From a plasmid: a stretch of DNA of 64,000 nt. Position numbers and translations under genes: made by a program. Below, one piece after another: positions 1-64,000 of the stretch. Where the stretch lies: the sequence record NZ_CP044066.1; one strand, 5' to 3'. The notes beneath the pieces are model-generated. The model made no database searches. It was given only the letters and a program-made list of their open reading frames with translations, and was not told where the DNA came from. How positions within the stretch are numbered: the first letter of the stretch is position 1; every line of letters begins with the position of its first letter.

Positions 1-160
1 CAAGTGTGCCACCGCATCTCGGATCTCTTTGACCAACCCTGCGTCATCGATCCTTCTGGCGCCGCGACCATCCTGCCAGTCAGCAGGACGAGCCAGCTTC
101 TCTGCCACATTCGAGCGCGCTACACCGAGAACTTCGCAGACCCGCTTCACAGGTCGTCCC
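1..160 (-). CDS. IS3-family transposase OrfB, N-terminal fragment (continues beyond the window)
   Basis: The -1 frame relative to OrfA has no stop before the window edge, and its translation matches IS3 OrfB N-termini. Confidence 0.5.
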
Positions 161-542
161 CGGGCAATGAGGGTGAGCGCGCAATCCATTTTCGCGACTT
201 CATTACCTCCACGGCCTCGCGGAGAATTTCGTTCTCCATCGTCTTCTTGCCCAGCAGCCGTTGTAGTTCTCGAATTTGCTTGAGCGCGTCACCCAGTTCG
301 GAGGCAGGAACCACTTCCTCGCCAGCGCTGACCGCGGACAGACTGCCGTCCTGATACAGCTTCCGCCATTGGAAGAGCTGGTTGGGATTGACGCCATGCT
401 GACGCGCAACCATCGATACGGTCTTGCCTGGCTCGCAGCTCTCGCGCACCATCGCAAGCTTCTCCTCAGGCGACCACCGCCGCCGGCGCTCCGGCCCCGT
501 CAACACTTCTACCAATTCCTGCTTCGTTTTAGTCATAAACAC
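147..542 (-). CDS. IS3-family transposase OrfA (helix-turn-helix subunit)
   Basis: 131 aa: [32 protein letters not shown]...[10 protein letters not shown]...[16 protein letters not shown]. This is the canonical IS3 OrfA HTH plus leucine zipper, and it ends just before the frameshift region. Confidence 0.85.
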
Positions 543-1040
543 AGTCGTATGCCTACCCGCTATTGTAAGTGGGTGACTGTGTCCGGCGATTCAGGGGGCT
601 GTTCCAGACTCGGAACGAGTGAGTATCGTATCGGATCTATCGAGACTTTACGCATCGTACTTCGGGAACATTCAAGACGTTTGTCGCATCAGTTGCCGGA
701 CGGGAGAAGCCCGTTGCAAGTCCTGGCCTACGGCAAGAGGCATGCTGGAATTCCCTCTGACTGTCGACGAACTTTTGTTCATTTATGGTGAAAAACTGGA
801 TCCATCCGGTATTAGAGGTAGCGTCCACATTGTCGCAATCGCAGGAGCACAGGATCAATTAATACTACTGGCACGTGCCCCGCTACGGCCATCGGCCTGA
901 TTCAAAGGTATGCGTCACCATACCAAGTCGCAATTCCGGTTGCGCCTGATAATCAAGAATTGGATCTAAAATGCAATAGGCATACGCCATTGTTGCCGTG
1001 CATTCGGCACGTATCAAACATTAACGAGGATCTATCTTTG

Positions 1041-2030
1041 ATGACCGATATCGATAACGCCATGCAGGTTAATTCCGCACGGCGGGACCTGCTCGCACTC
1101 GGCTTAGGGACGTTGTCCTTCGCGATGCTTCCGGCCATGCCGGCAATTGCCCAATCCACAACTCGAGTTCCAACCTCTCAGGGAAGTACGACGATGAGCT
1201 CTGTTACTACGCGCGACGGCGTTGAGATTTTCTATAAGGACTGGGGGCCCAAGACAGCTCAGCCCATCGTGTTCCACCACGGTTGGCCGCTGTCGGCCGA
1301 TGACTGGGATAACCAGATGCTGTTCTTTCTGCAAAACGGCTATCGCGTGGTGGCACACGATCGGCGCGGGCATGGTCGTTCCACTCAGGTCAGCGAAGGG
1401 CATGACATGGACCATTATGCAGCGGACGTCGCCGCTGTGGTCGAGCATCTCAACCTCAAGAATGCCGTGCACATTGGTCATTCGACGGGTGGAGGGGAGG
1501 CGCTGCACTATGTGGTTCGTCACGGCCAACCGCAGAAGCGGGTGGCAAAGCTGGTGTTGATCGGGGCGGTTCCGCCGTTGATGGTCAAGACCGCGAGCAA
1601 TCCTGGCGGCCTGCCCATCGAGGCGTTCGACGGACTGCGCAAGTCTTTGGCGGACAATCGCTCGAAGTTCTACGTCGATCTGCCGACGGGACCCTTCTAC
1701 GGCTTCAACCGGCCGGGCGTGACACCGATACAGCCGGTGATTCAAAACTGGTGGCGACAGGGCATGATGGGCGGTGCCAAGGCTCATTATGACGGTATCA
1801 AGGCCTTCTCCGAAACCGACTTCACCGAAGATCTCAAAGCGGTGGAAGTACCGACACTGGTCATGCACGGTGACGACGATCAGATCGTACCGATTGCGGA
1901 CTCGGCGCTGCTGTCGGTCAAGCTGCTGAGGAACGGCATGCTCAAGGTGTATGAGAAATTCCCGCACGGCATGTGCACCACGCATGCGGGCGTCATCAAT
2001 CCGGATCTGCTGGCCTTTGTGAAGAAGTAG
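1041..2030 (+). CDS. Alpha/beta-fold hydrolase (non-haem haloperoxidase/esterase-like) with a twin-arginine signal peptide
   Basis: It carries the nucleophile elbow HIGHSTGG, the stretch HHGWPLSADDWDNQMLFFLQNGYRVVAHDRRGHGRS and the acid/His motif MHGDDDQIVP. The N-terminus SARRDLLALGLGTLSFAMLPAMPAIA is Tat-like. Starts at 960 or 1041 are both possible. Confidence 0.8.
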   Translation: MTDIDNAMQVNSARRDLLALGLGTLSFAMLPAMPAIAQSTTRVPTSQGSTTMSSVTTRDGVEIFYKDWGPKTAQPIVFHHGWPLSADDWDNQMLFFLQNGYRVVAHDRRGHGRSTQVSEGHDMDHYAADVAAVVEHLNLKNAVHIGHSTGGGEALHYVVRHGQPQKRVAKLVLIGAVPPLMVKTASNPGGLPIEAFDGLRKSLADNRSKFYVDLPTGPFYGFNRPGVTPIQPVIQNWWRQGMMGGAKAHYDGIKAFSETDFTEDLKAVEVPTLVMHGDDDQIVPIADSALLSVKLLRNGMLKVYEKFPHGMCTTHAGVINPDLLAFVKK

Positions 2031-2493
2031 TATCGGGGATAAAGCGTGGAGGGATGGTCGATGGCAACGTCGATAGCTCCCGCCACGCCCGAGCACATGA
2101 TTGCTTCAATGACTTTTCTCGGGCTCCCATCTGGAGATGCGCTGAGACCTTCGTACCGGTGCAGCCCAGATGGTTGACAAGCACCCCATACTGAGACTTT
2201 TCGGCGTACGCGTGATGTCCATACGACGGCGCGCGCACGTGGGCAATGCCGGAGAGTGTCCGTCGGAAGCACCGGCCTCGATCCATACCTTGAACCCTCA
2301 AGTAGCAATAGAAATGATTAGCCCGATCTACCTCCAAAGATCCGGCTCTCATTCGGATGATCGGCTGATTGGGAACGGAAAATGGCGGCCTGCTCTTCGA
2401 GCACTCCTCGGTCGACAAAGGAGTGTTGAAGGATCAGTGTTCAATTGTCTGGGCTAACCGGCTGAATGCATGCGGGTGGATTGCGTGCCTCGA

Positions 2494-2940
2494 TTACGCC
2501 TTTGCCGCAACTGGAAGCCGAAACGGGGCGCCGAGACGATTGAATGCGTTCATGGCGGCAATCGTTATCGTGAGATCAACGAGGTCCTTGGGCGAAAATG
2601 CTGCCGATGCGGCCGCATAGGCTTCGTCTGAGGCATGCGTCTCACTGACGCGCGTCACTTCCTCCGCCCAGGCCAATGCGGCCCGCTCTTGCTCGGCGAA
2701 TAGGTGCGGAACTTCATCCCACACCGGAACCAGCGTGATCTTGTCGACCGACATGGTCTTTCTGAGATCGCGACTATGCATGTCAATGCAATGCGCGCAT
2801 CCGTTGATCTGGGAGACGCGGAGGAACACGAGGTGGACAAGCTCCTCGGGGAGATCCGTCTTCTTCGTGACGTAGTGGTGGATACCAAAAAGCGCCTTCG
2901 CGCCGTCAGGCGCTATCTCTTGCCAGTTCAAGCGGGTCAT
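2494..2940 (-). CDS. Carboxymuconolactone decarboxylase / AhpD-like peroxidase family protein
   Basis: The CxxH-type motif NGCAHCIDMH is present. The size is about 148 aa, and a GAAAAGGA RBS sits 6 nt upstream of the ATG at 2940. The gene is divergent from the MocR regulator. Confidence 0.8.
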   Translation of the reverse strand: MTRLNWQEIAPDGAKALFGIHHYVTKKTDLPEELVHLVFLRVSQINGCAHCIDMHSRDLRKTMSVDKITLVPVWDEVPHLFAEQERAALAWAEEVTRVSETHASDEAYAAASAAFSPKDLVDLTITIAAMNAFNRLGAPFRLPVAAKA

Positions 2941-3094
2941 CTCGGTCCTTTTCTGTTGGTGATTCGGTCCAGCGTCGCGGTCAGCGCGCCCGAGCCGCCT
3001 ATCGACTTGGGCCGCGATTCGTGTCATAACGCAAAGTTACTCCGCCAGGCATTGAAGATACAGGCCCAAAAATTGGAGAAACGACTGGCCCAAA

Positions 3095-4528
3095 ATGACT
3101 CACCCGAACTCGCCCGCTGCGCTGTCCATCCTGGTGGACCGTGCCACTGCCATGCCGATCGGCGATCAGATCCATGCGAGCTTGCGACAGGCAATCGTCG
3201 AGGGTCGGCTTGCACCTGGACAGCGTCTTCCTTCCGGTCGAGACCTCGCTGCGCAGCTTGGTGTCGCCCGCGGCACCATTCGCGTGGTCTACGACCGTCT
3301 GATCGCCGAGAATCTGGTGTTCGGCGCAGGCTCTTCGGGCACACACGTATGCTCGCGGCTGGACGTCGGGAGAGCAGGCCGCGAAGCTTCGCTCGACGGG
3401 CCTCTGGCGGATTTCAACCGCCCATTTTCGAGCGCGCCGCTTCCGTTTCAAATGGGCGTACCTGCCCAGGACGCGTTTCCCGCCAAGCTCTGGGCTCGCA
3501 TGCGGACGCGCGCCGTACGTGCCGATGCTATCGCTTACACGGCCTATGGCGATCCACGCGGCGAACCTGCCCTGCGGGCTCAGATAGCGAGCCACCTAGC
3601 CGTAAGCCGACAGATGCAGTGTCATCCCGACCAGATCCTCGTCACCAGCGGATACCGGCAGGGCCTGATGCTTGCACTCACCGCACTGCGCGCGCATGGA
3701 CGCAAGGCGTGGCTCGAGGAGCCAGGGTATCCGCTGGGAAGACGCGCGCTGGAGGTGATTGGAGCCGAGGTCGTACCCGTACCCGTTGATGCCGAGGGGT
3801 TGCGCGTGGAAGCTGGCGTCGCCAGCGCGCCAGACGCCTTGCTGGCGCTGGTCACGCCGGGCCAGCATGCACCGCTGGGCGTGACCATGTCGCCTGAACG
3901 AAGGCGCGCGCTGCTTGACTGGGCGGCGGCACGGGGTGCCTGGATCATCGAGGACGACTATCTCGGAGAAATACAGCTCGACGGACGAGCCGCACCGGCC
4001 CTTGCGGCTGGCGAAGGTGCCGAACACGTAGTTCACATCGGAGCGTTCAGCAAGACGATCAGCCCGGCGCTGGGCCTCGGGTTCGTCGTCGCCCCACGTT
4101 CAGCGGCGGAGCGCCTGGTGGAGGTCTCCGCCGTGCTGGCCCCAGCTCCGAACCGGACAACCCAATTGGCGGTGACAGAGTTTCTGCGGGATGGGCACTA
4201 CCTGCGGCACCTGCGCCAGATGAAGGCTCTCTACGCCGAGCGCCGCCGCCTCACATTAACGCATGTAAGGGAATTTTTGCCAGGCACGCTGATGGCGGGC
4301 CTTGGAGTAATCGCACCGCTCCCACAATCCGCCGACGACCGCGTCATCGTCGGCATCGCCCGCGCACACGGCCTCGCGCCTTCGGCCCTCTCTGCCTGGT
4401 ACCTTCGCCGCAGTCACGCGCAAGGTGGCTTGATACTCAGCGCGACGAACGTGCACCCCGACAACATCGGTGCCGTTTGCGCGAAGCTTGCGAGTATCGT
4501 TGCTTCATCGAGTTCTGGCACACATTAG
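3095..4528 (+). CDS. MocR/GntR-family transcriptional regulator with a C-terminal aminotransferase (fold type I) domain
   Basis: The N-terminal GntR wHTH reads IGDQIHASLRQAIVEGRLAPGQRLPSGRDLAAQLGVARGTIRVVYDRL. It is followed by a long PLP-aminotransferase-like domain of 477 aa. Confidence 0.85.
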   Translation: MTHPNSPAALSILVDRATAMPIGDQIHASLRQAIVEGRLAPGQRLPSGRDLAAQLGVARGTIRVVYDRLIAENLVFGAGSSGTHVCSRLDVGRAGREASLDGPLADFNRPFSSAPLPFQMGVPAQDAFPAKLWARMRTRAVRADAIAYTAYGDPRGEPALRAQIASHLAVSRQMQCHPDQILVTSGYRQGLMLALTALRAHGRKAWLEEPGYPLGRRALEVIGAEVVPVPVDAEGLRVEAGVASAPDALLALVTPGQHAPLGVTMSPERRRALLDWAAARGAWIIEDDYLGEIQLDGRAAPALAAGEGAEHVVHIGAFSKTISPALGLGFVVAPRSAAERLVEVSAVLAPAPNRTTQLAVTEFLRDGHYLRHLRQMKALYAERRRLTLTHVREFLPGTLMAGLGVIAPLPQSADDRVIVGIARAHGLAPSALSAWYLRRSHAQGGLILSATNVHPDNIGAVCAKLASIVASSSSGTH

Positions 4529-4890
4529 TCCAACGATCACGAACGCGGCCTCGGAACGTGGTCCCGGAAGCGGCCCTGACTGTCCGAATCAAGAAGACTT
4601 TCGATACTCTCGTCCTTCTTGGACTCTCGAAGCGATGCCAGCGGACCCCAGTTGACATCACCGGATCGACACTGGCGCCGCGCGTTGCGCTATGGCCGAT
4701 CTGCCCCCAAGAACGGACAGAATAAGGGGAACGCTGACAGGCCGGAAAGGGTCGGAAGCGGCCATCCCGGGTAAAGACAAGGTCCTCATTTCGAGCATCG
4801 AACAAGTGCCGCATCGGTAACCCAAAGCTCAGTGGTCCGCCCCAACGCGCCACCTAGTCAACGAGCGGCAATCGCAATTGCTGTCTCATA

Positions 4891-4917
4891 AAAAAAGCCC
4901 CTCGCAAGGAGGGGCTG
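4891..4917 (-). terminator. Rho-independent terminator for the minus-strand methylase operon
   Basis: The stem GCCCCTC/GAGGGGC has a 5-nt loop and is followed, on the minus strand, by a run of 7 T. Confidence 0.6.
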
Positions 4918-5035
4918 GTAGGAACGGGTCCATCTGAGAGAGCCTGTAGCGGTGTCGTGCTACAGAGATCATCTTATCGTCAGACCCCCGCCCCGCAGGA
5001 GGCGAAAGCTCGCCAATTTCGGGGGTGTTTTGCGG

Positions 5036-5929
5036 TTAGAACAGCGCGAGCTGGTCGTCAGGCACAAGGACGCGCAGTGCCGCTGCGGGAATGGGAGCTT
5101 CGTCAGCGCGCAACGACACGTCGGCCGTACGGTCGGCGCCCTCCGTCTCGTCTACGCGCTTCTGGCTCTGGAGCAGCTCCCGCATGGCCTCGGCCAGCCG
5201 GCGAAACCTGAGCTTTTCTCCCCAGCCGCCCACAACATGCGCGGGCGTGAACCACGTGGACCACGCCTCGACAGACAACGCATTGCCGTGAACGACGATG
5301 GCGGGAATGTGCAGCAGGGACAGCTGGACATAAGTCATGTGCACGCACCGCGGATCGATATCGATGCACGTGGCGTGCATCGTCAGCTGGTAGTTGTGGC
5401 CGGCATCGTGCAGCGCATCGGCACAGGCAATCGCCATGCCGCCTGCGCCGCAGGCTGGTTCGCTGAGCGTCACGAACCCATCACGCTGGATGAACGGAGC
5501 ACCATCGCCGATGTTCATCCGTGCCATGAGCCGCGAGACGCTGTACGGTGTAAAAAACTGCCCTGCCTTGTCGTTTCCGAGCTCGAGCATCATGTACGTC
5601 TGGCCAAGGACATCGGCCAGGCCGTCACCGTTCGGTACCCATCCCTGCACCAAATCCTCGAACGTCTGCACGAGCGCCCCGAACATCTGGGGAAAGCGCT
5701 CGCGGTCCGCGCGCTCGTACCGCTTGATGATCTCTTCGTACCGCTTCTCGCGAGCCTCGGCTTGGTGGCGATCAACGGTGTTGCTGATGGACAGGGATGC
5801 GATCTCCACGAAATCGGAGAACACCTCGTGGACCGGGTATCGGGGGCCGAACTGCTTGAAGTGCGAGAGCAAGGCCTTGTGAGGCTCGCTCGCGGTGCCT
5901 TCGAACTTTCGTTTCGCGGCGCGGCTCAT
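5036..5929 (-). CDS. DNA methyltransferase-like protein (HsdM/N6-adenine-type AdoMet motifs; motif IV non-canonical)
   Basis: GQFFTPYSVSRLMARM is an HsdM-like FTP motif, and LSEPACGAGGM is the AdoMet motif I. A canonical NPPF/Y motif was not found. An alternative start lies at 6034. Confidence 0.65.
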   Translation of the reverse strand: MSRAAKRKFEGTASEPHKALLSHFKQFGPRYPVHEVFSDFVEIASLSISNTVDRHQAEAREKRYEEIIKRYERADRERFPQMFGALVQTFEDLVQGWVPNGDGLADVLGQTYMMLELGNDKAGQFFTPYSVSRLMARMNIGDGAPFIQRDGFVTLSEPACGAGGMAIACADALHDAGHNYQLTMHATCIDIDPRCVHMTYVQLSLLHIPAIVVHGNALSVEAWSTWFTPAHVVGGWGEKLRFRRLAEAMRELLQSQKRVDETEGADRTADVSLRADEAPIPAAALRVLVPDDQLALF

Positions 5930-6067
5930 TTCGCCCACCCACGCAGAAACGGGTACGCTGCGGTGCCGGGGCAAGCCATCGGCGGATGTGTGTGGGGCAT
6001 TTCGATCAGCTTTTTGGCCGGAGAAACGCCCCACCGGGACGTATCCCGGCAGGGTTAAAGAATTGGT

Positions 6068-6547
6068 TCAGTGCAGACGGTAAGCCGTCGTGACAGGCGT
6101 GAACCCCATGGCCCACCATTGGGCGATGGGATGGTTGGGAAACTGCGGGATCTGCCCGCTCCGGAACACGTCCGGTACGAAGGCGAGTGCTTCGGGACGG
6201 ACCATCACGGTCGCCCGCCATTTCGCCTGAAGCTCGAGCCAGGTGAGTTCGGCGCGCGCGATGTGGTCCCACTGCATCGGAAGCATTGCCTCGTCGAAGC
6301 GCTTCGCGCCCTCGGCCGTCATGACGGCCACCACTTCGTGGTAGCGCCCGAGTTCATGCGGAAAGCCGCAACGAACAAATCGGAGTTCCGCCGGATCGGG
6401 ATTACCGAAGATTCGCTGCAACTGCCGGATGTACACGGCACACTCGCGCCGCGATCGTTCGCTGTAGTCGTCGTGGCCCACCTGCGCGCACGGCTCTTCC
6501 GCGGGCACGGGGCCGACTTCGATGCGGGTAGTTCTGGGGTAAGACAT
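6068..6547 (-). CDS. Hypothetical protein, paralog A (homologous to 6995..7510)
   Basis: 159 aa. It shares the blocks Y.R.L.R.F..P.P..LRF.VR...G.RY..V and P.QWD..A..E with the downstream paralog. A good RBS, AAGGAA, sits upstream of 6547. Confidence 0.55.
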   Translation of the reverse strand: MSYPRTTRIEVGPVPAEEPCAQVGHDDYSERSRRECAVYIRQLQRIFGNPDPAELRFVRCGFPHELGRYHEVVAVMTAEGAKRFDEAMLPMQWDHIARAELTWLELQAKWRATVMVRPEALAFVPDVFRSGQIPQFPNHPIAQWWAMGFTPVTTAYRLH

Positions 6548-6646
6548 GTTGCGTTTCCTTTGTGGATATGGGAAACGCCCCAACCGGGAGGTTTCCCGGT
6601 GAGGAGGAGCCGCGCGAGCCCGATGAAGGACTGCGCGCGGCGATGC

Positions 6647-6850
6647 TCAGGCCAGATGGCCAGAGAGATGCGAGAACTTCGACAACACCCAGGCGGCGGC
6701 AACCACAAGGACGGCCGTTGCGAGAGAGGTCAGTTGGAAGTACAGCAGTGCGAGGCTCGCCGTCGTGACGATGAAGAACAATGCGGCGAACAGGATCACG
6801 ACCAACGCAACAACGGCGATGGCGGTCTCACGGGTCTCGATAACAGGCAT
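6647..6850 (-). CDS. Small membrane protein (67 aa, two predicted TM helices)
   Basis: MPVIETRETAIAVVALVVILFAALFFIVTTASLALLYFQLTSLATAVLVVAAAWVL has a GGAG RBS and lies between the two paralogs. Confidence 0.45.
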   Translation of the reverse strand: MPVIETRETAIAVVALVVILFAALFFIVTTASLALLYFQLTSLATAVLVVAAAWVLSKFSHLSGHLA

Positions 6851-6994
6851 GATGGCTCCAAAGAAAGATGGAGCCATGACCCATAGGGGACAAAGCCCCA
6901 ATGGGTGGAAAAACAAGATGGCCGGTACGCCGGCGAGGTCGATGCGCAGTAGCGCGGAGAAGCAGGCAGATAGTAGCGTGCCCGCGCCGAGCTT

Positions 6995-7510
6995 TCAACT
7001 GCGTTTCGTTGCCAGGCGCGCGAGACGATTTGCCTCACGCAGCCGGTTGACCACTGCCCATCGCCGCTGGGCGACCTCCTCGGGGTTCTCGAGATTCGAG
7101 TAGTCCTGCGGCCCCATGAACGGCTCATATTCATCGGGAAGCTTGCCTGTCGCTGCGGCCGATTCGCGCAGCAGACGGGAAAGACCGTCCGTCGTTTCGC
7201 TGATGGCCACGTAGTCCCAGCGCTGGGGCACCGCGGCCTCCGAGAACCAGATCTCGCCCTCTCCCCGCCCGATCAGCGCGACCACGTCGTAGCGGCTCCC
7301 CTCTGCCGACGGGGTAGCTCGCACTTCGAAGCGCAACACATCCGGCCGCGGATGCCAGAACACGCGATCGAGGTACCGCTTGAACGTGAACGCGTCCAGG
7401 CGCGCGATATCGGCGTACTGCGGCTGCCCGGCGGCAATGAACTCGGGCTCGCTCCTCGGGCGGGTGCCCAGAGAAACTTCACGGAACTGCGGCGTTGGAA
7501 CGAACGACAT
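6995..7510 (-). CDS. Hypothetical protein, paralog B (acidic C-terminal half)
   Basis: 171 aa with clear similarity to paralog A: LRFEVRATPSAEGSRYDVVALIGRGEGEIWFSEAAVPQRWDYVAISE aligns with LRFVRCGFPHELGRYHEVVAVMTAEGAKRFDEAMLPMQWDHIARAE. Confidence 0.55.
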   Translation of the reverse strand: MSFVPTPQFREVSLGTRPRSEPEFIAAGQPQYADIARLDAFTFKRYLDRVFWHPRPDVLRFEVRATPSAEGSRYDVVALIGRGEGEIWFSEAAVPQRWDYVAISETTDGLSRLLRESAAATGKLPDEYEPFMGPQDYSNLENPEEVAQRRWAVVNRLREANRLARLATKRS

Positions 7511-7559
7511 GGCATCTCGGGGTAAAAAGCGCACGAAATTCTAAAGCTTTCCGGGCCAA

Positions 7560-8129
7560 ATGCAGTCCCCACTAAAGCCAGAATGGTTGCAGGCGAACTA
7601 CGCCCGTCAGTTGCCTCGACATTGCGCCGCCGCCGGTATCGTGGTCTCAGACACTCAATACACAGCCACCATGCGCTTTACCCGATTCCGATTCGAACGC
7701 TACGCTCCCATCCAACGCAATGCGCGCCGCGAGTCCGCCTTTGCCCGCAAGCAGACGCGCGAACGTGAACGGTATCCGCTCTTTACCGACCATGTCGCCG
7801 CTGACCAGCACAGTGCTGACGACGAGTTCGCGCGCCGTCAGCGCCAGTCGGATCGCTTTGAGGCCACACAGCGGGCGTTCCACGCACGTGTCTGGAGAGA
7901 GTCCCGTACCCGTTTCTTCTCGTTGCCGGAGCCGGTAAAGCAGCAGATTCGCGACAAGTGGCGCCTCTGGACTGGCCCCACGACCGCACTGTATTTCAGC
8001 TTCATGGTGGACGAACTCAGCGGTGACCAGGCGCGCCGCGTGGCCGAAGCCGCAGCACGGCAGCGTGAGTACATGGCACGCCGGTACGGCGATCTGGGAA
8101 ACCAGCAACCACTGGAGCTGGCGCGATGA
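7560..8129 (+). CDS. Hypothetical protein (first gene of the helicase operon; start uncertain)
   Basis: The ORF ends in an ATGA overlap with the helicase start at 8126, and it is Arg-rich. Confidence 0.4.
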   Translation: MQSPLKPEWLQANYARQLPRHCAAAGIVVSDTQYTATMRFTRFRFERYAPIQRNARRESAFARKQTRERERYPLFTDHVAADQHSADDEFARRQRQSDRFEATQRAFHARVWRESRTRFFSLPEPVKQQIRDKWRLWTGPTTALYFSFMVDELSGDQARRVAEAAARQREYMARRYGDLGNQQPLELAR

Positions 8130-9586
8130 AGCCGACTGTCGAGCAGCAGCAGGTCGTCGACACCGTGCGAGACGGGAGTACAGTCAAGGTCTTCGCCCGA
8201 GCCGGCGCCGGCAAGACATCGACGCTACGTATGAGCGCCGAGGCGCGCGGACGGGCGCGCGGCCTGCTTCTGGCCTTCAACACGGACATCGCCAAAGAGG
8301 CGGCGAGCAAGTTCCCACAGAATACCCGCTGCCGAACCTTCCACTCGTTTGCGTTCGGCGCTACCAGGCCGGAGATCACCCGCAAGCTAAGGAATCCCGT
8401 CGAGCCTCCGTATCAGCTGGCACTACGCTACGGCTTCGGAAAGCTGCGTCTCCCCACTACCATCGGCAAGGATCTGGAACTGGCCCCGGCCGCTGTCGCG
8501 CGACTGGTGATGGATGGCGTCGCCCGATTCTGTAGTTCCGCACAGGCGGAGCCGCAGGCGTGGCATATCCCCGTCGCCTCGATCGTCAGGGAGAACGAGG
8601 CGCAGCATCTGCGCGAGTCGCTGCTACCGTCTGTCCAGAAGCTCTGGGCTGAATACATCGATCCCGCATCCCCTTCCGCGATCTCCCATGGGGTGTACGT
8701 CAAACTCTGGGAGCGCAGCCGGCCGCGCATCGGCGCCGATTTCATCCTCTTCGACGAGGCGCAGGACGCCGACGGGCTGATGCTTTCAGTGCTCCGCGCG
8801 CAGCAGGCTCAGGTGATCTACGTGGGCGATCCGTACCAGCAGATCTACGAGTGGCGAGGGGCCGTCAATGCGATGGACCATATCCGTGCGCCGGAATGCA
8901 TCCTGACCGAATCCTTTCGCTTCGGCCCCGCCATTGCCCAGCTCGCGAGCCGCGTACTTCAGCTGATGGATGAGCATACCCCCGTGCGCGGCCAGGAACA
9001 GATCTCATCGCGCATCGTGCATGAGTCGGTGCCGGGCCAGGATAGATATGACGCGATCCTATGTCGCAAGAACGCCACGGTGCTTACCCATCTCGCGCAG
9101 GGTATCGGTAGAGGCGATCGGGTGGCGGTGCGCGCAAAAGTCGATGAACTGCGCGCCTTCGCAGACGGTGCCGAGAAACTGATGCAGGGGCAGCGCATCA
9201 GCTACCCCGCCACGCTGGCGCTCTTCGAGACATGGGACGAGGTGCAGGAGTACGCCGATTCGTTCGCCGGCCGCGACCTAAAGCCGCTGGTGAAGCTGAT
9301 CGACGACGAAGGCGTGGACTACCTCCGACTGATCCTCACGCGCGTGTCGCCCGAAGACGAGGCCGACTACATCGTATCCACCGTTCACCGCGCCAAGGGC
9401 CTCGAATGGGATCGCGTGCAGCTGGCAGGCGACTTCAAATTCAAGCACGGCGAAGACGGCAAGATGACCATGGCGGCCGAGGAAATGCGGCTGCTCTATG
9501 TGGCCATGACGCGCGCCAGGCATTTGCTGGATGTCAGCGAGATTCGCCGCGACCTCTACACGATGTTCCGGGACGCCGGAGTCTAG
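8126..9586 (+). CDS. UvrD/PcrA-like superfamily-1 DNA helicase (short form, 486 aa)
   Basis: Motifs present are Walker A GAGKTST, DEAQD (ILFDEAQDADG), VGDPYQQIYEWRGA, LTESFRFG, STVHRAKGLEWDRV and LLYVAMTRAR. Confidence 0.85.
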   Translation: MKPTVEQQQVVDTVRDGSTVKVFARAGAGKTSTLRMSAEARGRARGLLLAFNTDIAKEAASKFPQNTRCRTFHSFAFGATRPEITRKLRNPVEPPYQLALRYGFGKLRLPTTIGKDLELAPAAVARLVMDGVARFCSSAQAEPQAWHIPVASIVRENEAQHLRESLLPSVQKLWAEYIDPASPSAISHGVYVKLWERSRPRIGADFILFDEAQDADGLMLSVLRAQQAQVIYVGDPYQQIYEWRGAVNAMDHIRAPECILTESFRFGPAIAQLASRVLQLMDEHTPVRGQEQISSRIVHESVPGQDRYDAILCRKNATVLTHLAQGIGRGDRVAVRAKVDELRAFADGAEKLMQGQRISYPATLALFETWDEVQEYADSFAGRDLKPLVKLIDDEGVDYLRLILTRVSPEDEADYIVSTVHRAKGLEWDRVQLAGDFKFKHGEDGKMTMAAEEMRLLYVAMTRARHLLDVSEIRRDLYTMFRDAGV

Positions 9587-9597
9587 GAGAACAGACC

Positions 9598-10824
9598 ATG
9601 ATCACTGTGCGCATAGGCGGCACCGAGTTCCCGCTCGACGACGTGCTAGACGACCCGGGCCGCTATGCCCGCCAGCTCGAGCGGGCGAAGACGGTCCAGG
9701 GCTTTGCCGAGTGCGGCTGCACCACCGCCCGTCCCCGCCCCAAACTGGTCATCCGGCGCCACCGCGAGATTTTTCTGCTCGCGCGCTGGCCGGAACAGGC
9801 GCACCATCACGGCGTGGCCTGTCCCTTCCACCGGCAGGCGCACGCCAGCGGCGGCACTGCGGACAGTCTCGATGCGTTTCGCATCCGCGACGGTCATCAC
9901 GACATCCGGCTTGATGCGACCTTGTCCGCATCCACCCATACGCCGACCAAGACCGTGCAACGCACGCCCCATGGGCAAAGCGCGAAGCCGCAGCGCCGTT
10001 CGGCGGGCCTGCTGGCGCTGCTCGAGTACGCATGGGAGCAGGCAGGCCTCAACGTCTGGCCCGGTACCGGCTCGCGCGGCTGGAGCGCCTGCTGGTCACA
10101 ACTGACGACGGAACTCGCCGACTGCCGCATTAACGGCAAGGCGGCAGCGGACCTGCTGCACGTGATGGAGCGCTGGGACCCGGCACGCAAGGCGGAAATC
10201 CTCGGTGCCTTTGAGGCGTGGCAGGCCCGCCTTGCCCCGACAGCGGTCGGCAAGCCTCGGGGCATCCTGATTGGCGAGCTCAAGTCTCATGGCGAGAGCA
10301 AGTATGGCGGCAAGCTGGTGCTACACCAGAACACCCAGGCGCACTTCATGTCGGCGGAGCTCTACGCACGCCTGCAAGCCTCGTTTGGTAGTGCCCTCGC
10401 TGCGACCGAGAAGGCAGAACAGCGGTGCATCGTCGTGATGCTGGTCGAGAAATCGCGATCGAACTACCTGACCGTGGTCGATATCGCCGCGATGCTGGCC
10501 AGCCGCCAGTTTCTGCCCTGCGATTCTTCGCACGAGGTGACCATGGCCGATCATCTCGTCAGCCGCGGGCGCGCCTTCCGCAAGCCCCTGCGCCACATCG
10601 GCCGCGCGGCCGTGCACCCGGACTTTGTGCTCACCGATGTCAACCCGGAGGTCGTCATCGAAGTGCTGGGTATGACGGGCAGCCCCGAGTACGACGCACG
10701 AATGGCGGCCAAGCGCCAGCACTACCGCGAGCACGGTATCCCATGCATCGAGTGGGATGCTGTGAATACCGCGATCAACGGCCTCGAACTTGGCGTGGGC
10801 GGCAGGACACCGAATGCAGGCTGA
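9598..10824 (+). CDS. DUF1173-like protein: N-terminal Cys/His cluster plus C-terminal restriction-endonuclease-like (PD-D/ExK-like) domain
   Basis: An AGGAGA RBS lies 7 nt upstream. The N-terminus has CGC...H.H...C..H, and the C-terminus has HPDFVLTDVNPEVVIEVLG...IPCIEWD. It is translationally coupled to the helicase upstream and the wHTH gene downstream. Confidence 0.55.
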   Translation: MITVRIGGTEFPLDDVLDDPGRYARQLERAKTVQGFAECGCTTARPRPKLVIRRHREIFLLARWPEQAHHHGVACPFHRQAHASGGTADSLDAFRIRDGHHDIRLDATLSASTHTPTKTVQRTPHGQSAKPQRRSAGLLALLEYAWEQAGLNVWPGTGSRGWSACWSQLTTELADCRINGKAAADLLHVMERWDPARKAEILGAFEAWQARLAPTAVGKPRGILIGELKSHGESKYGGKLVLHQNTQAHFMSAELYARLQASFGSALAATEKAEQRCIVVMLVEKSRSNYLTVVDIAAMLASRQFLPCDSSHEVTMADHLVSRGRAFRKPLRHIGRAAVHPDFVLTDVNPEVVIEVLGMTGSPEYDARMAAKRQHYREHGIPCIEWDAVNTAINGLELGVGGRTPNAG

Positions 10825-11143
10825 TGTGTTGTTCCAGAAAGCACTCGAGCTCGTCCACCAGCATCGCGCGGCCTCTGCGGCGCTGCTGCACCGGCACCTT
10901 GGCATTGACCCTGCGTCGGCCGAGATGCTGCTCGAGCGCATGGCGAGCGAAACAACCGCCGTCCGCCGTATGCCCAATGGCCTGTACCTCTACATCCACG
11001 GAGCGATTGGCGAAGAACTGGCCGCGCTGCACGGCTTCGCGCAGGTTGTACTGAAGGCGCTTGCGCAGGACAGGGTCGATGCTGGCCAGCTACGAGCGGC
11101 GGCCGTTCACTTTGGGCTGGCGAAGACGCTCACGAGCCCGTAG
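10814..11143 (+). CDS. FtsK gamma-domain-like winged-helix DNA-binding protein
   Basis: The stretch LFQKALELVHQHRAASAALLHRHLGIDPASAEMLLERMASE resembles the FtsK gamma wHTH. Its start overlaps the upstream stop. Confidence 0.5.
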   Translation: MQADVLFQKALELVHQHRAASAALLHRHLGIDPASAEMLLERMASETTAVRRMPNGLYLYIHGAIGEELAALHGFAQVVLKALAQDRVDAGQLRAAAVHFGLAKTLTSP

Positions 11144-11150
11144 ACACGAG

Positions 11151-11183
11151 GACGACTTGACATTGTTGCCCTGTCGATAGGCT
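11151..11183 (+). promoter_or_regulatory. Conserved element promoter box, copy 1 (GACGACTTGACATTG-N11-TAGGCT)
   Basis: TTGACA sits at 11157..11162 and TAGGCT at 11178..11183, with 15-nt spacing identical to the other four copies. It precedes the 11211 operon. Confidence 0.5.
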
Positions 11184-11210
11184 GAGAAGGTCCAACACTT
11201 CTCCGTCGCC

Positions 11211-12362
11211 ATGCACCTGCCCCCTCCTCCGTTGCTCCCGCCGCGCTCCGCGCCGGCCCCTAACGTCCAGCATGCCCTCGATCGCATGGACGCGCTGATC
11301 GACCCGGCATGCGGTCTGCTGACCAACCCCGCAAACTCCGCAACCGCGCAGGCCAGCCGCCGCGACATGGCACTCATTCGTGCTGCATGCACGTCCGCCG
11401 CCCTTCCACCGCCCGGGCCCTCTCCAGTCTCCGGACACTGGCGAAGTGGCAATGGCGTGATCTCATGCGGAACGCTGCGCATCTTCAGCGAGAACTTCGA
11501 CACGAACCCAGCCGACCACATCAAGGCCGGCATCGTGCAATGGGTCTGCAACACGCTGAATGCCGCGCAACCGTCGCGCGCGCTCGCCGTGCAGCGGGAC
11601 TGCGGGCCGGAATCCATCTATTCCCCGCCCCTCCATCTCGTGAACCACCTGGCCGCGCTGATCGCCGCGGATCTGCTGGGGCAGGCAACGGACGATGACC
11701 GGCTGCTGGTATCTATCCGTCTGGTCGAACTGCTCGTGCGCGCGAACACGCACCCGCGCTGTCCGCCGCCGCCGGACGAGGCCCGAGGCGGCCGAGCGCG
11801 AGCACCTAGGCTGCGCGAACTGCGGCACCGGCATTTACCACGCGCTCACAAATCCGCCCGCCACGAGCTAACGATGCCCAAGGACGATCGCTACTTTGGC
11901 AAGACCATCGACGAGCACTACGACGCCGGTAGCTGCTGGTTGTGCGGAAAATCCGTCGAGTACTCCCTGGGCTATCACACGCCTACGGGTGCGCACTGGG
12001 ATTGTGTATCCGCGCTTCGAAGTCAGTTGGAGGATCTCGCCACCGACCGCCGGACAGTTCCGTATCTGGCCCGCGCCAACGGCGGCCACTACATCCACAC
12101 CGTCGATCCCAGGACTGCCAGGTCGCTATGCGGGCACACCCCCAAGGACACGGCGCGACGCATGCGCTCGCGCGGCCGATGGATCGAAGTCCGAGACGTG
12201 CCGCGCGGCTACCGACGTTGCCCGCACTGCGAGCGCCTGGCCTCGGCCAATGGCGCCGTTGAGTATGAATCGGCCGACGCCACCAGTCGGCATGACGTCA
12301 AGAACACCGAAACCGACCGCGACACCCGCACGCGAGATTTATTCGAGGAAGAATCGCCATGA
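11211..12362 (+). CDS. Hypothetical Cys-rich protein (CWLCG...HWDC...CGH...CPHCE)
   Basis: 383 aa. It is translationally coupled (ATGA overlap) to the Gp37/Gp68 gene. Confidence 0.5.
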   Translation: MHLPPPPLLPPRSAPAPNVQHALDRMDALIDPACGLLTNPANSATAQASRRDMALIRAACTSAALPPPGPSPVSGHWRSGNGVISCGTLRIFSENFDTNPADHIKAGIVQWVCNTLNAAQPSRALAVQRDCGPESIYSPPLHLVNHLAALIAADLLGQATDDDRLLVSIRLVELLVRANTHPRCPPPPDEARGGRARAPRLRELRHRHLPRAHKSARHELTMPKDDRYFGKTIDEHYDAGSCWLCGKSVEYSLGYHTPTGAHWDCVSALRSQLEDLATDRRTVPYLARANGGHYIHTVDPRTARSLCGHTPKDTARRMRSRGRWIEVRDVPRGYRRCPHCERLASANGAVEYESADATSRHDVKNTETDRDTRTRDLFEEESP

Positions 12363-13465
12363 GTGAAAACAGCGCCATCGAGTGGACAGACCACACGTTT
12401 AACGCTTGGGAAAAAGGCTGCCAGAAGGTCGGCCCCGGCTGCGATCACTGCTACGCCGAGACGCACAACGCGCGATTCGCTGGCGGTCACGCCGTGAACT
12501 GGGGACCGGGTGCGCCACGCCGACGCACCTCCCCTTCGAACTGGCGGAAGATGATCCGCTGGAACGCCGCGCACGCAGCCTTCGCCGCAGTGCACGGACG
12601 GCGACAGCGAGTCTTTTGTGCCAGCATGTCGGATGTCTTCGACAACGAAGTGCCGATCGAATGGTTCGTCGACATGCTCGACGTCTGGCGTGTAACGCCG
12701 AATCTCGACAAGCTGGTATTGACGAAGCGAATCGGCAACGCCACGAGGCGGCTGGCGGAAGCCTTCGACGCCCTGATGATGCGCAACGACTGGGCGGACA
12801 ACCCCCTTGTCCCGTGGCTGGCCACGTGGATCGCCGGGAACGCCCCTGCCGATATCTGGTTGGGAGCAACGGTCGTGAACCAGGCCGAAGCTGACCGCGA
12901 CATCCCGAAACTGCTTCGGGTCCCAGCGAAGATCCGCTTCCTCTCCATTGAGCCGCAGCTCGGCCATATCGAGGTGTTCTCGACGCTCACGGGCGAGCTC
13001 CTCCACACATCCGGCAACAAATACGATCCGGGGGCAATCGACTGGATCATCGCCGGCGGCGAAAGCGGTCCGGGTGCGCGATTCACGCATCCGGCCTGGC
13101 CACGCTCGCTGCGCGACCAGTGCGCCGCGGCCCATGTGCCGTTTCTGTTTAAGCAATGGGGACGCTGGCACACTGCATTCGTAGATATCGGCACCGGTAT
13201 ATCCGTGTACCGCGAGTTCACCAGCTTCCAGCAATGGGTGAACAAGGCCGACACGTGGGTGGCAGGCGGCATCTGTATCGACCGGCATGGAAGGCAACTC
13301 GAACGCGGCGAGGATTTTATGCGCGCCCGCGATGAAACCGCCTTCCCGGTCACCGTGCTCCATGACGTTGGCAAGAAGGCCGCAGGGCGGCTCCTTGATG
13401 GCGTGCTGCACGACGCGTTTCCCGTGACGGCTTTGGCCTTCCGACGGGCAACCGAACCGAAGTGA
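12359..13465 (+). CDS. Phage Gp37/Gp68 (DUF5131) family protein
   Basis: The N-terminal signature is IEWTDHTFNAWEKGCQKVGPGCDHCYAE, with DWIIAGGESGPGAR downstream. Confidence 0.75.
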   Translation: MSENSAIEWTDHTFNAWEKGCQKVGPGCDHCYAETHNARFAGGHAVNWGPGAPRRRTSPSNWRKMIRWNAAHAAFAAVHGRRQRVFCASMSDVFDNEVPIEWFVDMLDVWRVTPNLDKLVLTKRIGNATRRLAEAFDALMMRNDWADNPLVPWLATWIAGNAPADIWLGATVVNQAEADRDIPKLLRVPAKIRFLSIEPQLGHIEVFSTLTGELLHTSGNKYDPGAIDWIIAGGESGPGARFTHPAWPRSLRDQCAAAHVPFLFKQWGRWHTAFVDIGTGISVYREFTSFQQWVNKADTWVAGGICIDRHGRQLERGEDFMRARDETAFPVTVLHDVGKKAAGRLLDGVLHDAFPVTALAFRRATEPK

Positions 13466-13467
13466 CA

Positions 13468-13683
13468 ATGGCCCAGTACGACGACAACGAGCGCGAATAC
13501 CCCGAGCCCGAGACGATCCTTGCCATCCGTGGAGCAATCAACACAGGACTACATGGTGGCCCCATGGGCCCGCCCGGACACTGGCTGAACGAATTCTGGC
13601 GAATTGGCGCAGCGCTGCGAGACCATACGGCCATGTTGCATGGTCAATTGGACACGGGACCTAGCGCGGGCGGTGACTGCTGA
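13468..13683 (+). CDS. Small hypothetical protein (71 aa)
   Basis: An ORF immediately follows the Gp37/68 stop. Support is weak. Confidence 0.3.
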   Translation: MAQYDDNEREYPEPETILAIRGAINTGLHGGPMGPPGHWLNEFWRIGAALRDHTAMLHGQLDTGPSAGGDC

Positions 13684-14043
13684 CGTTTAGGTCTTGCTCG
13701 GCGGCCGACGGACCGCTCCCACGGCCGTCGGTAGTTTCGCGTTAGCCGGCGCGGCGCTCGTATTCGTTTCAGGGAATGCTGCGGCGTTCACACCTTACCG
13801 GAGAACACTGTCAGAGCCGTCGGAGGGGTCCCGCGCCGCGTCGGTGCATGGACGGGCGCTGCGGGGTTTCGATTAGCAAGTGCTTCATACACTCCGTAGC
13901 GAGCTGGAGAGGGAGCATTTCTGAGTCAGCCGACAGCATGACTGGATGGAGGTGCTTGGGAAGCCTCGACCCTAACCTGCGGCTGGCCTATTGCTGATGC
14001 TTTTGACGCAGTCCGTGGCGCCATTGCCTCGGCGCAAATGATC

Positions 14044-14089
14044 GTTTCAGTAACGGTCACGATGGGCTATACTTCACCGTTACTGAAAC
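14044..14089 (+). promoter_or_regulatory. Inverted-repeat operator upstream of the toxin-antitoxin operon
   Basis: GTTTCAGTAACGGT-N18-ACCGTTACTGAAAC is a perfect 14-bp inverted repeat, 15 nt upstream of the antitoxin start codon. Confidence 0.6.
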
Positions 14090-14104
14090 AAAAAGGAGCG
14101 AACG

Positions 14105-14317
14105 ATGGCACGAGACGTTGCGTTACGTGTCCGGGAACACCGAGCCGCCAAGATCGCCAAGGGGCTCAAGATGCATCAAATCTGGTTGCCAGATACCACT
14201 GCGCCGGGCTTCGCTGACATGTGCCGACGGGCCGTGGAGGGCCTGAAGAACGCACCTGAGCAGCAGGAAGCCCAAGAGGACATTTACGCTCTCTTTGACA
14301 TGGGCGACGACGAATGA
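14105..14317 (+). CDS. Type II antitoxin (partner of the PemK/MazF toxin)
   Basis: 70 aa with an AAGGAG RBS, an acidic C-terminus and an ATGA overlap with the toxin gene. Confidence 0.7.
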   Translation: MARDVALRVREHRAAKIAKGLKMHQIWLPDTTAPGFADMCRRAVEGLKNAPEQQEAQEDIYALFDMGDDE

Positions 14318-14640
14318 AGCGTGGCGATATTGTGACGGTGGCAGCTAAGGGCAGATTCACAAGTAAGCCGCGCCCGGCCGTTATCGTCTCGTCTGACTTC
14401 TTCGAAGGGCATAGCTCTGTGGCGGTCGTACTCCTGACCGGCGAAGTGAGGGACATCCCGATGCTCCGCTGGACAGTTGAACCGAGCGCACAGAATGGAC
14501 TGAAAAAGGCATCGCAGGTCCAGATTGACAAGATCACCGCAGTCGCAGTCGAAGACGTGGGCGAGCCGATCGGGCAACTGAGCACCGAAGACATGACAGA
14601 GATTACCCGCTACCTTGCGACGTACCTAGGCGTTAAGTAA
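14314..14640 (+). CDS. PemK/MazF-family endoribonuclease toxin
   Basis: MKRGDIVTVAAKGRFTSKPRPAVIVSSDFF...QIDKITAVA matches the typical PemK/MazF fold signature. Confidence 0.85.
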   Translation: MKRGDIVTVAAKGRFTSKPRPAVIVSSDFFEGHSSVAVVLLTGEVRDIPMLRWTVEPSAQNGLKKASQVQIDKITAVAVEDVGEPIGQLSTEDMTEITRYLATYLGVK

Positions 14641-15009
14641 CGCAGCACAATGGCAAGGCCGGGACCTAGCCTCGGCGCATCCCATGTGGGGCAGCTATGG
14701 CTCAGACGCTTTTTGGCATTCGCGGGCCGCGTCTCTTCCTGAAGACGACGAGGAAGAGGCAAGTCTTCTTCCGGCCTACATGCAATAGCAACGGAACGGC
14801 GCGCGTGTGATTGCGTTAGCGAAGCTGACGTTGGGGGGAGCAGGACGCAGGGACGCTGCTCGCATTCGGGACGTGGCCCGCATCAAGGCCGTGAGTCTTC
14901 CCAACTCAGGAGTCGTGTAGGCCGCTGATCGAACAGGACAGCCTCAAACGCCTGATATGGAAGCGTCTCGGGCAGGCATAATCCCGGCTTTCAGCACCGG
15001 ATTTGTGCC

Positions 15010-15603
15010 ATGCCCAGCGGCCTCCTCCAATGCGCCCACTGCGACGGCGCCCCACTCTTCATCGCCGGCCGCCTGCAGGCCCTGATCGTCTGCGAAGAAT
15101 GTGGGATCTCTACCCCACCCATTGACATGGACGGGCAGAACCGCGACGCCGCGTTCACTCAACTCAGCGCCATCTGGAACAACCGTGTCGAGCACCGCCC
15201 CGCCGACGCGACCGCCATCTCCATGACCGCGCGTCGCGCGTTGACGGCCTCCGACATCCCGTACTTCCTGAATCTTGTTGCCTTGACGGCGGCCGGCGAT
15301 TGGGCAACGAATGGCCCGCGGCTGTCGGCCATGGCCGCAGCACTCGCGCAGCCAGGATACGAGTTTAAGCATGTCGATCCGCCCGAGACCGTCATCTCGC
15401 AGGCCGTGCGTTACCAGAAGCTGCTCAAGCGCGCCAAGATCATTTATGTGGACGGTGCCCCGATGGTTCGCTTCGAGCCGGTGCCCGCGCTTTGCGCCGA
15501 GATCGCCGAGGAAGCGCTGGCCGACAGGGATTGGCCGCTGCTGGATCTTCACGAGTACATTGGCAAGGCCATCGACGGCGTGCCAGACCACTGGCAGCCT
15601 TGA
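15010..15603 (+). CDS. Hypothetical protein with an N-terminal CxxC...CxxC zinc ribbon (Lar-like restriction-alleviation-type N-terminus)
   Basis: The N-terminal sequence is LQCAHCDGAPLFIAG...CEECGIS, in a protein of 197 aa. Confidence 0.4.
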   Translation: MPSGLLQCAHCDGAPLFIAGRLQALIVCEECGISTPPIDMDGQNRDAAFTQLSAIWNNRVEHRPADATAISMTARRALTASDIPYFLNLVALTAAGDWATNGPRLSAMAAALAQPGYEFKHVDPPETVISQAVRYQKLLKRAKIIYVDGAPMVRFEPVPALCAEIAEEALADRDWPLLDLHEYIGKAIDGVPDHWQP

Positions 15604-15626
15604 CATTGCCACGCCGCGGGTAGGCT
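15594..15626 (+). promoter_or_regulatory. Conserved element promoter box, copy 2
   Basis: CAGCCTTGACATTGCC-N-TAGGCT, with TTGACA at 15600..15605 and TAGGCT at 15621..15626. It precedes the nuclease gene. Confidence 0.5.
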
Positions 15627-15655
15627 AGGTTTAACTCTGGCCATCAATTTCCCCA

Positions 15656-16549
15656 ATGTTCCGCCGACCGCTTCTCATCTTCGCCCTCGCCCTGACCGCA
15701 GCAAATGCCAGTGGCAAGGAGTCCGCATCCTGTGCGCATGTACTGGAATCTGGCCAGCCTGCCGTTCATCGTTCGGCGGCTGAATCGCAACTGCTCTGCT
15801 ACCGTGCCTTCGCGGTGCTCTACTCAGGCCAGACCCGGACCGCCCTATGGTCGGCCGAGCGGCTGACCGGGGCAGCGGCCGATGCGGCCCGCTCGTTGCC
15901 GCGCGATAGCGACTTCTACGAGGAGGCCCGCGTGCCTCCGGCCGATCGCGCGAAGCTGAAGGATTACGCCCGATCTGGAATGGACCGCGGCCACCTCGCT
16001 CCAAGCGGGGACTTCCCCGACAAGGCTTCGCAGGCCGAGAGCTTCAGCCTCGCCAACGTCGTACCGCAGGACAGAGATTCGAATCGCCGCACGTGGAGCC
16101 ACATCGAAACGTCCACGCGGCGACTAGCGCGGCAATATGGCGTGATCCATGTCGTGACCGGCCCAGCGTTTACGCGGGACAGCCCGACGCTCAACGGTCG
16201 CATTCGGATCCCGGCGTTCCTCTGGAAGGCGATCTATGTGCCAGGCCTCGGCGCGGCCGCGTATGTTGTTCGCAACGACGCGACGCCGGCGTACAGCGTC
16301 ACCAGCATCGAAGAGCTTGCGCAGTTCAGCGGCATCGATCCGTTTCCTGCGCTCGCCCGAAGCCAGCGCGCCGCCGCCATCGACCTCCCCCCGCCGGCGC
16401 CCCATCCGGGCGAAAGGGCCGCCCGGCGCGTTCCATTCGCGGCGCTTGTCTCCAGTGGCACCACGGATGTGGGCAGCAACATATCATTGGATGCGCTAGC
16501 TGCGCGCGCTGGCGCACTTGCCGGCCGCGTTACCGCTTACCTGAAGTAG
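15656..16549 (+). CDS. Secreted DNA/RNA non-specific endonuclease (EndA/NucM/Serratia-nuclease family)
   Basis: Signal peptide MFRRPLLIFALALTAANA; active-site motif DRGHLAP; the NVVPQ motif is also present. Confidence 0.8.
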   Translation: MFRRPLLIFALALTAANASGKESASCAHVLESGQPAVHRSAAESQLLCYRAFAVLYSGQTRTALWSAERLTGAAADAARSLPRDSDFYEEARVPPADRAKLKDYARSGMDRGHLAPSGDFPDKASQAESFSLANVVPQDRDSNRRTWSHIETSTRRLARQYGVIHVVTGPAFTRDSPTLNGRIRIPAFLWKAIYVPGLGAAAYVVRNDATPAYSVTSIEELAQFSGIDPFPALARSQRAAAIDLPPPAPHPGERAARRVPFAALVSSGTTDVGSNISLDALAARAGALAGRVTAYLK

Positions 16550-16590
16550 TGGGTCCGATCGCGAAGAAAAACGTTCCTTTCGAACAATGC

Positions 16591-16621
16591 AAAAGAGGCG
16601 TCCGAAGACGCCTCTTTTGTG
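16591..16621. terminator. Bidirectional rho-independent terminator
   Basis: The stem AGAGGCGTC/GACGCCTCT has a 4-nt CGAA loop and is flanked by an A-run and a T-run. It sits between the nuclease gene and the convergent 16639..17565 gene. Confidence 0.65.
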
Positions 16622-16638
16622 TTCCAAGCGCGGCGCCG

Positions 16639-17565
16639 TTATCGCAGCAGCCAGAATGCCAGTAGCCCGTAATAGAACGAGAGCGGTATGCCCGCGCCGA
16701 GAAGCGATGCCGCAACGAACCGCAGCCGGGAAGGTCGCGGTGCATGGGCCAACGCTCGCGCACGCTCCCTGACCGTCGGCACCATGCTGCGAACTGGAGC
16801 ACTCGAGACCGCGTCGATATCGCAGCCCGCGAGCCACTCCATGTCAGAGTTATGGATCTCCCCAACGAAGAGCGATATTTCCTTCGCGCCCAGACGACGC
16901 GCTCGCTCCGTCGCAAACTCGAGCATGAACACGCTTCGCAACGGAATGTTGAGCTCAGGCTCGATCATCGCCAGCCATGCCCAATCCGGATCAGGGAACA
17001 CCGGTCCACGCAAAGACCCAAGGCCCAGGCGCCGCCAGCAATTCTCTACGAGATATTCGTGCGGGCCGGGGAACCCAGCAAGCCTGCGGCGCTCGCCAGG
17101 CGCGATTTGGTGGAATGCGGCAGAGCCGCCAATGTCCTGCAGGCGCCGGGGGCCATCGCGCCCAAATCGATCGCGCCCGGTTCGTCGCTCACGCCAGCTG
17201 CTATACGCAACGCGAAACAATCTGGCGGGCGTCAACGCAGCTTTGAACTGCATGCGAAACGCATCCCGCAGCGGTATCTCGGTCCAATCGTCCATCTCGA
17301 CCTGAATTCCGCGGTAGAGCTTGGAAAACTTCGTCTCACCGAATACCAGCTCCCCGGGGGCGCTCTGAATCGCTCGCTCGACCAGCGCCTTGTACTGGCG
17401 ATTCGTGCCACCCGTCAGCCCGTGGAGCACCCCGAAGACATGGCATCGCACATCCGCGTAGTCGAAAGTCAGGCCGTCGATGCGCTGAGCGATATCCTCT
17501 TCGCCGGCGAGAACGTCCGAGACGGAAAGATAGGCTGGCGCGCAGGCAGCGGCGGCATCAGCCAC
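16639..17565 (-). CDS. TraB/GumN (Tiki-like) family protein with a C-terminal membrane anchor (tentative)
   Basis: HVFGVLHGLTGG...ELVFGE resembles the GTxH...E N-terminal signature of TraB/GumN, and the C-terminus is hydrophobic. Confidence 0.4.
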   Translation of the reverse strand: MADAAAACAPAYLSVSDVLAGEEDIAQRIDGLTFDYADVRCHVFGVLHGLTGGTNRQYKALVERAIQSAPGELVFGETKFSKLYRGIQVEMDDWTEIPLRDAFRMQFKAALTPARLFRVAYSSWRERRTGRDRFGRDGPRRLQDIGGSAAFHQIAPGERRRLAGFPGPHEYLVENCWRRLGLGSLRGPVFPDPDWAWLAMIEPELNIPLRSVFMLEFATERARRLGAKEISLFVGEIHNSDMEWLAGCDIDAVSSAPVRSMVPTVRERARALAHAPRPSRLRFVAASLLGAGIPLSFYYGLLAFWLLR

Positions 17566-17848
17566 GACCGCCTCCGTTTACAGCCTCCCTGAATTTCTGC
17601 CCAGCCTTGAATCTGACCGTCTTTGCAGCCGCAATTGCGATTTCCTCTCCCGTGCGCGGATTGCGCGCCATGCGGGCAACACGGGCCCCGGGATTGAAGG
17701 AGCCGAAGCCGACCAGCGACAGCGTCGCGCCGCTGGCAACCGCGTCGATGATCGCATTCAGCGTAGCGTTGAGAACCTGCTCGGCCTTGGCCTTCGACAC
17801 GCCATCGACGCCCGCCGCGATCACGTCGATCAATTCCGCTTTGTTCAC
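17558..17848 (-). CDS. hupB: HU-family nucleoid DNA-binding protein
   Basis: MNKAELIDVIAAGVDGVSKAKAEQVLNATLNAIIDAVASGATLSLVGFGSF...RNPRTGEEI is unmistakably HU/IHF-like, at 96 aa. Confidence 0.9.
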   Translation of the reverse strand: MNKAELIDVIAAGVDGVSKAKAEQVLNATLNAIIDAVASGATLSLVGFGSFNPGARVARMARNPRTGEEIAIAAAKTVRFKAGQKFREAVNGGGRG

Positions 17849-17938
17849 TTTAATTCTCCGCTAGGTTGGTGAACGGTCATTCAACCATGCGGGTCCTGCG
17901 GGCGACCGCCAAAACCAGTGCCATTTCCTCGACGTTTC

Positions 17939-18520
17939 TCAGTCTGGTCTGTCTTCCTCTAACCGCTGGCGAAACGGGACTTCGAGGAAGGACTTCAGCC
18001 CAAGCAGATATGCACTGCCTTGGCAGCATTCGCCAAGACTCTCTACGTCGGCTCGGACAAGCGCGGCGGCTAGCGACCTCCCGAGGCGCCTGCCCTGATC
18101 GCGACTTGGCAGCTTCAGCTCAGCAGAGACGCGGAAGATGCAGCCCGCCTCGTGTAGCTTGCTGGGTTCCTGCAGCCAACCGGCCCGCGTGAGCATCCGC
18201 TCCGCCAGCCTCGCGAAGTGCATCGCCACGAGATCACTCAAGTAAGTGCCGATGGCAGGATCGCGCTCCCACATCTCCCCCAGCGCCAGATAGGGATTCT
18301 CCGCAAGCCGGCCCTCGATGCCGATCTCGCGCTTGTCCGCGACATCGTAGGTATAGAGAAGGATCGTACCCCACGCGCTTCTCAACCCGCGCCTCTTCGC
18401 CACGCCTCCCCCCTGGCGGGACACCACTTGCCAGGGCCAGTCTGCAGTGGCCTCGGGCGTCAAGCCCTTCTCGAGCACGCGGGATATATCGCCGTCCGAG
18501 TACAACTTGTCTACATACAT
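17939..18520 (-). CDS. Hypothetical protein
   Basis: 193 aa from MYVDKLYSDGDISRV. Repeat element (a) lies 70 to 100 nt upstream of the start. Confidence 0.4.
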   Translation of the reverse strand: MYVDKLYSDGDISRVLEKGLTPEATADWPWQVVSRQGGGVAKRRGLRSAWGTILLYTYDVADKREIGIEGRLAENPYLALGEMWERDPAIGTYLSDLVAMHFARLAERMLTRAGWLQEPSKLHEAGCIFRVSAELKLPSRDQGRRLGRSLAAALVRADVESLGECCQGSAYLLGLKSFLEVPFRQRLEEDRPD

Positions 18521-18569
18521 TGCAAGCTTTCGTGGATCCGGGCCGCCAAAGCCGAGAGACACGCTATGT

Positions 18570-18622
18570 TTATGTCGCGTTACCAAGGAAATAGGTCGAG
18601 CATGCTCGAACTTTCCGGCGCA
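18570..18622. repeat. Repeated regulatory element, copy a (contains the perfect palindrome TCGAGCATGCTCGA at 18596..18609)
   Basis: TTTATGTCGCGTTACCAAGGAAATAGGTCGAGCATGCTCGAACTTTCCGGC is near-identical to copy c (46880..46940). Confidence 0.7.
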
Positions 18623-18632
18623 ACCATCTATC

Positions 18633-19793
18633 TCAGGACTGGTCTCCGGACTCATAACGCTCGAACAGCCGATAAAGTGCACGTCGGCTAATCCCCAGAG
18701 ATAGTGCAGCCCGGCTCTTATTCCCCTGGTGCTCCGCAACAGCGTGAACAGCCTGCTTCGGACTGATCACAGGACGTCTCTTCGCCTCCTGCGTCGCGTA
18801 GGTAGACAAGTAGGCGTTGGCCTTACTGACACGACTGTGCCCCGCGGCCTCCGCCACCCGTCGCTGCCCTTCCCGGTGCACCTCACGATCAATTCTGTGT
18901 GAGCCTTCCTTGATCGGCGCGAGCGCACCGGTGATGTCCGAATAAAGTCCTTGCAGGTACTCGTGGCGCAGGCCGTGCGCAGTCCGTCCCAACCGGCCGT
19001 CTTTCGTTACGCCATGTTTGGCCAGCAGATCGTAGAAGTGATCGGACCAGGAGTCATAACTGTGCGCATCAGGAATAGTGGAACCCGTCCGGCTGTTCGT
19101 GAAGCGTGCGGCGATCTCCAGCAGGTCATATTGCTCTTTTGGCCGCGTGATGGGGACGGGCCGGCTCCTGCCGCCCTTCGACCCCTCGCTGACATAGATG
19201 GCACCGTCTCGCAGATCCCGCACGGGCCGGAATTTGAATGCCTCCTCAACGCGAAGGCCGAATTTCCACATCAGGCGTAGTTGAACCCCTGCAAGGACAT
19301 CTTCTGCCTCGACTCTCCGGATCTCTGCTTCGATATCGATGCCCTTCGCCGACCAGCTCAGATCGTCTTGCGCTGTGTAATAGCGTTTCAAGCCTGCTGC
19401 TTTCCTATCCACGTAGCCTTCGAGCGTCAGCACGAGATTCGGCTTTCCCATCCAGTGGGCGATCGCCCGCAGGTACGTCAGCTTGTTCTCAATCGTACCG
19501 GCCGTCTGCCCCTTCTTCACCCAATACGTCACCAGCCACGCCACGTGCTTGTGACGGATCGACCAGGGCGACTCAATGGCATACCCACCGTCGTTCCGCA
19601 GCTCACGAATCGCCGCACATAAGCCGACGAGCCGATACTCCTGCGTTTTAACGCTCAGTGCATTTCGACTACGGCGCGTCTGGCTGTGAATCCGATCGAC
19701 ATTGTCCTCAAACAATGCGATCAACTCGCTCTCAAGGCGCTTTGGGAAGCCGTAGCTACGGATCTTCCCCCGGTAGTCAATTCTGATGCCCAT
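18633..19793 (-). CDS. Tyrosine recombinase (integrase family) with a C-terminal Fis-type HTH extension
   Basis: HGLRHEY box and AGHSRVSKANAYLSTY catalytic region, followed by KSRAALSLGISRRALYRLFERYE (HTH_8-like). An AGGAAA RBS precedes the ATG at 19793. Confidence 0.7.
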   Translation of the reverse strand: MGIRIDYRGKIRSYGFPKRLESELIALFEDNVDRIHSQTRRSRNALSVKTQEYRLVGLCAAIRELRNDGGYAIESPWSIRHKHVAWLVTYWVKKGQTAGTIENKLTYLRAIAHWMGKPNLVLTLEGYVDRKAAGLKRYYTAQDDLSWSAKGIDIEAEIRRVEAEDVLAGVQLRLMWKFGLRVEEAFKFRPVRDLRDGAIYVSEGSKGGRSRPVPITRPKEQYDLLEIAARFTNSRTGSTIPDAHSYDSWSDHFYDLLAKHGVTKDGRLGRTAHGLRHEYLQGLYSDITGALAPIKEGSHRIDREVHREGQRRVAEAAGHSRVSKANAYLSTYATQEAKRRPVISPKQAVHAVAEHQGNKSRAALSLGISRRALYRLFERYESGDQS

Positions 19794-20610
19794 CCTGTCT
19801 TTCCTGTTGCTCGTGCTGAGCCGCCGCGCTACGCGTTTCCGCGCACTTTGCTGTCCCATCCCGCAGTTGAAAGCCCCGTTCATCCAACCGCCGCCGACTG
19901 ATTGTCCCCATCGGCACAGGGCACTGCCTTCCTATCCTTTAGCGATAACATCGATCAACCAGACACAGGGAAGAACTGTGCTCCGGCTGCCCGTGAAGCT
20001 GCCCAAGCGGCTCGCGCCGCCCGGTCTCCACGGATACCCCGCCTGCCGCGTGCATGACGCGTTCCGCAACCCGCGGACGTTCCGGGGTCGCAAGCCTGCT
20101 GGGCAAATCGTTCTTGCGCATTCTGTTCCGGCTGCGCCTACCGGTCGTCATGTGAAGGGATTCGCGATAGCCGAAGGCCCAATCGCTTCCAATCCCCCGT
20201 CCCCAAGTCGATTCACCTTGGCCGCAGTGTGTCGGGCCGCCTGAACCGTACCCAGCGCTATCGCTGTAAGGACGTATCTTCCGTTGGATGATGGGTGTGC
20301 GACTGTGCGCCTCCCAATCGGTCTCAATATGTTCCAGCGCACGCTTGGGCGCTGAGATCGAGTGTTATCGCGGTGTGCAGCCTTCCTCAGTGTCGGCCAC
20401 TTTCTGCTTGATTAGACTGAAAAAAATGCCGGTTCAATTTCCGGCGGGCACAGTGCGGCTTCGCGAGGTTCTTCGCACGGAAGAACCGGATGCCGTTGTT
20501 GCCGCGCGAAGGCGGCGAGGTCGATGCGTCGGGGACGCGGTAAGAGCCCACAGAATAGCCGAACACCGGCGCATCGAACAACCGAAACGCGCGCGATTTT
20601 GGGAGGTTTC

Positions 20611-20643
20611 GACGACTTGACATTGAATTCTGCTCGGTAGAGT
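20611..20643 (+). promoter_or_regulatory. Conserved element promoter box, copy 3 (upstream of parM)
   Basis: GACGACTTGACATTG-N11-TAGAGT, with TTGACA at 20617..20622. Confidence 0.5.
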
Positions 20644-20770
20644 TGGTGACATAGGGAGGCACTAGGTGGACCTATCGGTGAGCATCTGTCAGTTGCTCGC
20701 CGATAGTCACCGAAGCATCTGCCATCAACTGTCAGATACCGGACGAAAGTCACCGGATCTGTCAGATTGA
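20643..20770 (+). repeat. Direct-repeat array between the promoter and parM (parC-like centromere/operator candidate)
   Basis: Three copies of ATCTGTCAG (20686, 20727, 20757) interleave with GTCACCG/GGTGAC motifs (20647, 20705, 20748). Confidence 0.45.
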
Positions 20771-20825
20771 ATCGGGCATTCCCTGTTCGTCATCAACCTC
20801 GCAACAAACCTCCCGGAGCGAATCC

Positions 20826-21857
20826 ATGCAGCAACAGTACGGCGAATCGAAGATCGCAAAGACTGCCACCCTTGCGGTCGATGTGGGCTATGGCAACACC
20901 AAGACCGCCTTTGCGCTCGGTTCCGAGATCAAAACGAGCATGTTCCCTTCGCTCGCCCCGCAGGCGGCCACCTCGAGCCTCACGCCCGAAAGCGGCACGA
21001 TCTTCCAGGCGCGCAAGGTGGTCAATGTCACGGTGGACGGCGCCCGGTATGAAGTCGGGCCCGGCGTGTCGCTGAGCGGGGCGTACAACACCGGACGTGC
21101 GCTGGCGGAGGATTACGTCACGACGCCGAACTATGCGGCGCTTCTCGCTGGAGCCCTCTTCTACTCCGGCGCTGCCGAAATCGATCGACTCGTCCTTGGC
21201 CTGCCGGTTCACAACACGCAGAAGTACGCCGGCTTCCTGCGCGACCGGTTCGTCGGTCAGCACGACTTCGGCTGGGGCGAAGTAATTGTGAAATCTGTGA
21301 TGCCGCTACCGCAGCCCCTCGGCACGCTCGTGACCTACATGCAGCAAAGCGGCAAGCAATACGACCCCGAAAACTCGTATCTCGTGATCGACGTGGGGTA
21401 CTTCACGACGGACTGGATCGTGGCCCGCGGCTACACGATGGACGATACCCGCAGCGGTGGCGTACCAGGTGGCGCGGCGCGCGTATATCAGCAGATCGCC
21501 AGCCTGATCGCGGCCGAGCAGGGTCAGCCGTTTGACGCGATCGAGCGCGTCGATCACGCGCTGCGCACGACGGGCAAGCTGCTGTTCTACAAACAGGATC
21601 TCGAACTGAGCCGCTACCTCCCCGAGGCAATGGCTGTCACCAATCCGGCGATCAAGGAGCTGCAATCGCGGGTGGGGCGCACCGATGATATCCGGGCCGT
21701 CATCCTGACCGGCGGCGGTGCGGCCCTCTACGCGCCGACGATTCGCGCGGCCTTCCCGCTGAACGACATTCACATGATGGACTCGCCGTGCTTCGCCAAC
21801 GTGCGAGGTTTCTACACCATTGGCGCCGCACGTCAGGCGACCAAGGCGGCCGCTTGA
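20826..21857 (+). CDS. ParM/StbA-family actin-like segregation ATPase
   Basis: The N-terminal phosphate-1 motif is LAVDVGYGNTKTAF, with a second motif LVIDVGYFTTDW, in an actin-fold protein of 343 aa. Confidence 0.7.
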   Translation: MQQQYGESKIAKTATLAVDVGYGNTKTAFALGSEIKTSMFPSLAPQAATSSLTPESGTIFQARKVVNVTVDGARYEVGPGVSLSGAYNTGRALAEDYVTTPNYAALLAGALFYSGAAEIDRLVLGLPVHNTQKYAGFLRDRFVGQHDFGWGEVIVKSVMPLPQPLGTLVTYMQQSGKQYDPENSYLVIDVGYFTTDWIVARGYTMDDTRSGGVPGGAARVYQQIASLIAAEQGQPFDAIERVDHALRTTGKLLFYKQDLELSRYLPEAMAVTNPAIKELQSRVGRTDDIRAVILTGGGAALYAPTIRAAFPLNDIHMMDSPCFANVRGFYTIGAARQATKAAA

Positions 21858-21873
21858 TCGACGGGGGGCACAT

Positions 21874-22314
21874 ATGGACAAGCTGGAGATGAAGGTCACG
21901 CTGACGTCCGACTCCACGCCAGAGCTGCTTCGCTATCTCAGCGGAATCTCCAGCGCCCGGGATCGCGCATTCATCCTGAAGCGGCTCGCAACCGTCGGGC
22001 TGTCGATGCTGGGCGACGGCGCGGGCGCCGACGCGATGCTTCTGCCGTCACCGTCCGCCGCATTGCCGACTGGGCGTCAGCCCGAAGCTGTGGAGCAACA
22101 GCAGGCTATGCAATCGACGCCGGCCGAGAAGACGCACGCCCCCGCGACGGTGCTTGAGCCTGCGGCAGTACCCTTGGCCCGTCCTGCGTCGGTGTCCCGC
22201 CCCGTCAATGATGAGGCAGTGGGCCAGCCAGATCCGGAGGACGCTCCTCTGGCTCTGGGATTCGACTTTCTGGATCTTGATGCCCTCAACGCAGCCACCG
22301 CTCAATTCGATTGA
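21874..22314 (+). CDS. Hypothetical protein, candidate ParR-like adaptor of the ParM module
   Basis: It lies immediately downstream of parM. Its N-terminal 60 aa are ordered, and the C-terminal half is Pro/Ala-rich and disordered. Confidence 0.35.
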   Translation: MDKLEMKVTLTSDSTPELLRYLSGISSARDRAFILKRLATVGLSMLGDGAGADAMLLPSPSAALPTGRQPEAVEQQQAMQSTPAEKTHAPATVLEPAAVPLARPASVSRPVNDEAVGQPDPEDAPLALGFDFLDLDALNAATAQFD

Positions 22315-22353
22315 GGACTTGACATACATATCCCTCTGGCAAGCTTGTACTAT
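22313..22353 (+). promoter_or_regulatory. Conserved element promoter box, copy 4 (variant with downstream TACTAT)
   Basis: GAGGACTTGACATAC...TACTAT, with TTGACA at 22319..22324. It precedes a small ORF. Confidence 0.4.
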
Positions 22354-22377
22354 CTCTTAACAAACCGAGGAGTAAAG

Positions 22378-22497
22378 ATGTTCGATTACCTGTCCACCAC
22401 CGCTGACGTGAATCGCTTTGTCTTCTACGTCGCAATCGGCTTCTGCGTCCTGCAAGCCGTCATCGAGGTCTACAAGGTGGTTCGCCGCCGTAACTAA
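22378..22497 (+). CDS. Small hydrophobic peptide (39 aa)
   Basis: GAGGAG RBS, sequence MFDYLSTTADVNRFVFYVAIGFCVLQAVIEVYKVVRRRN, followed by a strong terminator. Confidence 0.35.
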   Translation: MFDYLSTTADVNRFVFYVAIGFCVLQAVIEVYKVVRRRN

Positions 22498-22518
22498 CAC
22501 CTCGAGCGCGCTGAGAAA

Positions 22519-22553
22519 TAAAAAAAGCCCCAGCAATGCTGGGGCTTTGTTCG
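22519..22553. terminator. Bidirectional rho-independent terminator
   Basis: The stem AGCCCCAGC/GCTGGGGCT has a 3-nt loop and is flanked by an A-run and a T-rich tail. Confidence 0.7.
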
Positions 22554-22570
22554 TCAGGGATGGGCAAGCT

Positions 22571-22783
22571 TCAGTGAAGCGTGCCGTGGGCCAGGCAGAA
22601 GTCAGCGGCCGAGTCGAAGGACAGATTGCCTTTGACGAGCGTAAGATCGCGCGAGGGCTCGCGGCGATACACGTGAAAGAATTGCGCTTCCGACTGGATC
22701 GCCGGAACGTCGGACGTACCAGTCCGCCGCATCGCGTGAATCTGCAACTTGTTGACGATCGCGGTGAAGCCTTTTTGCGGCAT
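22571..22783 (-). CDS. Hypothetical protein (70 aa)
   Basis: AGGAGT RBS; sequence MPQKGFTAIVNKLQIHAMRRTGTSDVPAIQSEAQFFHVYRRE... It is the last gene of the leading-region-like block. Confidence 0.4.
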   Translation of the reverse strand: MPQKGFTAIVNKLQIHAMRRTGTSDVPAIQSEAQFFHVYRREPSRDLTLVKGNLSFDSAADFCLAHGTLH

Positions 22784-22886
22784 TGCATTACTCCTGAGAG
22801 AGAGCCTGCCGAGGTAAAGATCCGCCCTATGGGACGAACCCACAGGGCAGAAGATAAAAAGAAGCCGCCTCGAGGGCGGCGACGAA

Positions 22887-23957
22887 TCAGGCTGGGACGA
22901 CTTGCTGCGACATCTGGCGCAACTGATGAACGGTGCGCCATTCATCGCAGAAATCGGTGCCACGCACCTTGGGTCGGTGCATCACGACCTTGAAGCCGGC
23001 TTGCCGCAAGCGCTTCTGCAATACCAGTGCATCGGCCATGCCGGGCGACTTGTGGGTCTCCGGATCAATGGCATCGAAATCGGCAAAGATATGGACCGTT
23101 TCGATGCCAAGGCCTTGCGGCACCACGAACTGGCTGAGCAGCACCCGGTTCAGGCAGTACCAGGTGGGGACGCCGAATTGCATGTATGCGGCATACGCCG
23201 TTTCCATGCCTTCGGCAATTCCGAGCTCACCATTGCGTGGCGCCATCAGCCGCACTGCGCCGCCCGCCGGCGGCAATGCCGAAACATCGTTGCGCTTGGC
23301 AGGTAGCACCTCTCCGTCCGGCGTGATGACGATGGCTTTCTCCGGCTTGCGGGGATCCAATGACGTTCGATGCACGGTCGCCATACGGCCGTCAGGCAGC
23401 GTGAACTGCGCAACGATCGTAGGGTATCGGCCGACCACCCGCTTCTCGTACCAGTAGTCCTGCACTGCGAGCCTCAAGGCCTGCGGCCGTGGTGCTCGCA
23501 AGCCCGGAATGCGGGCCGCAAGATATCGCATGGCATGGTCGCCAGCGGACAAGCATGATGCGGTCGCCCACTGCTTCTCGATCCTGCGCAGCTTGGTCGC
23601 CGAGTCGGCCCGCGTTCGAGCGGGGCTGGCCCCGGATGTCGCAGGCACGCGGGCTTCGATCGGAGCACCGTTGAGGATCCGCTTCAACTCCGAATACGAC
23701 ATTTCGGTGTAGCGGCGGACAAGCTCAAGCCCGTCGCCTCCGGCCGGACTGCCGTCATTGCACTTGCGACACACCCAGTCACCGCGACCACGGTTGCGGG
23801 TATAGGTGAAGCGGTCTTTACCGCCGCACATCGGACAGGGGCATGGACGCCCGCGCCAGAAGGCATCCGTCAGGACGCCGGCTGGCAGGTACTGAGCAAT
23901 GAGGGCGTCCCACTGCTCAGACTTCCAGCTCTTAACAATGTCACTGATAGCTTTCAT
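22887..23957 (-). CDS. DNA primase (CHC2/P4-alpha-type zinc-binding domain plus Toprim), TraC-like
   Basis: Zinc-binding motifs CPCPMCGGKDRFTY...DWVCRKC; Toprim motif MAPRNGELGIAEGMETAYA; AGGAGT RBS upstream of 23957. Confidence 0.8.
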   Translation of the reverse strand: MKAISDIVKSWKSEQWDALIAQYLPAGVLTDAFWRGRPCPCPMCGGKDRFTYTRNRGRGDWVCRKCNDGSPAGGDGLELVRRYTEMSYSELKRILNGAPIEARVPATSGASPARTRADSATKLRRIEKQWATASCLSAGDHAMRYLAARIPGLRAPRPQALRLAVQDYWYEKRVVGRYPTIVAQFTLPDGRMATVHRTSLDPRKPEKAIVITPDGEVLPAKRNDVSALPPAGGAVRLMAPRNGELGIAEGMETAYAAYMQFGVPTWYCLNRVLLSQFVVPQGLGIETVHIFADFDAIDPETHKSPGMADALVLQKRLRQAGFKVVMHRPKVRGTDFCDEWRTVHQLRQMSQQVVPA

Positions 23958-24177
23958 GGGATGACTCCTTTTGGGAGTGGTGGGTCGATGCCTGAGACAG
24001 GCGAAGGAACGCTTGCTCAAAAGACATCCCGGCGGCGAGCCAGAAGGTCTTTTCAGCATGGCGTTTGCGGTTGAGCGAAAGGGAGATGCGCTGCGGGACG
24101 GCAGCCAGGAGGAAGGAAAGAACTGCTACCGGAAAACCGGCAGCAGGAGGAACGTGTAACGGTTGGCGAACCCCGGA

Positions 24178-24738
24178 TCAGCGTCGGAACGGAATGCCGT
24201 CCAACGCCAGGGGCGCCGCAAAGGGAATGTCGTCGTCCATATCTCCGAAGCCGCCATCGCGCGGTGCACCGCCGCCGCCATAGCTTCCAGCTGACTGCTG
24301 TTCGCTGTTGGAGGGCTGGCGCTGCTGGCCGCGGCCCGCGCCTCGCTGGGAGCCTCCGCCGTACGCCCCCGCATCGGCGCCGTCGTCATCGCCCGGCCGG
24401 CCACCCCGGCCCCCCAGCATCTGCATCTGGTCGGCCACGATCTCGGTGCTGTACCTGTCCTGCCCCGACTGATCCTGCCACTTACGTGTGCGGATGCGGC
24501 CTTCGATATAGACGGAAGAGCCCTTCTTCAAGTACTGGCCGACGATCTCCGCGAGCTTGCCGAAGAACGCAATGCGATGCCACTCGGTGGCTTCCTTAAA
24601 CTCGCCGCTTTGCTTGTCCTTGTAGCGGTCGGTCGTCGCGAGCCGGATGTTGGCCACGGCGTCGCCGCTGGGCATGTAGCGGACTTCAGGGTCTGCCCCG
24701 AGGTTACCGACGAGGATGACTTTGTTGACGGATGCCAT
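24178..24738 (-). CDS. ssb: Single-stranded DNA-binding protein
   Basis: [56 protein letters not shown], with a Gly-rich tail ending in DDDIPF. Confidence 0.92.
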
Positions 24739-24747
24739 GTAGTTCCT

Positions 24748-25536
24748 TCAGTGGATGCGATTGATTGACCAGACCCAGCGGTCCCAAAGCTTCTGCTGGT
24801 TGGTCGCACGATCAATAATGGGACGCCCGGTCTTCTGATCGAAGGCCGGCACTTTTTCCTTATGAAGCCGGCGAATGCCAACGCGCTCGCCTAGCTCGCA
24901 ATGGGCGCTGGCCAGGACGTCCTTGAGGCCTTCGCCCTGCAGCACCTTCTCGCCAGCACTGGTTTCGAGCTTCACGGCGAACGAGGTGTAGGTCGGCTTG
25001 CCGCCCGGCTTGGGCTTGCGATTGGGAAACTCCATCTCGCCCCACTCCACCAGCTTTCCGACTGTGTAGTTGGACGAGGAAGCTTCAGCAGCGCGCGGTT
25101 TGACATGAGGCTGCGCGACGGCGTACTCATCGCGCGCCGCTCCACTGGGTTGCGTCTCCGGCTGGGCGCTCTTTCGAGCGGGCTGGATCGATTGCATCCT
25201 CGCGTCACGCACTACGTCTTCAGCGACCTTCTGCGGCGTGACGCCAGGCTGATCGTAGGTGCGAACCTTGCTCCAGCGCGGCACGACGTCGGGCAGTAGC
25301 TTGTTACCGAATGCGGTGTGGCGAATGCGACGATCGAACTCGGCCACGAAGTGCACCACGCGATCTCCTTCATCTCGAAACAGATGAGGGATGCCATCGA
25401 TCTGCATGTGGAACTCGTTATCGGCGCCAGTGCCGACCGCGATCATGTCCGCCGGCGAGGGGTGGTCGCTCTGGAGCTCAGCACGGTCGCTGACCAGCGC
25501 GGCAGCGACCTGCTTGATTAGATTGAGCAGTGACAT
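24748..25536 (-). CDS. Hypothetical protein
   Basis: 262 aa, in an operon with ssb and the primase. Confidence 0.5.
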   Translation of the reverse strand: MSLLNLIKQVAAALVSDRAELQSDHPSPADMIAVGTGADNEFHMQIDGIPHLFRDEGDRVVHFVAEFDRRIRHTAFGNKLLPDVVPRWSKVRTYDQPGVTPQKVAEDVVRDARMQSIQPARKSAQPETQPSGAARDEYAVAQPHVKPRAAEASSSNYTVGKLVEWGEMEFPNRKPKPGGKPTYTSFAVKLETSAGEKVLQGEGLKDVLASAHCELGERVGIRRLHKEKVPAFDQKTGRPIIDRATNQQKLWDRWVWSINRIH

Positions 25537-25543
25537 GGGGATT

Positions 25544-25966
25544 TCATAATAGAGAGCCGTAGCACTGGCGCTTGACCTCCTCGAGGACAGCCGTCAGGCG
25601 AGCGTGACCAAAGACAACGTCTTGCAGGACGTCAGGGCTCACGCCGCTGATGTCGCAGACGTACTTGTAGGGAATGGCGCCATCCCAGAACCCGAAAATC
25701 CAGCCGATCGTCATGAAGAGCTCTTTGCGATCGACGGCTTCGTTACGGATGCACTCCCGGAACAGCTTTGCGCAGTCCAGCAGCGATTCGGGCATGTTGA
25801 CGCCATGGCGGCTGCCACAGGCGAGGTCGATGAGCGCATCGGTCAGGCGCTCGCGCAGCGACTCGTCGACTGGCTCTCGCCGGCTGCGATCCGTCGGGGG
25901 AGGAGCAACGATGGCGGTCGCTTCTCCGAAGAAGTCCAGTTGCCATCCTGCGTTGGTTGTTTCCAT
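25544..25966 (-). CDS. Hypothetical protein
   Basis: 140 aa, in the same operon. Confidence 0.45.
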   Translation of the reverse strand: METTNAGWQLDFFGEATAIVAPPPTDRSRREPVDESLRERLTDALIDLACGSRHGVNMPESLLDCAKLFRECIRNEAVDRKELFMTIGWIFGFWDGAIPYKYVCDISGVSPDVLQDVVFGHARLTAVLEEVKRQCYGSLL

Positions 25967-26065
25967 GATGGTCTCCGGACGGGCGTCCGAAGACCCACCT
26001 GCCGGCGGGTATCGGATACCCGCGACAGGTGGAAGAAGGCCGCCCGGGAACCGGGCGGCGGTGGA

Positions 26066-26389
26066 TCAGGGACGGTTGTCCGTCCCGGTTCGACGAATCG
26101 GTGTCACAACTGCCGAGCGTTCGTACTTGCGCTCGGGCTGCTCCTCCGGTTGAGGCGCGTCGGCTTTCGGCTTGGACGGATAGTCCGGCATCGATACCTT
26201 CGGTGCTGCAGGGATGCTGCGGCTGCTGTTGACGGCCTTGTTGTACAGATACGAGATCCCAACGACCGTCACGAATACACCGACGGGAAACGACTGGGAT
26301 GCGAGATACAGCACCATGCAGAGCACGAGCAGTTGCAGGGGGCGCTTGACGAGATGAGCAAGGGATTCCACGGTTTCTCTCCGAAACAT
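26066..26389 (-). CDS. Hypothetical membrane protein
   Basis: 107 aa with one or two TM helices (LLVLCMVLYLASQSFPVGVFVTVVGISYLY). It is the first gene of the minus-strand block. Confidence 0.4.
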   Translation of the reverse strand: MFRRETVESLAHLVKRPLQLLVLCMVLYLASQSFPVGVFVTVVGISYLYNKAVNSSRSIPAAPKVSMPDYPSKPKADAPQPEEQPERKYERSAVVTPIRRTGTDNRP

Positions 26390-26607
26390 TGCAAGGGATG
26401 GTCCTGACGGATGTCAGGCGCTGGTTCGATGCTCAATGAGCAAGGAAGCCCGTGGACTGCGCGCGTGAACGCACTTGCGTCATGCCGCGGCATGGCGCAA
26501 AGGCGCTGGTGCTGGGGAAAGAAGGGAATGGGCGAGCGGCACGTAGCCAACTTCGCGCTGATCGATGCGTGTGGACGCGGTGTTCCGTAAATCCTAGCCG
26601 AAGATTC

Positions 26608-26680
26608 GAGGCTCAAGAACCCGGAAAGCTCACCAAAACCATACGTCTTTCTGCCGAAATAGGTCGAGCATGCTCGGTAG
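26608..26680. repeat. Repeated regulatory element, copy b, in the divergent promoter region (palindrome TCGAGCATGCTCGg at 26664..26677)
   Basis: GAGGCTCAAGAACCCGGAAAGCTCACCAAAACCATACGTCTTTCTGCCGAAATAGGTCGAGCATGCTCGG shares the GAAAGCTCACCAA and palindrome blocks with copy c. Confidence 0.7.
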
Positions 26681-26985
26681 ATTTCATAATACGAAACAAA
26701 TGTATCTTCAGAACGGATACAAACGATTTAGATATTACTTAGATCTGATCTTCTTTTTATGCAGCTCTATCCCGTAAGTTGGGGGTAACTCACTAAAGCT
26801 GTCCTTTCTCACCCCGATAAGACGCATACATGTAACCGTCTTAAGGCCGCCTTCCGAAAAAGGGGCCCGAAAAAACGTAGCTTTCTGCCGGCTGCTGTGG
26901 CCGGGCGTTTCGTAATCTCTGCGGAGGCTTGACAACGCAAATCAAACGCTACGCTGGTTGTCATGTTCATCAACGAGAGTGAAAC

Positions 26986-28209
26986 ATGCCAGAAAAGAAG
27001 AAGAAACTTGATGGTCTATCGGTGCCGCCTGCGGAGTCGGCCAAGAAAGCCGATATCGTAGATTTTCCTGTCTCACGCCTGCAGGCCTCCATGGACGCTC
27101 GGTTGCGCGAGATCATGGGCCCCAGCCTCAGCGAGGATCAGCTTGGCCGCCTTGGCGACGCCATCCATAACATTCGGCGGGTGCGCGAGAAGATCGAGCG
27201 CGCGCTGCTCGAGATGGGCTCCGAGTTGCAGAACATTCATGACCTGTCGATGGAATCGGTCATCGGGGAGTTCGGCGACACGCGCGGGGCGCGGATGCGT
27301 GGCTGGACCAAGTTCAATCAACTCGCGAAGGAACTGCTCGAGCTTCAGCCCAACCAGGCGAAGCTGTATCTTGGCCTGTATGTCCGCTTCCAGAACCACA
27401 ATGGCGCACTGAGCAAGCTCAATACCGGCGAACTGATGATCCTGCAGCCCGCCGAGTACACCGATGAGGAAGTCGACGCTGTCATCGAGTTCAAGGACAC
27501 CGACCCAACGTACCGCCGCGGGAAGATCCGTGACTTCATCAAGCAACTGCGACGAAAGCACGAGCAGGTCATCGATGTGTCCACCCGTCTGGACATTGCA
27601 ACCTCTGAACTTGCCAACACGGTTCAGGACAATGCTGACAAAGACCTCGAAATCCGTCGGCTCAACGAAGAAGTATCGCGGCTTGCTGCGGAGCGCGATG
27701 CCGATCGCGATGCCCTGAGTCACGTGCGCGAAGAACTCACCCGGCATAACCATTCGCAGAGCATGCAGCAGATGCGTATCCAGGATCTGGAGCGCGAGAC
27801 CCGGGAGTTGCAGGAGCGCGTAGCGAGCGCGCGCGCGAATGCGCGCACCGAGACGGTGGAGGTACCGATTGTCCCCCCCGGCTACGCTACGATCGAAGAG
27901 GCGCTGGCCGCGAAGAATTCGGAGTTGGAAGCAGCACGGAGCCAGCTTGCCGATATCGAAAACCGGCGCCTCGGGATCGAACAAGAGATCAAGGACCGCG
28001 CTAGCGTTCTGGATCGTCGCGCGAAGGCCGACGGCGCACTCGCGACGCTTGTCGATCAGTTTGAGAAGACGGTCTCGGCGTTCGCGGCCACGCAACTGGC
28101 CGTGCAGATGGACGGCAGCGTCGATCAGTTCCAATCGACGCTCACGGTGCTTGACAGCATCGTGGGTCGCCTCCACGCAGATATTCGCGCTGCCCTCCAA
28201 ACTCGCTGA
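26986..28209 (+). CDS. Coiled-coil protein (407 aa), first gene of the regulatory operon
   Basis: It has long heptad-rich segments (IRRLNEEVSRLAAERDADRDALSHVREEL...). A TTGACA-N16-TACGCT promoter candidate lies at 26927..26954. Confidence 0.5.
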   Translation: MPEKKKKLDGLSVPPAESAKKADIVDFPVSRLQASMDARLREIMGPSLSEDQLGRLGDAIHNIRRVREKIERALLEMGSELQNIHDLSMESVIGEFGDTRGARMRGWTKFNQLAKELLELQPNQAKLYLGLYVRFQNHNGALSKLNTGELMILQPAEYTDEEVDAVIEFKDTDPTYRRGKIRDFIKQLRRKHEQVIDVSTRLDIATSELANTVQDNADKDLEIRRLNEEVSRLAAERDADRDALSHVREELTRHNHSQSMQQMRIQDLERETRELQERVASARANARTETVEVPIVPPGYATIEEALAAKNSELEAARSQLADIENRRLGIEQEIKDRASVLDRRAKADGALATLVDQFEKTVSAFAATQLAVQMDGSVDQFQSTLTVLDSIVGRLHADIRAALQTR

Positions 28210-28220
28210 TCAGACCTGCC

Positions 28221-29396
28221 ATGCAACAACAATCTTTGACGGCGGATTTTGAGCGCCTGCAATTGACCCGAATGACGTGCGATCGCATTCGTTCGGCCAA
28301 CTACCATCTCACCGCTCACCTCGCCGAAGCGCTGAGCGCGCACCCCCAGCTGGATGCCGTTCTGCACATTGATCGCGCGCATATCGACAAGCTGCGGAAG
28401 GCCGAGGCAACGCAACGGGACCTGATGGGTACGCCCTTCCTCGTTGTGGTACCGACACTCATGGACGTGCACGACTGGAAGTGTCTGACGGAGGGTACGA
28501 CTACCACCGTCGCCGTGGACAAGCTCCGCCACCAACTGCCCAAATGGAGCAACGACGACAAGCTTCGCCTCTTCTTCAACAACCGCCATTACATCTGGCT
28601 GATGGTCGAGCTGCTGCATGTGAGTATCCTCGCTGCGCCGCTCCTCGGCATCAGCAAAGAGCTCGCCGAGTACCTTCGATCGCTGCCGCAGCACGTTCTC
28701 GACATGGTTATCGCGAAGGTCGATTTCCCGATCTTCCGCTGGTGCCTCGACAACAGGCGCTTCTGGATCGACTTCGAAACATCGCGCCTGTCCTCGGATG
28801 CGATCGGCCACCATTTCTTGGCCACCGTGCCCATCCGCGCCGATCGGATCGAGGCGAACCAGAGTTGGACGAACCTCCGCCTCGACCCGTTGAAGAAGAA
28901 GGTCTACGGTGAATTGATGATCCGGCAATACTGTCGCGCCTCCACGGTCACGTCGCTGCTCGGTATCAATTCGACCAAGACTCGCCAGCTCTTCCAGTCA
29001 ATTCATGGAGCCTCTTCGCCGACGGGTCAGCTGCCGACCTCGACAGCATGGTACTTCGAACAACCGTTGCATCGCATGCAGGCAACGATGATGGTGACGC
29101 TGTACCGGATCGGTCTCGCCTTTGGGGGCAGTGTCCCTGAAGCATTCATTGCCGCCTACGACTTGTTCGACAAGTTCTTCGGCCCCGATTCGCGGATCTC
29201 CGCAGACCGGGCGTGCCACATCTGCCGATCGATGTCCACGGACACACAGCTGGACCTTGCCCCCTGCCGAAGTTGCCGCACCCCTTACCTTATCGCCAAC
29301 ACAGCGCCCAAGATCGAGCTCAGCAACAGCTTCTCGTGCCCGGGCTGCAGCGGGGCGCTGGGGAACGGACAACTCGGCCGCCGTCGCAAGCAATAA
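28221..29396 (+). CDS. Putative transcriptional activator with an FlhC-like C-terminal domain (zinc-binding Cys4) and a unique 230-aa N-terminal extension
   Basis: GQLPTSTAWYFEQPLHRMQATMMVTLYRIGLAFGGSVPEAFIAAYDLF resembles the FlhC core. The CHIC...CRSC...CPGC Cys cluster parallels the FlhC zinc site. Confidence 0.5.
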   Translation: MQQQSLTADFERLQLTRMTCDRIRSANYHLTAHLAEALSAHPQLDAVLHIDRAHIDKLRKAEATQRDLMGTPFLVVVPTLMDVHDWKCLTEGTTTTVAVDKLRHQLPKWSNDDKLRLFFNNRHYIWLMVELLHVSILAAPLLGISKELAEYLRSLPQHVLDMVIAKVDFPIFRWCLDNRRFWIDFETSRLSSDAIGHHFLATVPIRADRIEANQSWTNLRLDPLKKKVYGELMIRQYCRASTVTSLLGINSTKTRQLFQSIHGASSPTGQLPTSTAWYFEQPLHRMQATMMVTLYRIGLAFGGSVPEAFIAAYDLFDKFFGPDSRISADRACHICRSMSTDTQLDLAPCRSCRTPYLIANTAPKIELSNSFSCPGCSGALGNGQLGRRRKQ

Positions 29397-29408
29397 GAGA
29401 GGGAAGCC

Positions 29409-29762
29409 ATGGAATTCGTACTCAAGAAAATGCTCGAGATCGCGTTCTTGCACGTGCTCCCCTGCTATTTCGCCTTCAAGTGGGCGAAAAGAGTCGGGAA
29501 GAATCCGTGGATGTGGGCGGTGCTCTGTTTCCTATTTTCGTACTTCGCACTGTTCTTGTTCGGCTTTCTACAGAACCGCAAGCGGCTACCCACCTACGAG
29601 GAATACCGCAGGGCGCATCCGAGCCACACCACGGCGAACGGCGTCTCCTGCAGCGAATGCGGATCGCGCAGCATCCGCATGTGGCGTCACCAGGTGTTCC
29701 TTCATGTGTACCAGTACCACCGGTGCAATCATTGCGGAACCACCCTTTATAGATCGCGTTAG
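29409..29762 (+). CDS. Membrane protein with a C-terminal zinc ribbon
   Basis: Two TM helices are followed by CSECG...CNHCG. Confidence 0.4.
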   Translation: MEFVLKKMLEIAFLHVLPCYFAFKWAKRVGKNPWMWAVLCFLFSYFALFLFGFLQNRKRLPTYEEYRRAHPSHTTANGVSCSECGSRSIRMWRHQVFLHVYQYHRCNHCGTTLYRSR

Positions 29763-29873
29763 ATAGCCTTACCCCCCGCAACGGGGGTAAAGGATAGACG
29801 TCAGACCGCCGTTGTAATAGCGGTCGCGGTTCTTGTATCCTTGCGATCCTGTCGAATTTGTTACTTCCCAACG

Positions 29874-30071
29874 ATGCGCCTGCTCCTCGCTATCCTGCTC
29901 CCGTGGTTCCAGTTCTTCACGATCGGGCGACCGTTCGCCGGGATCATCTGCTTCATCCTTCAAAGCACCATTATCGGCTGGATTCCGGCGGCGATCTGGT
30001 CCACCTACGCGCTGAGCCAGTACAAGACTGATAAGAAGATTGAGGCCGCTCTCAACAATCGCGGCCGCTAG
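29874..30071 (+). CDS. YqaE/Pmp3-family small membrane proteolipid
   Basis: MRLLLAILLPWFQFFTIGRPFAGIICFILQSTIIGWIPAAIWSTYAL fits the UPF0057 pattern. Confidence 0.55.
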   Translation: MRLLLAILLPWFQFFTIGRPFAGIICFILQSTIIGWIPAAIWSTYALSQYKTDKKIEAALNNRGR

Positions 30072-30078
30072 GCATTTG

Positions 30079-30111
30079 GCACGACTTGACATTGCCGCTC
30101 CGTCTGTAGGA
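30079..30111 (+). promoter_or_regulatory. Conserved element promoter box, copy 5
   Basis: GCACGACTTGACATTG-N11-TAGGAT, with TTGACA at 30085..30090. It precedes the lipoprotein gene. Confidence 0.5.
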
Positions 30112-30169
30112 TGAAATCAGGTAGTCCGACGGGTCTGCCACTCATCCAAACTCTGAGAAAGAAGAAATC

Positions 30170-30985
30170 ATGCAAAAGAACAAGATCTCCTTCGCGGGCC
30201 TTACCACTCTGGCTGCTCTCGCACTGTCCGCCTGCGGTAGCGGCGGTGGCGATGCACCGGCAGCTCAGCAACCCGGCAATACTGCTCCGCCTGCTCCGGT
30301 GATCACCGTGCAGGGCACCGCTCCGTCTGTGTCGGCTGACCCACTGGCGTTCGTCTATGTGCCTGTGGACGCCTCGTCCAGCGGCTTCTCGTCTCGAGCA
30401 GGCGCGACCGCGAACGCGCCTGCATCGCTTCAAGCCGTCACTGGCGAAGGCGCTTACAAGACCATCGCTGGCAACACTGCCAGTGCCCTCAGCCTGACGG
30501 CCGGCGTCATCACGGACGTAAGCGGTGACGGTCAATATTCGATTGGGCGTTGGACGAATGGCACGACCGGCATCGGGACGATCAGCGCGAATCAAGGCGC
30601 CCATTACGTGGTAGGACGGCCACTCGCGCTGGCCCGTGTCGCAGGCCCGACCGCGACACTCTCTTGTACTCTTAAGGCAGCGACTCTTCCGACCGCCGTG
30701 TCCGGGAACTTCCCCGCTGGAAAGGTCAACGCCGCTACCGCTCTTATCAATCTAAATGGTCCGCTGGTGGACACCCTTTCGATTGACCTCTCGATCGGGT
30801 CGGACCATGTGACCAAGGCCTTCTCCGGTGTCGCGGTCACCGGTGCTAACCTTTCGGCTAGCGGTGCGCTTCTGACCGAAACGATGGGAACGGACCAGGC
30901 AGCGCCCTACCTCTCTGTCGGCTACACGGTGGCGACTCCCTCTAGCGGCGACGTGGCCGGCACTATCGTGCTGAAGTGTCAGTGA
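30170..30985 (+). CDS. Lipoprotein (lipobox LSAC), Gly/Thr/Ala-rich beta-rich surface protein; entry-exclusion candidate
   Basis: Signal plus lipobox MQKNKISFAGLTTLAALALSAC; a AAGAAA-type RBS; 271 aa. Confidence 0.55.
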   Translation: MQKNKISFAGLTTLAALALSACGSGGGDAPAAQQPGNTAPPAPVITVQGTAPSVSADPLAFVYVPVDASSSGFSSRAGATANAPASLQAVTGEGAYKTIAGNTASALSLTAGVITDVSGDGQYSIGRWTNGTTGIGTISANQGAHYVVGRPLALARVAGPTATLSCTLKAATLPTAVSGNFPAGKVNAATALINLNGPLVDTLSIDLSIGSDHVTKAFSGVAVTGANLSASGALLTETMGTDQAAPYLSVGYTVATPSSGDVAGTIVLKCQ

Positions 30986-31005
30986 CCTATGTCCGCAAGA
31001 CTTAT

Positions 31006-31032
31006 GGAAGCCGGCTCACGCCGGCTTTTTTA
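31006..31032 (+). terminator. Rho-independent terminator after the lipoprotein gene
   Basis: The stem GCCGGC/GCCGGC has a 4-nt TCAC loop and is followed by TTTTTT. Confidence 0.7.
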
Positions 31033-31035
31033 TTC

Positions 31036-32325
31036 CTAGTTGCCGTTGGATCCCCCGTTTGCGGTAGAGCCGGCGAGCCACGAAATGGTCCCCACAGGGC
31101 ACGGTTGTCCGTAGGCGCCGAAGCTCGCTTCGTTCCCTTGGCCGCCAGGCCACAGGATGCACAATCCCCAACCGGATTGCTGGCTATTCATAGACAGCTT
31201 GCTCCAAGTTGCCACGACTGTTCCTTGGCCGGCTCCGCTGGCGGCTCGCCACACCCCATTCTGACATGACAACGATTTGCCATTAGGGTCGCTGCGAATC
31301 GCACCCTGTGGATCTCCGCACCCCTGGCCCTCCGAGACCTTCTGTGACGGATCAAGCGAAGGGATGAGAGCACCGGACGCCGTGATGTAACCTGCGGCCG
31401 AGACGCTGCCGTATGACGCTATCGAATTGCCTGCGATCTGATTTGCGGTCATCGCACCGGCGACGTAGGCACTGCCATTCGACTGAACGTAGTTTCCGTA
31501 CACTCCATTCCCGCTGACATTCGCCCCTGCGCTAACATTCCCGTCAGCGATGAGGCTGCCATTTGCAGTTACATTGCCCCCAGCTCCGACACTGCCTGCG
31601 GCCGATACCGAACCATTCGACTGGAAATTCCCCACCCGATTCATCGCCTGATTATTGGCGTCCATCGGACCCGTCAGGTTCAGCGAGCCATCACGCTTGT
31701 AGAACTGGTTCATCGACTGCGCAAGTAGCGAGCTCGAGCCCGTGCGCATTGCCAGCACGCCGGACGGCTGACCCGCCACCGGGTTCACGGCCGACCAGCT
31801 GGCGGACATGCCCGTGATCGTCGCCGGCGTCTCCGCATAGGAGACGCCCGCATCCTGCCCCGCTTTCGCGACGGCAAGGCCAAGCAGGTCAGTCCGCACG
31901 CCACCCGTCGCGTCACGGTAGCCGGCGGTCGAGTACACCAGTCCGGGGATCGAGCATGCGCTCAGGTCCGCGCCGCAGTTTGCCGGCTTCAGATCGATTC
32001 GGAAGGACAACCCCAGCGGGCTCACATCCGAGTAGCCGATCGGCAGCAGATCGAAGTTGATCAGATCCTGCACCGTCGGGTGAAGCGGGCTCTGTATGCC
32101 AATGGTCTTGCCGCCGACAGTGAGGTTCGTGGGCCCTGCGGGACTCTTCGCGAGATCCGTGAAGGCCTCGAACGTATAGGTGTTCGCCGCGGCCGCAATA
32201 TTGGCCATGTAGTTTCCAGTCCCGATAGACTGGATCTCCTCCACCTCGGCGTAGGTCCACGCAACCGATCCCAACAGCCCCACGCTGCTCAGTGCGAGGC
32301 CCAGGGCGTAATTCGACATCAGCAT
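31036..32325 (-). CDS. PilV-like minor pilin / tip adhesin of the type IVb thin pilus
   Basis: It is the last gene of the pil operon, with an AGGAGA RBS. It has a hydrophobic N-terminus and a long region of degenerate GS/GN repeats (NGSVSAAGSVGAGGNVTANGSLIADGNVSAGANVSGNG), followed by a Cys-containing C-terminus. Confidence 0.5.
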   Translation of the reverse strand: MLMSNYALGLALSSVGLLGSVAWTYAEVEEIQSIGTGNYMANIAAAANTYTFEAFTDLAKSPAGPTNLTVGGKTIGIQSPLHPTVQDLINFDLLPIGYSDVSPLGLSFRIDLKPANCGADLSACSIPGLVYSTAGYRDATGGVRTDLLGLAVAKAGQDAGVSYAETPATITGMSASWSAVNPVAGQPSGVLAMRTGSSSLLAQSMNQFYKRDGSLNLTGPMDANNQAMNRVGNFQSNGSVSAAGSVGAGGNVTANGSLIADGNVSAGANVSGNGVYGNYVQSNGSAYVAGAMTANQIAGNSIASYGSVSAAGYITASGALIPSLDPSQKVSEGQGCGDPQGAIRSDPNGKSLSCQNGVWRAASGAGQGTVVATWSKLSMNSQQSGWGLCILWPGGQGNEASFGAYGQPCPVGTISWLAGSTANGGSNGN

Positions 32326-32390
32326 TTCCACTCTCCTATGCCAAAGCCCGGCCATCGGCCGGGCGTGTCATGCATGACGGTTGTGATCGG

Positions 32391-33035
32391 TCAGGACATG
32401 TAGAGATCGATCGTGTTGCTGTCGCTGCTGCAACGCACCTCGGTCATATTGACGCTGCTGCCGACATCTTTGATCGCCGTGCCATTGACGACGATCTTGC
32501 CCGCGCTGCTCTGGAATGCCGCCGCAATCTGCGTGCACGCCGCATCAGGCTGATTCGGGATCGTGTACTGGACGGAGTCGTTGGTGGTCAGCAGCTTCCC
32601 CGGCGCGATCGTCAGCGAGCCGCCGCCCGGCTGCACCGTCACGGTGTTGCCCTCCACCGTCATCGTGGTCAGATCCTTGAACGTGCCGTTGCCCACGACT
32701 GCGGCAATGGTCACCGTGCCGTAGCGCCCGCGATAGTTCGTCTTCACCTTGCCCATCACCTTGTTGAGCTCGGTCGTGAACTGCTGCACCTGCGAATCAG
32801 TCGAGTTGCCGGAGAACAGTACGAGGATGGCAACGAGCGAGAAGGCGACAAGCAGCAGGTAAAAGCCGTATTCGTCAAGAATGCCGCCGTGCTGGCCACG
32901 CAGCCGCGGGTTGATGCGGATGCGCTTCCATTGTTGAGCACGGCTCACCGTGCTGAGCGCGTTGGCGTTGTCCGCGATCGCGGCATCGCGGCTGTCGTTA
33001 TGAGTTTGGCGATTGGTTTCCATGTTGCGTGTCAT
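32391..33035 (-). CDS. Type IVb prepilin, PilS-like (major thin-pilus subunit)
   Basis: The long leader ends in RGQHG, followed by the mature N-terminus GILDEYGFYLLLVAFSLVAILVLF with Glu at +5. Confidence 0.7.
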   Translation of the reverse strand: MTRNMETNRQTHNDSRDAAIADNANALSTVSRAQQWKRIRINPRLRGQHGGILDEYGFYLLLVAFSLVAILVLFSGNSTDSQVQQFTTELNKVMGKVKTNYRGRYGTVTIAAVVGNGTFKDLTTMTVEGNTVTVQPGGGSLTIAPGKLLTTNDSVQYTIPNQPDAACTQIAAAFQSSAGKIVVNGTAIKDVGSSVNMTEVRCSSDSNTIDLYMS

Positions 33036-34270
33036 CAGTTGGATGGGAGGTGGGAGGGGCTGATACTCTTTTGATGCGTGCGAATGCCATTGGTCTGCAT
33101 GCTCTGCTTGAGCTCACGCGCCATGAAGGCAGGCATGAACGCGAGCGCCGTGATAAGCAGAATGAGCAGGATCGATGCGCGGCGGTTGAACTTCGAGGCC
33201 TTATGCTCGAGTTCGCGCGGCGCGGCTTCCAGGACCGTCATCGACACCGTGTTGAGCATCTTCGACAGATCGTCTTCGTACTCGGCGATATCCTGAATCC
33301 GGTAGGTCGTGTCGCGGTCGAACAGACCCGTGTCAAACAGCTTCCCGCCGGCGTTGGGCGACTCTTCGAGCATCGCTTCCATGCGGCGGATGTGTTGCGC
33401 CAGGTAGGGATAGGCGTTGCTGCGCATCATCTCCAGCGCGTTGGTCAGGTTGTTCATGTCACCGCCGAAGTTCTGCGTCACGGCCGACATGCCCGCCAGA
33501 AACTGCGCGCCCTGAAACCTGCGGAAGAAGTCGAAGACAATGACCTTGCGATCGAGCCATTCACGATACGGACCGGTGTAGTGGCGCAGCGCCCGCACGA
33601 CCCACCACACCGCCGCGGCCTCGCCGATCAGCACCAGCCAGCCCCACTCGCGAAGGAAGGTCGTGCCGACGTGGAACGCCTTCGCGATCGGCCCGTAAGC
33701 CTCCACCGGGAGCAGGTTGGCGAAGCTGCGGTCGAGCATCGGCGCGACCATGAACGCCATCGCGCCAAGATAGACGTGCAGAATGATCAGCGTGATGCCG
33801 ACGCTCGCCAGCATGAGCAGGATGTTGGACTTGGCGCTGCTCATGGCGCGCAGGTTCTCCGCCAGCCGGAACAAGCCCTGCTTCACGTCACCGCCCTGCT
33901 CGGCCACCGCGATGATCGCGAGATCTTCGTCCGGTACCGTCCCGCGAAGAATCTCGGCGAGGCGAGACTCCTGCATCTGACCGTCAAGACCCTCATAGCG
34001 CGCGAGCCAGAGAGACGCCAGCAGGCCCAGCGGCTCGCCCGCGCGGCGCGCGGCATCCTTCGCAAAGTGGTTCGCAATCGCCTCGCCCGGCATCTTCTCG
34101 ATGCGCATGGCCAGGTCGTAGTAGTAGTCAGCGCGCTTGGCCGAGAACTCGAGCTTTGCCCACCACAGCTTGTCCGGAAAGCGGCCGGTTGCACCGCTGA
34201 GGCTTTGCGAAGCCGCCGCGTACTTCCTGCGCTTGAACGCCGCCAGGGCTTCTTTGATTCGGTTCATCAT
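33035..34270 (-). CDS. PilR-like inner-membrane platform protein (GspF/PilC/TadC family)
   Basis: 411 aa, polytopic, with two repeated GspF-like halves. Its stop overlaps the pilS start. Confidence 0.75.
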   Translation of the reverse strand: MMNRIKEALAAFKRRKYAAASQSLSGATGRFPDKLWWAKLEFSAKRADYYYDLAMRIEKMPGEAIANHFAKDAARRAGEPLGLLASLWLARYEGLDGQMQESRLAEILRGTVPDEDLAIIAVAEQGGDVKQGLFRLAENLRAMSSAKSNILLMLASVGITLIILHVYLGAMAFMVAPMLDRSFANLLPVEAYGPIAKAFHVGTTFLREWGWLVLIGEAAAVWWVVRALRHYTGPYREWLDRKVIVFDFFRRFQGAQFLAGMSAVTQNFGGDMNNLTNALEMMRSNAYPYLAQHIRRMEAMLEESPNAGGKLFDTGLFDRDTTYRIQDIAEYEDDLSKMLNTVSMTVLEAAPRELEHKASKFNRRASILLILLITALAFMPAFMARELKQSMQTNGIRTHQKSISPSHLPSN

Positions 34271-36072
34271 GCGCGGGCTCCATTCATGCGCTTGAGTTTG
34301 GCCTCATAGGCATCGAGCGAGAGAATCCGCTCGGCCTGCCGGGGATCGACCGTGCCAGCGAAGACGTGGTACATGGCGACCTCGAACACCGATTTGCCAG
34401 TGCAGTCCGGAATGTCGAAGCCGGTGGTGCGCTTCTCGCGTTGATGCGCCTGCAACTCGATAGCGCGCGCATCACGGATGTACATGAGGTCGAGCTCGTC
34501 GGGTTCGAACATCTCTGCGGCCATGACGCGCCCACGGATGCCATTGAGATCGGGCAGATTGGCGCGGCGGCACTTCGGACAGCCCTCTTCACGACGCACG
34601 CGGATGCCCTCGACGTCGAACTGAAACAGCCGCTCGATCTGGCGGAGCTTTGCCGCGCCGAGGATGGCCTTCGCTTCGTCGCCGTGATGACCGCACTCGC
34701 ACGTCTTCGCCAGCAGCGCCTGATACACGTAGAGGTTCACGAATCCGGGTGTCGCGAGCACGCTGCGGGGAATCTGCAATTCGCTGTCAGCCAGGCGGTC
34801 CGTCGCCGCGGTGGCGGACGGCGCGTGCACCGTCGTCATGGCGCGCAGACCCGCGCCGGCGACGTCGCGGAAAAGGCCAGCCGATTCGAAGTCGCGCACC
34901 TCGCCGATCATGACGAAATGCGGGTTCATCCGCTTCAGTTGGCGCTTCGCGACGATGAAAGGATCTTCCGCACGGTTGGAGCCGTCGAGTTTGCGAGCCA
35001 CCGAGAAATGGTGCGTTCCATGCGCCATCAGTTCGACCGGGTCTTCGATCGACATCTTGTTCATCCATCCCGGCAGGCGCTGCATGACAGCGTGCGCGGT
35101 CGTGGTCTTGCCGGAGCCGACCGTGCCGACAAGCACCACACCCCCGCCCATCTGCATCGTGCAGCGGTCGATGACGTCCGCCTGCTGCTGGAAGAACGCG
35201 AGATCCTTCACGAAGTCCACCTGAGTCGTCGTCGCATTCTCGGGATTCATCCGCATGACCGTCACATGGCCATCCGCGCTTTGCATCGACGCCCACCGAA
35301 ACACCATCGGGACGCCATCGACGGCAGTCCGGATGCTGGTCTGCTGCGGCAGCACGCGGCTGAAGACGCCATGCGAGCCGCCCTTACCCTTCTGGTAGAC
35401 GTGCGACAGCATGTCGAGCAAGTCGGCTGTCCGGACACGAAATTCGGGCGGCAGCACCAGGTGCCCATCGATCGCGAACCGAATCTGCGACAACTCGCTG
35501 TTGTCCTTCACTTCGAAGTGGATGTCGGAGGCCTGCTCGCGCTTGGCGAACTCGGCCGCAGCGAGGAACGTCTGCCAGAGCCCATTCGCGTTGCGCAGAC
35601 TGGTCGTCTGGACACCATCGATCCGCGCGCTGCCCTCCACGCCGCGAGACAGAGCCGTCATGACCTGTGGGGTCGCGGCGAAGAACAGCGGCTCGGCGGC
35701 ATCCCACCGCAGGCGCGCCTGCCGTACGATTTCGTCCGTGAAGTCCGAATGTCGCATCTCGTCGAGCAGGATCAGGGCGAACTTGCCCCGTTCGCCGTCT
35801 GCCGGCGACTCCATCAGCACCGGGCAGATTTGATGGCGCAGAGACTGGGCCATGCCAAGATCGTCATACAGCGCCCGGACGAACGGAGGCAGTTCATCTG
35901 TGGTCTGCACCTCTGCTACATCGGCGCTGCCCGTCGGCAAGGCGGGCTCATGCCGTGACGGCTCGGCACGGGCGGGCGCCGCCGGCCGCGCCGGGGCGTT
36001 GCCGGATAGCACCATGATCCCGCTGGAGGCTTCCGGCACGAGTGCCTTTCTCGATCGATCGAAGAATCGCAT
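34267..36072 (-). CDS. PilQ-like secretion ATPase (GspE/PilB/VirB11 superfamily)
   Basis: Walker A VLVGTVGSGKTTT; Asp and His boxes present; C-terminal tetracysteine motif CECGHHG...CPKC. Confidence 0.85.
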   Translation of the reverse strand: MRFFDRSRKALVPEASSGIMVLSGNAPARPAAPARAEPSRHEPALPTGSADVAEVQTTDELPPFVRALYDDLGMAQSLRHQICPVLMESPADGERGKFALILLDEMRHSDFTDEIVRQARLRWDAAEPLFFAATPQVMTALSRGVEGSARIDGVQTTSLRNANGLWQTFLAAAEFAKREQASDIHFEVKDNSELSQIRFAIDGHLVLPPEFRVRTADLLDMLSHVYQKGKGGSHGVFSRVLPQQTSIRTAVDGVPMVFRWASMQSADGHVTVMRMNPENATTTQVDFVKDLAFFQQQADVIDRCTMQMGGGVVLVGTVGSGKTTTAHAVMQRLPGWMNKMSIEDPVELMAHGTHHFSVARKLDGSNRAEDPFIVAKRQLKRMNPHFVMIGEVRDFESAGLFRDVAGAGLRAMTTVHAPSATAATDRLADSELQIPRSVLATPGFVNLYVYQALLAKTCECGHHGDEAKAILGAAKLRQIERLFQFDVEGIRVRREEGCPKCRRANLPDLNGIRGRVMAAEMFEPDELDLMYIRDARAIELQAHQREKRTTGFDIPDCTGKSVFEVAMYHVFAGTVDPRQAERILSLDAYEAKLKRMNGARA

Positions 36073-36084
36073 GATCGCTCCTCC

Positions 36085-36696
36085 TCAGCCTACCGAAGGC
36101 GCGGCAGGCGAAGCGGGCGCGACGGGCGGCGCCATCGCGGGGACCGGCGCGGGCATCGAGGGCGCGAACGGCATCGGTGCGGCCAGATTGTTTGCAGGGT
36201 TCTGACCGGGCAGCGGCTCCGCGGGGCGCGCCGCCGCGTTCACCGTGCGCGGCGCGGGCTCCTCGAGGAGAACGGCTTCGTCGTCCGCTCGCGCCGCTGT
36301 CAGCGTTTGCTTCCCCTTCGCGAACGTCGTGCCGTTCTCGGTGATGGAGATCACCTTGTAGCCACGGACGCTTCCGCCCACGCGTGCCGCATACAGTTCG
36401 TTACCCCACTTCACGTAGCTGCGAAGCGTGACCGGCAGTCCCGCCTTGCTGCCATCGATACCAAAGACAGCCACCGTCTTCGGCACCGAATGCGCCTCGC
36501 GGCTCGGAGCCGCGGGCGGCGTCACGACCACCGGGGCCGGGTTGGTCTTCGCCAGCTCCTGATCGGCCTTTTGCACGGCAATCTGAGCGTCCTTCTCGAG
36601 CAGCACGCGGGTGACGGACTTGTCGCCCTCCGCGTGTGCGCAAGTCGCGGTCATCGCGAGCGCAATAGTTGCCAGCGTCATGTCGAAGCGGTTCAT
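36085..36696 (-). CDS. PilP-like periplasmic pilus biogenesis protein
   Basis: It has a signal peptide, a small beta domain and a Pro/Ala-rich tail. The position matches R64/PAPI-1 pilP. Confidence 0.45.
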   Translation of the reverse strand: MNRFDMTLATIALAMTATCAHAEGDKSVTRVLLEKDAQIAVQKADQELAKTNPAPVVVTPPAAPSREAHSVPKTVAVFGIDGSKAGLPVTLRSYVKWGNELYAARVGGSVRGYKVISITENGTTFAKGKQTLTAARADDEAVLLEEPAPRTVNAAARPAEPLPGQNPANNLAAPMPFAPSMPAPVPAMAPPVAPASPAAPSVG

Positions 36697-38060
36697 TGGT
36701 TTGCTCCATCGCGGGCGTACGCATCGCCCTTCACGTTGATCTCGAACTTGGATGTCTGGATGGTGGGTTCAGCGTCGAGCTTGACCGCCAGCTTGATCGC
36801 GGACACCGCCACGTTTGGCGGGAAGGTGGCGATCTCCCCGGCATTGCGCAGCGGGCCGTCCATCTCCCATGGCGCGCTCTTGTAGACCTGGGGCACCGCT
36901 GCCATGCCCTCGCCCGGGATGGTCCCGAAGAGCGCGATATCACCAAGCACCGCCTTCGTCGCGGCGGGTCGGAGCAGCTGGAGCGTCGAGCCGAAGTCCG
37001 TGCGCAGCGCCATCGACGTCGGGAGCGCATCAAGGAGTGCCCCGAGTTTCGTTCCATTACCGAACGGCACGTCCGCCTGCACCACGACCTCCTTGTCTTC
37101 CTTCGAGAAGACGGGTGCGGTAAATGCGTCGGGCAAAGCAGCCAGGAACGTGGCATTGGTGACGCCGCGAGGGCTTTCCTTCGCACCCTCGCCAAGGCTG
37201 TAGGTCAGCGAGCATGCCGCCGCCGGGGTCACGACCGCCGGGCAATCCACCTTGGTCAGTTTCCAGCCGCCTACAAACAGCGCGTCGGTGTCGGCAAACC
37301 ATTTCGCGAACCGTGGCACGGCCTCGGATGCCCGTGCGGACGGCGCCATGCCACGCGCGAGGATGTCCTCTGCGTAGCGCTGGGCCGGGCTCTTCTGCGG
37401 TGGAGGCGGATGCTTGCGGGCTTCGTACGCGCGGTACTGTGCCATCCCGTACTTTCCGCCGATGGCAGCAACGACAGCCAGGACGGCAAGCGCCGCTGCG
37501 CGACGTTTCATGGCCGTCGAGCTTGGCTTGCGCAGGGCCGCATGGGAATCCGCCGCGTCAGCCAGCTGCTCGAGCGTCAGCGCGGAGAATGCGAGGCCAG
37601 GCACGTTCCCGAGCAGATGGCTGAGCTCAGGAAGGTTTCCTGCAAGGCGGAAGGAGCCGCCCGCGACACGCGCAAACTCCACCACGACTTCGGACAACGC
37701 CTGCTCATCGTGAATCACGCGGTCAAAGCCGACGCGCGGGCGGCCTTTGAGGACGCCGCAGACGAGATACCCGACCTGTTGTCCAGCGTGCTCGAGTCGG
37801 TAGGCGAAGAAGACATTGGGCATCAGGCCCGGAATGCGCGCCACAGTGGCGGCGGCCGAGTACAGCTTGTCCTTGACCTTCGTCTGTCCATCCTCCGGCG
37901 CGAGGTAGCCCATGTGGAGGGCAGACCCATCGTGCCAGATTCGATTGGCCTTCACCTCACGTGCAACCTTGGCCGCGAGGTCCGGGGCGGGCGCATTGCC
38001 GGTCAGCGTGCGCCACTGCATGCCGAAAGCGATCGCCTTGCCATGGACGTCGAGGATCAT
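36693..38060 (-). CDS. PilO-like type IVb pilus assembly protein
   Basis: 455 aa with a central TM segment (AALAVLAVVAAIGG). Its position between pilN and pilP matches R64/PAPI-1 pilO. Confidence 0.45.
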   Translation of the reverse strand: MILDVHGKAIAFGMQWRTLTGNAPAPDLAAKVAREVKANRIWHDGSALHMGYLAPEDGQTKVKDKLYSAAATVARIPGLMPNVFFAYRLEHAGQQVGYLVCGVLKGRPRVGFDRVIHDEQALSEVVVEFARVAGGSFRLAGNLPELSHLLGNVPGLAFSALTLEQLADAADSHAALRKPSSTAMKRRAAALAVLAVVAAIGGKYGMAQYRAYEARKHPPPPQKSPAQRYAEDILARGMAPSARASEAVPRFAKWFADTDALFVGGWKLTKVDCPAVVTPAAACSLTYSLGEGAKESPRGVTNATFLAALPDAFTAPVFSKEDKEVVVQADVPFGNGTKLGALLDALPTSMALRTDFGSTLQLLRPAATKAVLGDIALFGTIPGEGMAAVPQVYKSAPWEMDGPLRNAGEIATFPPNVAVSAIKLAVKLDAEPTIQTSKFEINVKGDAYARDGANQ

Positions 38061-38845
38061 CGGACAACTCCCGGCGACACGGTGTCGGTATCCGCCTTCG
38101 ACAAGCGCATGCGCAAAAAGGAGCGGAACTCAGCCCTCTCGGCTGCGGGACCGCGCCTAGTACCGTCGGGGCTGAAGAGATCCACGCGCGCTGTCGTCGG
38201 TAGATTCAGTCGATGGCACAGGAAGTGCTCCAAGTCCGCGCGAAACTGGTTGCAGAACCCAATCGCGTTCGGCATGAACATGCCGTAGATCACAGCACCC
38301 CATGCGACCACCAGCACAAGGCCCTTAGCCATTGCATAAGCGAATGACTCCGGGGACGTCTGAGCTAGCGCCCAAAGCTTACGCGCTAGGGCCAGCGCTG
38401 TAACTGTGTCGAGAAGCAGGCCACCAATCACGATCCAGAATGCAAGGAACGGAATGGCCCGCGTCATTAAACGGACGGAGTTGAAGGCCATCTCGCAAAG
38501 GTTCGCGATTTGGCGCAGATAGTTTGCGCCCGAGAAGGCTGCGTGATGACGCAACGAGGCGTATTCGACGTCTGAGATCACCCCGACATCCATCCCGTGG
38601 ACCTGAACCGTCCAGGTGCGGTCGGTCGTGGCCAACATCCGTTGCTCAAGCGACAGGCCGAAGATAGATAAGATCCCTTGGCCAATCAGTGTCAACACGG
38701 CCGACACCACGGCCACACCAACCATATCCTCAACATGTTGTATGAGGACCAACGAAAGGCCCGGCAAGCACGTCAGGATCGCCACAAGCGGATAGCGGCG
38801 ATACAACGCCAGCGCGTCAGAGAGAAGCGTTCGGATAGCCAGCAT
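38057..38845 (-). CDS. Polytopic inner-membrane protein of the pilus cluster (PilM-like, tentative)
   Basis: 262 aa with at least 5 TM helices. It is translationally coupled on both sides. Confidence 0.35.
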   Translation of the reverse strand: MLAIRTLLSDALALYRRYPLVAILTCLPGLSLVLIQHVEDMVGVAVVSAVLTLIGQGILSIFGLSLEQRMLATTDRTWTVQVHGMDVGVISDVEYASLRHHAAFSGANYLRQIANLCEMAFNSVRLMTRAIPFLAFWIVIGGLLLDTVTALALARKLWALAQTSPESFAYAMAKGLVLVVAWGAVIYGMFMPNAIGFCNQFRADLEHFLCHRLNLPTTARVDLFSPDGTRRGPAAERAEFRSFLRMRLSKADTDTVSPGVVR

Positions 38846-38847
38846 GA

Positions 38848-40656
38848 TTACTTCCCCTCCCCATGGTCTTGCACCATGACGGTCGCCAGCAAGAGCGTGA
38901 AGGTGCGGGTCTTCGAGACGGTCTGCGAGCCACCGAGGATCATCGGCAGCGACTCGCCGAGCGTGCGACGCGTATTGGCGGTGTCGTCCTGGTCCAGAGC
39001 CGTCATCAGCACGGTTTGTCCGTTGCGGACGATGATGTCCTGCTTCGGAATGCCCTTGCCGACAATGTTGATCGTCTGCACCGACTGCTGGTTGTCGCCG
39101 GAGCCTGACGTGAACTTCTCGAGCGGGCCATCCTGCTTCGATTGGTCAAGCGCGATGGTGAGATTGACGTCATCGCGGGACGTCGCATCGGCGTATGCGG
39201 CAAGCTTGAAGCCCACCGTTGCCGTCGACGTCACGATGCCGGGAATGCCACCGGTGCCACCGGCCGTGGTCGTGGCGGGCGTCGAGCCGGATGCATACGA
39301 GAAGGTGCGACGGTTGTTGTACTGGAAGCCGTGCCGGTTCCGCATGGACACGGGGATGGTCAGACCGGATGTGACCGTGCCGTATTGCTTCAGCGCGTTC
39401 ACGATGGCCTGCGTGCCATTGAATCCTCCGGACGTGATACCCAGGCCGACACTGCCGGCAGCCGATGACACCAGCGTCGCCGGCGACAAAGCGTTGACCG
39501 TAAACCCCGGGATATTCTGCAGCGCCTTGGTCAGTATGACGTTCCAGTCGTAGCCGGCCTCACCCAAGTCCGCCACGGTCAGGTCGATCATCTGAAACTT
39601 GAAGATAATGACACGCGAGTAGATCGCGATCTGCCTCCGGATGATCTCGTCGGCGGCATCGACCGCCTCTTTGGTATCGCGCAGCGTGAGCACCCCGGTC
39701 GCCGGATTGAGCTCCGGGTTGCCGACCATCGTGAGCGCAGGCAGGATGCTCGCCTTGATCCCTTCGAGATCGTTCTGTTCCTTGATCTCGGCCTTCGCCG
39801 CAGCGTCAATCTGCGCCGACTGCCCCGATCCACCGCCGCCTGCACCACCGCCACCGGACGAGTTACCCTGCGCGGATTGCTTGAACTCGGTCGTGAACGA
39901 GTTGGTGCCACCTGCCATCGGCAGCTGCCAGGTCTTCGTCACCAGACGGTAGAAGCGCACCACGCCCTTCTCGGTGTTGTATTCCCAGTTGATACCCAGG
40001 CGCGTCGCGATCAGGTCGAGCATGCTCGCGAGGGGCATCTTCTCGCTGTTTCGAAACTCGACGTTCAGCGGGGTTTCGAGCAGCGCAGTGCTTTGCGTCA
40101 CGCCAGACGCGCCTCCGGCCGTCAGCGCAGTGGGGAGCGGCGAATTGAGGGCCGGTGCGGGACCAAGGCCTTGCGCGATCGGGTTGATGGCACCGGCCTG
40201 CCCAGGCTGCTGCGTGCGCAGCTGCTGGAGTGCCTGCGTGCCCAGCGATCGCGGCAGCAGCAGGTTCGGCGGCAGATAGACATCGGATTCGATCTTGACC
40301 GGAATCCCGGTGGCCATCTGCACGCGCTGGGCGGCTACCGCGAGCGACATCGTGCGCTCCGGGAACATCACCAGCGTGTCAACATTGTTCCGTAGCGCCA
40401 CGGGCAAGGTCACGTTCCGCGCGACGGGGACGCGCTTGCCCGCGAGGAAAGGCCGATCCACGTCCTGCTCCGCTTCTACCGCAGCCCGGTCGCGGCGGAT
40501 ACGCGCGTAAAGTTCCTCGGTGGTCTGCGTGACCTGCGCGGTGGTGTTGTCCGTGGTGCGTCGCACATCGTTGAGCAGCGTGGGCGAGACGCAGCCAGCC
40601 AGCGTGCTGCACACGAGGATTGCACCGGTCGTCGGACGGAAGATTCGATTCAGCAT
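38848..40656 (-). CDS. PilN-like lipoprotein secretin (GspD/PilQ secretin family)
   Basis: Lipobox LAGC. N0/N1-like domains are followed by a C-terminal secretin domain (VRNGQTVLMTALDQDDTANTRR...FTLLLATVMV). The ATG at 40656 lies 7 nt after the pilL stop. Confidence 0.8.
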   Translation of the reverse strand: MLNRIFRPTTGAILVCSTLAGCVSPTLLNDVRRTTDNTTAQVTQTTEELYARIRRDRAAVEAEQDVDRPFLAGKRVPVARNVTLPVALRNNVDTLVMFPERTMSLAVAAQRVQMATGIPVKIESDVYLPPNLLLPRSLGTQALQQLRTQQPGQAGAINPIAQGLGPAPALNSPLPTALTAGGASGVTQSTALLETPLNVEFRNSEKMPLASMLDLIATRLGINWEYNTEKGVVRFYRLVTKTWQLPMAGGTNSFTTEFKQSAQGNSSGGGGAGGGGSGQSAQIDAAAKAEIKEQNDLEGIKASILPALTMVGNPELNPATGVLTLRDTKEAVDAADEIIRRQIAIYSRVIIFKFQMIDLTVADLGEAGYDWNVILTKALQNIPGFTVNALSPATLVSSAAGSVGLGITSGGFNGTQAIVNALKQYGTVTSGLTIPVSMRNRHGFQYNNRRTFSYASGSTPATTTAGGTGGIPGIVTSTATVGFKLAAYADATSRDDVNLTIALDQSKQDGPLEKFTSGSGDNQQSVQTINIVGKGIPKQDIIVRNGQTVLMTALDQDDTANTRRTLGESLPMILGGSQTVSKTRTFTLLLATVMVQDHGEGK

Positions 40657-40664
40657 AGGGCCGC

Positions 40665-41321
40665 TCACTTGGTCGGATCGCACTTCGTGGTGAGCTTCAC
40701 CACACGCACAAGGTTGTTGGAGTAGAAGCAGGGTTTCAGGCTGTAGTCGGTCATCTCGGTCGAAGCGAGCGCGCGCCGCACCGCGGCCTTGAAATCCCCC
40801 GTGAAGGCGTCCGCGCCCTCGATCTGCACGTCCTGATCCGGCTCCCACGGCGCGGCCGTCCAGCCCACTTCGCGCGCCCATTTCTCGATGAGCAGGCGAT
40901 AGTTGCCATCGGCCGGTGACACAGACCAGTCGCGCGTGCTGGTAGCTGTCGGTGCAGCGGCTACCGGAGCAGCGATGACAGGGGTCACGGTCGCGGCAGG
41001 GATGGGTTGCGCGGCCGGCAGCGCAGCCGAGGCACTCCCGGTCCCAGTCGCCGGCGCGGCGGCGACCGGCGCCGCGGCGAGGGTTGCTGACTTAGGCCGC
41101 GCGCTGCGGCTATCCGACAGCAACTGCCATCCGCCACCGGCCAGCGGCTTGGTTGGCTCGAAGGTTCCCGAAGCATCGGCGCCGAAGGGCGATGCGCCCG
41201 GCACTGCCGCGTGCGCGCTGAGGACAACAGCGGCGCCGCCGCACAGCAGAACCCGGCACATCCGGGAGAACAATCGAGGCAGGTACATGGCTGATTTCCG
41301 TTGAATATTCGAAGAGTTCAT
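40665..41321 (-). CDS. PilL-like protein with a TcpQ-type C-terminal domain
   Basis: Signal peptide present. The C-terminus WAREVGWTAAPWEPDQDVQIEGADAFTGDFKAAVRRALASTE...VVKLTTKC is as in TcpQ/PilL of PAPI-1-type clusters. Confidence 0.55.
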   Translation of the reverse strand: MNSSNIQRKSAMYLPRLFSRMCRVLLCGGAAVVLSAHAAVPGASPFGADASGTFEPTKPLAGGGWQLLSDSRSARPKSATLAAAPVAAAPATGTGSASAALPAAQPIPAATVTPVIAAPVAAAPTATSTRDWSVSPADGNYRLLIEKWAREVGWTAAPWEPDQDVQIEGADAFTGDFKAAVRRALASTEMTDYSLKPCFYSNNLVRVVKLTTKCDPTK

Positions 41322-41737
41322 TTGCGCAGCATCTCGTAGACGCGTGTCGCGTAGCGCAGGCGCTTGTCCGGCGCGCCGGCGTTGTAGCAACCGACGGCGG
41401 TCCACGTCTCGCCGTAGCGGCTGAGGCAGTCGGCAAGAATCCACGTGCCCACATACGCGTTGATACAGGGGTCGAACAGGCTCTGGCGGGTGATGCCGAA
41501 CTTCGCCAGGCGCGGCAGATGAACGGAGTTGATCTGCATGAGGCCGATGTCCTCGGTGCCGTTCGTGTTGCGATTCGTCGCTCCGGCGCGCATCCCGGAT
41601 TCGACCTGCGCGATGCCGCGCGCAAGCGTCGGGCTCACCCGGTGGAACGCGGCCGCATCGTCGAGACAGTCGGCGTGTGCGGCCGACACCAGAGTCAGTG
41701 CAGCAACGAGAAGGAGGACTGGACGCAGCGAGCTCAT
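41318..41737 (-). CDS. Periplasmic lytic transglycosylase (SLT domain), R64 PilT-like
   Basis: Signal peptide; catalytic region IAQVESGMRAG...GLMQINSVHL. Confidence 0.8.
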   Translation of the reverse strand: MSSLRPVLLLVAALTLVSAAHADCLDDAAAFHRVSPTLARGIAQVESGMRAGATNRNTNGTEDIGLMQINSVHLPRLAKFGITRQSLFDPCINAYVGTWILADCLSRYGETWTAVGCYNAGAPDKRLRYATRVYEMLRK

Positions 41738-43011
41738 TGCACACTCGCCGCACGCTCGTAGAAGCGCACTTCTGGAAGACGATCCACACGCACGATGTTG
41801 CCGTCGGCGATGACGGTCAGATGGTCAGAGACGCCGTTGAATTTGAAGTAGCGATCCTTCTGCTCCCCACCGCCCTGATGGTTGTCGCCGAACACCGAAA
41901 TGCTCGCCATCGATTTGGCGAAGCTCAGGTAGGTGTTGCCGTCCTTCTCGAACACGCGCTCAAGACCAGCGTCGTTCTCGCGCGGGAACAGGAAGCTGAT
42001 ACCGGGCACGCGTGCGACCTCCACCCGCTTGCCGGCGGCCGCGACGGTGAAGTGGTCGACGGTGGGGAACGAGAGGACCTTCTCGGTGTCGTCCCATTTC
42101 GTGCGCAGCTTGTCGCCTGCGGCATCGCGCAGCTCCAGGCCGCTCGGCTCCGCGTCGAAGCGCATCTCGATGCGCCCATTCTTCGCGTCACGAATCGCCA
42201 GCGCGTTGAAAGCGGATGCGAGCGTAGGGCCTTCCGGCAACGGCGTGCCACCGCCGCCAGCGGCAGCCGCCGGCGCTGATGTGGCGCTCTTTGCGACATC
42301 TGACACAACGTCAGTCGCGGGCGCGCTGGTGCGCAGCATCCCGCCGGGCGCCGGAAGCTTCTCCGTCTCCACAGCGAACGCCTTGGGGGGCGTGGCGCGC
42401 AGGGAGATACTGCGGCGCCCGAAGTCGACCTCCGCATAGAGATTGCGTTGCTCGAGGACGCGCGCGAGGGCCTGCAGCCAGTTCTCGCCACTGCGCGCGT
42501 CGAGCGATACATCGTCCGTAAGCGAAATGTCCTTCTGCGCCGTGCCGCTCCATCCCGCCGGGGCTATCGACTTCACCATCTGCGCGAGGGGCAACGAAGA
42601 ACGGCCCGCGCGCACAACGGGAAGGTCCGTGAAGCTGCCGATGAGCGCCAGACGGCCGGAGATCGCAGCCAGACTGCGCGGCAGATCTCCGCTCGGGTTC
42701 GCCGGCTCGGACGTGAAGCTGTTCGCACGCTTCCAGCGTGCAACCACCATCTGACCGTTCACCGAGTACCGCACCACGTCCGGCACGCCATCGATGACCC
42801 AGTACGGACCATTCTGGATCGCGCCGTCAGCATCGATCTTCTGGCCAAACCGCGGCTGGATGTAGGTGGCGACGCCGTCGTTGAAGACCATCGCCGGACG
42901 CTCGGACGCCCGTGCGACCACCTGATAGTCGAAGTCCAGCGGATCGGTATCGGCCGCAATAGCGGGAAACGCCATCAGCGCCAGAGCAGAGAAGATGAGC
43001 GGCCGGATCAT
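41734..43011 (-). CDS. Secreted protein with VirB9/TrbG-like beta-domain motifs at both ends (function unknown)
   Basis: Signal peptide. The N-terminus FDYQVVARASERPAMVFNDGVATYIQPRF...WVIDGVPDVVRYSVNGQMVVARW and the C-terminus YFKFNGVSDHLTVIADGNIVRV both resemble the VirB9 C-domain pattern. Confidence 0.4.
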   Translation of the reverse strand: MIRPLIFSALALMAFPAIAADTDPLDFDYQVVARASERPAMVFNDGVATYIQPRFGQKIDADGAIQNGPYWVIDGVPDVVRYSVNGQMVVARWKRANSFTSEPANPSGDLPRSLAAISGRLALIGSFTDLPVVRAGRSSLPLAQMVKSIAPAGWSGTAQKDISLTDDVSLDARSGENWLQALARVLEQRNLYAEVDFGRRSISLRATPPKAFAVETEKLPAPGGMLRTSAPATDVVSDVAKSATSAPAAAAGGGGTPLPEGPTLASAFNALAIRDAKNGRIEMRFDAEPSGLELRDAAGDKLRTKWDDTEKVLSFPTVDHFTVAAAGKRVEVARVPGISFLFPRENDAGLERVFEKDGNTYLSFAKSMASISVFGDNHQGGGEQKDRYFKFNGVSDHLTVIADGNIVRVDRLPEVRFYERAASVQ

Positions 43012-43814
43012 TGGAATTGCGCCACGTGTTTCATGAATCGGGAGAAGTACGGACCACCGCGCTCAGGATTCGCGCTGTGGTACCAGGCCACGGCCTTCAT
43101 GGGTGAGCCGCTGCGCTGGAGGTTCTCGGCAAGGATGTCCTCCGCGACGCGGATGTTGGTGGCGGGTGCCAGCGCCTCCCACGGCGAGGCAAAGCGCCTG
43201 CCGTGGTAGCACCAGTTCACCTGCATGAGGCCGACATCGAAGTCGCAACGGTCACTGGCTAGCAGGCGGTTGATGGCCGCATAGGCTTCCTCGCGCGAGG
43301 CGAAGAACATGCCCCGCCCCGCGACGTTGAGCGTCCACGGCCAGGGGCGGCCGCGATACGACGACTCGTTCATCGCGATGCCCGCCGTGATCTTGGGATC
43401 GACCCGATGGCCCATCTGCGCGAAGGGCTCGGTCTTGGGTGCGCATGCCCAGCCACCGCGGCGCTCGGCAATAGCTTCCTGTGCGGCGTCGTTCAGGACA
43501 GCAGGCCGTAGCCAGCCTTCCCGCGCGAACAGGCGCGCGATAGGCACCGACTTGCCGCCAAGCGTCACCACTGAACCTTCATCGGCGCCAGGTTCGATCT
43601 GAGCGTTCAGCAGCCGGGCCGACCATCCGAGGAATGCATCGAGGCCGCAGAACAGGACGGGCTTGCCTTCCAACGTATGCACGCGTGCCTGACCATCGGC
43701 CCGCACAACGATCGCGTTCGGGCTGACAACCGCCTCAATAATTGCAGCGTGGGCAACGATCGACGCGAACGATGCCACGACGCCGCATACGATGTTCGTC
43801 ACGCGCCTATTCAC
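43008..43814 (-). CDS. virB1: VirB1-like lytic transglycosylase
   Basis: SLT motif ...ESSYRGRPWPW...DVGLMQVNWCYHG. The GTG start overlaps the end of virB10. Confidence 0.7.
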   Translation of the reverse strand: MNRRVTNIVCGVVASFASIVAHAAIIEAVVSPNAIVVRADGQARVHTLEGKPVLFCGLDAFLGWSARLLNAQIEPGADEGSVVTLGGKSVPIARLFAREGWLRPAVLNDAAQEAIAERRGGWACAPKTEPFAQMGHRVDPKITAGIAMNESSYRGRPWPWTLNVAGRGMFFASREEAYAAINRLLASDRCDFDVGLMQVNWCYHGRRFASPWEALAPATNIRVAEDILAENLQRSGSPMKAVAWYHSANPERGGPYFSRFMKHVAQFQ

Positions 43815-45045
43815 GATACGGCTCCAGCACGATGTCGTGCTTAACCTGCACGACCATCTTCTGTCCCGGCTCGGTCGTGATCGTCGGGCGGATGTTCTGG
43901 TTGCGATTGAGGATCGTCTGCGCGGTCTGGGTCGCAACCTGTCCCGCAGCGTTGCCATAGGTCGTCAGGCCATTCGGGCCCACCGTCGTCGCCGTGTTGC
44001 CGTTGTTGAACCGCTGCTCGAGCAGGCCAATCACGAGCGCGCCGCCGAAGATTTTCCAGAAGTGGTTGTTGACGTCCCCGGAGTTGCCCGCAGTGCCGTC
44101 CGGATCGGCACCCTGCATGCCCATCAGCGGTACCGTCTTGCCGTTTGGCAGCTGCATGCGCACGAATGCGGTCAGGATGCGCTCCTGCCCCACAGCGATA
44201 TCGGCGCTGTACATGCCGACGAGCGTCGTGCCGGCCGGGATGATTCGACACGTTCCTTTCACGGTGTCGTAGACGTCTTGGGAGACCGTCGCACGGAACT
44301 CACCCGGCTTGTCGGAGTTGAGGCCCCCAGCAAAGTTCGCGGGGATGATGAAGCCACGGCTCAGCGTGCAGCGCGGCAGCTTGCCGTCGAAGCCGGTGCG
44401 CAGCGTCGAGGCCGTTCCCGCGTCGCGAAGGAATTGCTTGTCAGCGGATACGGGCTGTGCGGCACTATCCGGCCCCTGCCCCGCAGTGGCCGCGCTCGCG
44501 CGTGCCGCGGCGGCCTGTTGCAAGGCCCGCATTGCGGCGGGATCGGTGACATCGGCGACAGCCGGAGCGTTGCTTCGCTCAATCTGGCTCTTGCGCACCC
44601 CGCTCTTGTAGATCGGCGCCGTGAAAATCGTGTCCTGCTCGTTCTTCTTCGCGTCCGGCGCGGCGGCGCCCGCACGGCCGCCAGCAACGAAATCATTCGC
44701 CGTCAGCACGGGCGTCCTTGGCGCATCAGCCGGCAACGCGACCTTGCGCTGACGCTCTGCTTCCTGCCTTGCCTTCTCCGCCTGATCGCGAATGGTCTGC
44801 TCGAGGTTCTGCGCACCCTCCGAAGAGCCGGTGCGGGCGCGGATCTGCTCAGCGCGCTCCTTCTCGACCTGCTCGTCGCGCTGCACTTCGTTGAGAGACT
44901 GGAAGTAGTATCCGAGCGCGCCCACAAGAACGGCCGCGATGCTGCCCAGCGCGATCACGATATTGCGCGGTAGCTTTCCCTTCACCGTGCGCTGCTGCGC
45001 ATCGGTGACGTCGGTCACGTTGGGGTCGTGCTTGTTGCCGCGCAT
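43807..45045 (-). CDS. virB10: VirB10/TrbI
   Basis: N-terminal TM segment, Pro/Ala-rich linker, and the C-terminal conserved region ...RIIPAGTTLVGMYSADIAVGQERILTAF...GDVNNHFWKIFGGALVIG. Confidence 0.85.
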   Translation of the reverse strand: MRGNKHDPNVTDVTDAQQRTVKGKLPRNIVIALGSIAAVLVGALGYYFQSLNEVQRDEQVEKERAEQIRARTGSSEGAQNLEQTIRDQAEKARQEAERQRKVALPADAPRTPVLTANDFVAGGRAGAAAPDAKKNEQDTIFTAPIYKSGVRKSQIERSNAPAVADVTDPAAMRALQQAAAARASAATAGQGPDSAAQPVSADKQFLRDAGTASTLRTGFDGKLPRCTLSRGFIIPANFAGGLNSDKPGEFRATVSQDVYDTVKGTCRIIPAGTTLVGMYSADIAVGQERILTAFVRMQLPNGKTVPLMGMQGADPDGTAGNSGDVNNHFWKIFGGALVIGLLEQRFNNGNTATTVGPNGLTTYGNAAGQVATQTAQTILNRNQNIRPTITTEPGQKMVVQVKHDIVLEPYRE

Positions 45046-45968
45046 CAGAAGAGCCCCAGGATGCGGCCACGGCCGCGCTCCACGCGTACTTCCTCGCGGC
45101 CCGAACGCAGGACCACGGTGTCCGCGAGGCGCTGCACGACGAGGTAGCCGCCTCGGCGCAGCGCGTTGACCACGACGTAGTCACTCCCGTCCTTGACCAG
45201 CGCCACCGGCCAGTTTTGCGAGGCCCCCGCGGGCAGGCGCAGCCACAGCGCCTTGCCATCATCGAATGCCGTCTCCGGCTTGAAATCGGCGCTGCCAGAA
45301 ATCGAGTACTCGAAGTTGAGCTTCTCCGGCGAGACGCCGATCGCCTCGGCATTCCGCTCGTCGGCCACGTCGCCAGCGCGGGCCTCACCCGCGTCCGCCT
45401 TCGCGTCGTTGCGCGCCTTGACCTTTGCCGCTACCGAGGTCGGAATACGGAACCGCACCTTCTGATAAAAGATGCCGCCCAGCGGCGACGACACGAGTGT
45501 GAACTCGTAGCTGCGCTTGTTCGTGTTCACCGACAGTGTGTTCACGAGGCCTGCCGCCTGCGGCTTCACGTAGAGGTGATTGACGCCGTCGGTCTCGTAG
45601 TCCCAGCGAACGCTTTCGCCCCACGCGGGCTCGCCGACAATCTGCTCGTCGTCGGGGAACTCGATGGTTGTCATCTTCAGCGGCGCGCTCAGCACGCGGA
45701 AGATCTGATCGCGGCTGTAGGTAAAGACGACAAGCCGCGAATCGCCGGGCAACGCCACCGGATCAACGCCGCCGTTGAACGGATTCGCCGGGTTCATGGC
45801 GTCGCTCATATCGCCCACGCTCAGGCCGCCCAGGCCTGCGCCAGCGCGGCCGGGAAGCTTGTCGGCGGCGTGGCCGTCGGGGACAGAGAGCGCGAACGCC
45901 AGCACGGCGGCAATGGCGTAGGGGAGAATCCGGGAGGATTTGGCTTCCATGGCTTCTGAGCGCGGCAT
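45045..45968 (-). CDS. virB9: VirB9/TrbG
   Basis: Signal peptide. N-domain ...TIEFPDDEQIVGEPAWGESVRWDYETDGVNHLYVKP...NTLSVNTNKRSYEFTLVSS. C-domain FEYSISG...ALWLRLP...VALVKDGSDYVVVNALRRGGYLVV. Its start overlaps the virB8 stop (TAATG). Confidence 0.8.
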   Translation of the reverse strand: MPRSEAMEAKSSRILPYAIAAVLAFALSVPDGHAADKLPGRAGAGLGGLSVGDMSDAMNPANPFNGGVDPVALPGDSRLVVFTYSRDQIFRVLSAPLKMTTIEFPDDEQIVGEPAWGESVRWDYETDGVNHLYVKPQAAGLVNTLSVNTNKRSYEFTLVSSPLGGIFYQKVRFRIPTSVAAKVKARNDAKADAGEARAGDVADERNAEAIGVSPEKLNFEYSISGSADFKPETAFDDGKALWLRLPAGASQNWPVALVKDGSDYVVVNALRRGGYLVVQRLADTVVLRSGREEVRVERGRGRILGLF

Positions 45969-46675
45969 TACGCCTGCGACTTTTGGATGCTGAAGAAAAC
46001 GGGATAGATGCCGAACGGATTCGTGCCGAGCACGGCATCGCTGGTCGGCGGCTTGACCTGATAGCGGAACGTAATGGCGTAGCGCTGCCTGCGCGGCTTG
46101 TAGCCGTCCTCGCTGGTGGAGGTCACGAACTCCACGGCGACCGTGCTGTCCGGCAGGACGGCGATGTTCAGAATCTTCGGCTCGCGCACAAGCGTGGGCG
46201 AGGTGATGACCTGACGGATCGGCTGATCGTCGTCCACCCATTCCTGAAACTGCTGGCGGCCTGACCCGACCATTTGCTCGCGCACGGAGCGCAGGTTCTG
46301 CGCAATGCGGGAGCGCTCGACGTCCGTGCTCAGGATCGGCTCGATCGTGAACCAGCGCGTGACCAGATCCTTGAACGCCCACTTCAGGGCGAGATCGTCT
46401 GGACGGTAGTCGGTCAACTCGCGCACGAACGGCTTGCCCGTGGCGTCGGCGGATACCCCAACCGTCTTCACCACCGATGGCGGCGACTCGCGCGTCATGA
46501 TCGCCGCGAATGCAATGAACCCGATCCCAAGCGTTGCGATCTTCCAGTGATTGCGCTCGACGGCCAGTCGCGTCGTGCGATCAAAGATGACCTGCTCGGG
46601 GTTCTCGTCGGCGTACATCCCCGGCGCGACGCTCAGAGGTTTGGCCTTGTCGGATTTCTTGGTGAACAGACGCAT
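45968..46675 (-). CDS. virB8: VirB8/TrbF
   Basis: A bitopic protein with an N-terminal TM segment, an NTF2-like domain, and a C-terminal ...LGTNPFGIYPVFFS motif. Confidence 0.75.
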   Translation of the reverse strand: MRLFTKKSDKAKPLSVAPGMYADENPEQVIFDRTTRLAVERNHWKIATLGIGFIAFAAIMTRESPPSVVKTVGVSADATGKPFVRELTDYRPDDLALKWAFKDLVTRWFTIEPILSTDVERSRIAQNLRSVREQMVGSGRQQFQEWVDDDQPIRQVITSPTLVREPKILNIAVLPDSTVAVEFVTSTSEDGYKPRRQRYAITFRYQVKPPTSDAVLGTNPFGIYPVFFSIQKSQA

Positions 46676-46732
46676 GCGGCTTTCCTGTTGGATGCCGCTA
46701 ATTGGAACAGCTAACCACGCGTCGTAGAGGGC

Positions 46733-46763
46733 GAAAAGCTATGCGATTTTGCGGAGCTTTTTG
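46733..46763. repeat. Left arm of a 28-bp inverted repeat flanking the T4SS divergent control region
   Basis: GAAAAGCTATGCGATTTTGCGGAGCTTT has its reverse-complement partner at 47117..47148, matching 27 of 28 bases. Confidence 0.6.
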
Positions 46764-46872
46764 CGATTCTTGCTTCGCCTCGCTGCACTCGATGAGCGCG
46801 GGTCACGGAGTCGAACCGCCTATCGACGAAGCATGAAGCCGCTAGAGAAGGCTCCTTTGTTACATCTCAATC

Positions 46873-46940
46873 CAGAAAGCTCACCAATTTATGTCGTGTT
46901 TCTGCGGAAATAGGTCGAGCATGCTCGAACTTTCCAGGCT
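46873..46940. repeat. Repeated regulatory element, copy c (perfect palindrome TCGAGCATGCTCGA at 46915..46928)
   Basis: GAAAGCTCACCAATTTATGTCGTGTTTCTGCGGAAATAGGTCGAGCATGCTCGAACTTTCCAGGC lies between the divergent virB8 and virB11 operons. Confidence 0.7.
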
Positions 46941-47116
46941 AAACGTCACATTTATTGGTGGCCCGCTTGCTGTGCGCACTGATCAAAGAGAAGGAAGACC
47001 GAGCAGAACGAGTTCGCTCGTTTGCTCTCGATCGCGGGCGGCCATTGCAGACGCTCTGGCATGGTGTCTCATCGTGGCATCAAATCCGCGCATACGCCCG
47101 TCGTAGCCGATAAACC

Positions 47117-47148
47117 GAGAAAGCTCCTCAAAATCGCATAGCTTTCCG
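47117..47148. repeat. Right arm of the 28-bp inverted repeat
   Basis: GAGAAAGCTCCTCAAAATCGCATAGCTTTCC is the reverse complement of the left arm. Confidence 0.6.
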
Positions 47149-47186
47149 GACTCCACGCGAGCCCGCGGCCGCCAACAATAGCGGGC

Positions 47187-48236
47187 ATGGATTCCTCTGC
47201 CAATCACCCGCTCCTGCAGCTCAGTCAACTCGAAGAGAGTGCCGTCGGCATGTTCTTCGAATCGCTGGCGCCCATCCGTGAGCACATGACCGCGCCGGAC
47301 GTGGCCGAAGTCATGATCAATCGCCACGACAACGTATGGGTAGAGCGGCGTGGCGTCATGACTCGGCTGGAAGTCAGCATCGAGCCCGCAAAACTCGAAG
47401 GTGCCATCCGATCGCTTGCCTCCTCGGTACAGAAATCCGCGGTGCGCGGCACGTCGCAGGGAATTATCAACGCTGGCCACAAGGGTCTGCGTATCGCCGC
47501 AGTCATGGCGCCCACCGCCATCGGCGGCCATGCGCTGAGCATTCGCCGGCATCAGGAACGCAATCTGTCCCTCAAGGACTACGTCGCGGCCGGCGCCTTC
47601 TCTGCCAGGCACGCCCGGCAGGTCGATACCGATCGTCCCATCTTCTCCGGACCGGTCGAGGACGAGTCCCTGATGGAGGCGCTGTCGCAGCTCGTGAGAC
47701 AGCGCAAGAACATTCTCGTCGCAGGCGGCACGTCGTCCGGCAAGACCACCTTCCTGAACGCACTGGTCGAGGTGATTCCAGGCGAGGAGCGCGTGCTGAC
47801 GATCGAAGACACACAGGAACTGAAGCCGCGCGTCCCCAATCTCGTCCGCCTGCTGTCAAACACCGACAAGGGGGTCAGCACCCAGCAACTCGTGGCACTG
47901 TCGCTGCGCTTTCGCCCCGATCGCATCCTCGTCGGCGAGGTACGGGGCGGCGAAGCGTACGACATGCTCCAGGCCTTCAACACCGGTCATGACGGCGGCA
48001 TGGGATCGCTTCACGCACCCAATGCGCGCGCCGCCCTCTCCCGCCTCGAGAGCATGGCCCTTCTCGGGATTCCGCCGGGCTCCGGCTGGAAGGTCGAAGA
48101 CATGCGCAAACTCGTCGCCGACTGCATCCATTACGTCATCCACATGAAGCGCACCGGCGAGATGCGCCATGTCTCCGAAATCATCGAAGTCAAAGGCATC
48201 CGCGGCAACGAATACGTTGTCGAGCGCGTTTTTTAA
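47187..48236 (+). CDS. virB11: VirB11-like secretion ATPase
   Basis: Walker A NILVAGGTSSGKTTFLNAL; motifs RILVGEVRGGEAYDMLQAFNTGHDG and LHAPNARAALSRLE. Confidence 0.9.
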   Translation: MDSSANHPLLQLSQLEESAVGMFFESLAPIREHMTAPDVAEVMINRHDNVWVERRGVMTRLEVSIEPAKLEGAIRSLASSVQKSAVRGTSQGIINAGHKGLRIAAVMAPTAIGGHALSIRRHQERNLSLKDYVAAGAFSARHARQVDTDRPIFSGPVEDESLMEALSQLVRQRKNILVAGGTSSGKTTFLNALVEVIPGEERVLTIEDTQELKPRVPNLVRLLSNTDKGVSTQQLVALSLRFRPDRILVGEVRGGEAYDMLQAFNTGHDGGMGSLHAPNARAALSRLESMALLGIPPGSGWKVEDMRKLVADCIHYVIHMKRTGEMRHVSEIIEVKGIRGNEYVVERVF

Positions 48237-48255
48237 CCAACGGAGTATTTACCGC

Positions 48256-48600
48256 ATGTCTCTTCTGTCCAACGTCCGCGCGTCGGTCGCGCGCAAGCCA
48301 GTGCAGCAGGCGCTCGCGATGACCGGTCTGATGGCCATCGCCGGTTCAGCTGCTGCCGCAGAACTCGCCGCACTTTCGTCGCTCGGCGAATTTATCTGCG
48401 GCATTGCCACCTTCATCAATACGAAGTACCTGTTCGTCGCGGGTCTCATTCTCATCGTGCTGGGCGCGGTCGGTATCGCCAACTCCGAGTCGACCATCAT
48501 GAAGTTCGTCTCCGTGATCTGTATCGGCGTCGGCCTTGCCGCAGCAGCACCGTCGATCATGACGGTCCTCGGCGTCGCGAAGGCCTGCTCGGGCATCTGA
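48256..48600 (+). CDS. virB2: VirB2/TrbC-like pilin
   Basis: A long signal/leader, then two hydrophobic helices: ...FVAGLILIVLGAVGIANSESTIMKFVSVICIGVGLAAAAPSIMTVLG. Confidence 0.65.
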   Translation: MSLLSNVRASVARKPVQQALAMTGLMAIAGSAAAAELAALSSLGEFICGIATFINTKYLFVAGLILIVLGAVGIANSESTIMKFVSVICIGVGLAAAAPSIMTVLGVAKACSGI

Positions 48601-48601
48601 C

Positions 48602-48931
48602 ATGCGCAAGCATCACGTCAGCATCGGGCTCTCACGGCCACGCCAGATCGGCGGGGCGGTACGCGGCCTCGCCATCGCCAACGGCACCATCGTCGCGCTA
48701 CTGGTGTACGTGACGTTCCGCAGCGGCTGGAAGATCCCGGTGGCTGTCGTGCTGATGGGCATGGCCTTCCATGCGCTGCTGCGCTGGCTCACCTCGCGCG
48801 ACCCGTGGTGGAACCAGATTCTTAGCGTCTACAACACCTATGGTGACGTGTACGAGTCGCGGCCGTGGCACGGCAAGCTCCACTCGCTGTTCCGTCGCCC
48901 CTACGGCTTTGACAGCGACCTGCCATGCTGA
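48602..48931 (+). CDS. virB3: VirB3
   Basis: The VirB3 pattern is RGLAIANGTIVALLVYVTF...VAVVLMGMAFHALLRWLTSRDP. It overlaps the virB4 start. Confidence 0.7.
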   Translation: MRKHHVSIGLSRPRQIGGAVRGLAIANGTIVALLVYVTFRSGWKIPVAVVLMGMAFHALLRWLTSRDPWWNQILSVYNTYGDVYESRPWHGKLHSLFRRPYGFDSDLPC

Positions 48932-51381
48932 AGATCAATCGCCGCCCGCTCTATGAAGTGGCGCCATGGCTCACATCCATTACCCCCGAGCTCATCCTGA
49001 ACAAGGATGGTTCGCTGCTCGCGAACTTCGAGTTCCAGGGCGTGGATGCAGACAGCCCGAACAGCGGCGATATCGAATCGGCGCGCAATCAGCTGGATCA
49101 GGCGTGCAAGTCGTTCGACAACCGCATCACGGCGTGGTGGAAGCTCAGTCATCGCCGCGCACACGGCTACGTCGATGGGGAGTTTGCGGAAGCCGCGGAC
49201 GCCCGCCTCGACGTCCTTAACAAGGCACACCTCACATCCGGGAAGTATTTCCGGAACGCGCATTCGCTGGCAATCGCCTACACCCCGGAGACCGGCGTCG
49301 CGAAGTTTTTCGACAAGGTCGGGCATCACATGACTGTCGGCGGCAAGTCCGTCTACGCGTCGATCTTTGAGGCGACGAAGGATACCGTATTCGCCCGGAG
49401 CGCCTTCGCCTTCGACTTGGAGAAGATGCAGGCGGACACCCGGCGCTTCGAAGCGATGATCGACGCGTTCAGCGGCGGTGTCCCGCGTCTCAAGCTCAAC
49501 CGCCTCGCTATGCAGGACAGCTACGCGGCGCTGCACCAGGCGGCCAATCCGAGCGTGCCGCCCCGCCGTATCCGGTATCCAGTCACACTGCTCGACACCC
49601 ACCTCACGGAATCGGAAGTGACGGTCGGTGCGGAACGCCTGCTCTTCGAGTCGGCACACGGCAAGCGCTATGCCGGCATCGTGTCCGTCAAGGAATGGCT
49701 CTCCTTTCAGGAAGCAGCGCTGGACAGCCTCATGCAGATCGATGCCGAGCTCGACGTCTGCATCATGTTCCGCTTCCTCGACACCGCGCGGGCCTCGGCC
49801 TACATCGAAAAGGTACGCCGCTTCTACAAGATGGCGGCGCTCAATGTGGGAGCCATTCTCAAGCAGTACTTCGGCAAGGAAGAGCCGGAGAACGACGAAG
49901 GCCGCGAGGAGCTTGCCAAGGAGGCTGGCTTCGCTCTCAAGCGCCTGACCGCCGAAGGCACGCAGCACGGCTTCGCCAACATCTCCATCATCGTCTACGG
50001 CGAGACAGAAGCCGAATGCGAAGACGCGATCAGCGAAGTCGTCGGAGCCCTGACCAACGCGGGGTTCGGCGCGATCCGAGAGAAGGCCAATCTCATGCCC
50101 GCATGGAACAGCACCCTGCCCGGCCGCTGGGACAAGCAGCGGCGCCTGCAGTTCGTCGAAACCCCTGCTGTATCGGATATCGCGCCGGTGTGCTCGGTCA
50201 TGCCGGGCCCCACGCGCAACAACTGGCTGTCCGAGAAGGCGGGGCGAGACGTGCCACCGCTCACCTGTTTGCCTACCCGCCACAAGACTGCGCAGCGCGT
50301 CGACCTTCACCAGCCAGGCGGCAACGGGCACCTGCTCGTGATCGGTCCGATTGGCGCCGGCAAGACTGTGTTCCTGAACTTCCTCTTGTCGCAGGCAGGC
50401 CGCCACGGCGCGCGTCGGATCCGTTTCGACAAGGATCGTTCGACGCGCATTCCCACGCTGCTCGGCGGCGGCGCATTCGTGGATGTCACCGGAAAATTCC
50501 AGACCGCAACACACGTCAACCCGCTCTCGCTACTTGGTGACCCAACCAACTTCACCTATGTCACGGAGTGGGTGACGTTGGCGCTCGAGGACGAGAACTT
50601 CTCCCTCTCGCCACAGCAGACGCAGGATGTCTTCGAGGCGGTGAAGATCCTTTCGACCTACAGCCCCGAGCTGTGGACGCTGGGCAATCTCTCCACGCAA
50701 TTGCACGACGAGCTACGCGATCGATTGCAGATCTGGATCAAGGGCGGCCAGTACGGCCACTTCTTCGACCATGCCGACGACGCCTTTGCAGTCAGCGACA
50801 ACCTGTCCATCGAGATGGGCGACCTGTTCGAGAAGTATCCCCGCGCGGCCGCCCTCTTCGTCGACTACGCCTTCTATCGCATCAGCCAGTCCATGGACGG
50901 CCTGCGCTACACGATCATCGAAGTGGAAGAAGCGGGCTTCTTCTTCCAGCACCCGCGTTTCTACAAGCGGCTCGAGACGTGGATCACCACGATCCGAAAG
51001 CTCAACGGCGCCATCTGGATGGCAACGCAGTCGCTGCGCCAGGTAGAGCGCATTCCGGACTTCGAGATTCTGAAGGACAACGTCGGCAATCTGATTTACC
51101 TGCCCAACAGTCAGGCCAACACGAGCAAGGACCTTTACAAAGACAAGTTCGGCCTTACCGACGACCAGATTCAGATGATCAATGACGCCGTTCCGAACCG
51201 CGACTATCTCTGGATCACGCGTTCGCAGACCCGCATGCTTCAGAGCACGTTCTCCGAGGAGATGGTCGCCATGCTCCGATCGGATGGCGTCGCGCAGGCC
51301 ATCCTCGATCGTCATCACGCGTCCGGTCACGCCGACTGGCAGCAACACTACGTGCGCGAGATGCTCTCGCGCGTCGCCTAA
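48925..51381 (+). CDS. virB4: VirB4 (TrbE/CagE family ATPase)
   Basis: 818 aa. Walker A LVIGPIGAGKTVFLNFLL; Walker B/DExx IIEVEEAG; the C-terminal motifs are conserved. Confidence 0.92.
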   Translation: MLKINRRPLYEVAPWLTSITPELILNKDGSLLANFEFQGVDADSPNSGDIESARNQLDQACKSFDNRITAWWKLSHRRAHGYVDGEFAEAADARLDVLNKAHLTSGKYFRNAHSLAIAYTPETGVAKFFDKVGHHMTVGGKSVYASIFEATKDTVFARSAFAFDLEKMQADTRRFEAMIDAFSGGVPRLKLNRLAMQDSYAALHQAANPSVPPRRIRYPVTLLDTHLTESEVTVGAERLLFESAHGKRYAGIVSVKEWLSFQEAALDSLMQIDAELDVCIMFRFLDTARASAYIEKVRRFYKMAALNVGAILKQYFGKEEPENDEGREELAKEAGFALKRLTAEGTQHGFANISIIVYGETEAECEDAISEVVGALTNAGFGAIREKANLMPAWNSTLPGRWDKQRRLQFVETPAVSDIAPVCSVMPGPTRNNWLSEKAGRDVPPLTCLPTRHKTAQRVDLHQPGGNGHLLVIGPIGAGKTVFLNFLLSQAGRHGARRIRFDKDRSTRIPTLLGGGAFVDVTGKFQTATHVNPLSLLGDPTNFTYVTEWVTLALEDENFSLSPQQTQDVFEAVKILSTYSPELWTLGNLSTQLHDELRDRLQIWIKGGQYGHFFDHADDAFAVSDNLSIEMGDLFEKYPRAAALFVDYAFYRISQSMDGLRYTIIEVEEAGFFFQHPRFYKRLETWITTIRKLNGAIWMATQSLRQVERIPDFEILKDNVGNLIYLPNSQANTSKDLYKDKFGLTDDQIQMINDAVPNRDYLWITRSQTRMLQSTFSEEMVAMLRSDGVAQAILDRHHASGHADWQQHYVREMLSRVA

Positions 51382-51394
51382 GGAGATGCAGCAA

Positions 51395-52132
51395 ATGAAA
51401 AAGTGGATCATCAAGGCCGCAGCAGCCGCCTCCCTGACGTTCAGCTCTCTGGCGCACGCGGGCGGCATGCCAGTCATCGACTGGGTCAATCTTGTCCAGA
51501 ACACCATGACCGCCCTGCAGTCGGTGAAGGACGAGGTCTATCAGAACACCAACATCGTCTACCAGTACAAGATGATGGCGAATCAGCTCCTGCAATCGAC
51601 GGGGCTCGATGTCGCTGACCTTTCCGAGCAACTGGGGGCGTTGCGCAACGAGATCAGCAGCTACGAGGAGTACGGCAACACGCTGAAAGACCTGTACGGC
51701 GGTCTCTCCGGCAACACGGATTACCTCAACCGCGTGCAAAGCATGATGGTGTCGGCTGGCAAGTCGCCCGGCGAGTGGCTCGCCGATCAGGCATCGCTGC
51801 TGAGCAATGGCAACAAGACTGCCAAGAATCTTTTCAATCTCGGTGCATCAGTGTTCAAAAACACCGAGACGCTTGCAAAGCGTCGCGAGAAGATCCAGAA
51901 GCAGATGAAGCTGTCGCCTACGGCTCAGGCTACCGCGCAGACCACCAATCAGATGCTTGATGTCTTGGCGAGCCAGAACGCCGATCTTCTCCAGCTGATG
52001 AGCGCCAAGACGCAGTCGGACGCTGACAAGGATCAAAAGTCATTGGCTGTCCAGTCCGAGTCGACTGAGTTGGCGAAACAACTTCAGAGTGACCGTGAGT
52101 CGCAGCGTCAGAAGATTCTGGATCTGAAATGA
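51395..52132 (+). CDS. virB5: VirB5/TrbJ-like minor pilus component
   Basis: AGGAG RBS, signal peptide, a helical bundle of about 220 aa, and an ATGA overlap with virB6. Confidence 0.6.
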   Translation: MKKWIIKAAAAASLTFSSLAHAGGMPVIDWVNLVQNTMTALQSVKDEVYQNTNIVYQYKMMANQLLQSTGLDVADLSEQLGALRNEISSYEEYGNTLKDLYGGLSGNTDYLNRVQSMMVSAGKSPGEWLADQASLLSNGNKTAKNLFNLGASVFKNTETLAKRREKIQKQMKLSPTAQATAQTTNQMLDVLASQNADLLQLMSAKTQSDADKDQKSLAVQSESTELAKQLQSDRESQRQKILDLK

Positions 52133-53211
52133 CGAGTCAATCCATTGCCGCGTGGATCCGCACGGCGCTGGCGTCGATCGGCGTCCTGCTGTGCCTTGCC
52201 ACGACTCCGGCGCATGCGCAAGGTGCTCCATCTGGTGAGGGCAACAACAATTCCGCCGGCGGCGGCACTAGCGCCCCGCAGCAGATCGGCGCCGTATCCC
52301 GACCAGGCGACATCGGCGCGGGGGTCAAGAAGGCCCTCGCCGGGATGGACAGAATGCGGAACGGACTCATTTCTGGCGCTACAGCCCTTAGCGATCGTGT
52401 CCGTGTTGACGCGGACAAGGTGGCTTTCGGACTCGGCGTCATTGCGATCCTGCTCGCCGGCATCCGCTTTGCGTCGACAAACGATGCTGTCGCCGCATGG
52501 ACAGACATGATGGAAACAATACTCATCCTCGGCATCTTTACCGCGCTGTACATCGGCTACACCGACTTCGGTCCAGGCATCTTCGTTTGGTTCGACAAGA
52601 TCGCAACGAGCTTCAATGCCGGCGTCAGCGTCTACGACCTGCCTGCAACGCTAGCAAGCACGGGGGGGAAGTTCTATGACTCCATCGTGCGGATCCTTCA
52701 AGCCGCACTTGGCAATCCGCTTCGACTGATTGACGCCGTCGTCGCAGCATTCGCGTTCCTGCTCGCCATGCTAGCTGTCCTGTGCGCGGCCCTTATCTAT
52801 GCGTGGTTCATCCTAGTAGGACACCTCATGGTGGCAGTGGGCATCGCTATTGGGCCGTTGGCCGTCGCATTCGGAATGCTGGACCTTTCTCGCAAGTACT
52901 TTTTTGCCTGGCTCGACTATATGGTCACAGGTTCTATGTACATGGTGATAGCGGCGATCATTGCCCAGCTGGTCTCCAGCACGCTCCAAAGCACCGTGAC
53001 CGATATCACCAATGTCGGGACTGACACGACAGTTGCTGCCGCATATGCTCTCTCTGTCGCTGTTGTTCTCGTCTTCATTGCGATGGAGATTCCAAAGATC
53101 GCAGGTTCGATCTTCGGCACAGGTGGCGGGATCAGCGGCACTGGCGGCTTCAAGATACTCGGCCGCGGGGCGTGGAATCTCGGCAGTAAGCTTGCCGGCG
53201 GGAAGAAGTGA
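52129..53211 (+). CDS. virB6: VirB6/TrbL-like polytopic inner-membrane protein
   Basis: 360 aa with a signal peptide, 6 to 7 TM helices and a Gly-rich C-terminal tail (GTGGGISGTGG). Confidence 0.75.
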   Translation: MTSQSIAAWIRTALASIGVLLCLATTPAHAQGAPSGEGNNNSAGGGTSAPQQIGAVSRPGDIGAGVKKALAGMDRMRNGLISGATALSDRVRVDADKVAFGLGVIAILLAGIRFASTNDAVAAWTDMMETILILGIFTALYIGYTDFGPGIFVWFDKIATSFNAGVSVYDLPATLASTGGKFYDSIVRILQAALGNPLRLIDAVVAAFAFLLAMLAVLCAALIYAWFILVGHLMVAVGIAIGPLAVAFGMLDLSRKYFFAWLDYMVTGSMYMVIAAIIAQLVSSTLQSTVTDITNVGTDTTVAAAYALSVAVVLVFIAMEIPKIAGSIFGTGGGISGTGGFKILGRGAWNLGSKLAGGKK

Positions 53212-54440
53212 TGACACATACGTCGCACGCGCCCCTCCCAGAGCGCGAACTCATGTTCGCGCACAAGCCTCGTATCGATCTAATCCGCCAGTACGCCAAC
53301 GAATCGGAAGCCACGGCTTTCGACGCGAAATGGCTTGCGGTACTGACCGCGTGCGCGGATTGGTTTGGCTCCATGCCCCTTCGGCCCGACGAGCACGCGG
53401 AGCCCGGCGGCGCGCTGCGGGCTACCGTCGAGGCTGCGTACTACGCGATGCGGCTGTCCGGGGCGCAGAAGTTCGGTGCAGATCAGCCATCCGAGAGACG
53501 CCGGCTGCTGGAGCCGCAGTATCTATATGCCCTCTTCCTCGCAGCCGCGTGCTCCCGGCTTGACGAACCATGCCGACATTTCCAGTTCTTTCGGGATAGC
53601 GACGGCCAAGAGTGGATCCCGGCCGCGCACGGCGGTTTCGGCGTTTGGCTGGGCGACAGCACCTACCAGGTCAGGCGCCGGGAGCAATCCACGCCCGTCG
53701 AGCGGATGAGGACGGCTCTGCTGGCCCGCGAGATTCTCGGTGCCGAGCGACTCGCACGCTTTGATCCCGTCGTGCTCTCCGACCTTTTCGGCGCCATCAA
53801 TCCAGACCCGCGGCCCGCCGGCGTCGAGACGCTCCTGCACAAGGTGGCGAGGCAGGCGGTCGAGACGGTCACACAATTTGAAGTCAAGGCACGTCGGGCC
53901 GCCTTCTCGCCTGATGCAACCCCTGCGCCGACCGCTGCCGCCCTCGCAGCCTTCGGCATCAAGGACCAGGCTCAAGTCTCGTCGATTGCCCCTGCCATCG
54001 ACGATGGCGGCACCAAGACTGTTGTTGCGAGTGCGCAGTTGCCTCATGCGCCCGCGCCGACGACCGAGGTGGCAGCAATACCCCACGCAGAGAAGCCCAA
54101 AGCGTCTGCGCTACCCGTGGACGCCGTTCGACCAACAGCCAAGGCGGTCGCTGCCGACCCGTTTGCCGAAGCACTGGCGGGCACATCCAATCTTATGCGC
54201 GACTTCTTCCGCGCGCTCTCTCAGGATGTTGCCGCCGGCAAGACGAAGGTCTCGTGGGTCGAGAACAAGCTCGCGATCAGCAAGCGGATGATCGGCAACT
54301 ATGGCATGGCGTCTGAATCCCTCGTCGAGAACCTGCGGAAGTTCAGCCTGCTCTACAAGGTCGTCGGCTCGGACATCCTGCTCGTCGACAAGGTCGCCGG
54401 GCTCATCGCCGAGCGCCCCGTCAATTCAGAAGGACCGTGA
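53208..54440 (+). CDS. Hypothetical transfer-region protein between virB6 and virD4 (relaxase/accessory candidate; no HD or 3-His relaxase motif recognised)
   Basis: 410 aa. It is translationally coupled to virB6 and virD4, and has a Pro/Ala-rich middle linker. Confidence 0.4.
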   Translation: MMTHTSHAPLPERELMFAHKPRIDLIRQYANESEATAFDAKWLAVLTACADWFGSMPLRPDEHAEPGGALRATVEAAYYAMRLSGAQKFGADQPSERRRLLEPQYLYALFLAAACSRLDEPCRHFQFFRDSDGQEWIPAAHGGFGVWLGDSTYQVRRREQSTPVERMRTALLAREILGAERLARFDPVVLSDLFGAINPDPRPAGVETLLHKVARQAVETVTQFEVKARRAAFSPDATPAPTAAALAAFGIKDQAQVSSIAPAIDDGGTKTVVASAQLPHAPAPTTEVAAIPHAEKPKASALPVDAVRPTAKAVAADPFAEALAGTSNLMRDFFRALSQDVAAGKTKVSWVENKLAISKRMIGNYGMASESLVENLRKFSLLYKVVGSDILLVDKVAGLIAERPVNSEGP

Positions 54441-56296
54441 TGCACAACTACGTCAATCATTTCCGCCCAATCTTCGAGTTTCGCGCGGTGGTGGGCTGGA
54501 GCCTTGCGATCGTGTTGCTGCTCGTCAGCGGCATGCCCGATGCCGGCTACTTCGCCTTGTTTGCTGCAGCGATGCTCGTCTTTCGGTCGTCCCAGGTGTG
54601 GCGCGCGCTGAAGTTCCGGATGGCGATCTCCACGAAGTGGTTGACCCTTATCCAGATCGATCAGCTTCTGGCCATCAGCGATGCCATGCGCAAGAAGCAG
54701 GACGCCATGTATCTGGGCCTTGGCTATGAATGGACGCAACGGCATTGCCAGATCGCACACGACATCTTGCGGATGCCATCGAGCGACATTCCCGGCCTGC
54801 CCAAATGGATGCCGTCGCCTGTCGTGAAGCGGGTCGAACAGATCTTCGCGCCCGCGGACAGCATCGCTGACGCCATGCCGCAGGGGCGCTCGTGGATTCA
54901 CGGCATGGAGCCGAAGAAGGAATGGGTGCCCTTCCACTACAAGGCGATGCCAGGCCACACCTCGGTGAGCGGCACGACTGGCTCTGGCAAGACGCGTACG
55001 TACGAGGTCATATCGACGCAGGTCATCCATAACCCGAACGACATTTTGATCATCATTGATCCGAAGAACGACAGCGACTGGATGAAGCGGGTGAAAAAGG
55101 AGTGTGAGCGCACGGGCCGGAAGTTTCTGTATTGGAAGCAGGCCGCCCCGTCGCAGTCGATTCGCCTGAATCCAATTGAAAACTGGTCGCAGCCTTCGGA
55201 AATTCCGAGCCGCATTGCACAGCTCATGGAAGAAGGCCCCTTCCGCCAGTTCGCCTTCCTGTTTATCGACCGCGCGGTAAAAGGCGAGCTCTACGTTGGC
55301 GACAAGCCAAACCTGCGCTCGATCCTGCAATACGCACAGAACGGCATCAACAAGCTTCTCGATCGTGCGCTGCGCCGGTTCTTCCCGGAAGCCGGAATGC
55401 CTGACTGGGAAGAAGAGGCCAGCGCCTACATGCAGAAGGCAGGCCAGAAGCCGGGCGGCACGCTGCTCGACGGCATGGTGCAACTGTACATGGCCCGCTT
55501 CGCGAACAAGGATCTCGGGCACGAAGCGATCGACGGGCTGGTCGCGACATTCCACCACGACCGCGATCACTACGGCCGGATCATCGCGTCGGCCCTCCCC
55601 CTGCTCCAGATGCTCGCCACAGGCGAGACCGGCCTGATGCTGGCGCCGAAAGCAGACGACTTCGAGGACGACCGCGAAATCTGGGACATCGATAAGGTTA
55701 TCAAGCAGAAGGCCGTGCTGTACGTCGGCGCCGACTCGCTCTCGAATGCGCTGGTCGCGCAGGCCATCATGTCCATGCTGCTTGCCGATATCGCGTCGGT
55801 TGCCGGGGCGATCTATAACTTCTACGAGAAGCCGCCCGAAGTCGTGCTCATCATCGACGAAGTCGCCGAGGCGATCAACGAGCAGGTGATCCAGGTCCTC
55901 AACAAGGGCCGAGGCGCCGGCTTCAAGGCGTTCGTCGCCTACCAGACCCGATCGGATCTGACGGCGAAACTCGGAAACGTCGCGAAAATGCAGCAGGTTT
56001 TGGGCAATCTGAACAATCAGATCGTCTTACGATTGGAAGACATCGACACCGCGCAGTGGTTTGCAGAGAAGGCAGGTACTACGGCGATTCAGAACATCGT
56101 GGTCTCGAGCAGCACGAGCACCGGCACCGAGGCCCACGTCGGTGAATTCAGCGGCTCGGTATCGCGCTCGATGCAGCTTGAAAAGGCGCCATTGATTCCG
56201 CCCGAACTGATCATGCAACTGCCCAACCTGCAGTACTTCCTGCGCATCTCCGGTGGCTCGGTCTATCAGGGTCGTATCCCGATCATTCAAGGTTAA
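54437..56296 (+). CDS. virD4: VirD4/TraG-family type IV coupling protein
   Basis: Two N-terminal TM helices, Walker A SVSGTTGSGKTRT, and Walker B LIIDEVAE. Confidence 0.9.
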   Translation: MMHNYVNHFRPIFEFRAVVGWSLAIVLLLVSGMPDAGYFALFAAAMLVFRSSQVWRALKFRMAISTKWLTLIQIDQLLAISDAMRKKQDAMYLGLGYEWTQRHCQIAHDILRMPSSDIPGLPKWMPSPVVKRVEQIFAPADSIADAMPQGRSWIHGMEPKKEWVPFHYKAMPGHTSVSGTTGSGKTRTYEVISTQVIHNPNDILIIIDPKNDSDWMKRVKKECERTGRKFLYWKQAAPSQSIRLNPIENWSQPSEIPSRIAQLMEEGPFRQFAFLFIDRAVKGELYVGDKPNLRSILQYAQNGINKLLDRALRRFFPEAGMPDWEEEASAYMQKAGQKPGGTLLDGMVQLYMARFANKDLGHEAIDGLVATFHHDRDHYGRIIASALPLLQMLATGETGLMLAPKADDFEDDREIWDIDKVIKQKAVLYVGADSLSNALVAQAIMSMLLADIASVAGAIYNFYEKPPEVVLIIDEVAEAINEQVIQVLNKGRGAGFKAFVAYQTRSDLTAKLGNVAKMQQVLGNLNNQIVLRLEDIDTAQWFAEKAGTTAIQNIVVSSSTSTGTEAHVGEFSGSVSRSMQLEKAPLIPPELIMQLPNLQYFLRISGGSVYQGRIPIIQG

Positions 56297-56812
56297 TTGC
56301 CAATGCGTTCCCCTACCCTGTTCCGGCAGATCGTCAAGCAGTACCGGATGTCTACCAAGCTGACGCCGATTTTCACCCTCTCGCCGGATCTCGATGACAT
56401 CTGCACGCGCGTGGTGGACTACATCGGCGTCAACTTCCGCGTTCGCGAAGAGCCGCTGGTCGCCGAGATGCTCAACGACGCTATCCAGGCGTGGCGGCTT
56501 GCACGTAAGCATGGCGACGCCAATGTGGCATTCATGAAGGGGTTGTTCAGTCGTGCCCACGATCTCTACGGGAAGCGCTATGCCGCATTCAAAGGCGAGC
56601 GATATCACGTCTGGTACCCGTACCACGAATCGATCCCCGCTTTCGAGCAGCGCCAACCGGCCGGATACGTATGCCAGATGGTCGACGAGCCGACCCCGGG
56701 CAAGGTATCTCAGCGCTGCGCTGCCTTCCAGTTGGCCGCTCGCGTGCTCACTGGCTACAGCTTCAACCGATACTTCGAGGACTACGATGTCGCTGGCAAC
56801 TTTGCACACTGA
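56297..56812 (+). CDS. Hypothetical protein
   Basis: 170 aa, immediately downstream of virD4. Confidence 0.4.
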   Translation: MPMRSPTLFRQIVKQYRMSTKLTPIFTLSPDLDDICTRVVDYIGVNFRVREEPLVAEMLNDAIQAWRLARKHGDANVAFMKGLFSRAHDLYGKRYAAFKGERYHVWYPYHESIPAFEQRQPAGYVCQMVDEPTPGKVSQRCAAFQLAARVLTGYSFNRYFEDYDVAGNFAH

Positions 56813-57107
56813 CGCGCACAGGCGGCTTACCACCTTCCGCGGCTATCCCGCGAGGCTTGCCACGCGCGTAGCGACCGGCGTCGCTGTGCGTGTGTTCAGA
56901 CTCAATCCGGCAGCAGCGGTGGACATGCATGCATGGCACACCCGCGCCGATCAGGTAGACGTCCCTCCCCCTGACGATCTCGTAAGTGATGGCCGCGCGC
57001 TTTCGTTTGCTCTCATCGGCATTGCGACAAAGCGCCCGCTGTTCCTGATCGGGGCTCTCGCTGCGCTGGCGGCTCTCCCCTTCCTCATTCTCAGCAAGCT
57101 CCTGTAA
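56787..57107 (+). CDS. Small hypothetical protein with a C-terminal TM helix
   Basis: ATG at 56787. The C-terminus is LFLIGALAALAALPFLILSKLL. Confidence 0.3.
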   Translation: MSLATLHTDAHRRLTTFRGYPARLATRVATGVAVRVFRLNPAAAVDMHAWHTRADQVDVPPPDDLVSDGRALSFALIGIATKRPLFLIGALAALAALPFLILSKLL

Positions 57108-57109
57108 TC

Positions 57110-57724
57110 ATGGCCAGCCGATTTGCATCTCATGTGCGCCTGTGGCTGTTTTTCGCGCCGTTGATGATCTGCGTCGCCGTCCCATTCCTGCCGGACAGGA
57201 GTGACTTCGAGATTAGCGAAGCGGAGCAGTCATCCGTGGCACGCGTGCTCGGGGACGCGCGCGCTGACCGCTCTATTGCAATCGCCAACGAGCGCTTTGT
57301 TCGCTGGTTTGTCGCGCCAGGTGCCGTCAAGGCGTCGTTCTCGGGGTCCGATACGGAGACGATGCTCTCCGACGGCGGCGCCGCGAAGTTCGGACGCAAC
57401 TGGATGCGCAACTTCTGGCTCACTATCTACCGCGGCGTGTATCGCGCGTCGGTAGCTCAGTACTGGGCATTCGGTGGCCTCGTGCTGCTGCTGGCATTGC
57501 TCAACGACGGGGCTGTGTCGCGAAGGATTCGCGCGGCGTCCGCCGGCTTCGCCAACCCCGTGACGTTTCACGTCGCGGCGCACGGTCTGCTCGTCTGCTT
57601 CGGATTCGGCGCTTCCGCCTTGCTTCTGCCGTTGCCACTTGCGGCCTACTGGTGGACCGCCGGCGTCGCCATCGTCGGCATGCTCAGCTGGCGGCTCGCC
57701 TCTGCATTCCATGTTGGGCGCTAG
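57110..57724 (+). CDS. Hypothetical polytopic membrane protein
   Basis: 204 aa with about 4 TM helices. Confidence 0.45.
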   Translation: MASRFASHVRLWLFFAPLMICVAVPFLPDRSDFEISEAEQSSVARVLGDARADRSIAIANERFVRWFVAPGAVKASFSGSDTETMLSDGGAAKFGRNWMRNFWLTIYRGVYRASVAQYWAFGGLVLLLALLNDGAVSRRIRAASAGFANPVTFHVAAHGLLVCFGFGASALLLPLPLAAYWWTAGVAIVGMLSWRLASAFHVGR

Positions 57725-57787
57725 CCCGCATCAATCTATTACCAACCTATTCGGCCACTTGCTGGCCATTCAACCGGAGATATCAAC

Positions 57788-58636
57788 ATGACAACGACCG
57801 TTGAGTTCGGCGCAGCTTCCGAGACCTTGGCCGACGATCTTCTTGCCGAGGGCGACGCTAATGCGTCGATCGACGACGCCAGTGTTTCGGCCACACCGCC
57901 CGAAGATGTGGAAACCGAACTGACGCAGATGGCCGCGTCGGCCGACGCGCTACGCGCCGAAGGCATCATCAGCACGGCCGATGCCGATGCGAAGAAGGCG
58001 GAAGTCGAGCGCACGCGCAAGCGCTTTCGCGAGCTGTCCCCCGAGGACCGCCAGGCGATCGTGCGACGCCGACGGGAACTCGGTATGCAGATCCTGTCGC
58101 GTGAGCTTTCTGGCGCAGCTGTGGTCGTGGTCGGCCTCAAGATCAATCATACGCGTCTGCGTCCCCTGTTCGAGCAATGGTGGCCGTACATGAATCGCAT
58201 GTCGCTGAATCTGCAGCGCTTCGGACAAAGCACCTTCTCGCGCGCTGAGCTGGCAACCGTCGAGAAGTATCTCGAAACCGAGATGGTGAGGATCGAGGAG
58301 TACGTCGACGAGCAACTCCGCGTCGCGACTGCCTATCGCGAGCAACGCGAGAAGGATATGACGGACCGCGGCGATTACATCTTCCGCCCGGAGATCGTGC
58401 GGCCGGCGATCGATCTCGAGGTGCAGGCGTACTCGCGGTTCGCAGTCCGCGCGCTGCAGGTGCTGATCAAGTTCGACAAGGCCATGGACGAGTTCGACTT
58501 CATGGTGTGGAACGGCATCCGCGACCAGACCGACGTCAATGAGGAGGTCACGAGGTTCCTCCGCAAGTTCCAGCCACTTGGCCTGCGCAGCTACACCACG
58601 CATCTGAAGCTCATGACGACCGTGAGAGGCATCTGA
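57788..58636 (+). CDS. Hypothetical protein (acidic N-terminus, helical)
   Basis: 282 aa, with a good codon-usage pattern. Confidence 0.5.
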   Translation: MTTTVEFGAASETLADDLLAEGDANASIDDASVSATPPEDVETELTQMAASADALRAEGIISTADADAKKAEVERTRKRFRELSPEDRQAIVRRRRELGMQILSRELSGAAVVVVGLKINHTRLRPLFEQWWPYMNRMSLNLQRFGQSTFSRAELATVEKYLETEMVRIEEYVDEQLRVATAYREQREKDMTDRGDYIFRPEIVRPAIDLEVQAYSRFAVRALQVLIKFDKAMDEFDFMVWNGIRDQTDVNEEVTRFLRKFQPLGLRSYTTHLKLMTTVRGI

Positions 58637-58837
58637 CTGCTTAGTGACACGATAGCTCTCGGGCACCTTCGGGTGCCTAGGGCGACCAAGTGACACTTGG
58701 TCTCAGATTCTGCCATTAAGTGCACGTGCCCAGAGGACAGCTTCTGACACTTGCTAGCATCTTCTACCTGTTGCAGGCACTTGGTCTGCTCGTCCGCCGC
58801 CGGCGCCCACGTCCGCTGACGCTTTCATCATCCGGTT

Positions 58838-60565
58838 ATGACTCTCGTTGAAGCAATTGAAAAGCTGAATCCGTCGCAGCGCGAGGTGGTCGAGTGCCGC
58901 GGACATTGCGTCGCAGTAGCTGTGCCGGGTGCTGGGAAGACTGCCACGATCGCGGCGAAGGCTGCATTAATGCTTGAAAGCCCACACCTGACGATCGGCG
59001 CTGTCACCTTCAGTAAGGACGCGGCTGTGGAGTTACGAGACCGGATTCTGGCGCTGACCGGATCAACAGCGAAGAGGCGCCTCATCGCCGGCACATTCCA
59101 TTCGTTGGCCTACAAGCAACTCTCCTTGGTGGCAGGTAAGCGGCCCGACATCGCAACTGACGGAGAGCGTACGGCGATTCTGACGCAAGTGCTGCACGAT
59201 TCCGGTTTGGAAATGAAGCTTGAAGACGCCATCGCTGCGATTGAGCGCATTAAGACCGCGCTCAATGCCCCGTCCATGGACTCAGCCGAGGGGCGATTGT
59301 TATCTTCATATCAAAACGCCCTTCAGCGCAACGGCCGCGTCGACTTCCAGGATCTCCTCAGATACGCGGTACAAGGGATGCAGCAAGGCACCATCAGTCC
59401 GTACAAGATGGACGCCTTGTTGGTCGATGAATATCAAGACGTCGATTCGCATCAGGCCTTGTGGACGGCGCTTCATGCCAGGGCTGGCGCTGCGGTCACC
59501 ATTGTGTGCGACGACGACCAGTCAGTGTATGGCTTTCGTTCGGCGATGGGTCTGCGTGGCATCAAGGCATTCGCCGACGAGTTTGATCCGCAGCAAATCG
59601 TTCTTGGCGTCAACTACAGATCCCACGAAGAGATTCTGTCAGTTGCCGACAAAGTGATCCGCAACAACGCTGAACGAATCGTCAAAGAACTGGTTTCGCA
59701 CCGTGGTCCCGGTGGCTCCGTTTCGTTCACCCGTCACGATGACGAGTACGAGGAAGCTGTTGCCGCCGTCGAAGCGATGGCGGCGGCAGTGAGTGGCGGT
59801 AGTACTGCGGCCGTTCTTGCTCGCACAAATCGAATCCTTGATCCCGTTGAAGCCGTATGCCGTGCACACGGAATCAAATACCACCGAGCGGCCGGCCGCT
59901 CCATACTTGATCGCCCAGAGTCGGCGCTGATGGGTACCTTGCTCGAACTGGTCGAGCAGACCCGGATGGGAGGGCTTGATGCCGTCCTGGGCTTCGCAGG
60001 GATAGGGACGGCGGAATTGCAGACATTGCACCACCTCACCTCTTCGCTTAAGGAAGGCGAGCGGGTTAAGAAGAAGGATCTCGTCGCTGCGGGACTGGGT
60101 GAAGACGCCGCAGAGAAGTACCGTGACCTGACAAAGCGGCTGGAAGAGTGGTGTTCGCTGTGCGCAAGACAGTTCTATGCGCTCATTATCGACGGCGTCT
60201 TCGAATGGATGATGCAATGGGCGCGGTCAGACCAAGCAAAGCGCGCGATCACCACCACTTATGACGTACTTTCCAGGCTGCATGGCAGTTTCTCTGACCG
60301 TCTTGAATATCTACGTCGAAAGAACAACGAGCCGGCCGAGGATGCCGTCATCCTTACCACCTTCCATTCAAGCAAGGGGCTGGAGTGGGACCATACCGCT
60401 CTTCTTCGTCTAGAAGAGAGCGTCATACCCGATGAAGGTAGCACCGAGGCAGAGGAGCGCAGGTTGTTTTATGTGGCACTCACGAGAGCGAGACGCCACA
60501 TGATTCTGTCCACGGCCCAAAAGCATCCCACCTCGCGCTTTGTCATCGAATCAGGCATCGCGTAG
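58838..60565 (+). CDS. UvrD/Rep-family SF1 DNA helicase (second copy on the element)
   Basis: Walker A AVPGAGKT; motifs TFHSLAY, LLVDEYQDVD, VCDDDQSVYGFRSA, TFHSSKGLEWDH and FYVALTRAR. Confidence 0.85.
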   Translation: MTLVEAIEKLNPSQREVVECRGHCVAVAVPGAGKTATIAAKAALMLESPHLTIGAVTFSKDAAVELRDRILALTGSTAKRRLIAGTFHSLAYKQLSLVAGKRPDIATDGERTAILTQVLHDSGLEMKLEDAIAAIERIKTALNAPSMDSAEGRLLSSYQNALQRNGRVDFQDLLRYAVQGMQQGTISPYKMDALLVDEYQDVDSHQALWTALHARAGAAVTIVCDDDQSVYGFRSAMGLRGIKAFADEFDPQQIVLGVNYRSHEEILSVADKVIRNNAERIVKELVSHRGPGGSVSFTRHDDEYEEAVAAVEAMAAAVSGGSTAAVLARTNRILDPVEAVCRAHGIKYHRAAGRSILDRPESALMGTLLELVEQTRMGGLDAVLGFAGIGTAELQTLHHLTSSLKEGERVKKKDLVAAGLGEDAAEKYRDLTKRLEEWCSLCARQFYALIIDGVFEWMMQWARSDQAKRAITTTYDVLSRLHGSFSDRLEYLRRKNNEPAEDAVILTTFHSSKGLEWDHTALLRLEESVIPDEGSTEAEERRLFYVALTRARRHMILSTAQKHPTSRFVIESGIA

Positions 60566-60834
60566 CTCAAGACTCGCTCTCGCCTGGAGTCAGAACTGGA
60601 CTTCAATGTACGTGCGCCAGCGTTGTTTGTGTTCGGTACGACGATCTGAGGAAATGAAACTCGTCTCACGGCCGACATCAACGTGAAGCGAGTTGAGCGC
60701 GGCGGCAACATATTGCTGGGGATCCGAGAAAAAATGCCTTCAGCCCCAAGGACAAAGATAGAGCCGGCCTCACCACGGACCAGATGACAGCTGTGGGCAA
60801 CAGACAGCCAAGGCCTAAGGAGCATCCTCCAGCT

Positions 60835-62148
60835 CTAGACTCCGGTCTTTCCAGTGAGAATAAAATTCAAGATATCGTCGGAGGATGGCTGTCCCCACGT
60901 TTGATCGGCAAGCCACCTGTAGAAGCTGGTTTGCGCGAGCTTGGTGGGTCGCTTCGATGCGCTCAGGCGAAGGTCCGCGGCGGCGCATTGGCTGTTGTAG
61001 CTCTCAATGAGTTGAGCCTGTTCCTCTGTAGCCAGTTCGGCGAAGTACTCGTTAGCTTGAGGCAAACGAGCGGCGATGAGCATCTCCATAGCCTCAGCGG
61101 GTGACTTTGCCTTTGGCTTCGGCTGCGAAGCTTCCTCTTTCTCGTTCGCCGCTTCCTGCTTCGCCATTCCTTTGCCCCATGCCTCAGCCAGGGCCTTCCG
61201 GAAATAAGCGGGGACATTGTCGATCGCGGGCGCGTTTTTCTTTGCCTGACGGGCTTTCACGTAAGCCAGCGCTTCTCGCACCGGCTCCGCACCATGCGTC
61301 TTGGCCAGCTTGCGGGCTTCGCTCGACGGCAGACCGAGCTTCACCATAGCCTGGATCAATTCGCCAAAACCCTCGTCCTCTGGCGCGCTGGACTCCTTGC
61401 GCGAGATCTTGAACTGAAGATCCGAGACTGATCGGCCTACCTTGTGCTCGATGAGCTCGATGTTGTGGTCGGACACCTCACAAATCTCTGCTATGCACGG
61501 GTTTAGGACGGCACGCTTGAAGATCTTGTACTCCTTGTATTTCGTCTCGCCTTCCTCGCGACCCAGGATCAGATTTCGAAACACATTCAGCGGGATCTTT
61601 GCCGTCATCCCAACGCGCTCATAGCGAACCGTATTTTCCCAGAGCGCCAGTGAGTGAGCGCGCCTGAAAAGACGGGCGATGCGCATGTCGATCATGGCGT
61701 ACCGCTCAGGATTGAGCAGTTCCTCTCGGATCTGTGGTGCGAACGAGTAAGAGAGCAATGATCCAGTGATCTTCGCTCCAGCAAGAAGTGTGGACCCAGT
61801 CCAGGTAGCTGTGCCGTCGCTGTTGAGTTGATCCCAATCCACGACTGTTCGCATCAACGACTTGGCAGTCTCCTTGATGTAGCCCGTGTCCTTCGTCGTG
61901 AGCGCCAGATTCGACATCATCTCGGGTATCGAAATCTGAAACGTGTCGGCCGTGCCGTTTTGCCCAATGCGAAGCTCAATTGCGTTCTTGATCAAGGCAT
62001 TGAAGAGCCGGCGCTGTTGAAGCGTGAGAGCCCCGCCTACTGGGGAGACATGGATTGCCTGGACCGCCTTCTTGAACGGCTCCGGGACTTCTGGCTGTTG
62101 AAACAGCGCAATCTGGCCGGCCTTCTGATTCGGCTTTCCCTTCGCCAT
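60835..62148 (-). CDS. repA: Plasmid replication initiator protein (RepA/TrfA-like winged-helix Rep)
   Basis: MAKGKPNQKAGQIALFQ...FQISIPEMMSNLALTTKDTGYIKETAKSLMRT. An AGGTG RBS sits upstream of 62148. The iteron array lies immediately upstream. Confidence 0.7.
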   Translation of the reverse strand: MAKGKPNQKAGQIALFQQPEVPEPFKKAVQAIHVSPVGGALTLQQRRLFNALIKNAIELRIGQNGTADTFQISIPEMMSNLALTTKDTGYIKETAKSLMRTVVDWDQLNSDGTATWTGSTLLAGAKITGSLLSYSFAPQIREELLNPERYAMIDMRIARLFRRAHSLALWENTVRYERVGMTAKIPLNVFRNLILGREEGETKYKEYKIFKRAVLNPCIAEICEVSDHNIELIEHKVGRSVSDLQFKISRKESSAPEDEGFGELIQAMVKLGLPSSEARKLAKTHGAEPVREALAYVKARQAKKNAPAIDNVPAYFRKALAEAWGKGMAKQEAANEKEEASQPKPKAKSPAEAMEMLIAARLPQANEYFAELATEEQAQLIESYNSQCAAADLRLSASKRPTKLAQTSFYRWLADQTWGQPSSDDILNFILTGKTGV

Positions 62149-62299
62149 CCGATGCACCTGCAAGTCGTAATGGGTGAAATCTTAGCCCCTAAGTGTTCAC
62201 CTATCAAGCCCTGTCTCATGTAGCGTCAGCAGGGCCGGCCAACGAAGAAAGCGCTTTGATTTCGTAGGCTTACCGTTACCCCTTGAGAATCTTCGCTAC

Positions 62300-62960
62300 C
62301 TCAAATCTGTTCACCGTGGGAGCCGAAACGCTACCCAAATCTATACACCTTTCTCCGACTGGACTGGGCGACTGCGATATCGAGCGAGAAAGGTGAAGCT
62401 TTTTGGTGAGCTTTCCGCCTCGAAGAGCCTCAGGCATCGATTTTCCCCAATAGCGTTCACCTTCACCGTCTCCTGGGCGGCTCTCGAAAGGGGTTGGACG
62501 GCAACAAGTTAGGATCCACTTTCAAGTACCCCCCAAAGATGTTCACCTATTACTTCACCCAAAAAGGTTCACCTGTTTCTACGCGGCACACGTTAGTGGG
62601 CGAACACTTTACTCGTAAGGCTTGGCAAATCGCCACTTCAGCTCAATGCACAGGCGAAGGTGAAGAAATCTGTGGGTCAGGGCTCTTCGAAAAAGCCCCA
62701 AAACTGTTCACCAATGAATCGACCCAAAATGTTTCACCTTTGGCGAGCTGTGGAGCGCGCTGAGGATCAGGGCCCCAAGAAGCTTCACCTCTTAGGGCCC
62801 CAAATCTGTTCACCTCATTGGGAGAATGCCCAGATCCCCATATCTTTTCACCCTACCCCCAAATCCCCAGCCCTTTGTCCCCAACGCATTGCACCATTTC
62901 CCCATATCCCCAACCCCTTCGCCCCAATACTATGCACCTAGCACCCAACACCTTTCACCT
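62300..62960. repeat. Iteron array / candidate oriV upstream of repA
   Basis: At least 8 copies of CCCCAAA-N2-4-GTTCACC, e.g. CCCCAAAGATGTTCACC 62531, CACCCAAAAAGGTTCACC 62557, GCCCCAAAACTGTTCACC 62696, GACCCAAAATGTTTCACC 62721, GCCCCAAATCTGTTCACC 62797 and CACCCAACACCTTTCACC 62942. Confidence 0.7.
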
Positions 62961-63152
62961 ACAGCCCAAAAATCCATTACAGATCAATGGCTTATGAATC
63001 CTAAAGGTTTACTAAAGGGTTTACAGTGTTTACTAAATCACGTAAACGTAAAGTGCCTTGTAGGACATAAGAAGAACTGCGTGTTCAGCGAAACTTCAGA
63101 CGAAAAACGCCGCGGAATGCGGCGTTGGGTGCGGTCTCGGTGCTGGTTAGGG

Positions 63153-64000
63153 TCACTCCGTTGGGGAGGAAAATTTCGCTTTCAATTCCTCAATGAGCTC
63201 TTGGCGCCTCGCGGCGTCTTTCAGTGTCACCTCAAAGGTGACCTTGCCTGAATCCCAATCTTTCAGCACGCCGACGGGAGCTCCATCGGGACCGAGCAGC
63301 TTGTGCTGCCTCGAGGTCTCTTTGGTTTTACGCGCGGGCTTGCTCTCATAACGGGCTCGCAGCAGTTCCACGTCCTTTGCAACAGCAGCTTCGTCTCGTA
63401 CCTTCACCGCCATTTCTGATGCTACTACGCTACCAGCAGCACCTTCGAGAAGCCGAAGCTGATACAGCGTAATCAGTGCGAACGACTCCGGACGCTCTTT
63501 GACCAGATCCAGAACACTGTTGCTCAGCTTCAGGATGGACAGTGTCTTGTTGACGTTAGGCAGCGACATGCCGGTGACTTCGGCGATTGCCGACTCATTG
63601 GGGTATATCCCATCCTTGATCAAAGCGTCCCAGGCGATCGCATTGTCCAATGGAGTCTGTTGCTCGCGCTCTGCGTTCTCTTTGTACGAAAGCTGATAAA
63701 GCTGCTGATCGGTCAGCCCAGGGTGAATGAGCAGCTTGATCTTTGTTTTGCCTGCGACCTTCAGCGCCCGCAGCCGATAGTGACCACCGGCAAGAACACG
63801 GCGGCCTCCTCTCACTGTTGCGATACCCGGGACAAGCTGGCCGTCAGCTCGAATGCTTGCCGCTAGTTCATGCACACGCTCAGGACGATACAAACGCCTG
63901 GCATTGAACGGGTTCTCGTCCACAAGCGAGATATCCGTTTCCTCGTAGAACGGTTCACCCGCAACTTCATCGTTTGTCGCTCGCGCTGCCGTGTGTTCAA
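63153..64000 (-). CDS. parB: ParB-family partition protein (N-terminus runs past the window end)
   Basis: ParB box II AGGHYRLRA, plus HTH ESAIAEVTGMSLPNVNKTLSILKL. The reading frame is open to position 64000. Confidence 0.8.
   Translation of the reverse strand, partial: EHTAARATNDEVAGEPFYEETDISLVDENPFNARRLYRPERVHELAASIRADGQLVPGIATVRGGRRVLAGGHYRLRALKVAGKTKIKLLIHPGLTDQQLYQLSYKENAEREQQTPLDNAIAWDALIKDGIYPNESAIAEVTGMSLPNVNKTLSILKLSNSVLDLVKERPESFALITLYQLRLLEGAAGSVVASEMAVKVRDEAAVAKDVELLRARYESKPARKTKETSRQHKLLGPDGAPVGVLKDWDSGKVTFEVTLKDAARRQELIEELKAKFSSPTE

Follow-up and report, generated by a model that had tools for sequence, protein, structure and literature searches.

Probable conditional sigma70-type promoters with a fixed 15-bp spacer in the backbone of a pMOL28/pHG1-type megaplasmid

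In the IncP-1 plasmid RK2, the KorA/KorB system relies on a repeated motif that is a palindromic repressor operator placed beside otherwise ordinary promoters. SetCD (SXT/R391), AcaCD (IncC) and BisDC (ICEclc) are FlhDC-family master activators of conjugative elements; SetCD and AcaCD act at promoters without a -35, the position of which is overlapped by the activator site (PMC4542580), while BisDC acts directionally on approximately 11 promoters (PMC12409273). On relaxed DNA, spacers of 15–16 bp have a relative advantage, both in prediction and in observation (Forquet et al., 2022; PMC9303308), and the 'sba' promoters of C. metallidurans have a well-placed -10 and a -35 off the optimum, for which additional factors were proposed (Nies et al., 2026; PMC13492112).

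The window, i.e., the whole stretch of 64,000 nt of sequence record NZ_CP044066.1 that was analysed, is syntenic with pMOL28/pHG1-type Burkholderiaceae megaplasmids and is identified from its genes as a plasmid (Rep_3, ParB, T4SS and type IVb pilus), not an ICE:

60835–63923, minus strand: replication and partition genes (Rep_3 initiator 60835–62163; ParB 63153–63923)

The gene for an 'integrase-domain protein' lies inside the backbone in all related plasmids and so marks no boundary, in agreement with the original prediction that the genes to its left belong to the same element. Seven copies of a box of the form cTTGACA-N15-TAnnnT were found in the window, all on the plus strand (TTGACA at 11157, 15600, 20617, 22319, 26929 and 30086; TCGACA at 7616):

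7615–7642, plus strand: box b0, cTCGACA-N15-TATCGT, matrix score 17.8; ATG 7671 at 28 nt, helicase/exonuclease-DUF1173 operon (hypothetical protein, UvrD-like 3'-5' exonuclease, DUF1173, FtsK-gamma-like)
11156–11183, plus strand: box b1, cTTGACAttg-N12-TAGGCT; ATG 11211 at 27 nt, operon of a 383-aa protein and DUF5131 (phage Gp37-Gp68)
15599–15626, plus strand: box b2, cTTGACAttg-N12-TAGGCT; ATG 15656 at 29 nt, DNA/RNA non-specific endonuclease
20616–20643, plus strand: box b3, cTTGACAttg-N12-TAGAGT; 182-nt repeat-rich leader, then the partition gene for PRTRC system protein D (ParM-like, 20826–21857)
22318–22345, plus strand: box b4 (variant), cTTGACAtac-N12-CAAGCT, with TGn directly before the second hexamer; ATG 22379 at 33 nt, small peptide
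26928–26955, plus strand: box b6, cTTGACAacg-N12-TACGCT; ATG 26986 at 30 nt, regulator operon of a coiled-coil protein (407 aa) and an FlhC-family protein (391 aa)
30085–30112, plus strand: box b5, cTTGACAttg-N12-TAGGAT; ATG 30170 at 57 nt, 271-aa protein

Between the -10 and the ATG lie 27–33 nt at five boxes and 57 nt at 30086; the stop codon of the ORF 15010–15603 is a TGA within the -35 of b2. No Pfam match was obtained for the 383-aa protein behind b1, predicted as 'Cys-rich', or for the 271-aa protein behind b5, predicted as a 'lipoprotein', the counterpart of which in relatives is a CAP-domain or hypothetical protein.

All five boxes of the original prediction were located where it had placed them, while those at 26929 and 7616 had been missed. 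Its written pattern, ACGACTTGACATTG-N11-TAGG(C/A)T, had no match in the window even with 3 mismatches since TTGACATTG is followed by a gap of 12 nt instead of 11, although the distance of 15 nt from TTGACA to the second hexamer had been given correctly. The sequence CTTGACATTG was exact in four of those five sites and TAGG(C/A)T in three (hexamers TAGGCT, TAGGCT, TAGAGT, CAAGCT and TAGGAT). Of the proposed GACGAC flank, ACGAC was present at only three sites (11157, 20617 and 30086), and the flank was not conserved in relatives, where only the C at -1 (the base before the -35 hexamer) is kept, preceded by a weak 'ga'. The position 40–60 nt upstream of an operon start held roughly when counted from the box start; the parM-like (PRTRC-D) gene begins 182 nt past its box.

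CTTGACA-N15-TANNNT matched the window five times, where shuffles gave an expectation of 0.02, and CTTGACA-N17-TANNNT had no match; a scan for canonical promoters with 16–18 bp spacers between 11 and 31 kb gave two sites against 4.6 expected. When the window was scanned with a weight matrix for which only sites of other plasmids had served as training set, the seven best matches were exactly the seven boxes, all on the plus strand. The top five exceeded every shuffle, while 7616 and 22319 fell inside the shuffle range, so that support for these two rests on orthology. Among 38 related sequences (919 kb), with loci collected through the FlhC-family gene, TTGAC[AT]-N15-TAnnnT matched 94 times, always on the strand of that gene, while the same hexamers with N12–14 or N16–19 had no match on either strand. 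The whole of pMOL28 contained seven N15 matches, all on the plus strand, against three for the other spacings from 12 to 20 combined. Outside the hexamers, the informative positions in 56 non-redundant sites were C-1 (56/56), T directly after the -35 hexamer (44/56), C/G at -15/-14 (41/56 and 44/56) and a purine 2 nt past the -10 (54/56); no upstream motif common to these sites was found.

Orthologous promoters retained the spacing, while their spacer sequences had diverged. The imperfect b0 corresponds to perfect boxes in the related loci L001 (13410), L002 (4083) and L004 (1330) and in pMOL28 (94414), and b1 to sites in L001 (16941, TTGTCT), L002 (4798), L004 (5102) and pMOL28 (97945). The b2 orthologues in L001, L002, L004 and pMOL28 are TTGACT-N15-CAAGCT, those of b3 in most related loci TTGACT-N15-TAGAGT/TAGATT/TAGACT, and that of b4 in pMOL28 is TTGACC-N16-TGgCAAGCT; b6 orthologues were found in more than 20 loci, and b5 also has orthologues in related loci.

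The assignment of the boxes as promoters was supported by the published transcription start (TSS) maps of C. metallidurans (supplement of Grosse et al., 2022; PMC9045368), in which two pMOL28 boxes of the same family have starts at the expected place. TSS_9289+5 lies 7 nt past the -10 of the N15 box 9256 (TTGACA-N15-TACAAT) and was classed by the authors as a 'strong' RpoD promoter, and TSS_132671+5 lies 5 nt past the -10 of the box-4 orthologue; both were scored as RpoD promoters, and the cells mapped were not conjugating (PMC9045368). Both active boxes carry a compensation, one in a -10 close to consensus and the other in N16 together with TGn. At 8 of the 10 pMOL28 family members no TSS was found in the one condition queried (PMC9045368), with look-ups by coordinate prefix that could miss a TSS shifted by more than ~5 nt and that covered two exact positions only at box 19211. 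In the seven N15 boxes among them the -10 is G+C-rich or otherwise non-consensus. These eight silent boxes fit conditional promoters but would also fit a family of which not all members are functional. Among the housekeeping promoters of C. metallidurans, 33 with TTG in the -35 had spacers of 16–20 bp (mean 17.5), and 15 bp occurred in none.

Given a motif of strict spacing and orientation that is conserved at orthologous sites, and the starts at two pMOL28 members, the boxes are probably (at about 0.6) the core promoters of plus-strand backbone operons of a pMOL28/pHG1-type megaplasmid, conditional and of sigma70 type, but detuned and in need of an extra input. Their most likely reader is the housekeeping holoenzyme of the host with sigma70 (RpoD). 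They combine a -35 extended to cTTGAC[T/A]T, in most cases a G-14, a TAnnnT -10 and a purine-rich discriminator. Between the outer bases of that -10, G and C prevail (TAGGCT, TACGCT, TAGAGT, TAGGAT), and 15 bp rather than 17–18 separate it from the -35. The short spacer and the G+C-rich -10 would leave such promoters weak or silent in the established plasmid despite a perfect -35, and firing would occur only upon the extra input. A candidate input is a plasmid regulator acting at nearby GAAAGC boxes, possibly an FlhC-family complex, the operon of which carries such a promoter itself (b6). Another may be DNA relaxation, which favours short spacers, for instance in stationary phase or right after entry by conjugation. 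Speaking against relaxation, a G+C-rich -10 would on its own melt more readily on negatively supercoiled DNA. As the spacing of 15 bp is genuine, departs from the canonical one and is kept across genera, the question of the original prediction whether more than bare sigma70 is involved was a reasonable one, and the rigid spacer together with the invariant C-1, being stricter than the sigma70 norm, leaves room for an extra specific factor.

One such factor had been proposed to be the FlhC-like activator. In this case the box (cTTGACwT plus TAnnnT, or the -35 flank) would be the binding site of an FlhC-family complex recruiting RNA polymerase, with b6 providing positive autoregulation as for BisDC in ICEclc. 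The features concerned are:

26986–29396, plus strand: candidate regulator operon (coiled-coil protein 26986–28209; FlhC-family protein 28221–29396)
26624–26677, plus strand: GAAAGC box (26624–26651), 12 nt, then the palindrome TCGAGCATGCTCGg (26664–26677)
46734–47146, no strand: divergent T4SS promoter region with two inverted GAAAGC boxes (46734–46761 and 47119–47146), a degenerate third (46875–46902) and a palindrome (46915–46928)
20584–20610, plus strand: degenerate GAAAGC-type box GAAACG-N15-GGTTTC, 6 nt 5' of the b3 -35

The 391-aa FlhC-family protein has a long N-terminal extension and a C-terminal FlhC domain with a Cys4 site (Pfam FlhC, 33.4 bits against a cut-off of 27; also NCBIfam and alignment), while the match to the FlhC structures 8j56/2avu was weak; no FlhD or ParB signature was found in its 407-aa coiled-coil partner. 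Direct recognition of the boxes by this activator is unlikely. The loci with boxes were all collected via its gene, the orientation of which the boxes share without exception, but this co-occurrence follows from how the data set was built. The regulator operon has its own box, BisDC offers a directional precedent, and in pMOL28, where IS1086 splits the regulator operon from its promoter, most boxes are silent; however, box 9256 is active there despite the severed operon. Moreover, the conserved positions are exactly those read by sigma70 (-35 hexamer, G-14, T-12, A-11, T-7), an upstream motif common to the boxes is lacking, and targets of FlhDC, SetCD and AcaCD have the activator site in place of a -35 (PMC4542580). 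The 28-bp palindromic GAAAGC box is the better candidate site: it flanks T4SS promoters without a good -35 and occurs near a subset of the TTGACA boxes, lies between the ssb/primase and FlhC operons at 26624–26651, and is present in full at the place equivalent to b3 in Burkholderia plasmids (L005 10938, L019 946, L021 986).

It is likewise improbable that an alternative sigma factor (RpoS, RpoH, ECF or plasmid-encoded) with a geometry requiring exactly 15 bp reads the boxes. The rigid spacing, with no N14 or N16–19 beside 94 strict matches, would suit it, as would the invariant C-1, which recalls the RpoH -35 (CTTGAA), and RpoS co-activates the transfer-competence promoters of ICEclc. Against this, the -35 matches the consensus of sigma70, the -10 has the form TAnnnT and not CCCCATnT (RpoH) or the CGT type (ECF), and the AAC motif of an ECF -35 is absent; position -13 holds G or A, while RpoS favours C. 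No sigma-factor domain was found among ~48 proteins scanned, and both mapped pMOL28 starts were scored as RpoD promoters; the ECF-type sigma of the original prediction is not supported.

Just as improbable is a repressor acting across the plasmid, with an operator overlapping the -35 (cTTGACwTyG), that keeps otherwise strong promoters shut; this would resemble the Kor regulon of IncP-1 plasmids and give zygotic induction upon entry into a new cell. Conservation does reach 1 nt 5' and 1–3 nt 3' of the -35 hexamer, and the majority of pMOL28 boxes are without a start in steady state, but the extra conserved bases are few and no dyad symmetry is common to all boxes. Inverted repeats across the promoter (TGACAAC..GTTGTCA in the b6 group, CCGACTT..AAGTCGG in the b5 group) are confined to particular groups, and covariation, as seen in one of them, is not typical of a protein operator; among the genes adjoining the boxes, none for an HTH repressor was identified.

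Single-strand (Frpo/ssi-type) promoters on the incoming transferred strand, or functionless duplicated sequence, are very improbable: the common orientation, the gene content resembling leading regions and several candidate nucleic-acid-processing or restriction-evasion genes behind the boxes (DUF5131/Gp37-68, nuclease, helicase/exonuclease) would fit the former, but ssDNA folds of seven boxes on both strands were no more stable than shuffles (z -1.4 to +1.3), the hexamers are not within long hairpins and the starts were mapped in non-conjugating cells. Mere duplication was ruled out by hexamers and spacing conserved across genera with divergent spacers.

Conditional sigma70-type promoters thus remain the preferred reading. 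The boxes share with canonical sigma70 (RpoD) promoters (TTGACA-N17-TATAAT) a -35 at consensus or one base off, the invariant A-11 and T-7, a frequent G-14, the location directly 5' of operons and, in the two mapped cases, a start 5–7 nt past the -10. They differ in the spacer fixed at 15 bp, compared to 16–20 in the 33 host promoters, in the G/C-rich inner -10 and invariant C-1, and in their confinement to a single strand of the replicon. With SetCD, AcaCD and BisDC the plasmid shares a conjugative lifestyle, an FlhC-family gene in a two-gene operon, a motif repeated at many backbone promoters, possible autoregulation and, for ICEclc, directionality. In contrast to those systems, whose promoters have the activator site over a missing -35, the motif here is a perfect -35/-10 pair, the FlhC-family protein is N-terminally extended with a coiled-coil partner, and the GAAAGC box, not the TTGACA box, looks like the activator site. 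As with KorA/KorB of RK2, one short motif at most backbone promoters would allow genes for establishment, partition and transfer to be controlled together; however, what recurs here is the geometry of the promoter and not a repressor operator. Relaxation-favoured short spacers would suit genes needed right after DNA entry or in stationary phase, but the tendency described by Forquet et al. (2022) is a statistical one among unrelated chromosomal promoters, while here a whole plasmid promoter set is kept at 15 bp. Finally, the boxes resemble the 'sba' promoters in a well-placed -10 with a displaced -35; the latter are heterogeneous and genome-wide, with the -35 scattered upstream or downstream of the optimum, while the plasmid boxes are homogeneous, with a consensus -35 shifted by exactly 2 bp.

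All five promoter boxes of the original prediction were found in place upon inspection of the sequence, with the distance between the two hexamers correctly counted as 15 nt, but two further copies had been overlooked. The sites are listed below, the five predicted ones aligned on the -35 hexamer:

7616, + strand, overlooked box, 28 nt 5' of ATG 7671: cTCGACAttgcgccgccgccggTATCGT
11157, + strand, predicted box: ggacgacTTGACAttgttgccctgtcgaTAGGCT
15600, + strand, predicted box: ggcagccTTGACAttgccacgccgcgggTAGGCT
20617, + strand, predicted box: cgacgacTTGACAttgaattctgctcggTAGAGT
22319, + strand, predicted box: tgaggacTTGACAtacatatccctctggCAAGCT
26929, + strand, overlooked box, 30 nt 5' of the ATG of the operon encoding the FlhC-like protein: cTTGACAacgcaaatcaaacgcTACGCT
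30086, + strand, predicted box: gcacgacTTGACAttgccgctccgtctgTAGGAT

The literal pattern ending in TTGACATTG-N11-TAGGMT had no match in the window even with three mismatches allowed, because the gap after TTGACATTG is 12 bases, not 11. The -10 hexamers were TAGGCT (twice), TAGAGT, TAGGAT, TACGCT and TATCGT, together with CAAGCT at 22319, which is preceded by TGn; the proposed form TAGG(C/A)T was thereby limited to three of the five predicted sites. Three of the five also carried ACGAC from the claimed upstream flank GACGAC, which was missing at the other two and was not conserved among relatives. The pattern CTTGACA-N15-TANNNT occurred five times in the window versus 0.02 expected, and its N17 equivalent was absent; a scan of 11–31 kb for canonical promoters with 16–18 bp spacers returned fewer sites than chance, and Rfam at gathering thresholds matched nothing in the window. 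With a weight matrix trained solely on sites from other plasmids, the seven best matches in 64 kb were exactly the seven boxes: the top five scored above every shuffle, while 7616 and 22319 scored within the shuffle range and owe their membership to orthology. Save for the off-by-one gap count and the two missed copies, the observation is real and far beyond chance. At 15600, the TGA stop (15601–15603) of an ORF at 15010–15603, whose counterpart in pHG1 is annotated as a Lar family restriction alleviation protein, lies inside the TTGACA of the box, an overlap retained in relatives.

Orthologous intergenic positions in each related plasmid carried cTTGAC(T/A)-N15-TA(G/C/A)(G/A)NT on the same strand. 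Thirty further loci were gathered around FlhC-family genes in genomes of Cupriavidus, Burkholderia, Paraburkholderia, Caballeronia and Ralstonia, using a 5-sequence FlhC alignment for the genome search (a 7-sequence alignment had no conserved stretch), and the total comparison set comprised 38 sequences and 919 kb. There, TTGAC[AT]-N15-TAnnnT had 94 matches, which are not independent events because many are orthologues, and 94 of 94 lay on the strand of the FlhC-family gene; the same elements at spacings of 12, 13, 14, 16, 17, 18 or 19 bp gave no match on either strand in the 919 kb. In the whole of pMOL28 (171 kb, both strands) seven strict N15 matches were present, all on the + strand, versus three at the remaining spacings in the 12–20 range combined.

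Removal of sites more than 70% identical left 56 non-redundant sites, whose spacer sequences were essentially unrelated. Information was held by the -35 hexamer, C immediately before it (56/56) and T right after it (44/56), by a C three bases (41/56) and a G two bases (44/56) ahead of the -10, the G being equivalent to G-14 of an extended -10, by the T, A and T of the -10 itself and by a purine two bases past it (54/56). Between -100 and +90 nothing exceeded 0.5 bit outside the sigma70 elements except an isolated column at +74, and no upstream element was common to all 56 sites. In the group of promoters orthologous to the 30086 box (L007, pMOL28, 33585–33625; L014, 12620–12660; others) the -35 flank pairs with bases just 5' of the -10, CCGACTT..AAGTCGG in some plasmids and CGGGCTT..AAGCCCG in others, which amounts to two compensatory changes; this inverted repeat is weak in the window copy.

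That the boxes are promoters, as originally proposed, is supported by two family members in pMOL28 with mapped starts among the 5,763 TSSs of C. metallidurans CH34 (Grosse et al. 2022, PMC9045368), both scored there as RpoD promoters of the 'strong' class. TSS_132671+5 (-35 TTGACCGCCA at -32, -10 GGCAAGCTAC at -12, 21 nt 5' of Rmet_6401) belongs to the orthologue of the 22319 box, TTGACC-N16-TGgCAAGCT, and starts 5 nt past the -10, and TSS_9289+5 (TGGCTTGACA at -37, GATACAATGG at -14) belongs to the pMOL28 N15 box at 9256 and starts exactly 7 nt past TACAAT (PMC9045368). What sets these two active boxes apart is a compensating feature, namely a -10 close to consensus in one and TGn with a 16-bp spacer in the other. 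The eight other pMOL28 boxes had no TSS within the coordinate prefixes queried in the same table (PMC9045368), the relaxed match at 84441 lying outside the query; the look-up used prefixes of 4–5 digits, from which a start shifted by over ~5 nt would escape, and for the box at 19211 it covered just two exact positions. Besides 19211, the boxes without a TSS precede the endonuclease, PRTRC-D, the FlhC operon, a CAP-like gene, an exonuclease operon and the Gp37 operon. In 33 housekeeping promoters of C. metallidurans with a TTG -35 the spacer was 16–20 bp, 17.5 on average, and never 15 (PMC9045368 Table 2); the '15.8 ± 1.4 bp' of that paper ends where a 10-nt model begins, which is two bases ahead of the hexamer. 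A strict, cross-genus, single-strand N15 promoter family is not described in two C. metallidurans TSS papers (PMC9045368, PMC13492112).

The conserved box positions are exactly those contacted by sigma70. The -35 was an exact TTGACA in six of the seven window sites (TCGACA in the seventh) and TTGAC[AT] at the 94 related sites, and A2 and T6 of the -10 (TAnnnT) were kept even in the CAAGCT of 22319; the spacer departed from 17 ± 1 bp, being 15 bp in 7/7 window sites and in 94/94 strict matches of the relatives. A 15-bp spacer is usable by sigma70 but suboptimal. The best-supported reading is that the boxes represent a sigma70-type promoter family held at suboptimal geometry. The combination of a consensus -35, a 15-bp spacer and a G+C-rich -10 would result in low basal activity and a need for extra input, plausibly either DNA relaxation, which would suit genes switched on right after conjugative entry or in stationary phase, or a plasmid regulator. 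Relaxed DNA relatively favours short spacers, approximately two-fold per bp for a superhelical-density change of 0.03 (Forquet et al. 2022, PMC9303308).

Recognition by the FlhC-like protein had been suggested as one alternative, and an activator gene of this family is indeed present on the element. However, promoters of FlhDC, SetCD and AcaCD are without a -35, and the activator site overlaps that position (PMC4542580); the window boxes carry a consensus -35, and no separate activator motif is shared by all of them, the GAAAGC box (see below) occurring at a subset and at variable distance. Recognition of the N15 boxes by the FlhC-like protein is not supported. A single-strand leading-region promoter of the Frpo/ssi type would have a long stable hairpin rebuilding the -35 and -10. 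Such a hairpin was absent: folds of 140-nt ssDNA at the seven boxes, on both strands, were no better than shuffled sequences (z from -1.4 to +1.3), and the Frpo type is thus not supported. The proposed ECF-type sigma is contradicted by the sites, which have neither an AAC-core -35 nor a CGT-type -10, and a Pfam scan of ~48 proteins gave neither sigma nor anti-sigma domains. Readings by RpoS, RpoH or sigma54 were likewise rejected from the site sequences. RpoS promoters favour C at -13, where the boxes have G or A. The sites have no CCCCATnT-type -10 of RpoH and no GG-N10-GC of sigma54, the TGGCA-like string 5' of only 30086 and 15600 not fitting the latter.

When the divergent T4SS promoter region was aligned for seven plasmids, a second element emerged, the GAAAGC box, a 28-bp sequence GAAAGCT-N4-AAAATCGC-N2-AGCTTTC with palindromic arms and an asymmetric core. 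This box is kept from genus to genus at the divergent T4SS promoters and also close to some of the N15 promoters. Its copies in the window, those outside the inverted pair found with a matrix built from the T4SS copies, and those of a CATG-centred palindrome are:

46734–46761 and 47119–47146, GAAAGC boxes of the T4SS promoters, an inverted pair with one beside each operon
26624–26651, GAAAGC box, intergenic, 5' of the FlhC operon
7525–7551, 20584–20610, 26856–26885 and 46875–46902, degenerate GAAAGC copies
18596–18609, 26664–26677 and 46915–46928, CATG-centred palindrome TCGAGCATGCTCGA, with a weaker copy at 40016

Burkholderia plasmids have GAAAGC copies directly 5' of N15 promoters. The distances from box to -35 were 6, 8, 15, 34–37, 43–45 and 63–64 nt, roughly in helical phasing, and a single fixed distance was sought and not found. 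Where a CATG palindrome followed a GAAAGC-type box, its match began 13 nt past the box in 12 of 12 cases, and its arms covaried in relatives (CTGAGCATGCTCAG, GGAACATGTTCC). The palindrome may act as an operator or as a loading site of the parS/bisS kind, and we hypothesize that the GAAAGC box is a better candidate than the N15 box for the site of an FlhC-family complex. The palindrome copy at 18596 lies just 3' of the integrase-domain gene, and weak GAAAGC-like matches were seen at 62326 and 62388–62415, in the region 5' of rep. An A+T-rich stretch of 180 bp with inverted repeats (26680–26860), just 3' of a GAAAGC box and palindrome and between the ssb/primase and FlhC operons, gave no Rfam match; it could be a small-RNA gene or an oriT.

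The framing of the region as an ICE had to be abandoned, given the following genes:

60835–62163, - strand, Rep_3 initiator
63153–63923, - strand, ParB
18633–19883, - strand, integrase-domain protein

The integrase-domain gene lies inside the backbone in the circular pMOL28, pHG1 and pENH92 and in all other related plasmids compared. The window also encodes a T4SS coupling protein, a UvrD-like helicase, a type IVb pilus/T4SS block, SSB, a primase-helicase zinc-ribbon protein, HU, PRTRC system protein D (ParM-like), a DNA/RNA non-specific endonuclease, a DUF5131 (phage Gp37/Gp68) protein, DUF1173, an N6 methylase and a PemK/MazF toxin. The gene order matches that of the circular megaplasmids pMOL28 and its close relative, pENH92 and pHG1, and also plasmids of C. 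taiwanensis, B. gladioli and R. solanacearum; the window is therefore plasmid backbone, not an ICE. The PemK/MazF-type toxin gene (14314–14640) is an insertion that separates the DUF5131 operon from the Lar-like gene, and pMOL28 and pHG1 lack it at this place. The long leader of PRTRC-D (20650–20825) contains three ATCTGTCAG repeats and inverted repeats of 17–21 nt, replaced by GTGCCAC/GTGGCAC repeats in leaders of the pMOL28 type, and is likely a parC-type centromere/operator. A conserved hairpin at 47160–47189, GCCCGC-CAACAATA-GCGGGC, stands directly before ATG 47187 of the VirB11-like ATPase gene, which may have a leaderless transcript or be under translational control at the hairpin.

A more far-reaching possibility, which we regard as unlikely, is that the fixed 15-bp geometry is a dedicated device wiring all rightward genes of these megaplasmids to a single signal, physical or protein-borne. 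Candidates for the signal are DNA relaxation at conjugative entry and a directional activator of the clamp-like or sigma-remodelling kind, formed by the FlhC-family/coiled-coil pair, which would work from GAAAGC boxes and TCGAGCATGCTCGA palindromes much like BisD/BisC from bisS in ICEclc. Either one, if true, would give unidirectional, plasmid-wide, switch-like expression beyond that of host sigma70 alone. 

Dozens of diverged promoters with a perfect -35 never have 16–18 bp, which speaks for selection on the suboptimal geometry itself and bears on ideas of supercoiling-sensing and activator-dependent promoter design; the box family is a natural test case for the effect of a 15-bp spacer, of greater interest should the fixed geometry serve for sensing or for coupling to an activator. 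pMOL28, pHG1 and their relatives, hosted by Cupriavidus, Burkholderia, Paraburkholderia, Caballeronia and Ralstonia, carry genes of metal resistance, hydrogen oxidation, symbiosis and catabolism, and no account of backbone-gene regulation in this family was found in the literature searched. A testable regulatory grammar is now available, consisting of the one-strand cTTGACwT-N15-TAnnnT core promoter, the 28-bp GAAAGC box and the CATG-centred palindrome.

The putative regulator is encoded at 28221–29396 and scored 33.4 bits with Pfam FlhC, above the curated cut-off of 27, the match covering the C-terminal part of the 391-aa protein with a conserved Cys4 site. A PDB sequence search gave weak FlhC matches for this protein and no match for its coiled-coil partner, and literature searches on FlhC in megaplasmids and on PRTRC promoters yielded nothing relevant. 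Insertion elements separate the N15 promoter from the FlhC-family operon in pMOL28 (IS1086, 29359–30550 of L007) and pENH92 (IS66, 16128–18873 of L002), and a pMOL28-like plasmid has lost the operon, suggesting recurrent selection to silence the regulator. The boxes are still present in the latter plasmid, which is uninformative, because the deletion looks recent. The closest described analogue of the proposed GAAAGC-box/FlhC-family arrangement is the BisC/BisD system of ICEclc, in which the FlhC-like BisC binds a weak inverted repeat, and the ParB-like BisD loads at the palindromic bisS and spreads directionally (PMC12409273). In contrast to BisD, the partner in the window is a 407-aa coiled-coil protein without a ParB signature.

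Follow-up and report, generated by a model that had tools for sequence, protein, structure and literature searches.

The window, a 64,000-nucleotide stretch of a Cupriavidus pauculus plasmid (NZ_CP044066.1), carries the backbone of the pMOL28/pHG1 family of conjugative megaplasmids. Three copies of a 14-bp palindrome lie on it (Table 1), two of them exact (a and c, TCGAGCATGCTCGA) and one with a single mismatch (b, TCGAGCATGCTCGG) around a perfect 12-bp core (CGAGCATGCTCG, 26665–26676). All three have CG..TT.C....GAAATAGGTCGAGCATGCTCG in common, and GAGCATGCTC at copy b shows no variation in 8 aligned relatives. Copy a follows the integrase stop at a distance of 24 nt and is 76–89 nt upstream of the ATG of OrfX, a protein without a Pfam match; copy b lies between the divergent ssb and preFlhC–FlhC operons and copy c between virB8 and virB11, with 246 nt separating its centre from the virB8 start codon and 266 nt from that of virB11. 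Overall, copies b and c are 246–316 nt away from the flanking start codons. The original prediction had described these gene contexts correctly, as well as the near-identity of copies a and c over about 50 bases, which amounts to 48 nt at 90% identity (18569–18616 versus 46888–46935). Three of its four copies stand, but the fourth (62385–62440) contains neither the palindrome nor a remnant of one. Allowing up to two mismatches to TCGAGCATGCTCGA, the window contains 6 matches against 0.70 expected, a count reached by 0 of 100 shuffles. A further match at 40016–40029 was rejected as a palindrome copy and ascribed to chance, because it falls in the coding sequence of a pilN-like gene and pMOL28 carries this 14-mer, also coding, with 2 mismatches.

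Table 1. Palindrome copies, 28-bp boxes and associated features in the window
Feature	Position	Strand	Remarks
Decayed remnant of the other palindrome allele	16563..16581		GAAGAAAAACGTTCCTTTC; 14 nt after endonuclease stop
OrfX, 193 aa, family unknown	17939..18520	-	Heads OrfX-HU-hyp308 string downstream of copy a
Palindrome copy a	18596..18609		TCGAGCATGCTCGA; wider conserved element 18569-18616
Integrase	18633-19883	-	Copy a just 3' of stop
Inferred ssb-operon -10 hexamer, TAGGAT	26591..26596	-	Homology to pMOL28 TSS_137004(-) and conserved ATCCTA block
Box1, site b	26624..26651	+	GAAAGCTCACCAAAACCATACGTCTTTC; starts 41 nt before palindrome core
Palindrome copy b	26664..26677		TCGAGCATGCTCGG; divergent ssb operon/preFlhC-FlhC intergenic region
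Box upstream of preFlhC promoter	26858..26885		Conserved block AAAAGCTACCCCAAAAAGCGTAGCTTTC in alignment of relatives
preFlhC, 407 aa, all-helical coiled coil	26986..28209	+	Directly upstream of FlhC-like gene; candidate regulator partner
FlhC-family protein, 391 aa	28221..29396	+	Pfam PF05280, E=4.7e-8; candidate DNA-binding subunit
14-mer match in pilN-like CDS	40016..40029		One mismatch; outside the system
Box near virB8	46734..46761	-	59-86 nt upstream of virB8 ATG; left arm of inverted repeat I2
Box1, site c	46875..46902	+	GAAAGCTCACCAATTTATGTCGTGTTTC; starts 41 nt before palindrome core
Palindrome copy c	46915..46928		TCGAGCATGCTCGA; between virB8 and virB11
Box near virB11	47119..47146	+	GAAAGCTCCTCAAAATCGCATAGCTTTC, 0 mismatches; 41-68 nt upstream of virB11 ATG; right arm of I2
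'Copy d', box alone	62388..62415	-	GAAAGCTCACCAAAAAGCTTCACCTTTC; 225-252 nt upstream of rep; without palindrome

What 62385–62440 has in common with copies b and c is only the adjacent 28-bp box, GAAAGCTCACCAA-N11-TTTC, together with about 17 nt of flank in the case of b, which places 'copy d' in a different motif family. The proposed siting of the palindrome at backbone control points thus holds for transfer, leading-region and regulator operons but not for replication, as the repA-side element is this other motif. The box family, GAAAGC-N16-GCTTTC, is separate from the palindrome and occurs without it near the starts of virB8, virB11, preFlhC and rep; the boxes near virB8 and virB11 form the arms of an inverted repeat (I2; 38 nt, 87% complementary), and the plasmid of C. 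pauculus FDAARGOS_614 has the same box upstream of rep (L009:8939). At sites b and c, box and palindrome core are in a register of exactly 41 nt start to start in both plasmid clades (for site c also in pMOL28, pHG1 and P-10), with a centre-to-centre spacing of about three helical turns. The original prediction included neither the box occurrences at 26858, 46734 and 47119 nor the 40016 match.

A CATG-centred palindrome is found in 18 relatives at one or more of the same three places, namely the divergent virB8–virB11 region, the divergent ssb-operon–preFlhC-FlhC region and a spot near the integrase, HU and endonuclease genes. The ten plasmids compared over the whole backbone (window included) have the site at two or all three places, and eight further relatives, covered around preFlhC or integrase/OrfX only, at one or two. 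EM10, C. pauculus 614, pHG1, C. taiwanensis, C. oxalaticus, NH9 and P-10 have the same arrangement, and nine loci (L016–L024, seven of them distinct) have the site at one or two of the three positions. Orthologues of copy a adjoin OrfX homologues in C. pampae (L006:3249), EM10 (L007:12026, site sequence GTGAGCATGCTCAC), L016, L018, L020 and L022. The perfect palindrome reaches 26 bp in L020 and 24 bp in C. taiwanensis, and we consider the 14 bp to be the core of a predicted protein-binding site of about 30–45 bp, dyad-symmetric and conserved on the pMOL28/pHG1-family backbone.

Two alleles of the palindrome exist, GGAACATGTTCC and YGAGCATGCTCR, which differ at +/-3 and +/-6 in both half-sites. 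In pMOL28, AGGAACATGTTCCT occurs 3 times against 0.08 expected, including the orthologue of site c, where P-10/NH9 have TGAGCATGCTCA/TAAGCATGCTCA; within the window's clade the arm beside the core differs by sub-clade (AAATAG versus AAAA(A/C)(A/C)G). A plasmid's sites are generally all of one allele, and from one plasmid clade to the other the change is symmetric; the palindrome thus acts like a target recognised by a trans factor that the plasmid itself encodes. These data support a selected, dyad-symmetric cis element at the control regions of transfer, leading-region and regulator operons.

Comparing allele with protein clade for 28 backbone proteins over about 45 kb of backbone revealed by far the sharpest split for preFlhC and the FlhC-like protein. 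The FlhC-family protein is 38% identical between clades (maximum 40%) and 71–96% within them, and preFlhC (~400 aa) 27% (maximum 28%) and 57–97%; the minimum within-clade identities in the two clades are 71/75% and 67/57%, respectively. No split along the allele was seen for integrase, HU, ssb, primase, pil, TraD or helicase. VirB6 does split (45% between clades, at least 62% within), as do VirB4 and VirB8 marginally, and part of the signal may therefore reflect shared ancestry of the virB/regulator region; the match of allele and regulator rests on essentially one deep split and one weaker nested split.

The FlhC domain (residues 245–376) contains three CxxC motifs, and the protein matches the FlhC chains 8j56_C and 2avu_E in the PDB, so that both the fold and the motifs are retained. 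Its partner is helical in an AF2 model (pLDDT 75) and has no fold or sequence relative in the PDB. We regard the pair as related to the master regulators FlhDC, AcaCD, SetCD and BisDC, of which those characterised are activators. Their logic is similar to that proposed here: AcaCD binds upstream of tra promoters (PMC4207636), and ICEclc combines a few palindromic bisS sites with weak, spacer-containing inverted repeats at promoters (PMC12409273). Since the palindrome variant follows the plasmid's own FlhC-type clade, the copies are most likely sites of an FlhC-type regulator rather than operators of the KorA/KorB kind, and the most likely cognate factor would be the FlhC-family protein with the coiled-coil protein encoded just upstream. 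With a probability of roughly 55%, judged from sequence comparison, this FlhDC/AcaCD/BisDC-like complex binds upstream at a site whose core is the palindrome. In agreement with this, the window has lost the cognate allele after the endonuclease gene, where pMOL28, EM10, pHG1, C. taiwanensis, C. oxalaticus and C. pampae have a perfect AGGAACATGTTCCT, and the old-type site there has decayed. Sites of the window's clade match 12–20 of the 28 specified positions of the E. coli FlhDC box, AAYGSSNNAAATAGCG-N10-12-CGCTATTTNNSSCRTT (PMC9962212), and 13 of 22 reach 16, a score attained by 0.2% of random 44-mers from the window (mean 8.6, sd 2.4).

Several observations count against an FlhC-type regulator. 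At the window's three copies only 13–15 positions agree with the FlhDC box, and at other-allele sites only 6–12, which is no match at all; in EM10 and in C. pampae the two alleles coexist on a single plasmid; and the third palindrome of other-allele plasmids adjoins a terminator where two genes converge, and has no promoter to act on. The 28-bp box is unchanged between clades while preFlhC and the FlhC-like protein both differ. Plasmids of Burkholderia, Ralstonia and Paraburkholderia encode FlhC-like pairs that are just as distant; these plasmids keep the box but have no CATG-centred palindrome in the ssb–preFlhC region.

In pMOL28 the palindrome is 104–117 nt upstream of the published, very strong start of the ssb operon, TSS_137004(-), whose -10 is TGTAGAGTTA, and at this distance does not overlap the promoter. 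With the putative ssb -10 assigned by homology in the window, box1 would span roughly -40 to -67 and palindrome b roughly -80 to -93. In unchallenged pMOL28 cells, no transcription start was reported for the virB8–virB11 region and none was detected for the preFlhC operon; in the window, the preFlhC promoter has a consensus -35, TTGACA, at about 26929. No strong sigma-70 consensus was found at the palindromes, which together with the lack of a virB8–virB11 start in pMOL28 fits factor-dependent promoters. Activation by the pair is not evident in pMOL28, however, because the ssb-operon promoter is very strong and the preFlhC start went undetected. We posit that the regulator complex would bind the palindrome as an upstream site, 80–117 nt from leftward promoters, and with the occupant of the neighbouring box would control the leftward operons (OrfX-HU, ssb-primase and virB8-pil) and possibly the divergent rightward ones (preFlhC-FlhC, by autoregulation, and virB11-traD). 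Observed are the palindromes and how they are conserved, the change of allele in step with the regulator clade, the constant spacing to the box and, in pMOL28, the distance to one mapped start; the identity of the binding protein and the sign of its effect are inferred. Two alleles would make the regulons of related plasmids non-cross-reacting.

The original prediction had favoured a dimeric global repressor in the manner of IncP KorA/KorB, and an operator of a different plasmid-encoded, KorA-like repressor is the alternative that fares best, though we think it unlikely. Dimeric helix-turn-helix (HTH) repressors typically have perfect short palindromes at several control regions, and repression could also explain the absence of virB8, virB11 and preFlhC starts in unchallenged pMOL28 cells, the preFlhC promoter appearing silent despite its consensus -35. 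The label does not sit well with the one mapped start, a very active promoter that the palindrome does not overlap, nor with the distance of sites b and c from the flanking start codons, and the three intergenic regions neither contain nor adjoin a small HTH or RHH gene. The allele is followed by none of integrase (Fis-type HTH), HU, ParB and Rep; the KorB analogy falters on the window's only ParB-family protein, which is 78% identical to that of an other-allele plasmid (Rep, 81%). A co-varying repressor or other regulator elsewhere on the plasmids is possible, the comparison having spanned part of each plasmid. As it stands, the allele most sharply follows a protein pair whose characterised relatives are activators.

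Less probable still is a parS/bisS-like loading site, at which a clamp or bridging protein would load at the three palindromes and travel or loop to the promoter-proximal boxes, as BisD does from bisS in ICEclc or KorB from its operator OB. ICEclc has few palindromic bisS sites and weak spacer-containing inverted repeats at promoters, the latter for BisC (PMC12409273), which resembles the combination here of few (three) perfect palindromes far from start codons with a second, box-type motif; the order of partner and FlhC-like gene is likewise that of bisD-bisC, and the promoterless site of other-allele plasmids would also fit. The partner, however, has no ParB/CTPase domain by Pfam or NCBIfam (coiled-coil noise only) and its helical model no ParB-like fold match, and the partition ParB shows no correspondence with the allele.

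That the palindrome serves the neighbouring integrase-domain protein as a recombination or resolution site is very unlikely, even though this protein carries a C-terminal Fis-type HTH (HTH_8), copy a is so close to its stop and the third site stays near the integrase in window-allele plasmids. Integrase identity does not follow the allele: it is 44–45% both to NH9 and P-10, which share the window's allele, and to pMOL28, which has the other, and it reaches 87% between clades. Tyrosine-recombinase cores typically have a 6–8-bp spacer and the centre of the palindrome measures 2–4 bp; moreover, the copies are direct repeats spaced 8 and 20 kb, and recombination between them would delete the backbone. 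We give as little credence to a structural role as a hairpin, formed in RNA or in single-stranded DNA during transfer (a terminator, single-strand promoter or nick-site hairpin): symmetric, compensatory-looking substitutions preserve the dyad, a scan for terminators picks out copy a, on the minus strand past the integrase, and the third site of other-allele plasmids abuts a terminator, but the stem has only 5 bp, folding energies are no better than those of shuffles (z -0.8 to -1.3 for a, b and c, +1.3 for the pMOL28 site), Rfam gives no match, and the sequence itself, beyond pairing, is invariant within each clade though flanks diverge. Chance recurrence, to which the 40016 match does belong, or a generic REP/BIME-like repeat is refuted by the shuffles, by conservation at orthologous positions in the 18 related plasmids and by a scan that also answers the original prediction's concern over scattering, in which an 18-mer gave 5 matches in 185,579 species genomes, four of them singletons in unrelated phyla and one, in C. 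pampae, in the homologous plasmid context.

Three copies of the palindrome TCGAGCATGCTCGA (copies a, b and c; see table) occupy intergenic control regions of the plasmid backbone, all in the same orientation. With up to two mismatches allowed the window contains six matches to the palindrome against 0.70 expected, a count attained by none of 100 shuffles. Copies a and c have 48 nt in common at 90% identity, and about 33 nt are common to all three copies. At each copy the side carrying a box (a 28-bp element, GAAAGC-N16-GCTTTC) or a box-like sequence faces the minus-strand operon, with the palindrome on the far side. The original prediction counted four copies, of which these three stand; the fourth, placed at 62385-62440 on the repA side, contains no palindrome, has only the neighbouring GAAAGCTCACCAA...TTTC in common with both b and c, and shares further flank with b alone. 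This element was removed from the palindrome set and is instead a 28-bp box. A one-mismatch match at 40016, within a pilN-like gene, is attributed to chance because the corresponding coding 14-mer is also present in pMOL28, at two mismatches. Synteny with pMOL28 of Cupriavidus metallidurans CH34 extends over 15010-60562 of the window, whose relatives also include pHG1 and other Cupriavidus megaplasmids of the MOBH relaxase and MPF_T types.

Palindromes, boxes and associated features of the window
Feature	Position (strand)	Sequence or size	Context
Palindrome, copy a	18596-18609	exact TCGAGCATGCTCGA	24 nt beyond the stop codon of the integrase-domain gene (- strand); 76-89 nt upstream of OrfX
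Palindrome, copy b	26664-26677	TCGAGCATGCTCGA with one mismatch; 12-bp core perfect	between the divergent ssb-primase operon and the two-gene preFlhC/FlhC-family operon
Palindrome, copy c	46915-46928	exact TCGAGCATGCTCGA	between the divergent virB8-pil and virB11-traD operons
Box	26624	28 bp	beside b
Box	46875	28 bp	beside c
Box	46734	28 bp	59-86 nt upstream of virB8 ATG
Box	47119	28 bp	41-68 nt upstream of virB11 ATG
Box	26858	28 bp	upstream of preFlhC promoter
Box	62388	28 bp	upstream of rep; the fourth copy of the original prediction
Decayed T1 site	16563-16581	GAAGAAAAACGTTCCTTTC	14 nt after endonuclease stop; adjoins terminator hairpin
OrfX	17939-18520 (-)	193 aa	followed by HU gene
preFlhC	26986-28209 (+)	407 aa	partner of FlhC-like protein
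FlhC-like gene	28221-29396 (+)	391 aa	
VirB6 gene	52129-53211		
ssb-operon leader	26390-26590 (-)		
-10 homologue	26591-26596	ATCCTA on plus strand	
virB11 hairpin	47166-47186	GCCCGC-CAACAATA-GCGGGC	ends at virB11 ATG
Promoter-like units	11152-11185, 20612-20645, 30081-30114, 15599-15624	ACGACTTGACATTG-N~17-TAGG(A/C)T	
Iteron-like repeats	62300-62560	TTCACC	between rep and ParB genes
rep	60835-62163 (-)		
ParB gene	63153-63923 and beyond (-)		

The box, often with an inner CAAAATCG, occurs 15 times in the window with up to two mismatches, against 3.2 expected, and six of these matches are intergenic. The virB8- and virB11-proximal boxes form the arms of a 38-nt inverted repeat (I2) that brackets copy c. 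The same boxes are present in pMOL28, pHG1, NH9 and P-10, and upstream of rep in the C. pauculus 614 plasmid. From box start to the 12-bp palindrome core the distance is exactly 41 nt at b and c in the window, pMOL28, pHG1 and P-10, a register that sets the two centres about 33 bp, or three helical turns, apart.

TCGAGCATGCTCGA is absent from pMOL28. In its place another perfect palindrome, AGGAACATGTTCCT, is present in three copies (0.08 expected), two of them at positions orthologous to b and c. A palindrome scan of eleven loci, combined with nine contigs found via preFlhC homologues and with direct inspection, revealed CATG-centred palindromes at orthologous positions throughout the family in the surveyed loci. 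Plasmids surveyed over the whole backbone have a palindrome at two or all three positions, while the preFlhC-homologue loci and that of C. pampae span only some of the three. The palindromes fall into two alleles, T1 (GGAACATGTTCC) in pMOL28, EM10, C. pauculus FDAARGOS_614, pHG1, C. taiwanensis and C. oxalaticus, and T2 (YGAGCATGCTCR) in the window, NH9, P-10 and the loci found via preFlhC homologues (L016-L024). They differ at positions +/-3 and +/-6 of both half-sites, so that the dyad is preserved, and the box is unchanged between the two clades. One plasmid (L022) carries CGAGCATGCTCG at a and TGAGCATGCTCA at b, indicating that the outermost base tolerates Y/R, and the longest perfect palindromes, of 26 bp in L020 and 24 bp in C. 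taiwanensis, indicate that the full site exceeds 14 bp.

No T1 site was found in the window, and a decayed T1 remnant lies exactly where T1 plasmids keep a perfect AGGAACATGTTCCT. This third T1 site is situated between convergent gene ends, with no promoter nearby. Two plasmids mix the alleles: EM10 plasmid p352-3 has three GGAACATGTTCC in addition to GTGAGCATGCTCAC at its a-site, upstream of an OrfX homologue (L007:12026-12039), and C. pampae has CGAGCATGCTCG at OrfX (L006:3249) together with a perfect GGAACATGTTCC at the endonuclease junction (L006:5834). The presence of both alleles on one plasmid suggests that the integrase-OrfX module moves between backbones with its site. Distantly related plasmids of Burkholderia, Ralstonia and Paraburkholderia that have this preFlhC/FlhC-like gene pair keep the box; no CATG-centred palindrome was seen in the equivalent region of these plasmids or of the FlhC-like plasmid of Cupriavidus USMAHM13, which makes the distant plasmids unusable as independent contrasts.

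A comparison of 28 backbone proteins from nine plasmids revealed that the site variant tracks the candidate regulator, the two alleles corresponding to two clades of the FlhC-like protein and its partner preFlhC, with few independent contrasts and a split in VirB6 as well. Minimum identities within T1 and T2 are 67% and 57% for preFlhC, 71% and 75% for the FlhC-like protein and 62% and 67% for VirB6, against 27% (maximum 28%), 38% (maximum 40%) and 45% (maximum 48%) between the clades, respectively. VirB4 and VirB8 split only marginally by allele clade, and no such split was found in the integrase (up to 87% identical between clades), HU, ssb, primase, pil proteins, TraD or helicase. Within T2, the arm adjoining the core differs by regulator sub-clade, being AAATAG in that of the window and AAAA(A/C)(A/C)G in NH9, P-10 and L023.

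The FlhC-like protein has an FlhC domain at residues 245-376 (PF05280, E=4.7e-8, above the curated cut-off), matches the PDB FlhC chains 8j56_C (E=2e-4) and 2avu_E, and contains three CxxC motifs. The ORF of its partner ends 12 nt ahead of the FlhC-like one; the product is 100% identical to a Cupriavidus pauculus plasmid protein and is all-helical in an AF2 model (pLDDT 75) with a 108-residue coiled coil. The gene pair is found in 70 PLSDB plasmids, all from Burkholderiales; one record, NZ_LT984809.1, has FlhC-like matches at two places, one of which is 75% identical.

Sequence comparison marks the palindrome as a protein-binding site under selection in the plasmid backbone. The occurrence of one allele per plasmid (EM10 and C. 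pampae being mixed), the symmetric switch between clades and the decay of the old-type site in the window argue for a cognate factor encoded on the plasmid itself. In the protein comparison, no DNA-binding candidate follows the allele other than the FlhC-like protein and its partner, which favours the palindrome as the core of their putative recognition site. We posit that the leftward operons would be controlled through the palindrome as an upstream site in phase with the 28-bp box, and that palindrome and box might control the divergent rightward operons too. The proposal of an operator defining a regulon is thus retained, with the KorA/KorB-type repressor first envisaged giving way to a master regulator of the FlhDC/AcaCD/BisDC type.

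Several alternative cognate factors and explanations were considered and rejected. PreFlhC acting as a ParB clamp in the manner of BisD of ICEclc found no domain or fold support: Pfam and NCBIfam returned coiled-coil noise alone and no ParB match, the AF2 model is not ParB-like, and neither Foldseek (E of 0.001 or better) nor a profile search identified a PDB relative, which argues against a ParB-type protein. OrfX, encoded downstream of copy a, was rejected because the pHG1, C. taiwanensis, NH9 and P-10 loci keep their palindromes with no OrfX homologue detected, the P-10 locus ending about 800 nt past its third site. The integrase-domain protein encoded beside copy a has a C-terminal Fis-type HTH, and neither it nor HU follows the allele. 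ParB and Rep were rejected at 78% and 81% identity, respectively, between the window and the C. pauculus 614 plasmid, a T1 plasmid. A dispersed repeat of the REP/BIME type is at odds with the rarity of the 18-mer ATAGGTCGAGCATGCTCG, which had five hits in 185,579 species genomes (four singletons in unrelated phyla and the orthologous a-site on the C. pampae plasmid contig NZ_CAJZAG010000016.1), and a search of 72,556 plasmids with the 80-nt element gave one real match (EM10). A known RNA (no Rfam match in 15000-64000), a stable hairpin (folding no better than shuffles, z -1.3 to +1.3) and hidden genes for small regulators in the intergenic regions of a, b and c (frame artefacts only) can be dismissed.

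The position of the sites relative to promoters can be related to the pMOL28 start TSS_137004 (minus strand), which ranks 28th of 5,763 starts in the CH34 mapping, precedes the first ssb-operon gene by 250 nt and has TTGCCAGGCC as its -35 and TGTAGAGTTA as its -10 (PMC9045368, supplement 2). These elements were placed at L001:15031-15040 (-35) and 15010-15019 (-10) of the pMOL28 locus, and relative to this start the pMOL28 b-palindrome is at -104 to -117 and a box-like element at -63 to -90. Across eight aligned T2 intergenic regions, the -10 homologue is conserved and the -35 region is not. By homology to the pMOL28 start, the box beside copy b in the window would lie at about -40 to -67 and palindrome b at about -80 to -93, an arrangement that departs from class 2 geometry in that the box, not the palindrome, would occupy about -40 to -67. 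A simple scan identified no sigma-70 consensus at the palindromes, and the starts listed for CH34 include none in the pMOL28 virB8-virB11 region or at the preFlhC promoter (PMC9045368).

Two further observations concern this intergenic region. In pMOL28, an IS1086 insertion (L001:15405-16500) separates the start of preFlhC from its promoter (TTGACA at L001:15358), the listed transcription starts include none at the promoter upstream of it, and the insertion may uncouple the regulator operon in strain CH34. The ssb-operon leader (L001:14756-15005 in pMOL28) is far better conserved across eight plasmids than the remaining intergenic region and contains hairpin-like blocks such as CCTGGCGGATGCCAGG; with TSS_137004 it forms a 250-nt 5' UTR in pMOL28, and it may have a regulatory role as a structured leader, or be a single-strand (Frpo-like) promoter for a leading-region operon.

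AcaCD (IncA/C) and SetCD (SXT/R391 ICEs) are FlhDC-like activators of conjugative elements whose motifs are element-specific, not interchangeable and in class-2 position (PMC4207636). The system described here resembles them in its FlhC-family protein with a partner gene directly upstream, in a family-specific motif that marks transfer, leading-region and autoregulatory control regions, and in its MOBH relaxase, and the unrelated, non-interchangeable motifs of those related activators parallel the allele switch (PMC4207636). AcaCD sites, however, are many, directional, non-palindromic and directly upstream of the -35, whereas here only three perfect palindromes are present, 80-117 nt from the mapped or inferred start and each paired with a second box. 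The partner is also a coiled coil of about 400 aa and not a small FlhD-like protein.

The E. coli FlhD4C2 box reads AAYGSSNNAAATAGCG-N10-12-CGCTATTTNNSSCRTT (PMC9962212). T2 sites read ..CCGGGGAAATAGCA-TGAGCATGCTCA-CGCCATTT.., and FlhDC-like arms, (C)CGGGGAAATAGC(A) ... (C)GCCATTT in the clade of the window, thus flank a "spacer" filled by the 12-bp palindrome. When scored against the FlhDC box, 13 of the 22 T2 sites attain at least 16/28 (best 20/28), the copies in the window 13-15/28 and T1 sites 6-12/28, compared with a mean of 8.6 (sd 2.4) for random 44-mers of the window, 0.2% of which attain 16. We treat this likeness of T2 sites as a lead and not as proof of membership; the spacer is not conserved in E. 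coli whereas here it is the most conserved part, and the proteins have only the FlhC C-terminal domain in common.

KorA/KorB of IncP (RK2) likewise involves short perfect palindromes that recur at control regions along a conjugative plasmid backbone, and two motif classes that may act together over a few hundred bp. KorB, however, is a repressor of the ParB family, and ParB does not track the allele here. Operators of KorA overlap the -10, whereas over 80 nt lie between palindrome and start here; the sequences bear no relation to each other, and the analysis revealed no repressor gene, and no KorA-like gene near the palindrome sites.

In ICEclc, the ParB-like BisD loads at two palindromic bisS sites, and promoters carry a weak inverted repeat of 12-bp spacer to which the FlhC-like BisC binds (PMC12409273). 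Both systems combine a few long perfect palindromes (two bisS there, three here) with promoter-proximal weak inverted repeats of 12-16-bp spacer, and they agree in gene order (partner, then FlhC-like), in a nearby ssb region and in belonging to a MOBH-type conjugative element. They differ in that BisD has an N-terminal ParB/CTP-clamp domain, absent from the partner here, and in that BisC lacks the FlhC zinc site whereas the FlhC-like protein keeps its three CxxC motifs; the sequences are unrelated (bisS is GAGCTATCCCCnGGGGATAGCTC). It is conceivable, but in our view improbable, that palindromes and boxes form a two-tier code acting like bisS/BisD and BisC without a ParB fold. The coiled-coil partner of 400 aa would then recognise three palindromic anchor sites across 28 kb, and bridge to or communicate with box-bound promoter complexes. 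If this were true, the alleles would be orthogonal specificities that allow related megaplasmids to share a cell without cross-activating their transfer genes.

In Cupriavidus, heavy-metal resistance, hydrogen-oxidation and symbiosis functions reside on the pMOL28/pHG1 backbone, and literature searches returned no description of these sites, the regulator or transfer control in these megaplasmids. The present analysis supplies a cis map of three palindromes and about six boxes, the fixed 41-nt box-to-palindrome register, a candidate regulator pair, and a natural specificity switch (GGAACATGTTCC versus YGAGCATGCTCR). With the favoured recognition by the FlhC-like protein and preFlhC, it would add a third architecture, with a partner that is neither FlhD-like nor ParB-like, to the FlhDC-derived master regulators of conjugation (AcaCD, SetCD, BisDC).

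Additional features of the backbone were observed. Among non-regulatory backbone proteins, a strong split along the two palindrome clades is confined to VirB6, which may reflect linked exclusion or mating-pair specificity. The TTCACC repeat region, among whose repeats a 28-bp box is situated, is probably the replication origin. At the virB11 hairpin, CCGCCAACAATAGCGGGCAT is identical in the window, pMOL28, NH9 and P-10, suggesting translational or transcriptional control of virB11. The promoter-like unit ACGACTTGACATTG recurs just upstream of the plus-strand genes for a 383-aa ORF, PRTRC protein D, hyp271 and the endonuclease, and its TTGACAttg -35 also precedes preFlhC in pMOL28 and EM10.

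Follow-up and report, generated by a model that had tools for sequence, protein, structure and literature searches.

VirB core genes and a type IVb pilus cluster share one gene array in a Cupriavidus megaplasmid transfer region

The thin-pilus genes of the IncI1 plasmid R64 (pilI to pilV) form a separate operon. On published background (including the review PMC12282955) rather than direct sequence, R64 shares with the plasmid DNA analyzed here (a 64,000-nucleotide stretch of record NZ_CP044066.1, the window) the lipoprotein secretin PilN, PilO, PilP, the PilQ ATPase, the PilR platform, a prepilin PilS with PF08805, the lytic transglycosylase PilT, and the adhesin PilV. Unlike the window, R64 has an I-type MPF, a MOBP relaxase, PilU, a shufflon, and the extra genes pilI, pilJ, pilK, and pilM. 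Elements with pil2 of the PAPI-1/pKLC102 ICE type and an Achromobacter MPF_I plasmid resemble the window in their MOBH-type relaxase context and in a PilL-N-O-P-Q-R-S-V set without PilU; PAPI-1 relies on the PilD of its host. However, the MPF in these ICEs and in the Achromobacter plasmid is G-type or I-type rather than VirB-type, and they have neither virB8 to virB10 in the pil operon nor p425, the junction protein described below.

IncI2 plasmids (R721, TP114, and mcr-1 plasmids; MPF_T in MOB-suite typing, and MOBP), like the window, encode a VirB-type T4SS and carry pilN-O-P-Q-R-S-T-U-V on the same strand, with virB9-B10-B11-T4CP followed by pilN to pilV after a 50-nt gap. Experiments show that these plasmids need the thin pilus to mate in liquid and in the gut, and their pil proteins are homologous to those of the window by profile, at identities of only 21 to 37%. 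In contrast to the window, all IncI2 virB genes face one direction, pil follows virB11 and the coupling protein, and the plasmids have a MOBP relaxase, the peptidase PilU, and an Rci-served shufflon; they lack a p425-like protein, and their annotation shows no member of the TcpQ family. Because IncI2 places MPF_T genes directly before pilN to pilV, a VirB-type MPF with a co-oriented full type IVb pilus is already a common combination.

The genes analyzed here form the transfer region of a Cupriavidus megaplasmid belonging to the known pMOL28/pHG1/pRALTA family; their array is genuine, but this layout had been sequenced as early as 2003. In pMOL28 (C. metallidurans CH34), pHG1 (C. necator H16), pRALTA (C. 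taiwanensis), and pENH92, both divergent operons have the same order and orientation as in the window, and the common backbone includes p425, two SLT genes, a TcpQ protein, a secretin, a MOBH TraI, TraD, DUF4400, and a 26-bp box. The array is present in pHG1, pENH92, and pMOL28, the last with ~80% DNA identity over most of the region. Counts for the family architecture came to 83 PLSDB plasmids and 123 species genomes. Collinearity from virB8 to SLT2 was seen in 73 of 80 species-level loci, spanning six Burkholderiaceae genera, and extended through pilQ in 67 of the 80, with zero order violations; the non-collinear loci miss one or more genes, mostly where a contig ends. A first-pass annotation had described the array as an unusual hybrid, a view that does not survive the comparison, since pHG1, pMOL28, and pRALTA have the same architecture as their published backbone and IncI2 also pairs MPF_T with pil. 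The two outer-membrane conduits it singled out are likewise found in every plasmid with a T4SS and a thin pilus. Janssen et al. (2010) had described a pMOL28 "pil locus" adjoining trb/tra genes and left a secretion role open for it (PMC2864759). Transfer of pRalta relied on an RP4 oriT plus a helper plasmid, not on its own system (PMC2796954).

Fifteen genes run along the minus strand from 46675 to 31036, in the order virB8, virB9, virB10, SLT1, the p425 gene, the PilT-like SLT2, pilL (TcpQ), pilN, a gene for a 262-aa protein, pilO, pilP, pilQ, pilR, pilS, and pilV. Their junctions are overlaps of 1 to 8 nt or gaps of 2 to 35 nt, with overlapping stop and start codons at 9 to 11 of the 14, depending on the starts chosen. 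Directly 3′ of the pilV stop, between convergent genes, a GC-rich hairpin not assigned to a strand (31006 to 31029; a 10-bp stem plus a T run) is the likely operon end. The packing is operon-like and suggests that virB8 to pilV may be cotranscribed. Profile matches and the reading of junctions agreed with the gene set, order, and strand first proposed, and the virB11, virB2 to virB6, and virD4 genes do diverge from the same region, put earlier at ~500 bp and measured here as a 511-bp virB8/virB11 spacer (46676 to 47186). The first-pass genes stood, but the starts of virB9, SLT1, pilL, and pilN had been overcalled; likely starts are 45968 or 45950, 43814, 41288 or 41321, and 40656, respectively. 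Gene calls made independently for the source contig agree with the starts, giving products of 268, 425, 139, 207, and 602 aa.

The first gene of the array, virB8 (45968 to 46675, minus strand), encodes a 235-aa protein that matches PF04335 (E = 7e-27) and shares 68% identity with VirB8/TrbF of pMOL28. A TAATG overlap joins it to virB9 (45045 to 45968, minus strand; 307 aa with a signal peptide, or 301 aa from 45950; CagX PF03524, E = 1e-48), and a TGATG overlap joins virB9 to virB10 (43807 to 45045, minus strand; 412 aa; TrbI PF03743, E = 2e-53). SLT1 (43008 to 43814, minus strand), which starts with GTG and overlaps virB10 by 8 nt, encodes a 268-aa VirB1-like lytic transglycosylase. A gene in the place given to virB1 is present, but its SLT match is weak (E = 5e-4, under the Pfam cutoff); in pMOL28, the annotation of its ortholog reads SLT domain protein. 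The divergent plus-strand operon (47187 to 56296), read from Pfam matches and synteny with the pMOL28 annotation, comprises virB11 (47187 to 48236), virB2 (ending at 48600), virB3 (48602 to 48931), virB4 (48925 to 51381), a virB5/TrbJ-like gene (ending at 52132), virB6 (52129 to 53211), a MOBH-type TraI relaxase gene (53208 to 54440), and a TraD-type coupling protein gene (54437 to 56296). Together with the profile matches, MOB-suite typing of pMOL28 (conjugative, MOBH, MPF_T) and pHG1 (MPF_T) supports the reading of this T4SS as VirB/MPF_T-like.

All of the pil genes lie on the minus strand. SLT2 (41318 to 41737), joined to the p425 gene by an ATGA overlap, encodes a 139-aa PilT-type lytic transglycosylase (SLT PF01464, E = 3e-22) with 37% identity to IncI2 PilT (E = 6e-25). 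The PilL-like TcpQ-domain protein (40665 to 41288, alternative start 41321; 207 aa; TcpQ PF10671, E = 2.5e-20) aligns with the Achromobacter TcpQ-family protein (hhalign, 99%). The lipoprotein secretin PilN (38848 to 40656; 602 aa; lipobox LAGC) matches TIGR02520 (E = 2e-40) at 139 bits, under the curated NCBIfam cutoff of 288, and is 25% identical to IncI2 PilN over 82% of its length and 26% identical to Achromobacter PilN over 99%. Inserted between pilN and pilO is the gene for p262 (38057 to 38845), a predicted multipass membrane protein with no match in Pfam or NCBIfam searches; only 8 of 80 related loci have it, and pMOL28 and pENH92 do not. PilO (36693 to 38060; 455 aa) aligns over near full length with IncI2 PilO2 (hhalign, 99%; E = 3e-18), and its pENH92 ortholog is annotated as "type 4b pilus protein PilO2." PilP (36085 to 36696; 203 aa with a signal peptide) aligns with IncI2/Pseudomonas PilP (hhalign, 95%; E = 3e-8). 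The PilQ assembly ATPase (34267 to 36072; 601 aa; T2SSE, E = 7e-40) is 24 to 29% identical to IncI2, Pseudomonas, and Achromobacter PilQ, and the PilR platform protein (33035 to 34270; 411 aa; T2SSF, E = 1e-10) aligns with IncI2 PilR (hhalign, 99.8%).

The type IVb prepilin PilS (32391 to 33035; 214 aa; PF08805, E = 3e-7; hhalign with IncI2 PilS, 93%) has a leader of ~51 aa and a predicted cleavage between RGQHG and GILDEY that would place E at +5; this N terminus is kept across loci. The PilV-like adhesin or minor pilin (31036 to 32325; 429 aa) probably starts at the ATG at 32325, within an open reading frame reaching 32355. Its residues 31 to 118 align with IncI2 PilV residues 28 to 98 (hhalign, 97%), its C-terminal part gave weak BLASTP matches to PilV, and its pMOL28 ortholog is annotated as "adhesin." PilO, PilP, and PilV had no match in Pfam and NCBIfam searches; their family profiles aligned with PilO2, PilP, and PilV of IncI2, Pseudomonas, and Achromobacter at hhalign probabilities of 99%, 95%, and 97%. 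Several of the pil proteins are only 21 to 29% identical to reference systems, the best nonfamily matches of PilN, PilQ, and PilR being to the Achromobacter MPF_I plasmid (26 to 29%). Profile searches and hhalign nevertheless place the set with PilL-V of the R64/R721/PAPI-1 kind rather than with T2SS, Tad, or competence systems, as first annotated. The reported absence of PilU and a shufflon also held: tblastn with IncI2 PilU found no homolog in the window (E > 0.5), and no shufflon-like repeat set was found near pilV.

Each transfer unit is preceded by the 26-bp box AAAGCTCCGCAAAATCGCATAGCTTT. One copy (46735 to 46760, minus strand) lies 60 to 85 nt 5′ of the virB8 ATG as one arm of a 38-nt inverted repeat, and the other (47120 to 47145, plus strand) lies 42 to 67 nt 5′ of the virB11 ATG, facing the divergent operon. 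These are the two exact occurrences in the window, against 0 expected, and a related box begins 84 to 88 nt 5′ of virB8 in ~30 Cupriavidus/Ralstonia loci. The virB8 copy may serve the virB8-to-pilV operon as a promoter or activator site. A weaker box (26625 to 26650) lies near a plus-strand gene pair (26986 to 29396) encoding a 407-aa coiled-coil protein, which had no FlhD match, and a 391-aa FlhC-domain protein (PF05280, E = 5e-8). Orthologs of the pair adjoin pilV in pMOL28 and pENH92, where, unlike in the window, IS elements lie just 5′ of it. MOBH elements with SetCD or AcaCD regulons (SXT/R391 ICEs and IncC plasmids) use these FlhDC-like proteins as class II activators, which bind a conserved box at each transfer promoter (PMC4542580). 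The window offers a possible parallel in its FlhC-domain gene and in the conserved box ahead of both tra operons, with regulator proteins that are about twice as long. The FlhC-like pair may be the master activator that governs these operons.

Contiguity by position only, with pil served by its own promoter or promoters in upstream coding sequence (such as a strong pilS promoter) and regulated separately, is an unlikely alternative. Major pilin genes often have to be expressed far more strongly than those for assembly, and the pil module 3′ of SLT2 has been swapped between lineages: pHG1-type plasmids carry a different variant, with order N-P-O2 and two prepilins, whose PilN and PilQ are only ~25% identical to those of the window while virB8 through SLT2 are 60 to 86% identical. 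This exchange suggests a separable unit. The overlaps at most junctions and the short gaps speak against separate regulation, as do internal terminator-like sites at chance level (11 found, 11.0 expected) and a box scan that found no further high-scoring copy within the array.

At the junction of the two modules lies p425 (41734 to 43011, minus strand), a secreted 425-aa protein with a VirB9-CTD-like domain (residues ~27 to 95), an N0/STN/TcpQ-like alpha/beta domain (~117 to 210), a disordered linker (212 to 259), and two VirB9-CTD-like beta-sandwiches (260 to 421). Its earlier description as VirB9-like fits the sandwiches and a weak CagX/TrbG match in the Pfam search, but not the secretin-N0/TcpQ-like domain. 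The closest relative is from Cupriavidus plantarum. Joining three VirB9-CTD-like sandwiches to a secretin-N0/TcpQ/DotD-like domain at exactly this point, p425 could couple the VirB9/VirB10 core to the PilN secretin, or replace a missing VirB7, in one integrated envelope machine whose T4SS and pilus share an assembly platform. We consider this improbable. It would accord with the presence of p425 at every family locus, all named carriers being Burkholderiaceae, with virB8 to virB10 staying linked to pil in loci whose virB4 lies as far as 50 to 60 kb from them, and with a search for a VirB7-like lipoprotein that found none. However, domain folds alone do not prove bridging, IncI2 and IncI1 function with separate T4SS and pilus and no p425, a protein as small as VirB7 is easy to overlook, and the linkage is explicable by shared regulation or plasmid-backbone history.

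Least probable is a pilus for adhesion, biofilm, or host colonization, with no role in DNA transfer and a historical place behind virB10. The R64-like pil clusters on Salmonella (SPI-7) and Yersinia chromosomes behave in this way, and the same use might be suggested by the symbiosis and rhizosphere plasmids in the family, the lack of a shufflon for recipient switching, the retention of array parts in plasmids typed nonmobilizable (29 of the 83 with p425, some copies truncated), and the doubts of Janssen et al. about conjugation (PMC2864759). Against it, the pil genes lie inside the transfer regulon, tightly coupled 3′ of essential T4SS core genes, the array shares its box with the other tra operon, and every characterized plasmid-borne PilL-V system acts in mating.

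The locus is therefore best read, with fair confidence, as the mating apparatus of a Burkholderiaceae conjugative megaplasmid, in two divergent units through which a T4SS and a mating-stabilizing thin pilus would be coregulated. Weighing against this reading are the transfer of pRalta by borrowed machinery, the p425-carrying plasmids typed nonmobilizable, the PilN score under its cutoff and the low identities of several pil proteins, the failure to find a VirB7, and the secretion role left open by Janssen et al. The 511-bp control region would start both units, each behind the same box. One would supply the inner-membrane and ATPase half of the VirB-type (MPF_T) T4SS with the MOBH relaxase and coupling protein, and the other the envelope-spanning core of VirB8, VirB9, and VirB10 with a transglycosylase and, directly after these, the complete type IVb pilus. 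The FlhC-like protein by pilV may act as activator, as SetCD and AcaCD do in other MOBH elements, and T4SS and pilus would be made together through the boxes they share and their close translational coupling. Prepilin processing would come in trans from a PilD-type peptidase of the host; the C. metallidurans CH34 chromosome carries pilBCD (PMC2864759). By analogy with R64 and IncI2 TP114, the thin pilus most likely makes and stabilizes the contact between donor and recipient where the habitat is liquid or unstable, while DNA would pass through the VirB channel.

A minus-strand array of 15 co-oriented ORFs extends from 46675 to 31036 in the order virB8-virB9-virB10-SLT1-p425-SLT2-pilL-pilN-p262-pilO-pilP-pilQ-pilR-pilS-pilV. 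The 5' genes encode VirB-type type IV secretion system (T4SS) components, as VirB8 (PF04335, E 7e-27), VirB9 (CagX, E 1e-48), and VirB10 (TrbI, E 2e-53) all matched their families, followed by SLT1, a 268-aa transglycosylase-like protein whose match to the SLT domain is weak (E 5e-4). The other T4SS genes are on the plus strand across a 511-bp spacer from virB8, in a divergent operon encoding VirB11, B2, B3, B4, a TrbJ/VirB5-like protein, B6, a TraI_2 (MOBH) relaxase, a TraD-type coupling protein, and a DUF4400 protein. In the Pfam search, VirB2, B3, B6, B8, B9, B10, and B11 were all matched, with VirB2 (22.7 bits) and VirB3 (22.8 bits) slightly under the cut-offs, and the pMOL28 orthologues of the window's VirB proteins carry the corresponding annotations. 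VirB4 matched CagE_TrbE_VirB (E 1e-16) and is 79% identical to VirB4 of pMOL28, a plasmid classified as MPF_T by MOB-suite. The coupling protein has TraG-D_C, TrwB, and T4SS-DNA_transf matches, and the relaxase matched TraI_2 (MOBH type, E 3e-8), with pMOL28 likewise typed MOBH. Refined gene starts agreed with independent gene calls on the source contig of the window, a 68-kb Logan assembly contig of run SRR8984874.

The usual VirB7 partner is the C-terminal domain of VirB9. Scanning positions 30000 to 60000 for a VirB7-like small lipobox ORF returned only out-of-frame artefacts, although a divergent VirB7 could escape such a scan. No VirB7 candidate was found in this interval, yet it encodes VirB9 and three further domains resembling the VirB9 C-terminal domain.

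The remainder of the array encodes a type IVb pilus. The 139-aa SLT2 (SLT, E 3e-22) is 37% identical to PilT of an IncI2 plasmid, PilL carries a TcpQ domain (E 2.5e-20), and the PilN lipoprotein secretin matched TIGR02520 (E 2e-40) and has the lipobox LAGC. The TIGR02520 match spans positions 26 to 510 of 513, at 139 bits versus a curated cut-off of 288, and PilN is 25% identical to IncI2 PilN across 82% of its length. The PilQ assembly ATPase (T2SSE, E 7e-40) found IncI2 PilQ by BLASTP (E 6e-16), and the platform protein PilR was recognized by both T2SSF (E 1e-10) and hhalign (99.8%). PilO and PilP had no Pfam or NCBIfam match, and their identification comes solely from profile-profile comparison with IncI2 and Pseudomonas proteins (99% and 95%, respectively). 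The first-pass annotation had assigned these genes to the R64-type set, and profile searches agree, because the best family-level matches were to the PilN family and to IncI-type PilO, PilP, PilR, PilS, and PilV. These matches rule out a T2SS, Tad, or competence identity.

The type IVb prepilin PilS (PF08805, E 3e-7; hhalign 93%) has a conserved QHG/GILDEY processing site, with Gly at −1, Glu at +5, and a long leader. At about 51 residues, this leader (N terminus, 32883 to 33035) is long even among type IVb prepilins; that of IncI2 PilS is about 27. The N-terminal region of the PilV-like adhesin matched IncI2 PilV (hhalign 97%). It has no visible Gly−1 prepilin cleavage site (32319 to 32355) and apparently starts MLMSNY, while an alignment of PilV N termini from loci L001 to L043 showed that its relatives begin MFLTE, with E at +5. 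This hints at a mature-pilin-like N terminus from the start, i.e., a leaderless minor pilin.

As noted in the first-pass annotation, the window lacks a detectable prepilin peptidase gene. A tblastn search of the entire window with IncI2 PilU gave a best E of 0.59, and PilU is also absent from the annotation of the corresponding regions in pMOL28, pENH92, and pHG1. The peptidase is likely the host PilD; for example, the chromosome of Cupriavidus metallidurans CH34 carries pilBCD (PMC2864759). The reported lack of a shufflon and rci was borne out as well, since imperfect inverted repeats at the 3' end of pilV occurred only at chance level. The pilV stop codon is directly followed by a GC-rich hairpin of 10 bp with a T run, which faces a convergent gene. 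Between pilN and pilO lies p262 (38057 to 38845, minus strand). Its 262-aa product is a multi-pass membrane protein that matched no known family; just 8 of the 80 related loci have it (36 to 85% identity), and pMOL28, pENH92, and pHG1 do not.

The tight linkage described in the first-pass annotation was also evident, with all genes separated by overlaps or by gaps of at most 35 nt. From virB8 onward, the junctions are TAATG, TGATG, an 8-nt overlap, three of ATGA, and one that is either GTGA or an 8-nt gap, then a 2-nt gap, two of ATGA, a 12-nt gap, ATGA, TGATG, and a 35-nt gap. Terminator-like sites within the array were no more frequent than chance (11 found versus 11.0 expected). A sigma-70 promoter scan was uninformative, with a single weak match, below the chance number. 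The gene packing is as expected for a translationally coupled operon, from which we infer co-transcription.

A key claim of the first-pass annotation was that joining a VirB-type (MPF-T) system to a type IVb pilus is unusual. This did not hold up, as the same design forms the backbone of known plasmids. Megablast of the array region against PLSDB returned pMOL28 of C. metallidurans CH34 at ~80% identity and 66% coverage, a Cupriavidus pauculus plasmid at 71% coverage, and further Cupriavidus plasmids, and positions 1 to 25000 of the window also matched blocks of the pMOL28/pHG1/pRALTA backbone. Both divergent operons are present gene for gene in pMOL28, pENH92, and pHG1, including an orthologue of p425, the gene for a 425-aa secreted protein. 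In MOB-suite, both pMOL28 and pHG1 were classified MPF_T, and pMOL28 also as conjugative and MOBH. By sequence, the window is a ~80% identical member of a known plasmid backbone. Janssen et al. (2010; PMC2864759) described a pMOL28 “pil locus” (Rmet_6288 to Rmet_6297) adjoining trb/tra genes (Rmet_6299 to Rmet_6309), recognized both as backbone common to pHG1 and pRALTA, and remarked that the plasmid may carry “a sui generis conjugative system.” A literature search with pMOL28 locus tags found this paper only. The pilus link is unmentioned in a 2026 survey of Ralstonia T4SSs, and a C. taiwanensis transcriptome paper contained nothing on the virB8-to-pilV operon. Transfer of pRalta has been achieved by means of the RP4 oriT and a helper plasmid (PMC2796954).

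The first-pass comparison of mating-pair formation types covered IncI1 (I-type) and PAPI-1 (G-type) only, overlooking IncI2, which is MPF_T and an independent, well-known parallel of the design. An IncI2 plasmid (MOBP, MPF_T) encodes, in order, virB3, virB4, a VirB8-like protein, virB9, virB10, virB11, and the coupling protein, and 50 nt later on the same strand pilN, pilO2, pilP, pilQ, pilR, pilS, pilT, pilU, and pilV with a shufflon. The window represents a separate lineage of this design, because its VirB proteins are only 21 to 29% identical to those of IncI2, and its pil proteins are only 21 to 29% identical to those of IncI2, Pseudomonas, and Achromobacter. Unlike IncI systems, the window has no PilU and no shufflon, its T4SS is split, its relaxase is of the MOBH type, p425 is present, and the PilV N terminus looks leaderless. 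Discovery value is small, since the array belongs to the long-sequenced pHG1/pMOL28 backbone and IncI2 shows the same pairing of T4SS and thin pilus.

The distribution of p425 outlines how widely this lineage has spread. Clustering at 90% identity places its family in 241 protein clusters, and the best match among those listed was from Cupriavidus plantarum (94%). Every named match among the 120 listed in a profile search was from Burkholderiaceae, so this search supplied no outgroup. Scanning one genome per species identified a relative in 123 genomes, and 80 loci were kept for comparison of gene order. Among these, virB8-virB9-virB10-SLT1-p425-SLT2 was collinear in 73 and collinearity continued through pilQ in 67; the order was violated in none, with the remaining loci missing one or more genes, mostly at contig ends. 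In PLSDB, p425 occurs in 83 plasmids (Burkholderia, 38; Cupriavidus, 20; Paraburkholderia, 11; Ralstonia, 8; Caballeronia, 4; Robbsia, 2), 29 of which were typed nonmobilizable, although MOBH relaxases may be under-called. The VirB4 lineage is as family specific as p425, with 62 plasmids having at least 60% identity, two further B. gladioli plasmids having 59.7%, and the next full-length match having only 32%.

The two halves of the T4SS are less firmly joined. The divergent virB11 operon adjoins virB8 in only 27 of 80 loci. In Paraburkholderia and Burkholderia plasmids (including those of L067, L089, and L090), the virB8-to-pil array instead adjoins rep and parAB genes, with VirB4 encoded 50 to 60 kb away on the same replicon. 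For example, p425 and VirB4 are at ~6.3 and ~63.8 kb in NZ_CP017565.2, ~112.5 and ~169.6 kb in NZ_CP015038.1, and ~9.3 and ~60.9 kb in NC_015383.1. Since VirB4 has been separated while virB8 to virB10 remain with pil, the linkage of virB8-10 to pil is more stable than that between T4SS halves. Individual arrays are truncated in places: that of the B. cepacia ATCC 25416 plasmid (L090, 22176 to 25850) ends after the secretin, directly next to PRTRC system genes, and that of pBN3 (L089, 23557 to 26936) is cut after the ATPase by an ISL3 transposase.

The PilN and PilQ proteins of pHG1-type plasmids, Paraburkholderia, and Caballeronia share just 22 to 30% identity with those of the window; in the same loci, the proteins from VirB8 through SLT2 are 36 to 87% identical. 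The pil module downstream of SLT2 thus looks to have been exchanged between lineages. In loci L012, L014 to L025, L030, and L086 (pHG1), PilN and PilQ have ~25% identity to the window proteins, against 60 to 86% for VirB8 through SLT2. The pHG1 genes have the order N-P-O2, with two prepilin genes.

Located exactly at the boundary of the T4SS and pil genes, p425 combines features of both. Labels of its orthologues vary between “TrbG/VirB9 family” and “pilus assembly protein PilL.” An hhalign comparison with the window's own TcpQ/PilL protein gave nothing, which rejects p425 as PilL. [quoted passage not shown] AlphaFold divided the protein into a beta domain (residues 27 to 95), an alpha/beta domain (117 to 210), a disordered linker (212 to 259), and a confident beta region (260 to 421), and residues 256 to 425 modelled separately had a pLDDT of 93.8. 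Weak internal repeats (317 to 340 versus 394 to 417) suggest that the C-terminal region is two sandwiches. The predicted protein has three sandwiches like the VirB9 C-terminal domain plus one secretin-N0/TcpQ-like domain, the middle one, which is N0/STN-like by fold only. As modelled, p425 mixes folds typical of the T4SS outer membrane core with one characteristic of secretin N domains and their partners.

Bridging of both machines by p425 is speculation. In its fullest form, which we consider improbable, the T4SS outer membrane core (VirB8, VirB9, and VirB10) and the type IVb pilus would constitute one coupled envelope assembly, in which p425 would link the PilN secretin to the VirB9/VirB10 ring, either as a physical adaptor or in place of VirB7. 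Such an assembly would explain why virB8-10 stay with pil when the rest of the T4SS is 50 to 60 kb away.

A 38-nt inverted repeat (46723 to 46760 and 47120 to 47157) lies in the spacer that separates the two operons. Its 26-bp core, AAAGCTCC[G/T]CAAAATCGCATAGCTTT, has exactly two copies in the 64-kb window, where chance would give none. Each copy is oriented toward its own operon, upstream of the start of virB8 (by 60 to 85 nt) or of virB11 (by 42 to 67 nt). In ~30 Cupriavidus and Ralstonia loci, a related box begins 84 to 88 nt upstream of virB8, most of these loci have a second copy facing virB11, and some Paraburkholderia and related loci, few in number, have a degenerate box equally far upstream. 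A position weight matrix of box sites identified two weaker sites in the window, 26625 to 26650 and, near the window end, 62389 to 62414; these are leads only, because the matrix was trained on sites picked for similarity to the window box.

Adjoining pilV is a candidate regulator pair (26986 to 29396) encoding a 407-aa coiled-coil protein with no FlhD match and, as the second gene, a 391-aa protein with an FlhC domain (E 5e-8). The weak box at 26625 to 26650 lies ~335 nt upstream of this pair. In other MOBH elements, the FlhDC-like activators SetCD and AcaCD drive transfer operons from a box overlapping the −35 region (PMC4542580). By analogy, the FlhC-like pair would act on the boxes at the transfer operons in the same manner, which suggests a SetCD/AcaCD-like master-activator circuit. 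In pMOL28 (L001, 8417 to 9436) and pENH92 (L002, 1842 to 4290), IS1086 and an IS66 family element are directly upstream of the regulator pair. Unlike both reference plasmids, the window has no IS at this spot. Insertions there could alter transfer regulation in pMOL28 and pENH92.

That mating needs the thin pilus in liquid, though not on a solid surface, has been demonstrated for R64 and TP114 only. These offer the best functional analogy, from which a pilus role in DNA transfer is putative for the p425-bearing plasmid family.

The array is worth noting because this transfer system moves large metal resistance, lithoautotrophy, and symbiosis plasmids across Cupriavidus, Ralstonia, Burkholderia, Paraburkholderia, and Caballeronia. 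To our knowledge, it has never been dissected. The remaining interest lies in the box pair and its FlhC-like candidate regulator, the mixed-fold p425, and the lasting linkage of virB8-10 to pil. The box pair, p425, and this linkage each offer a handle on the coordination of a T4SS with a type IV pilus.
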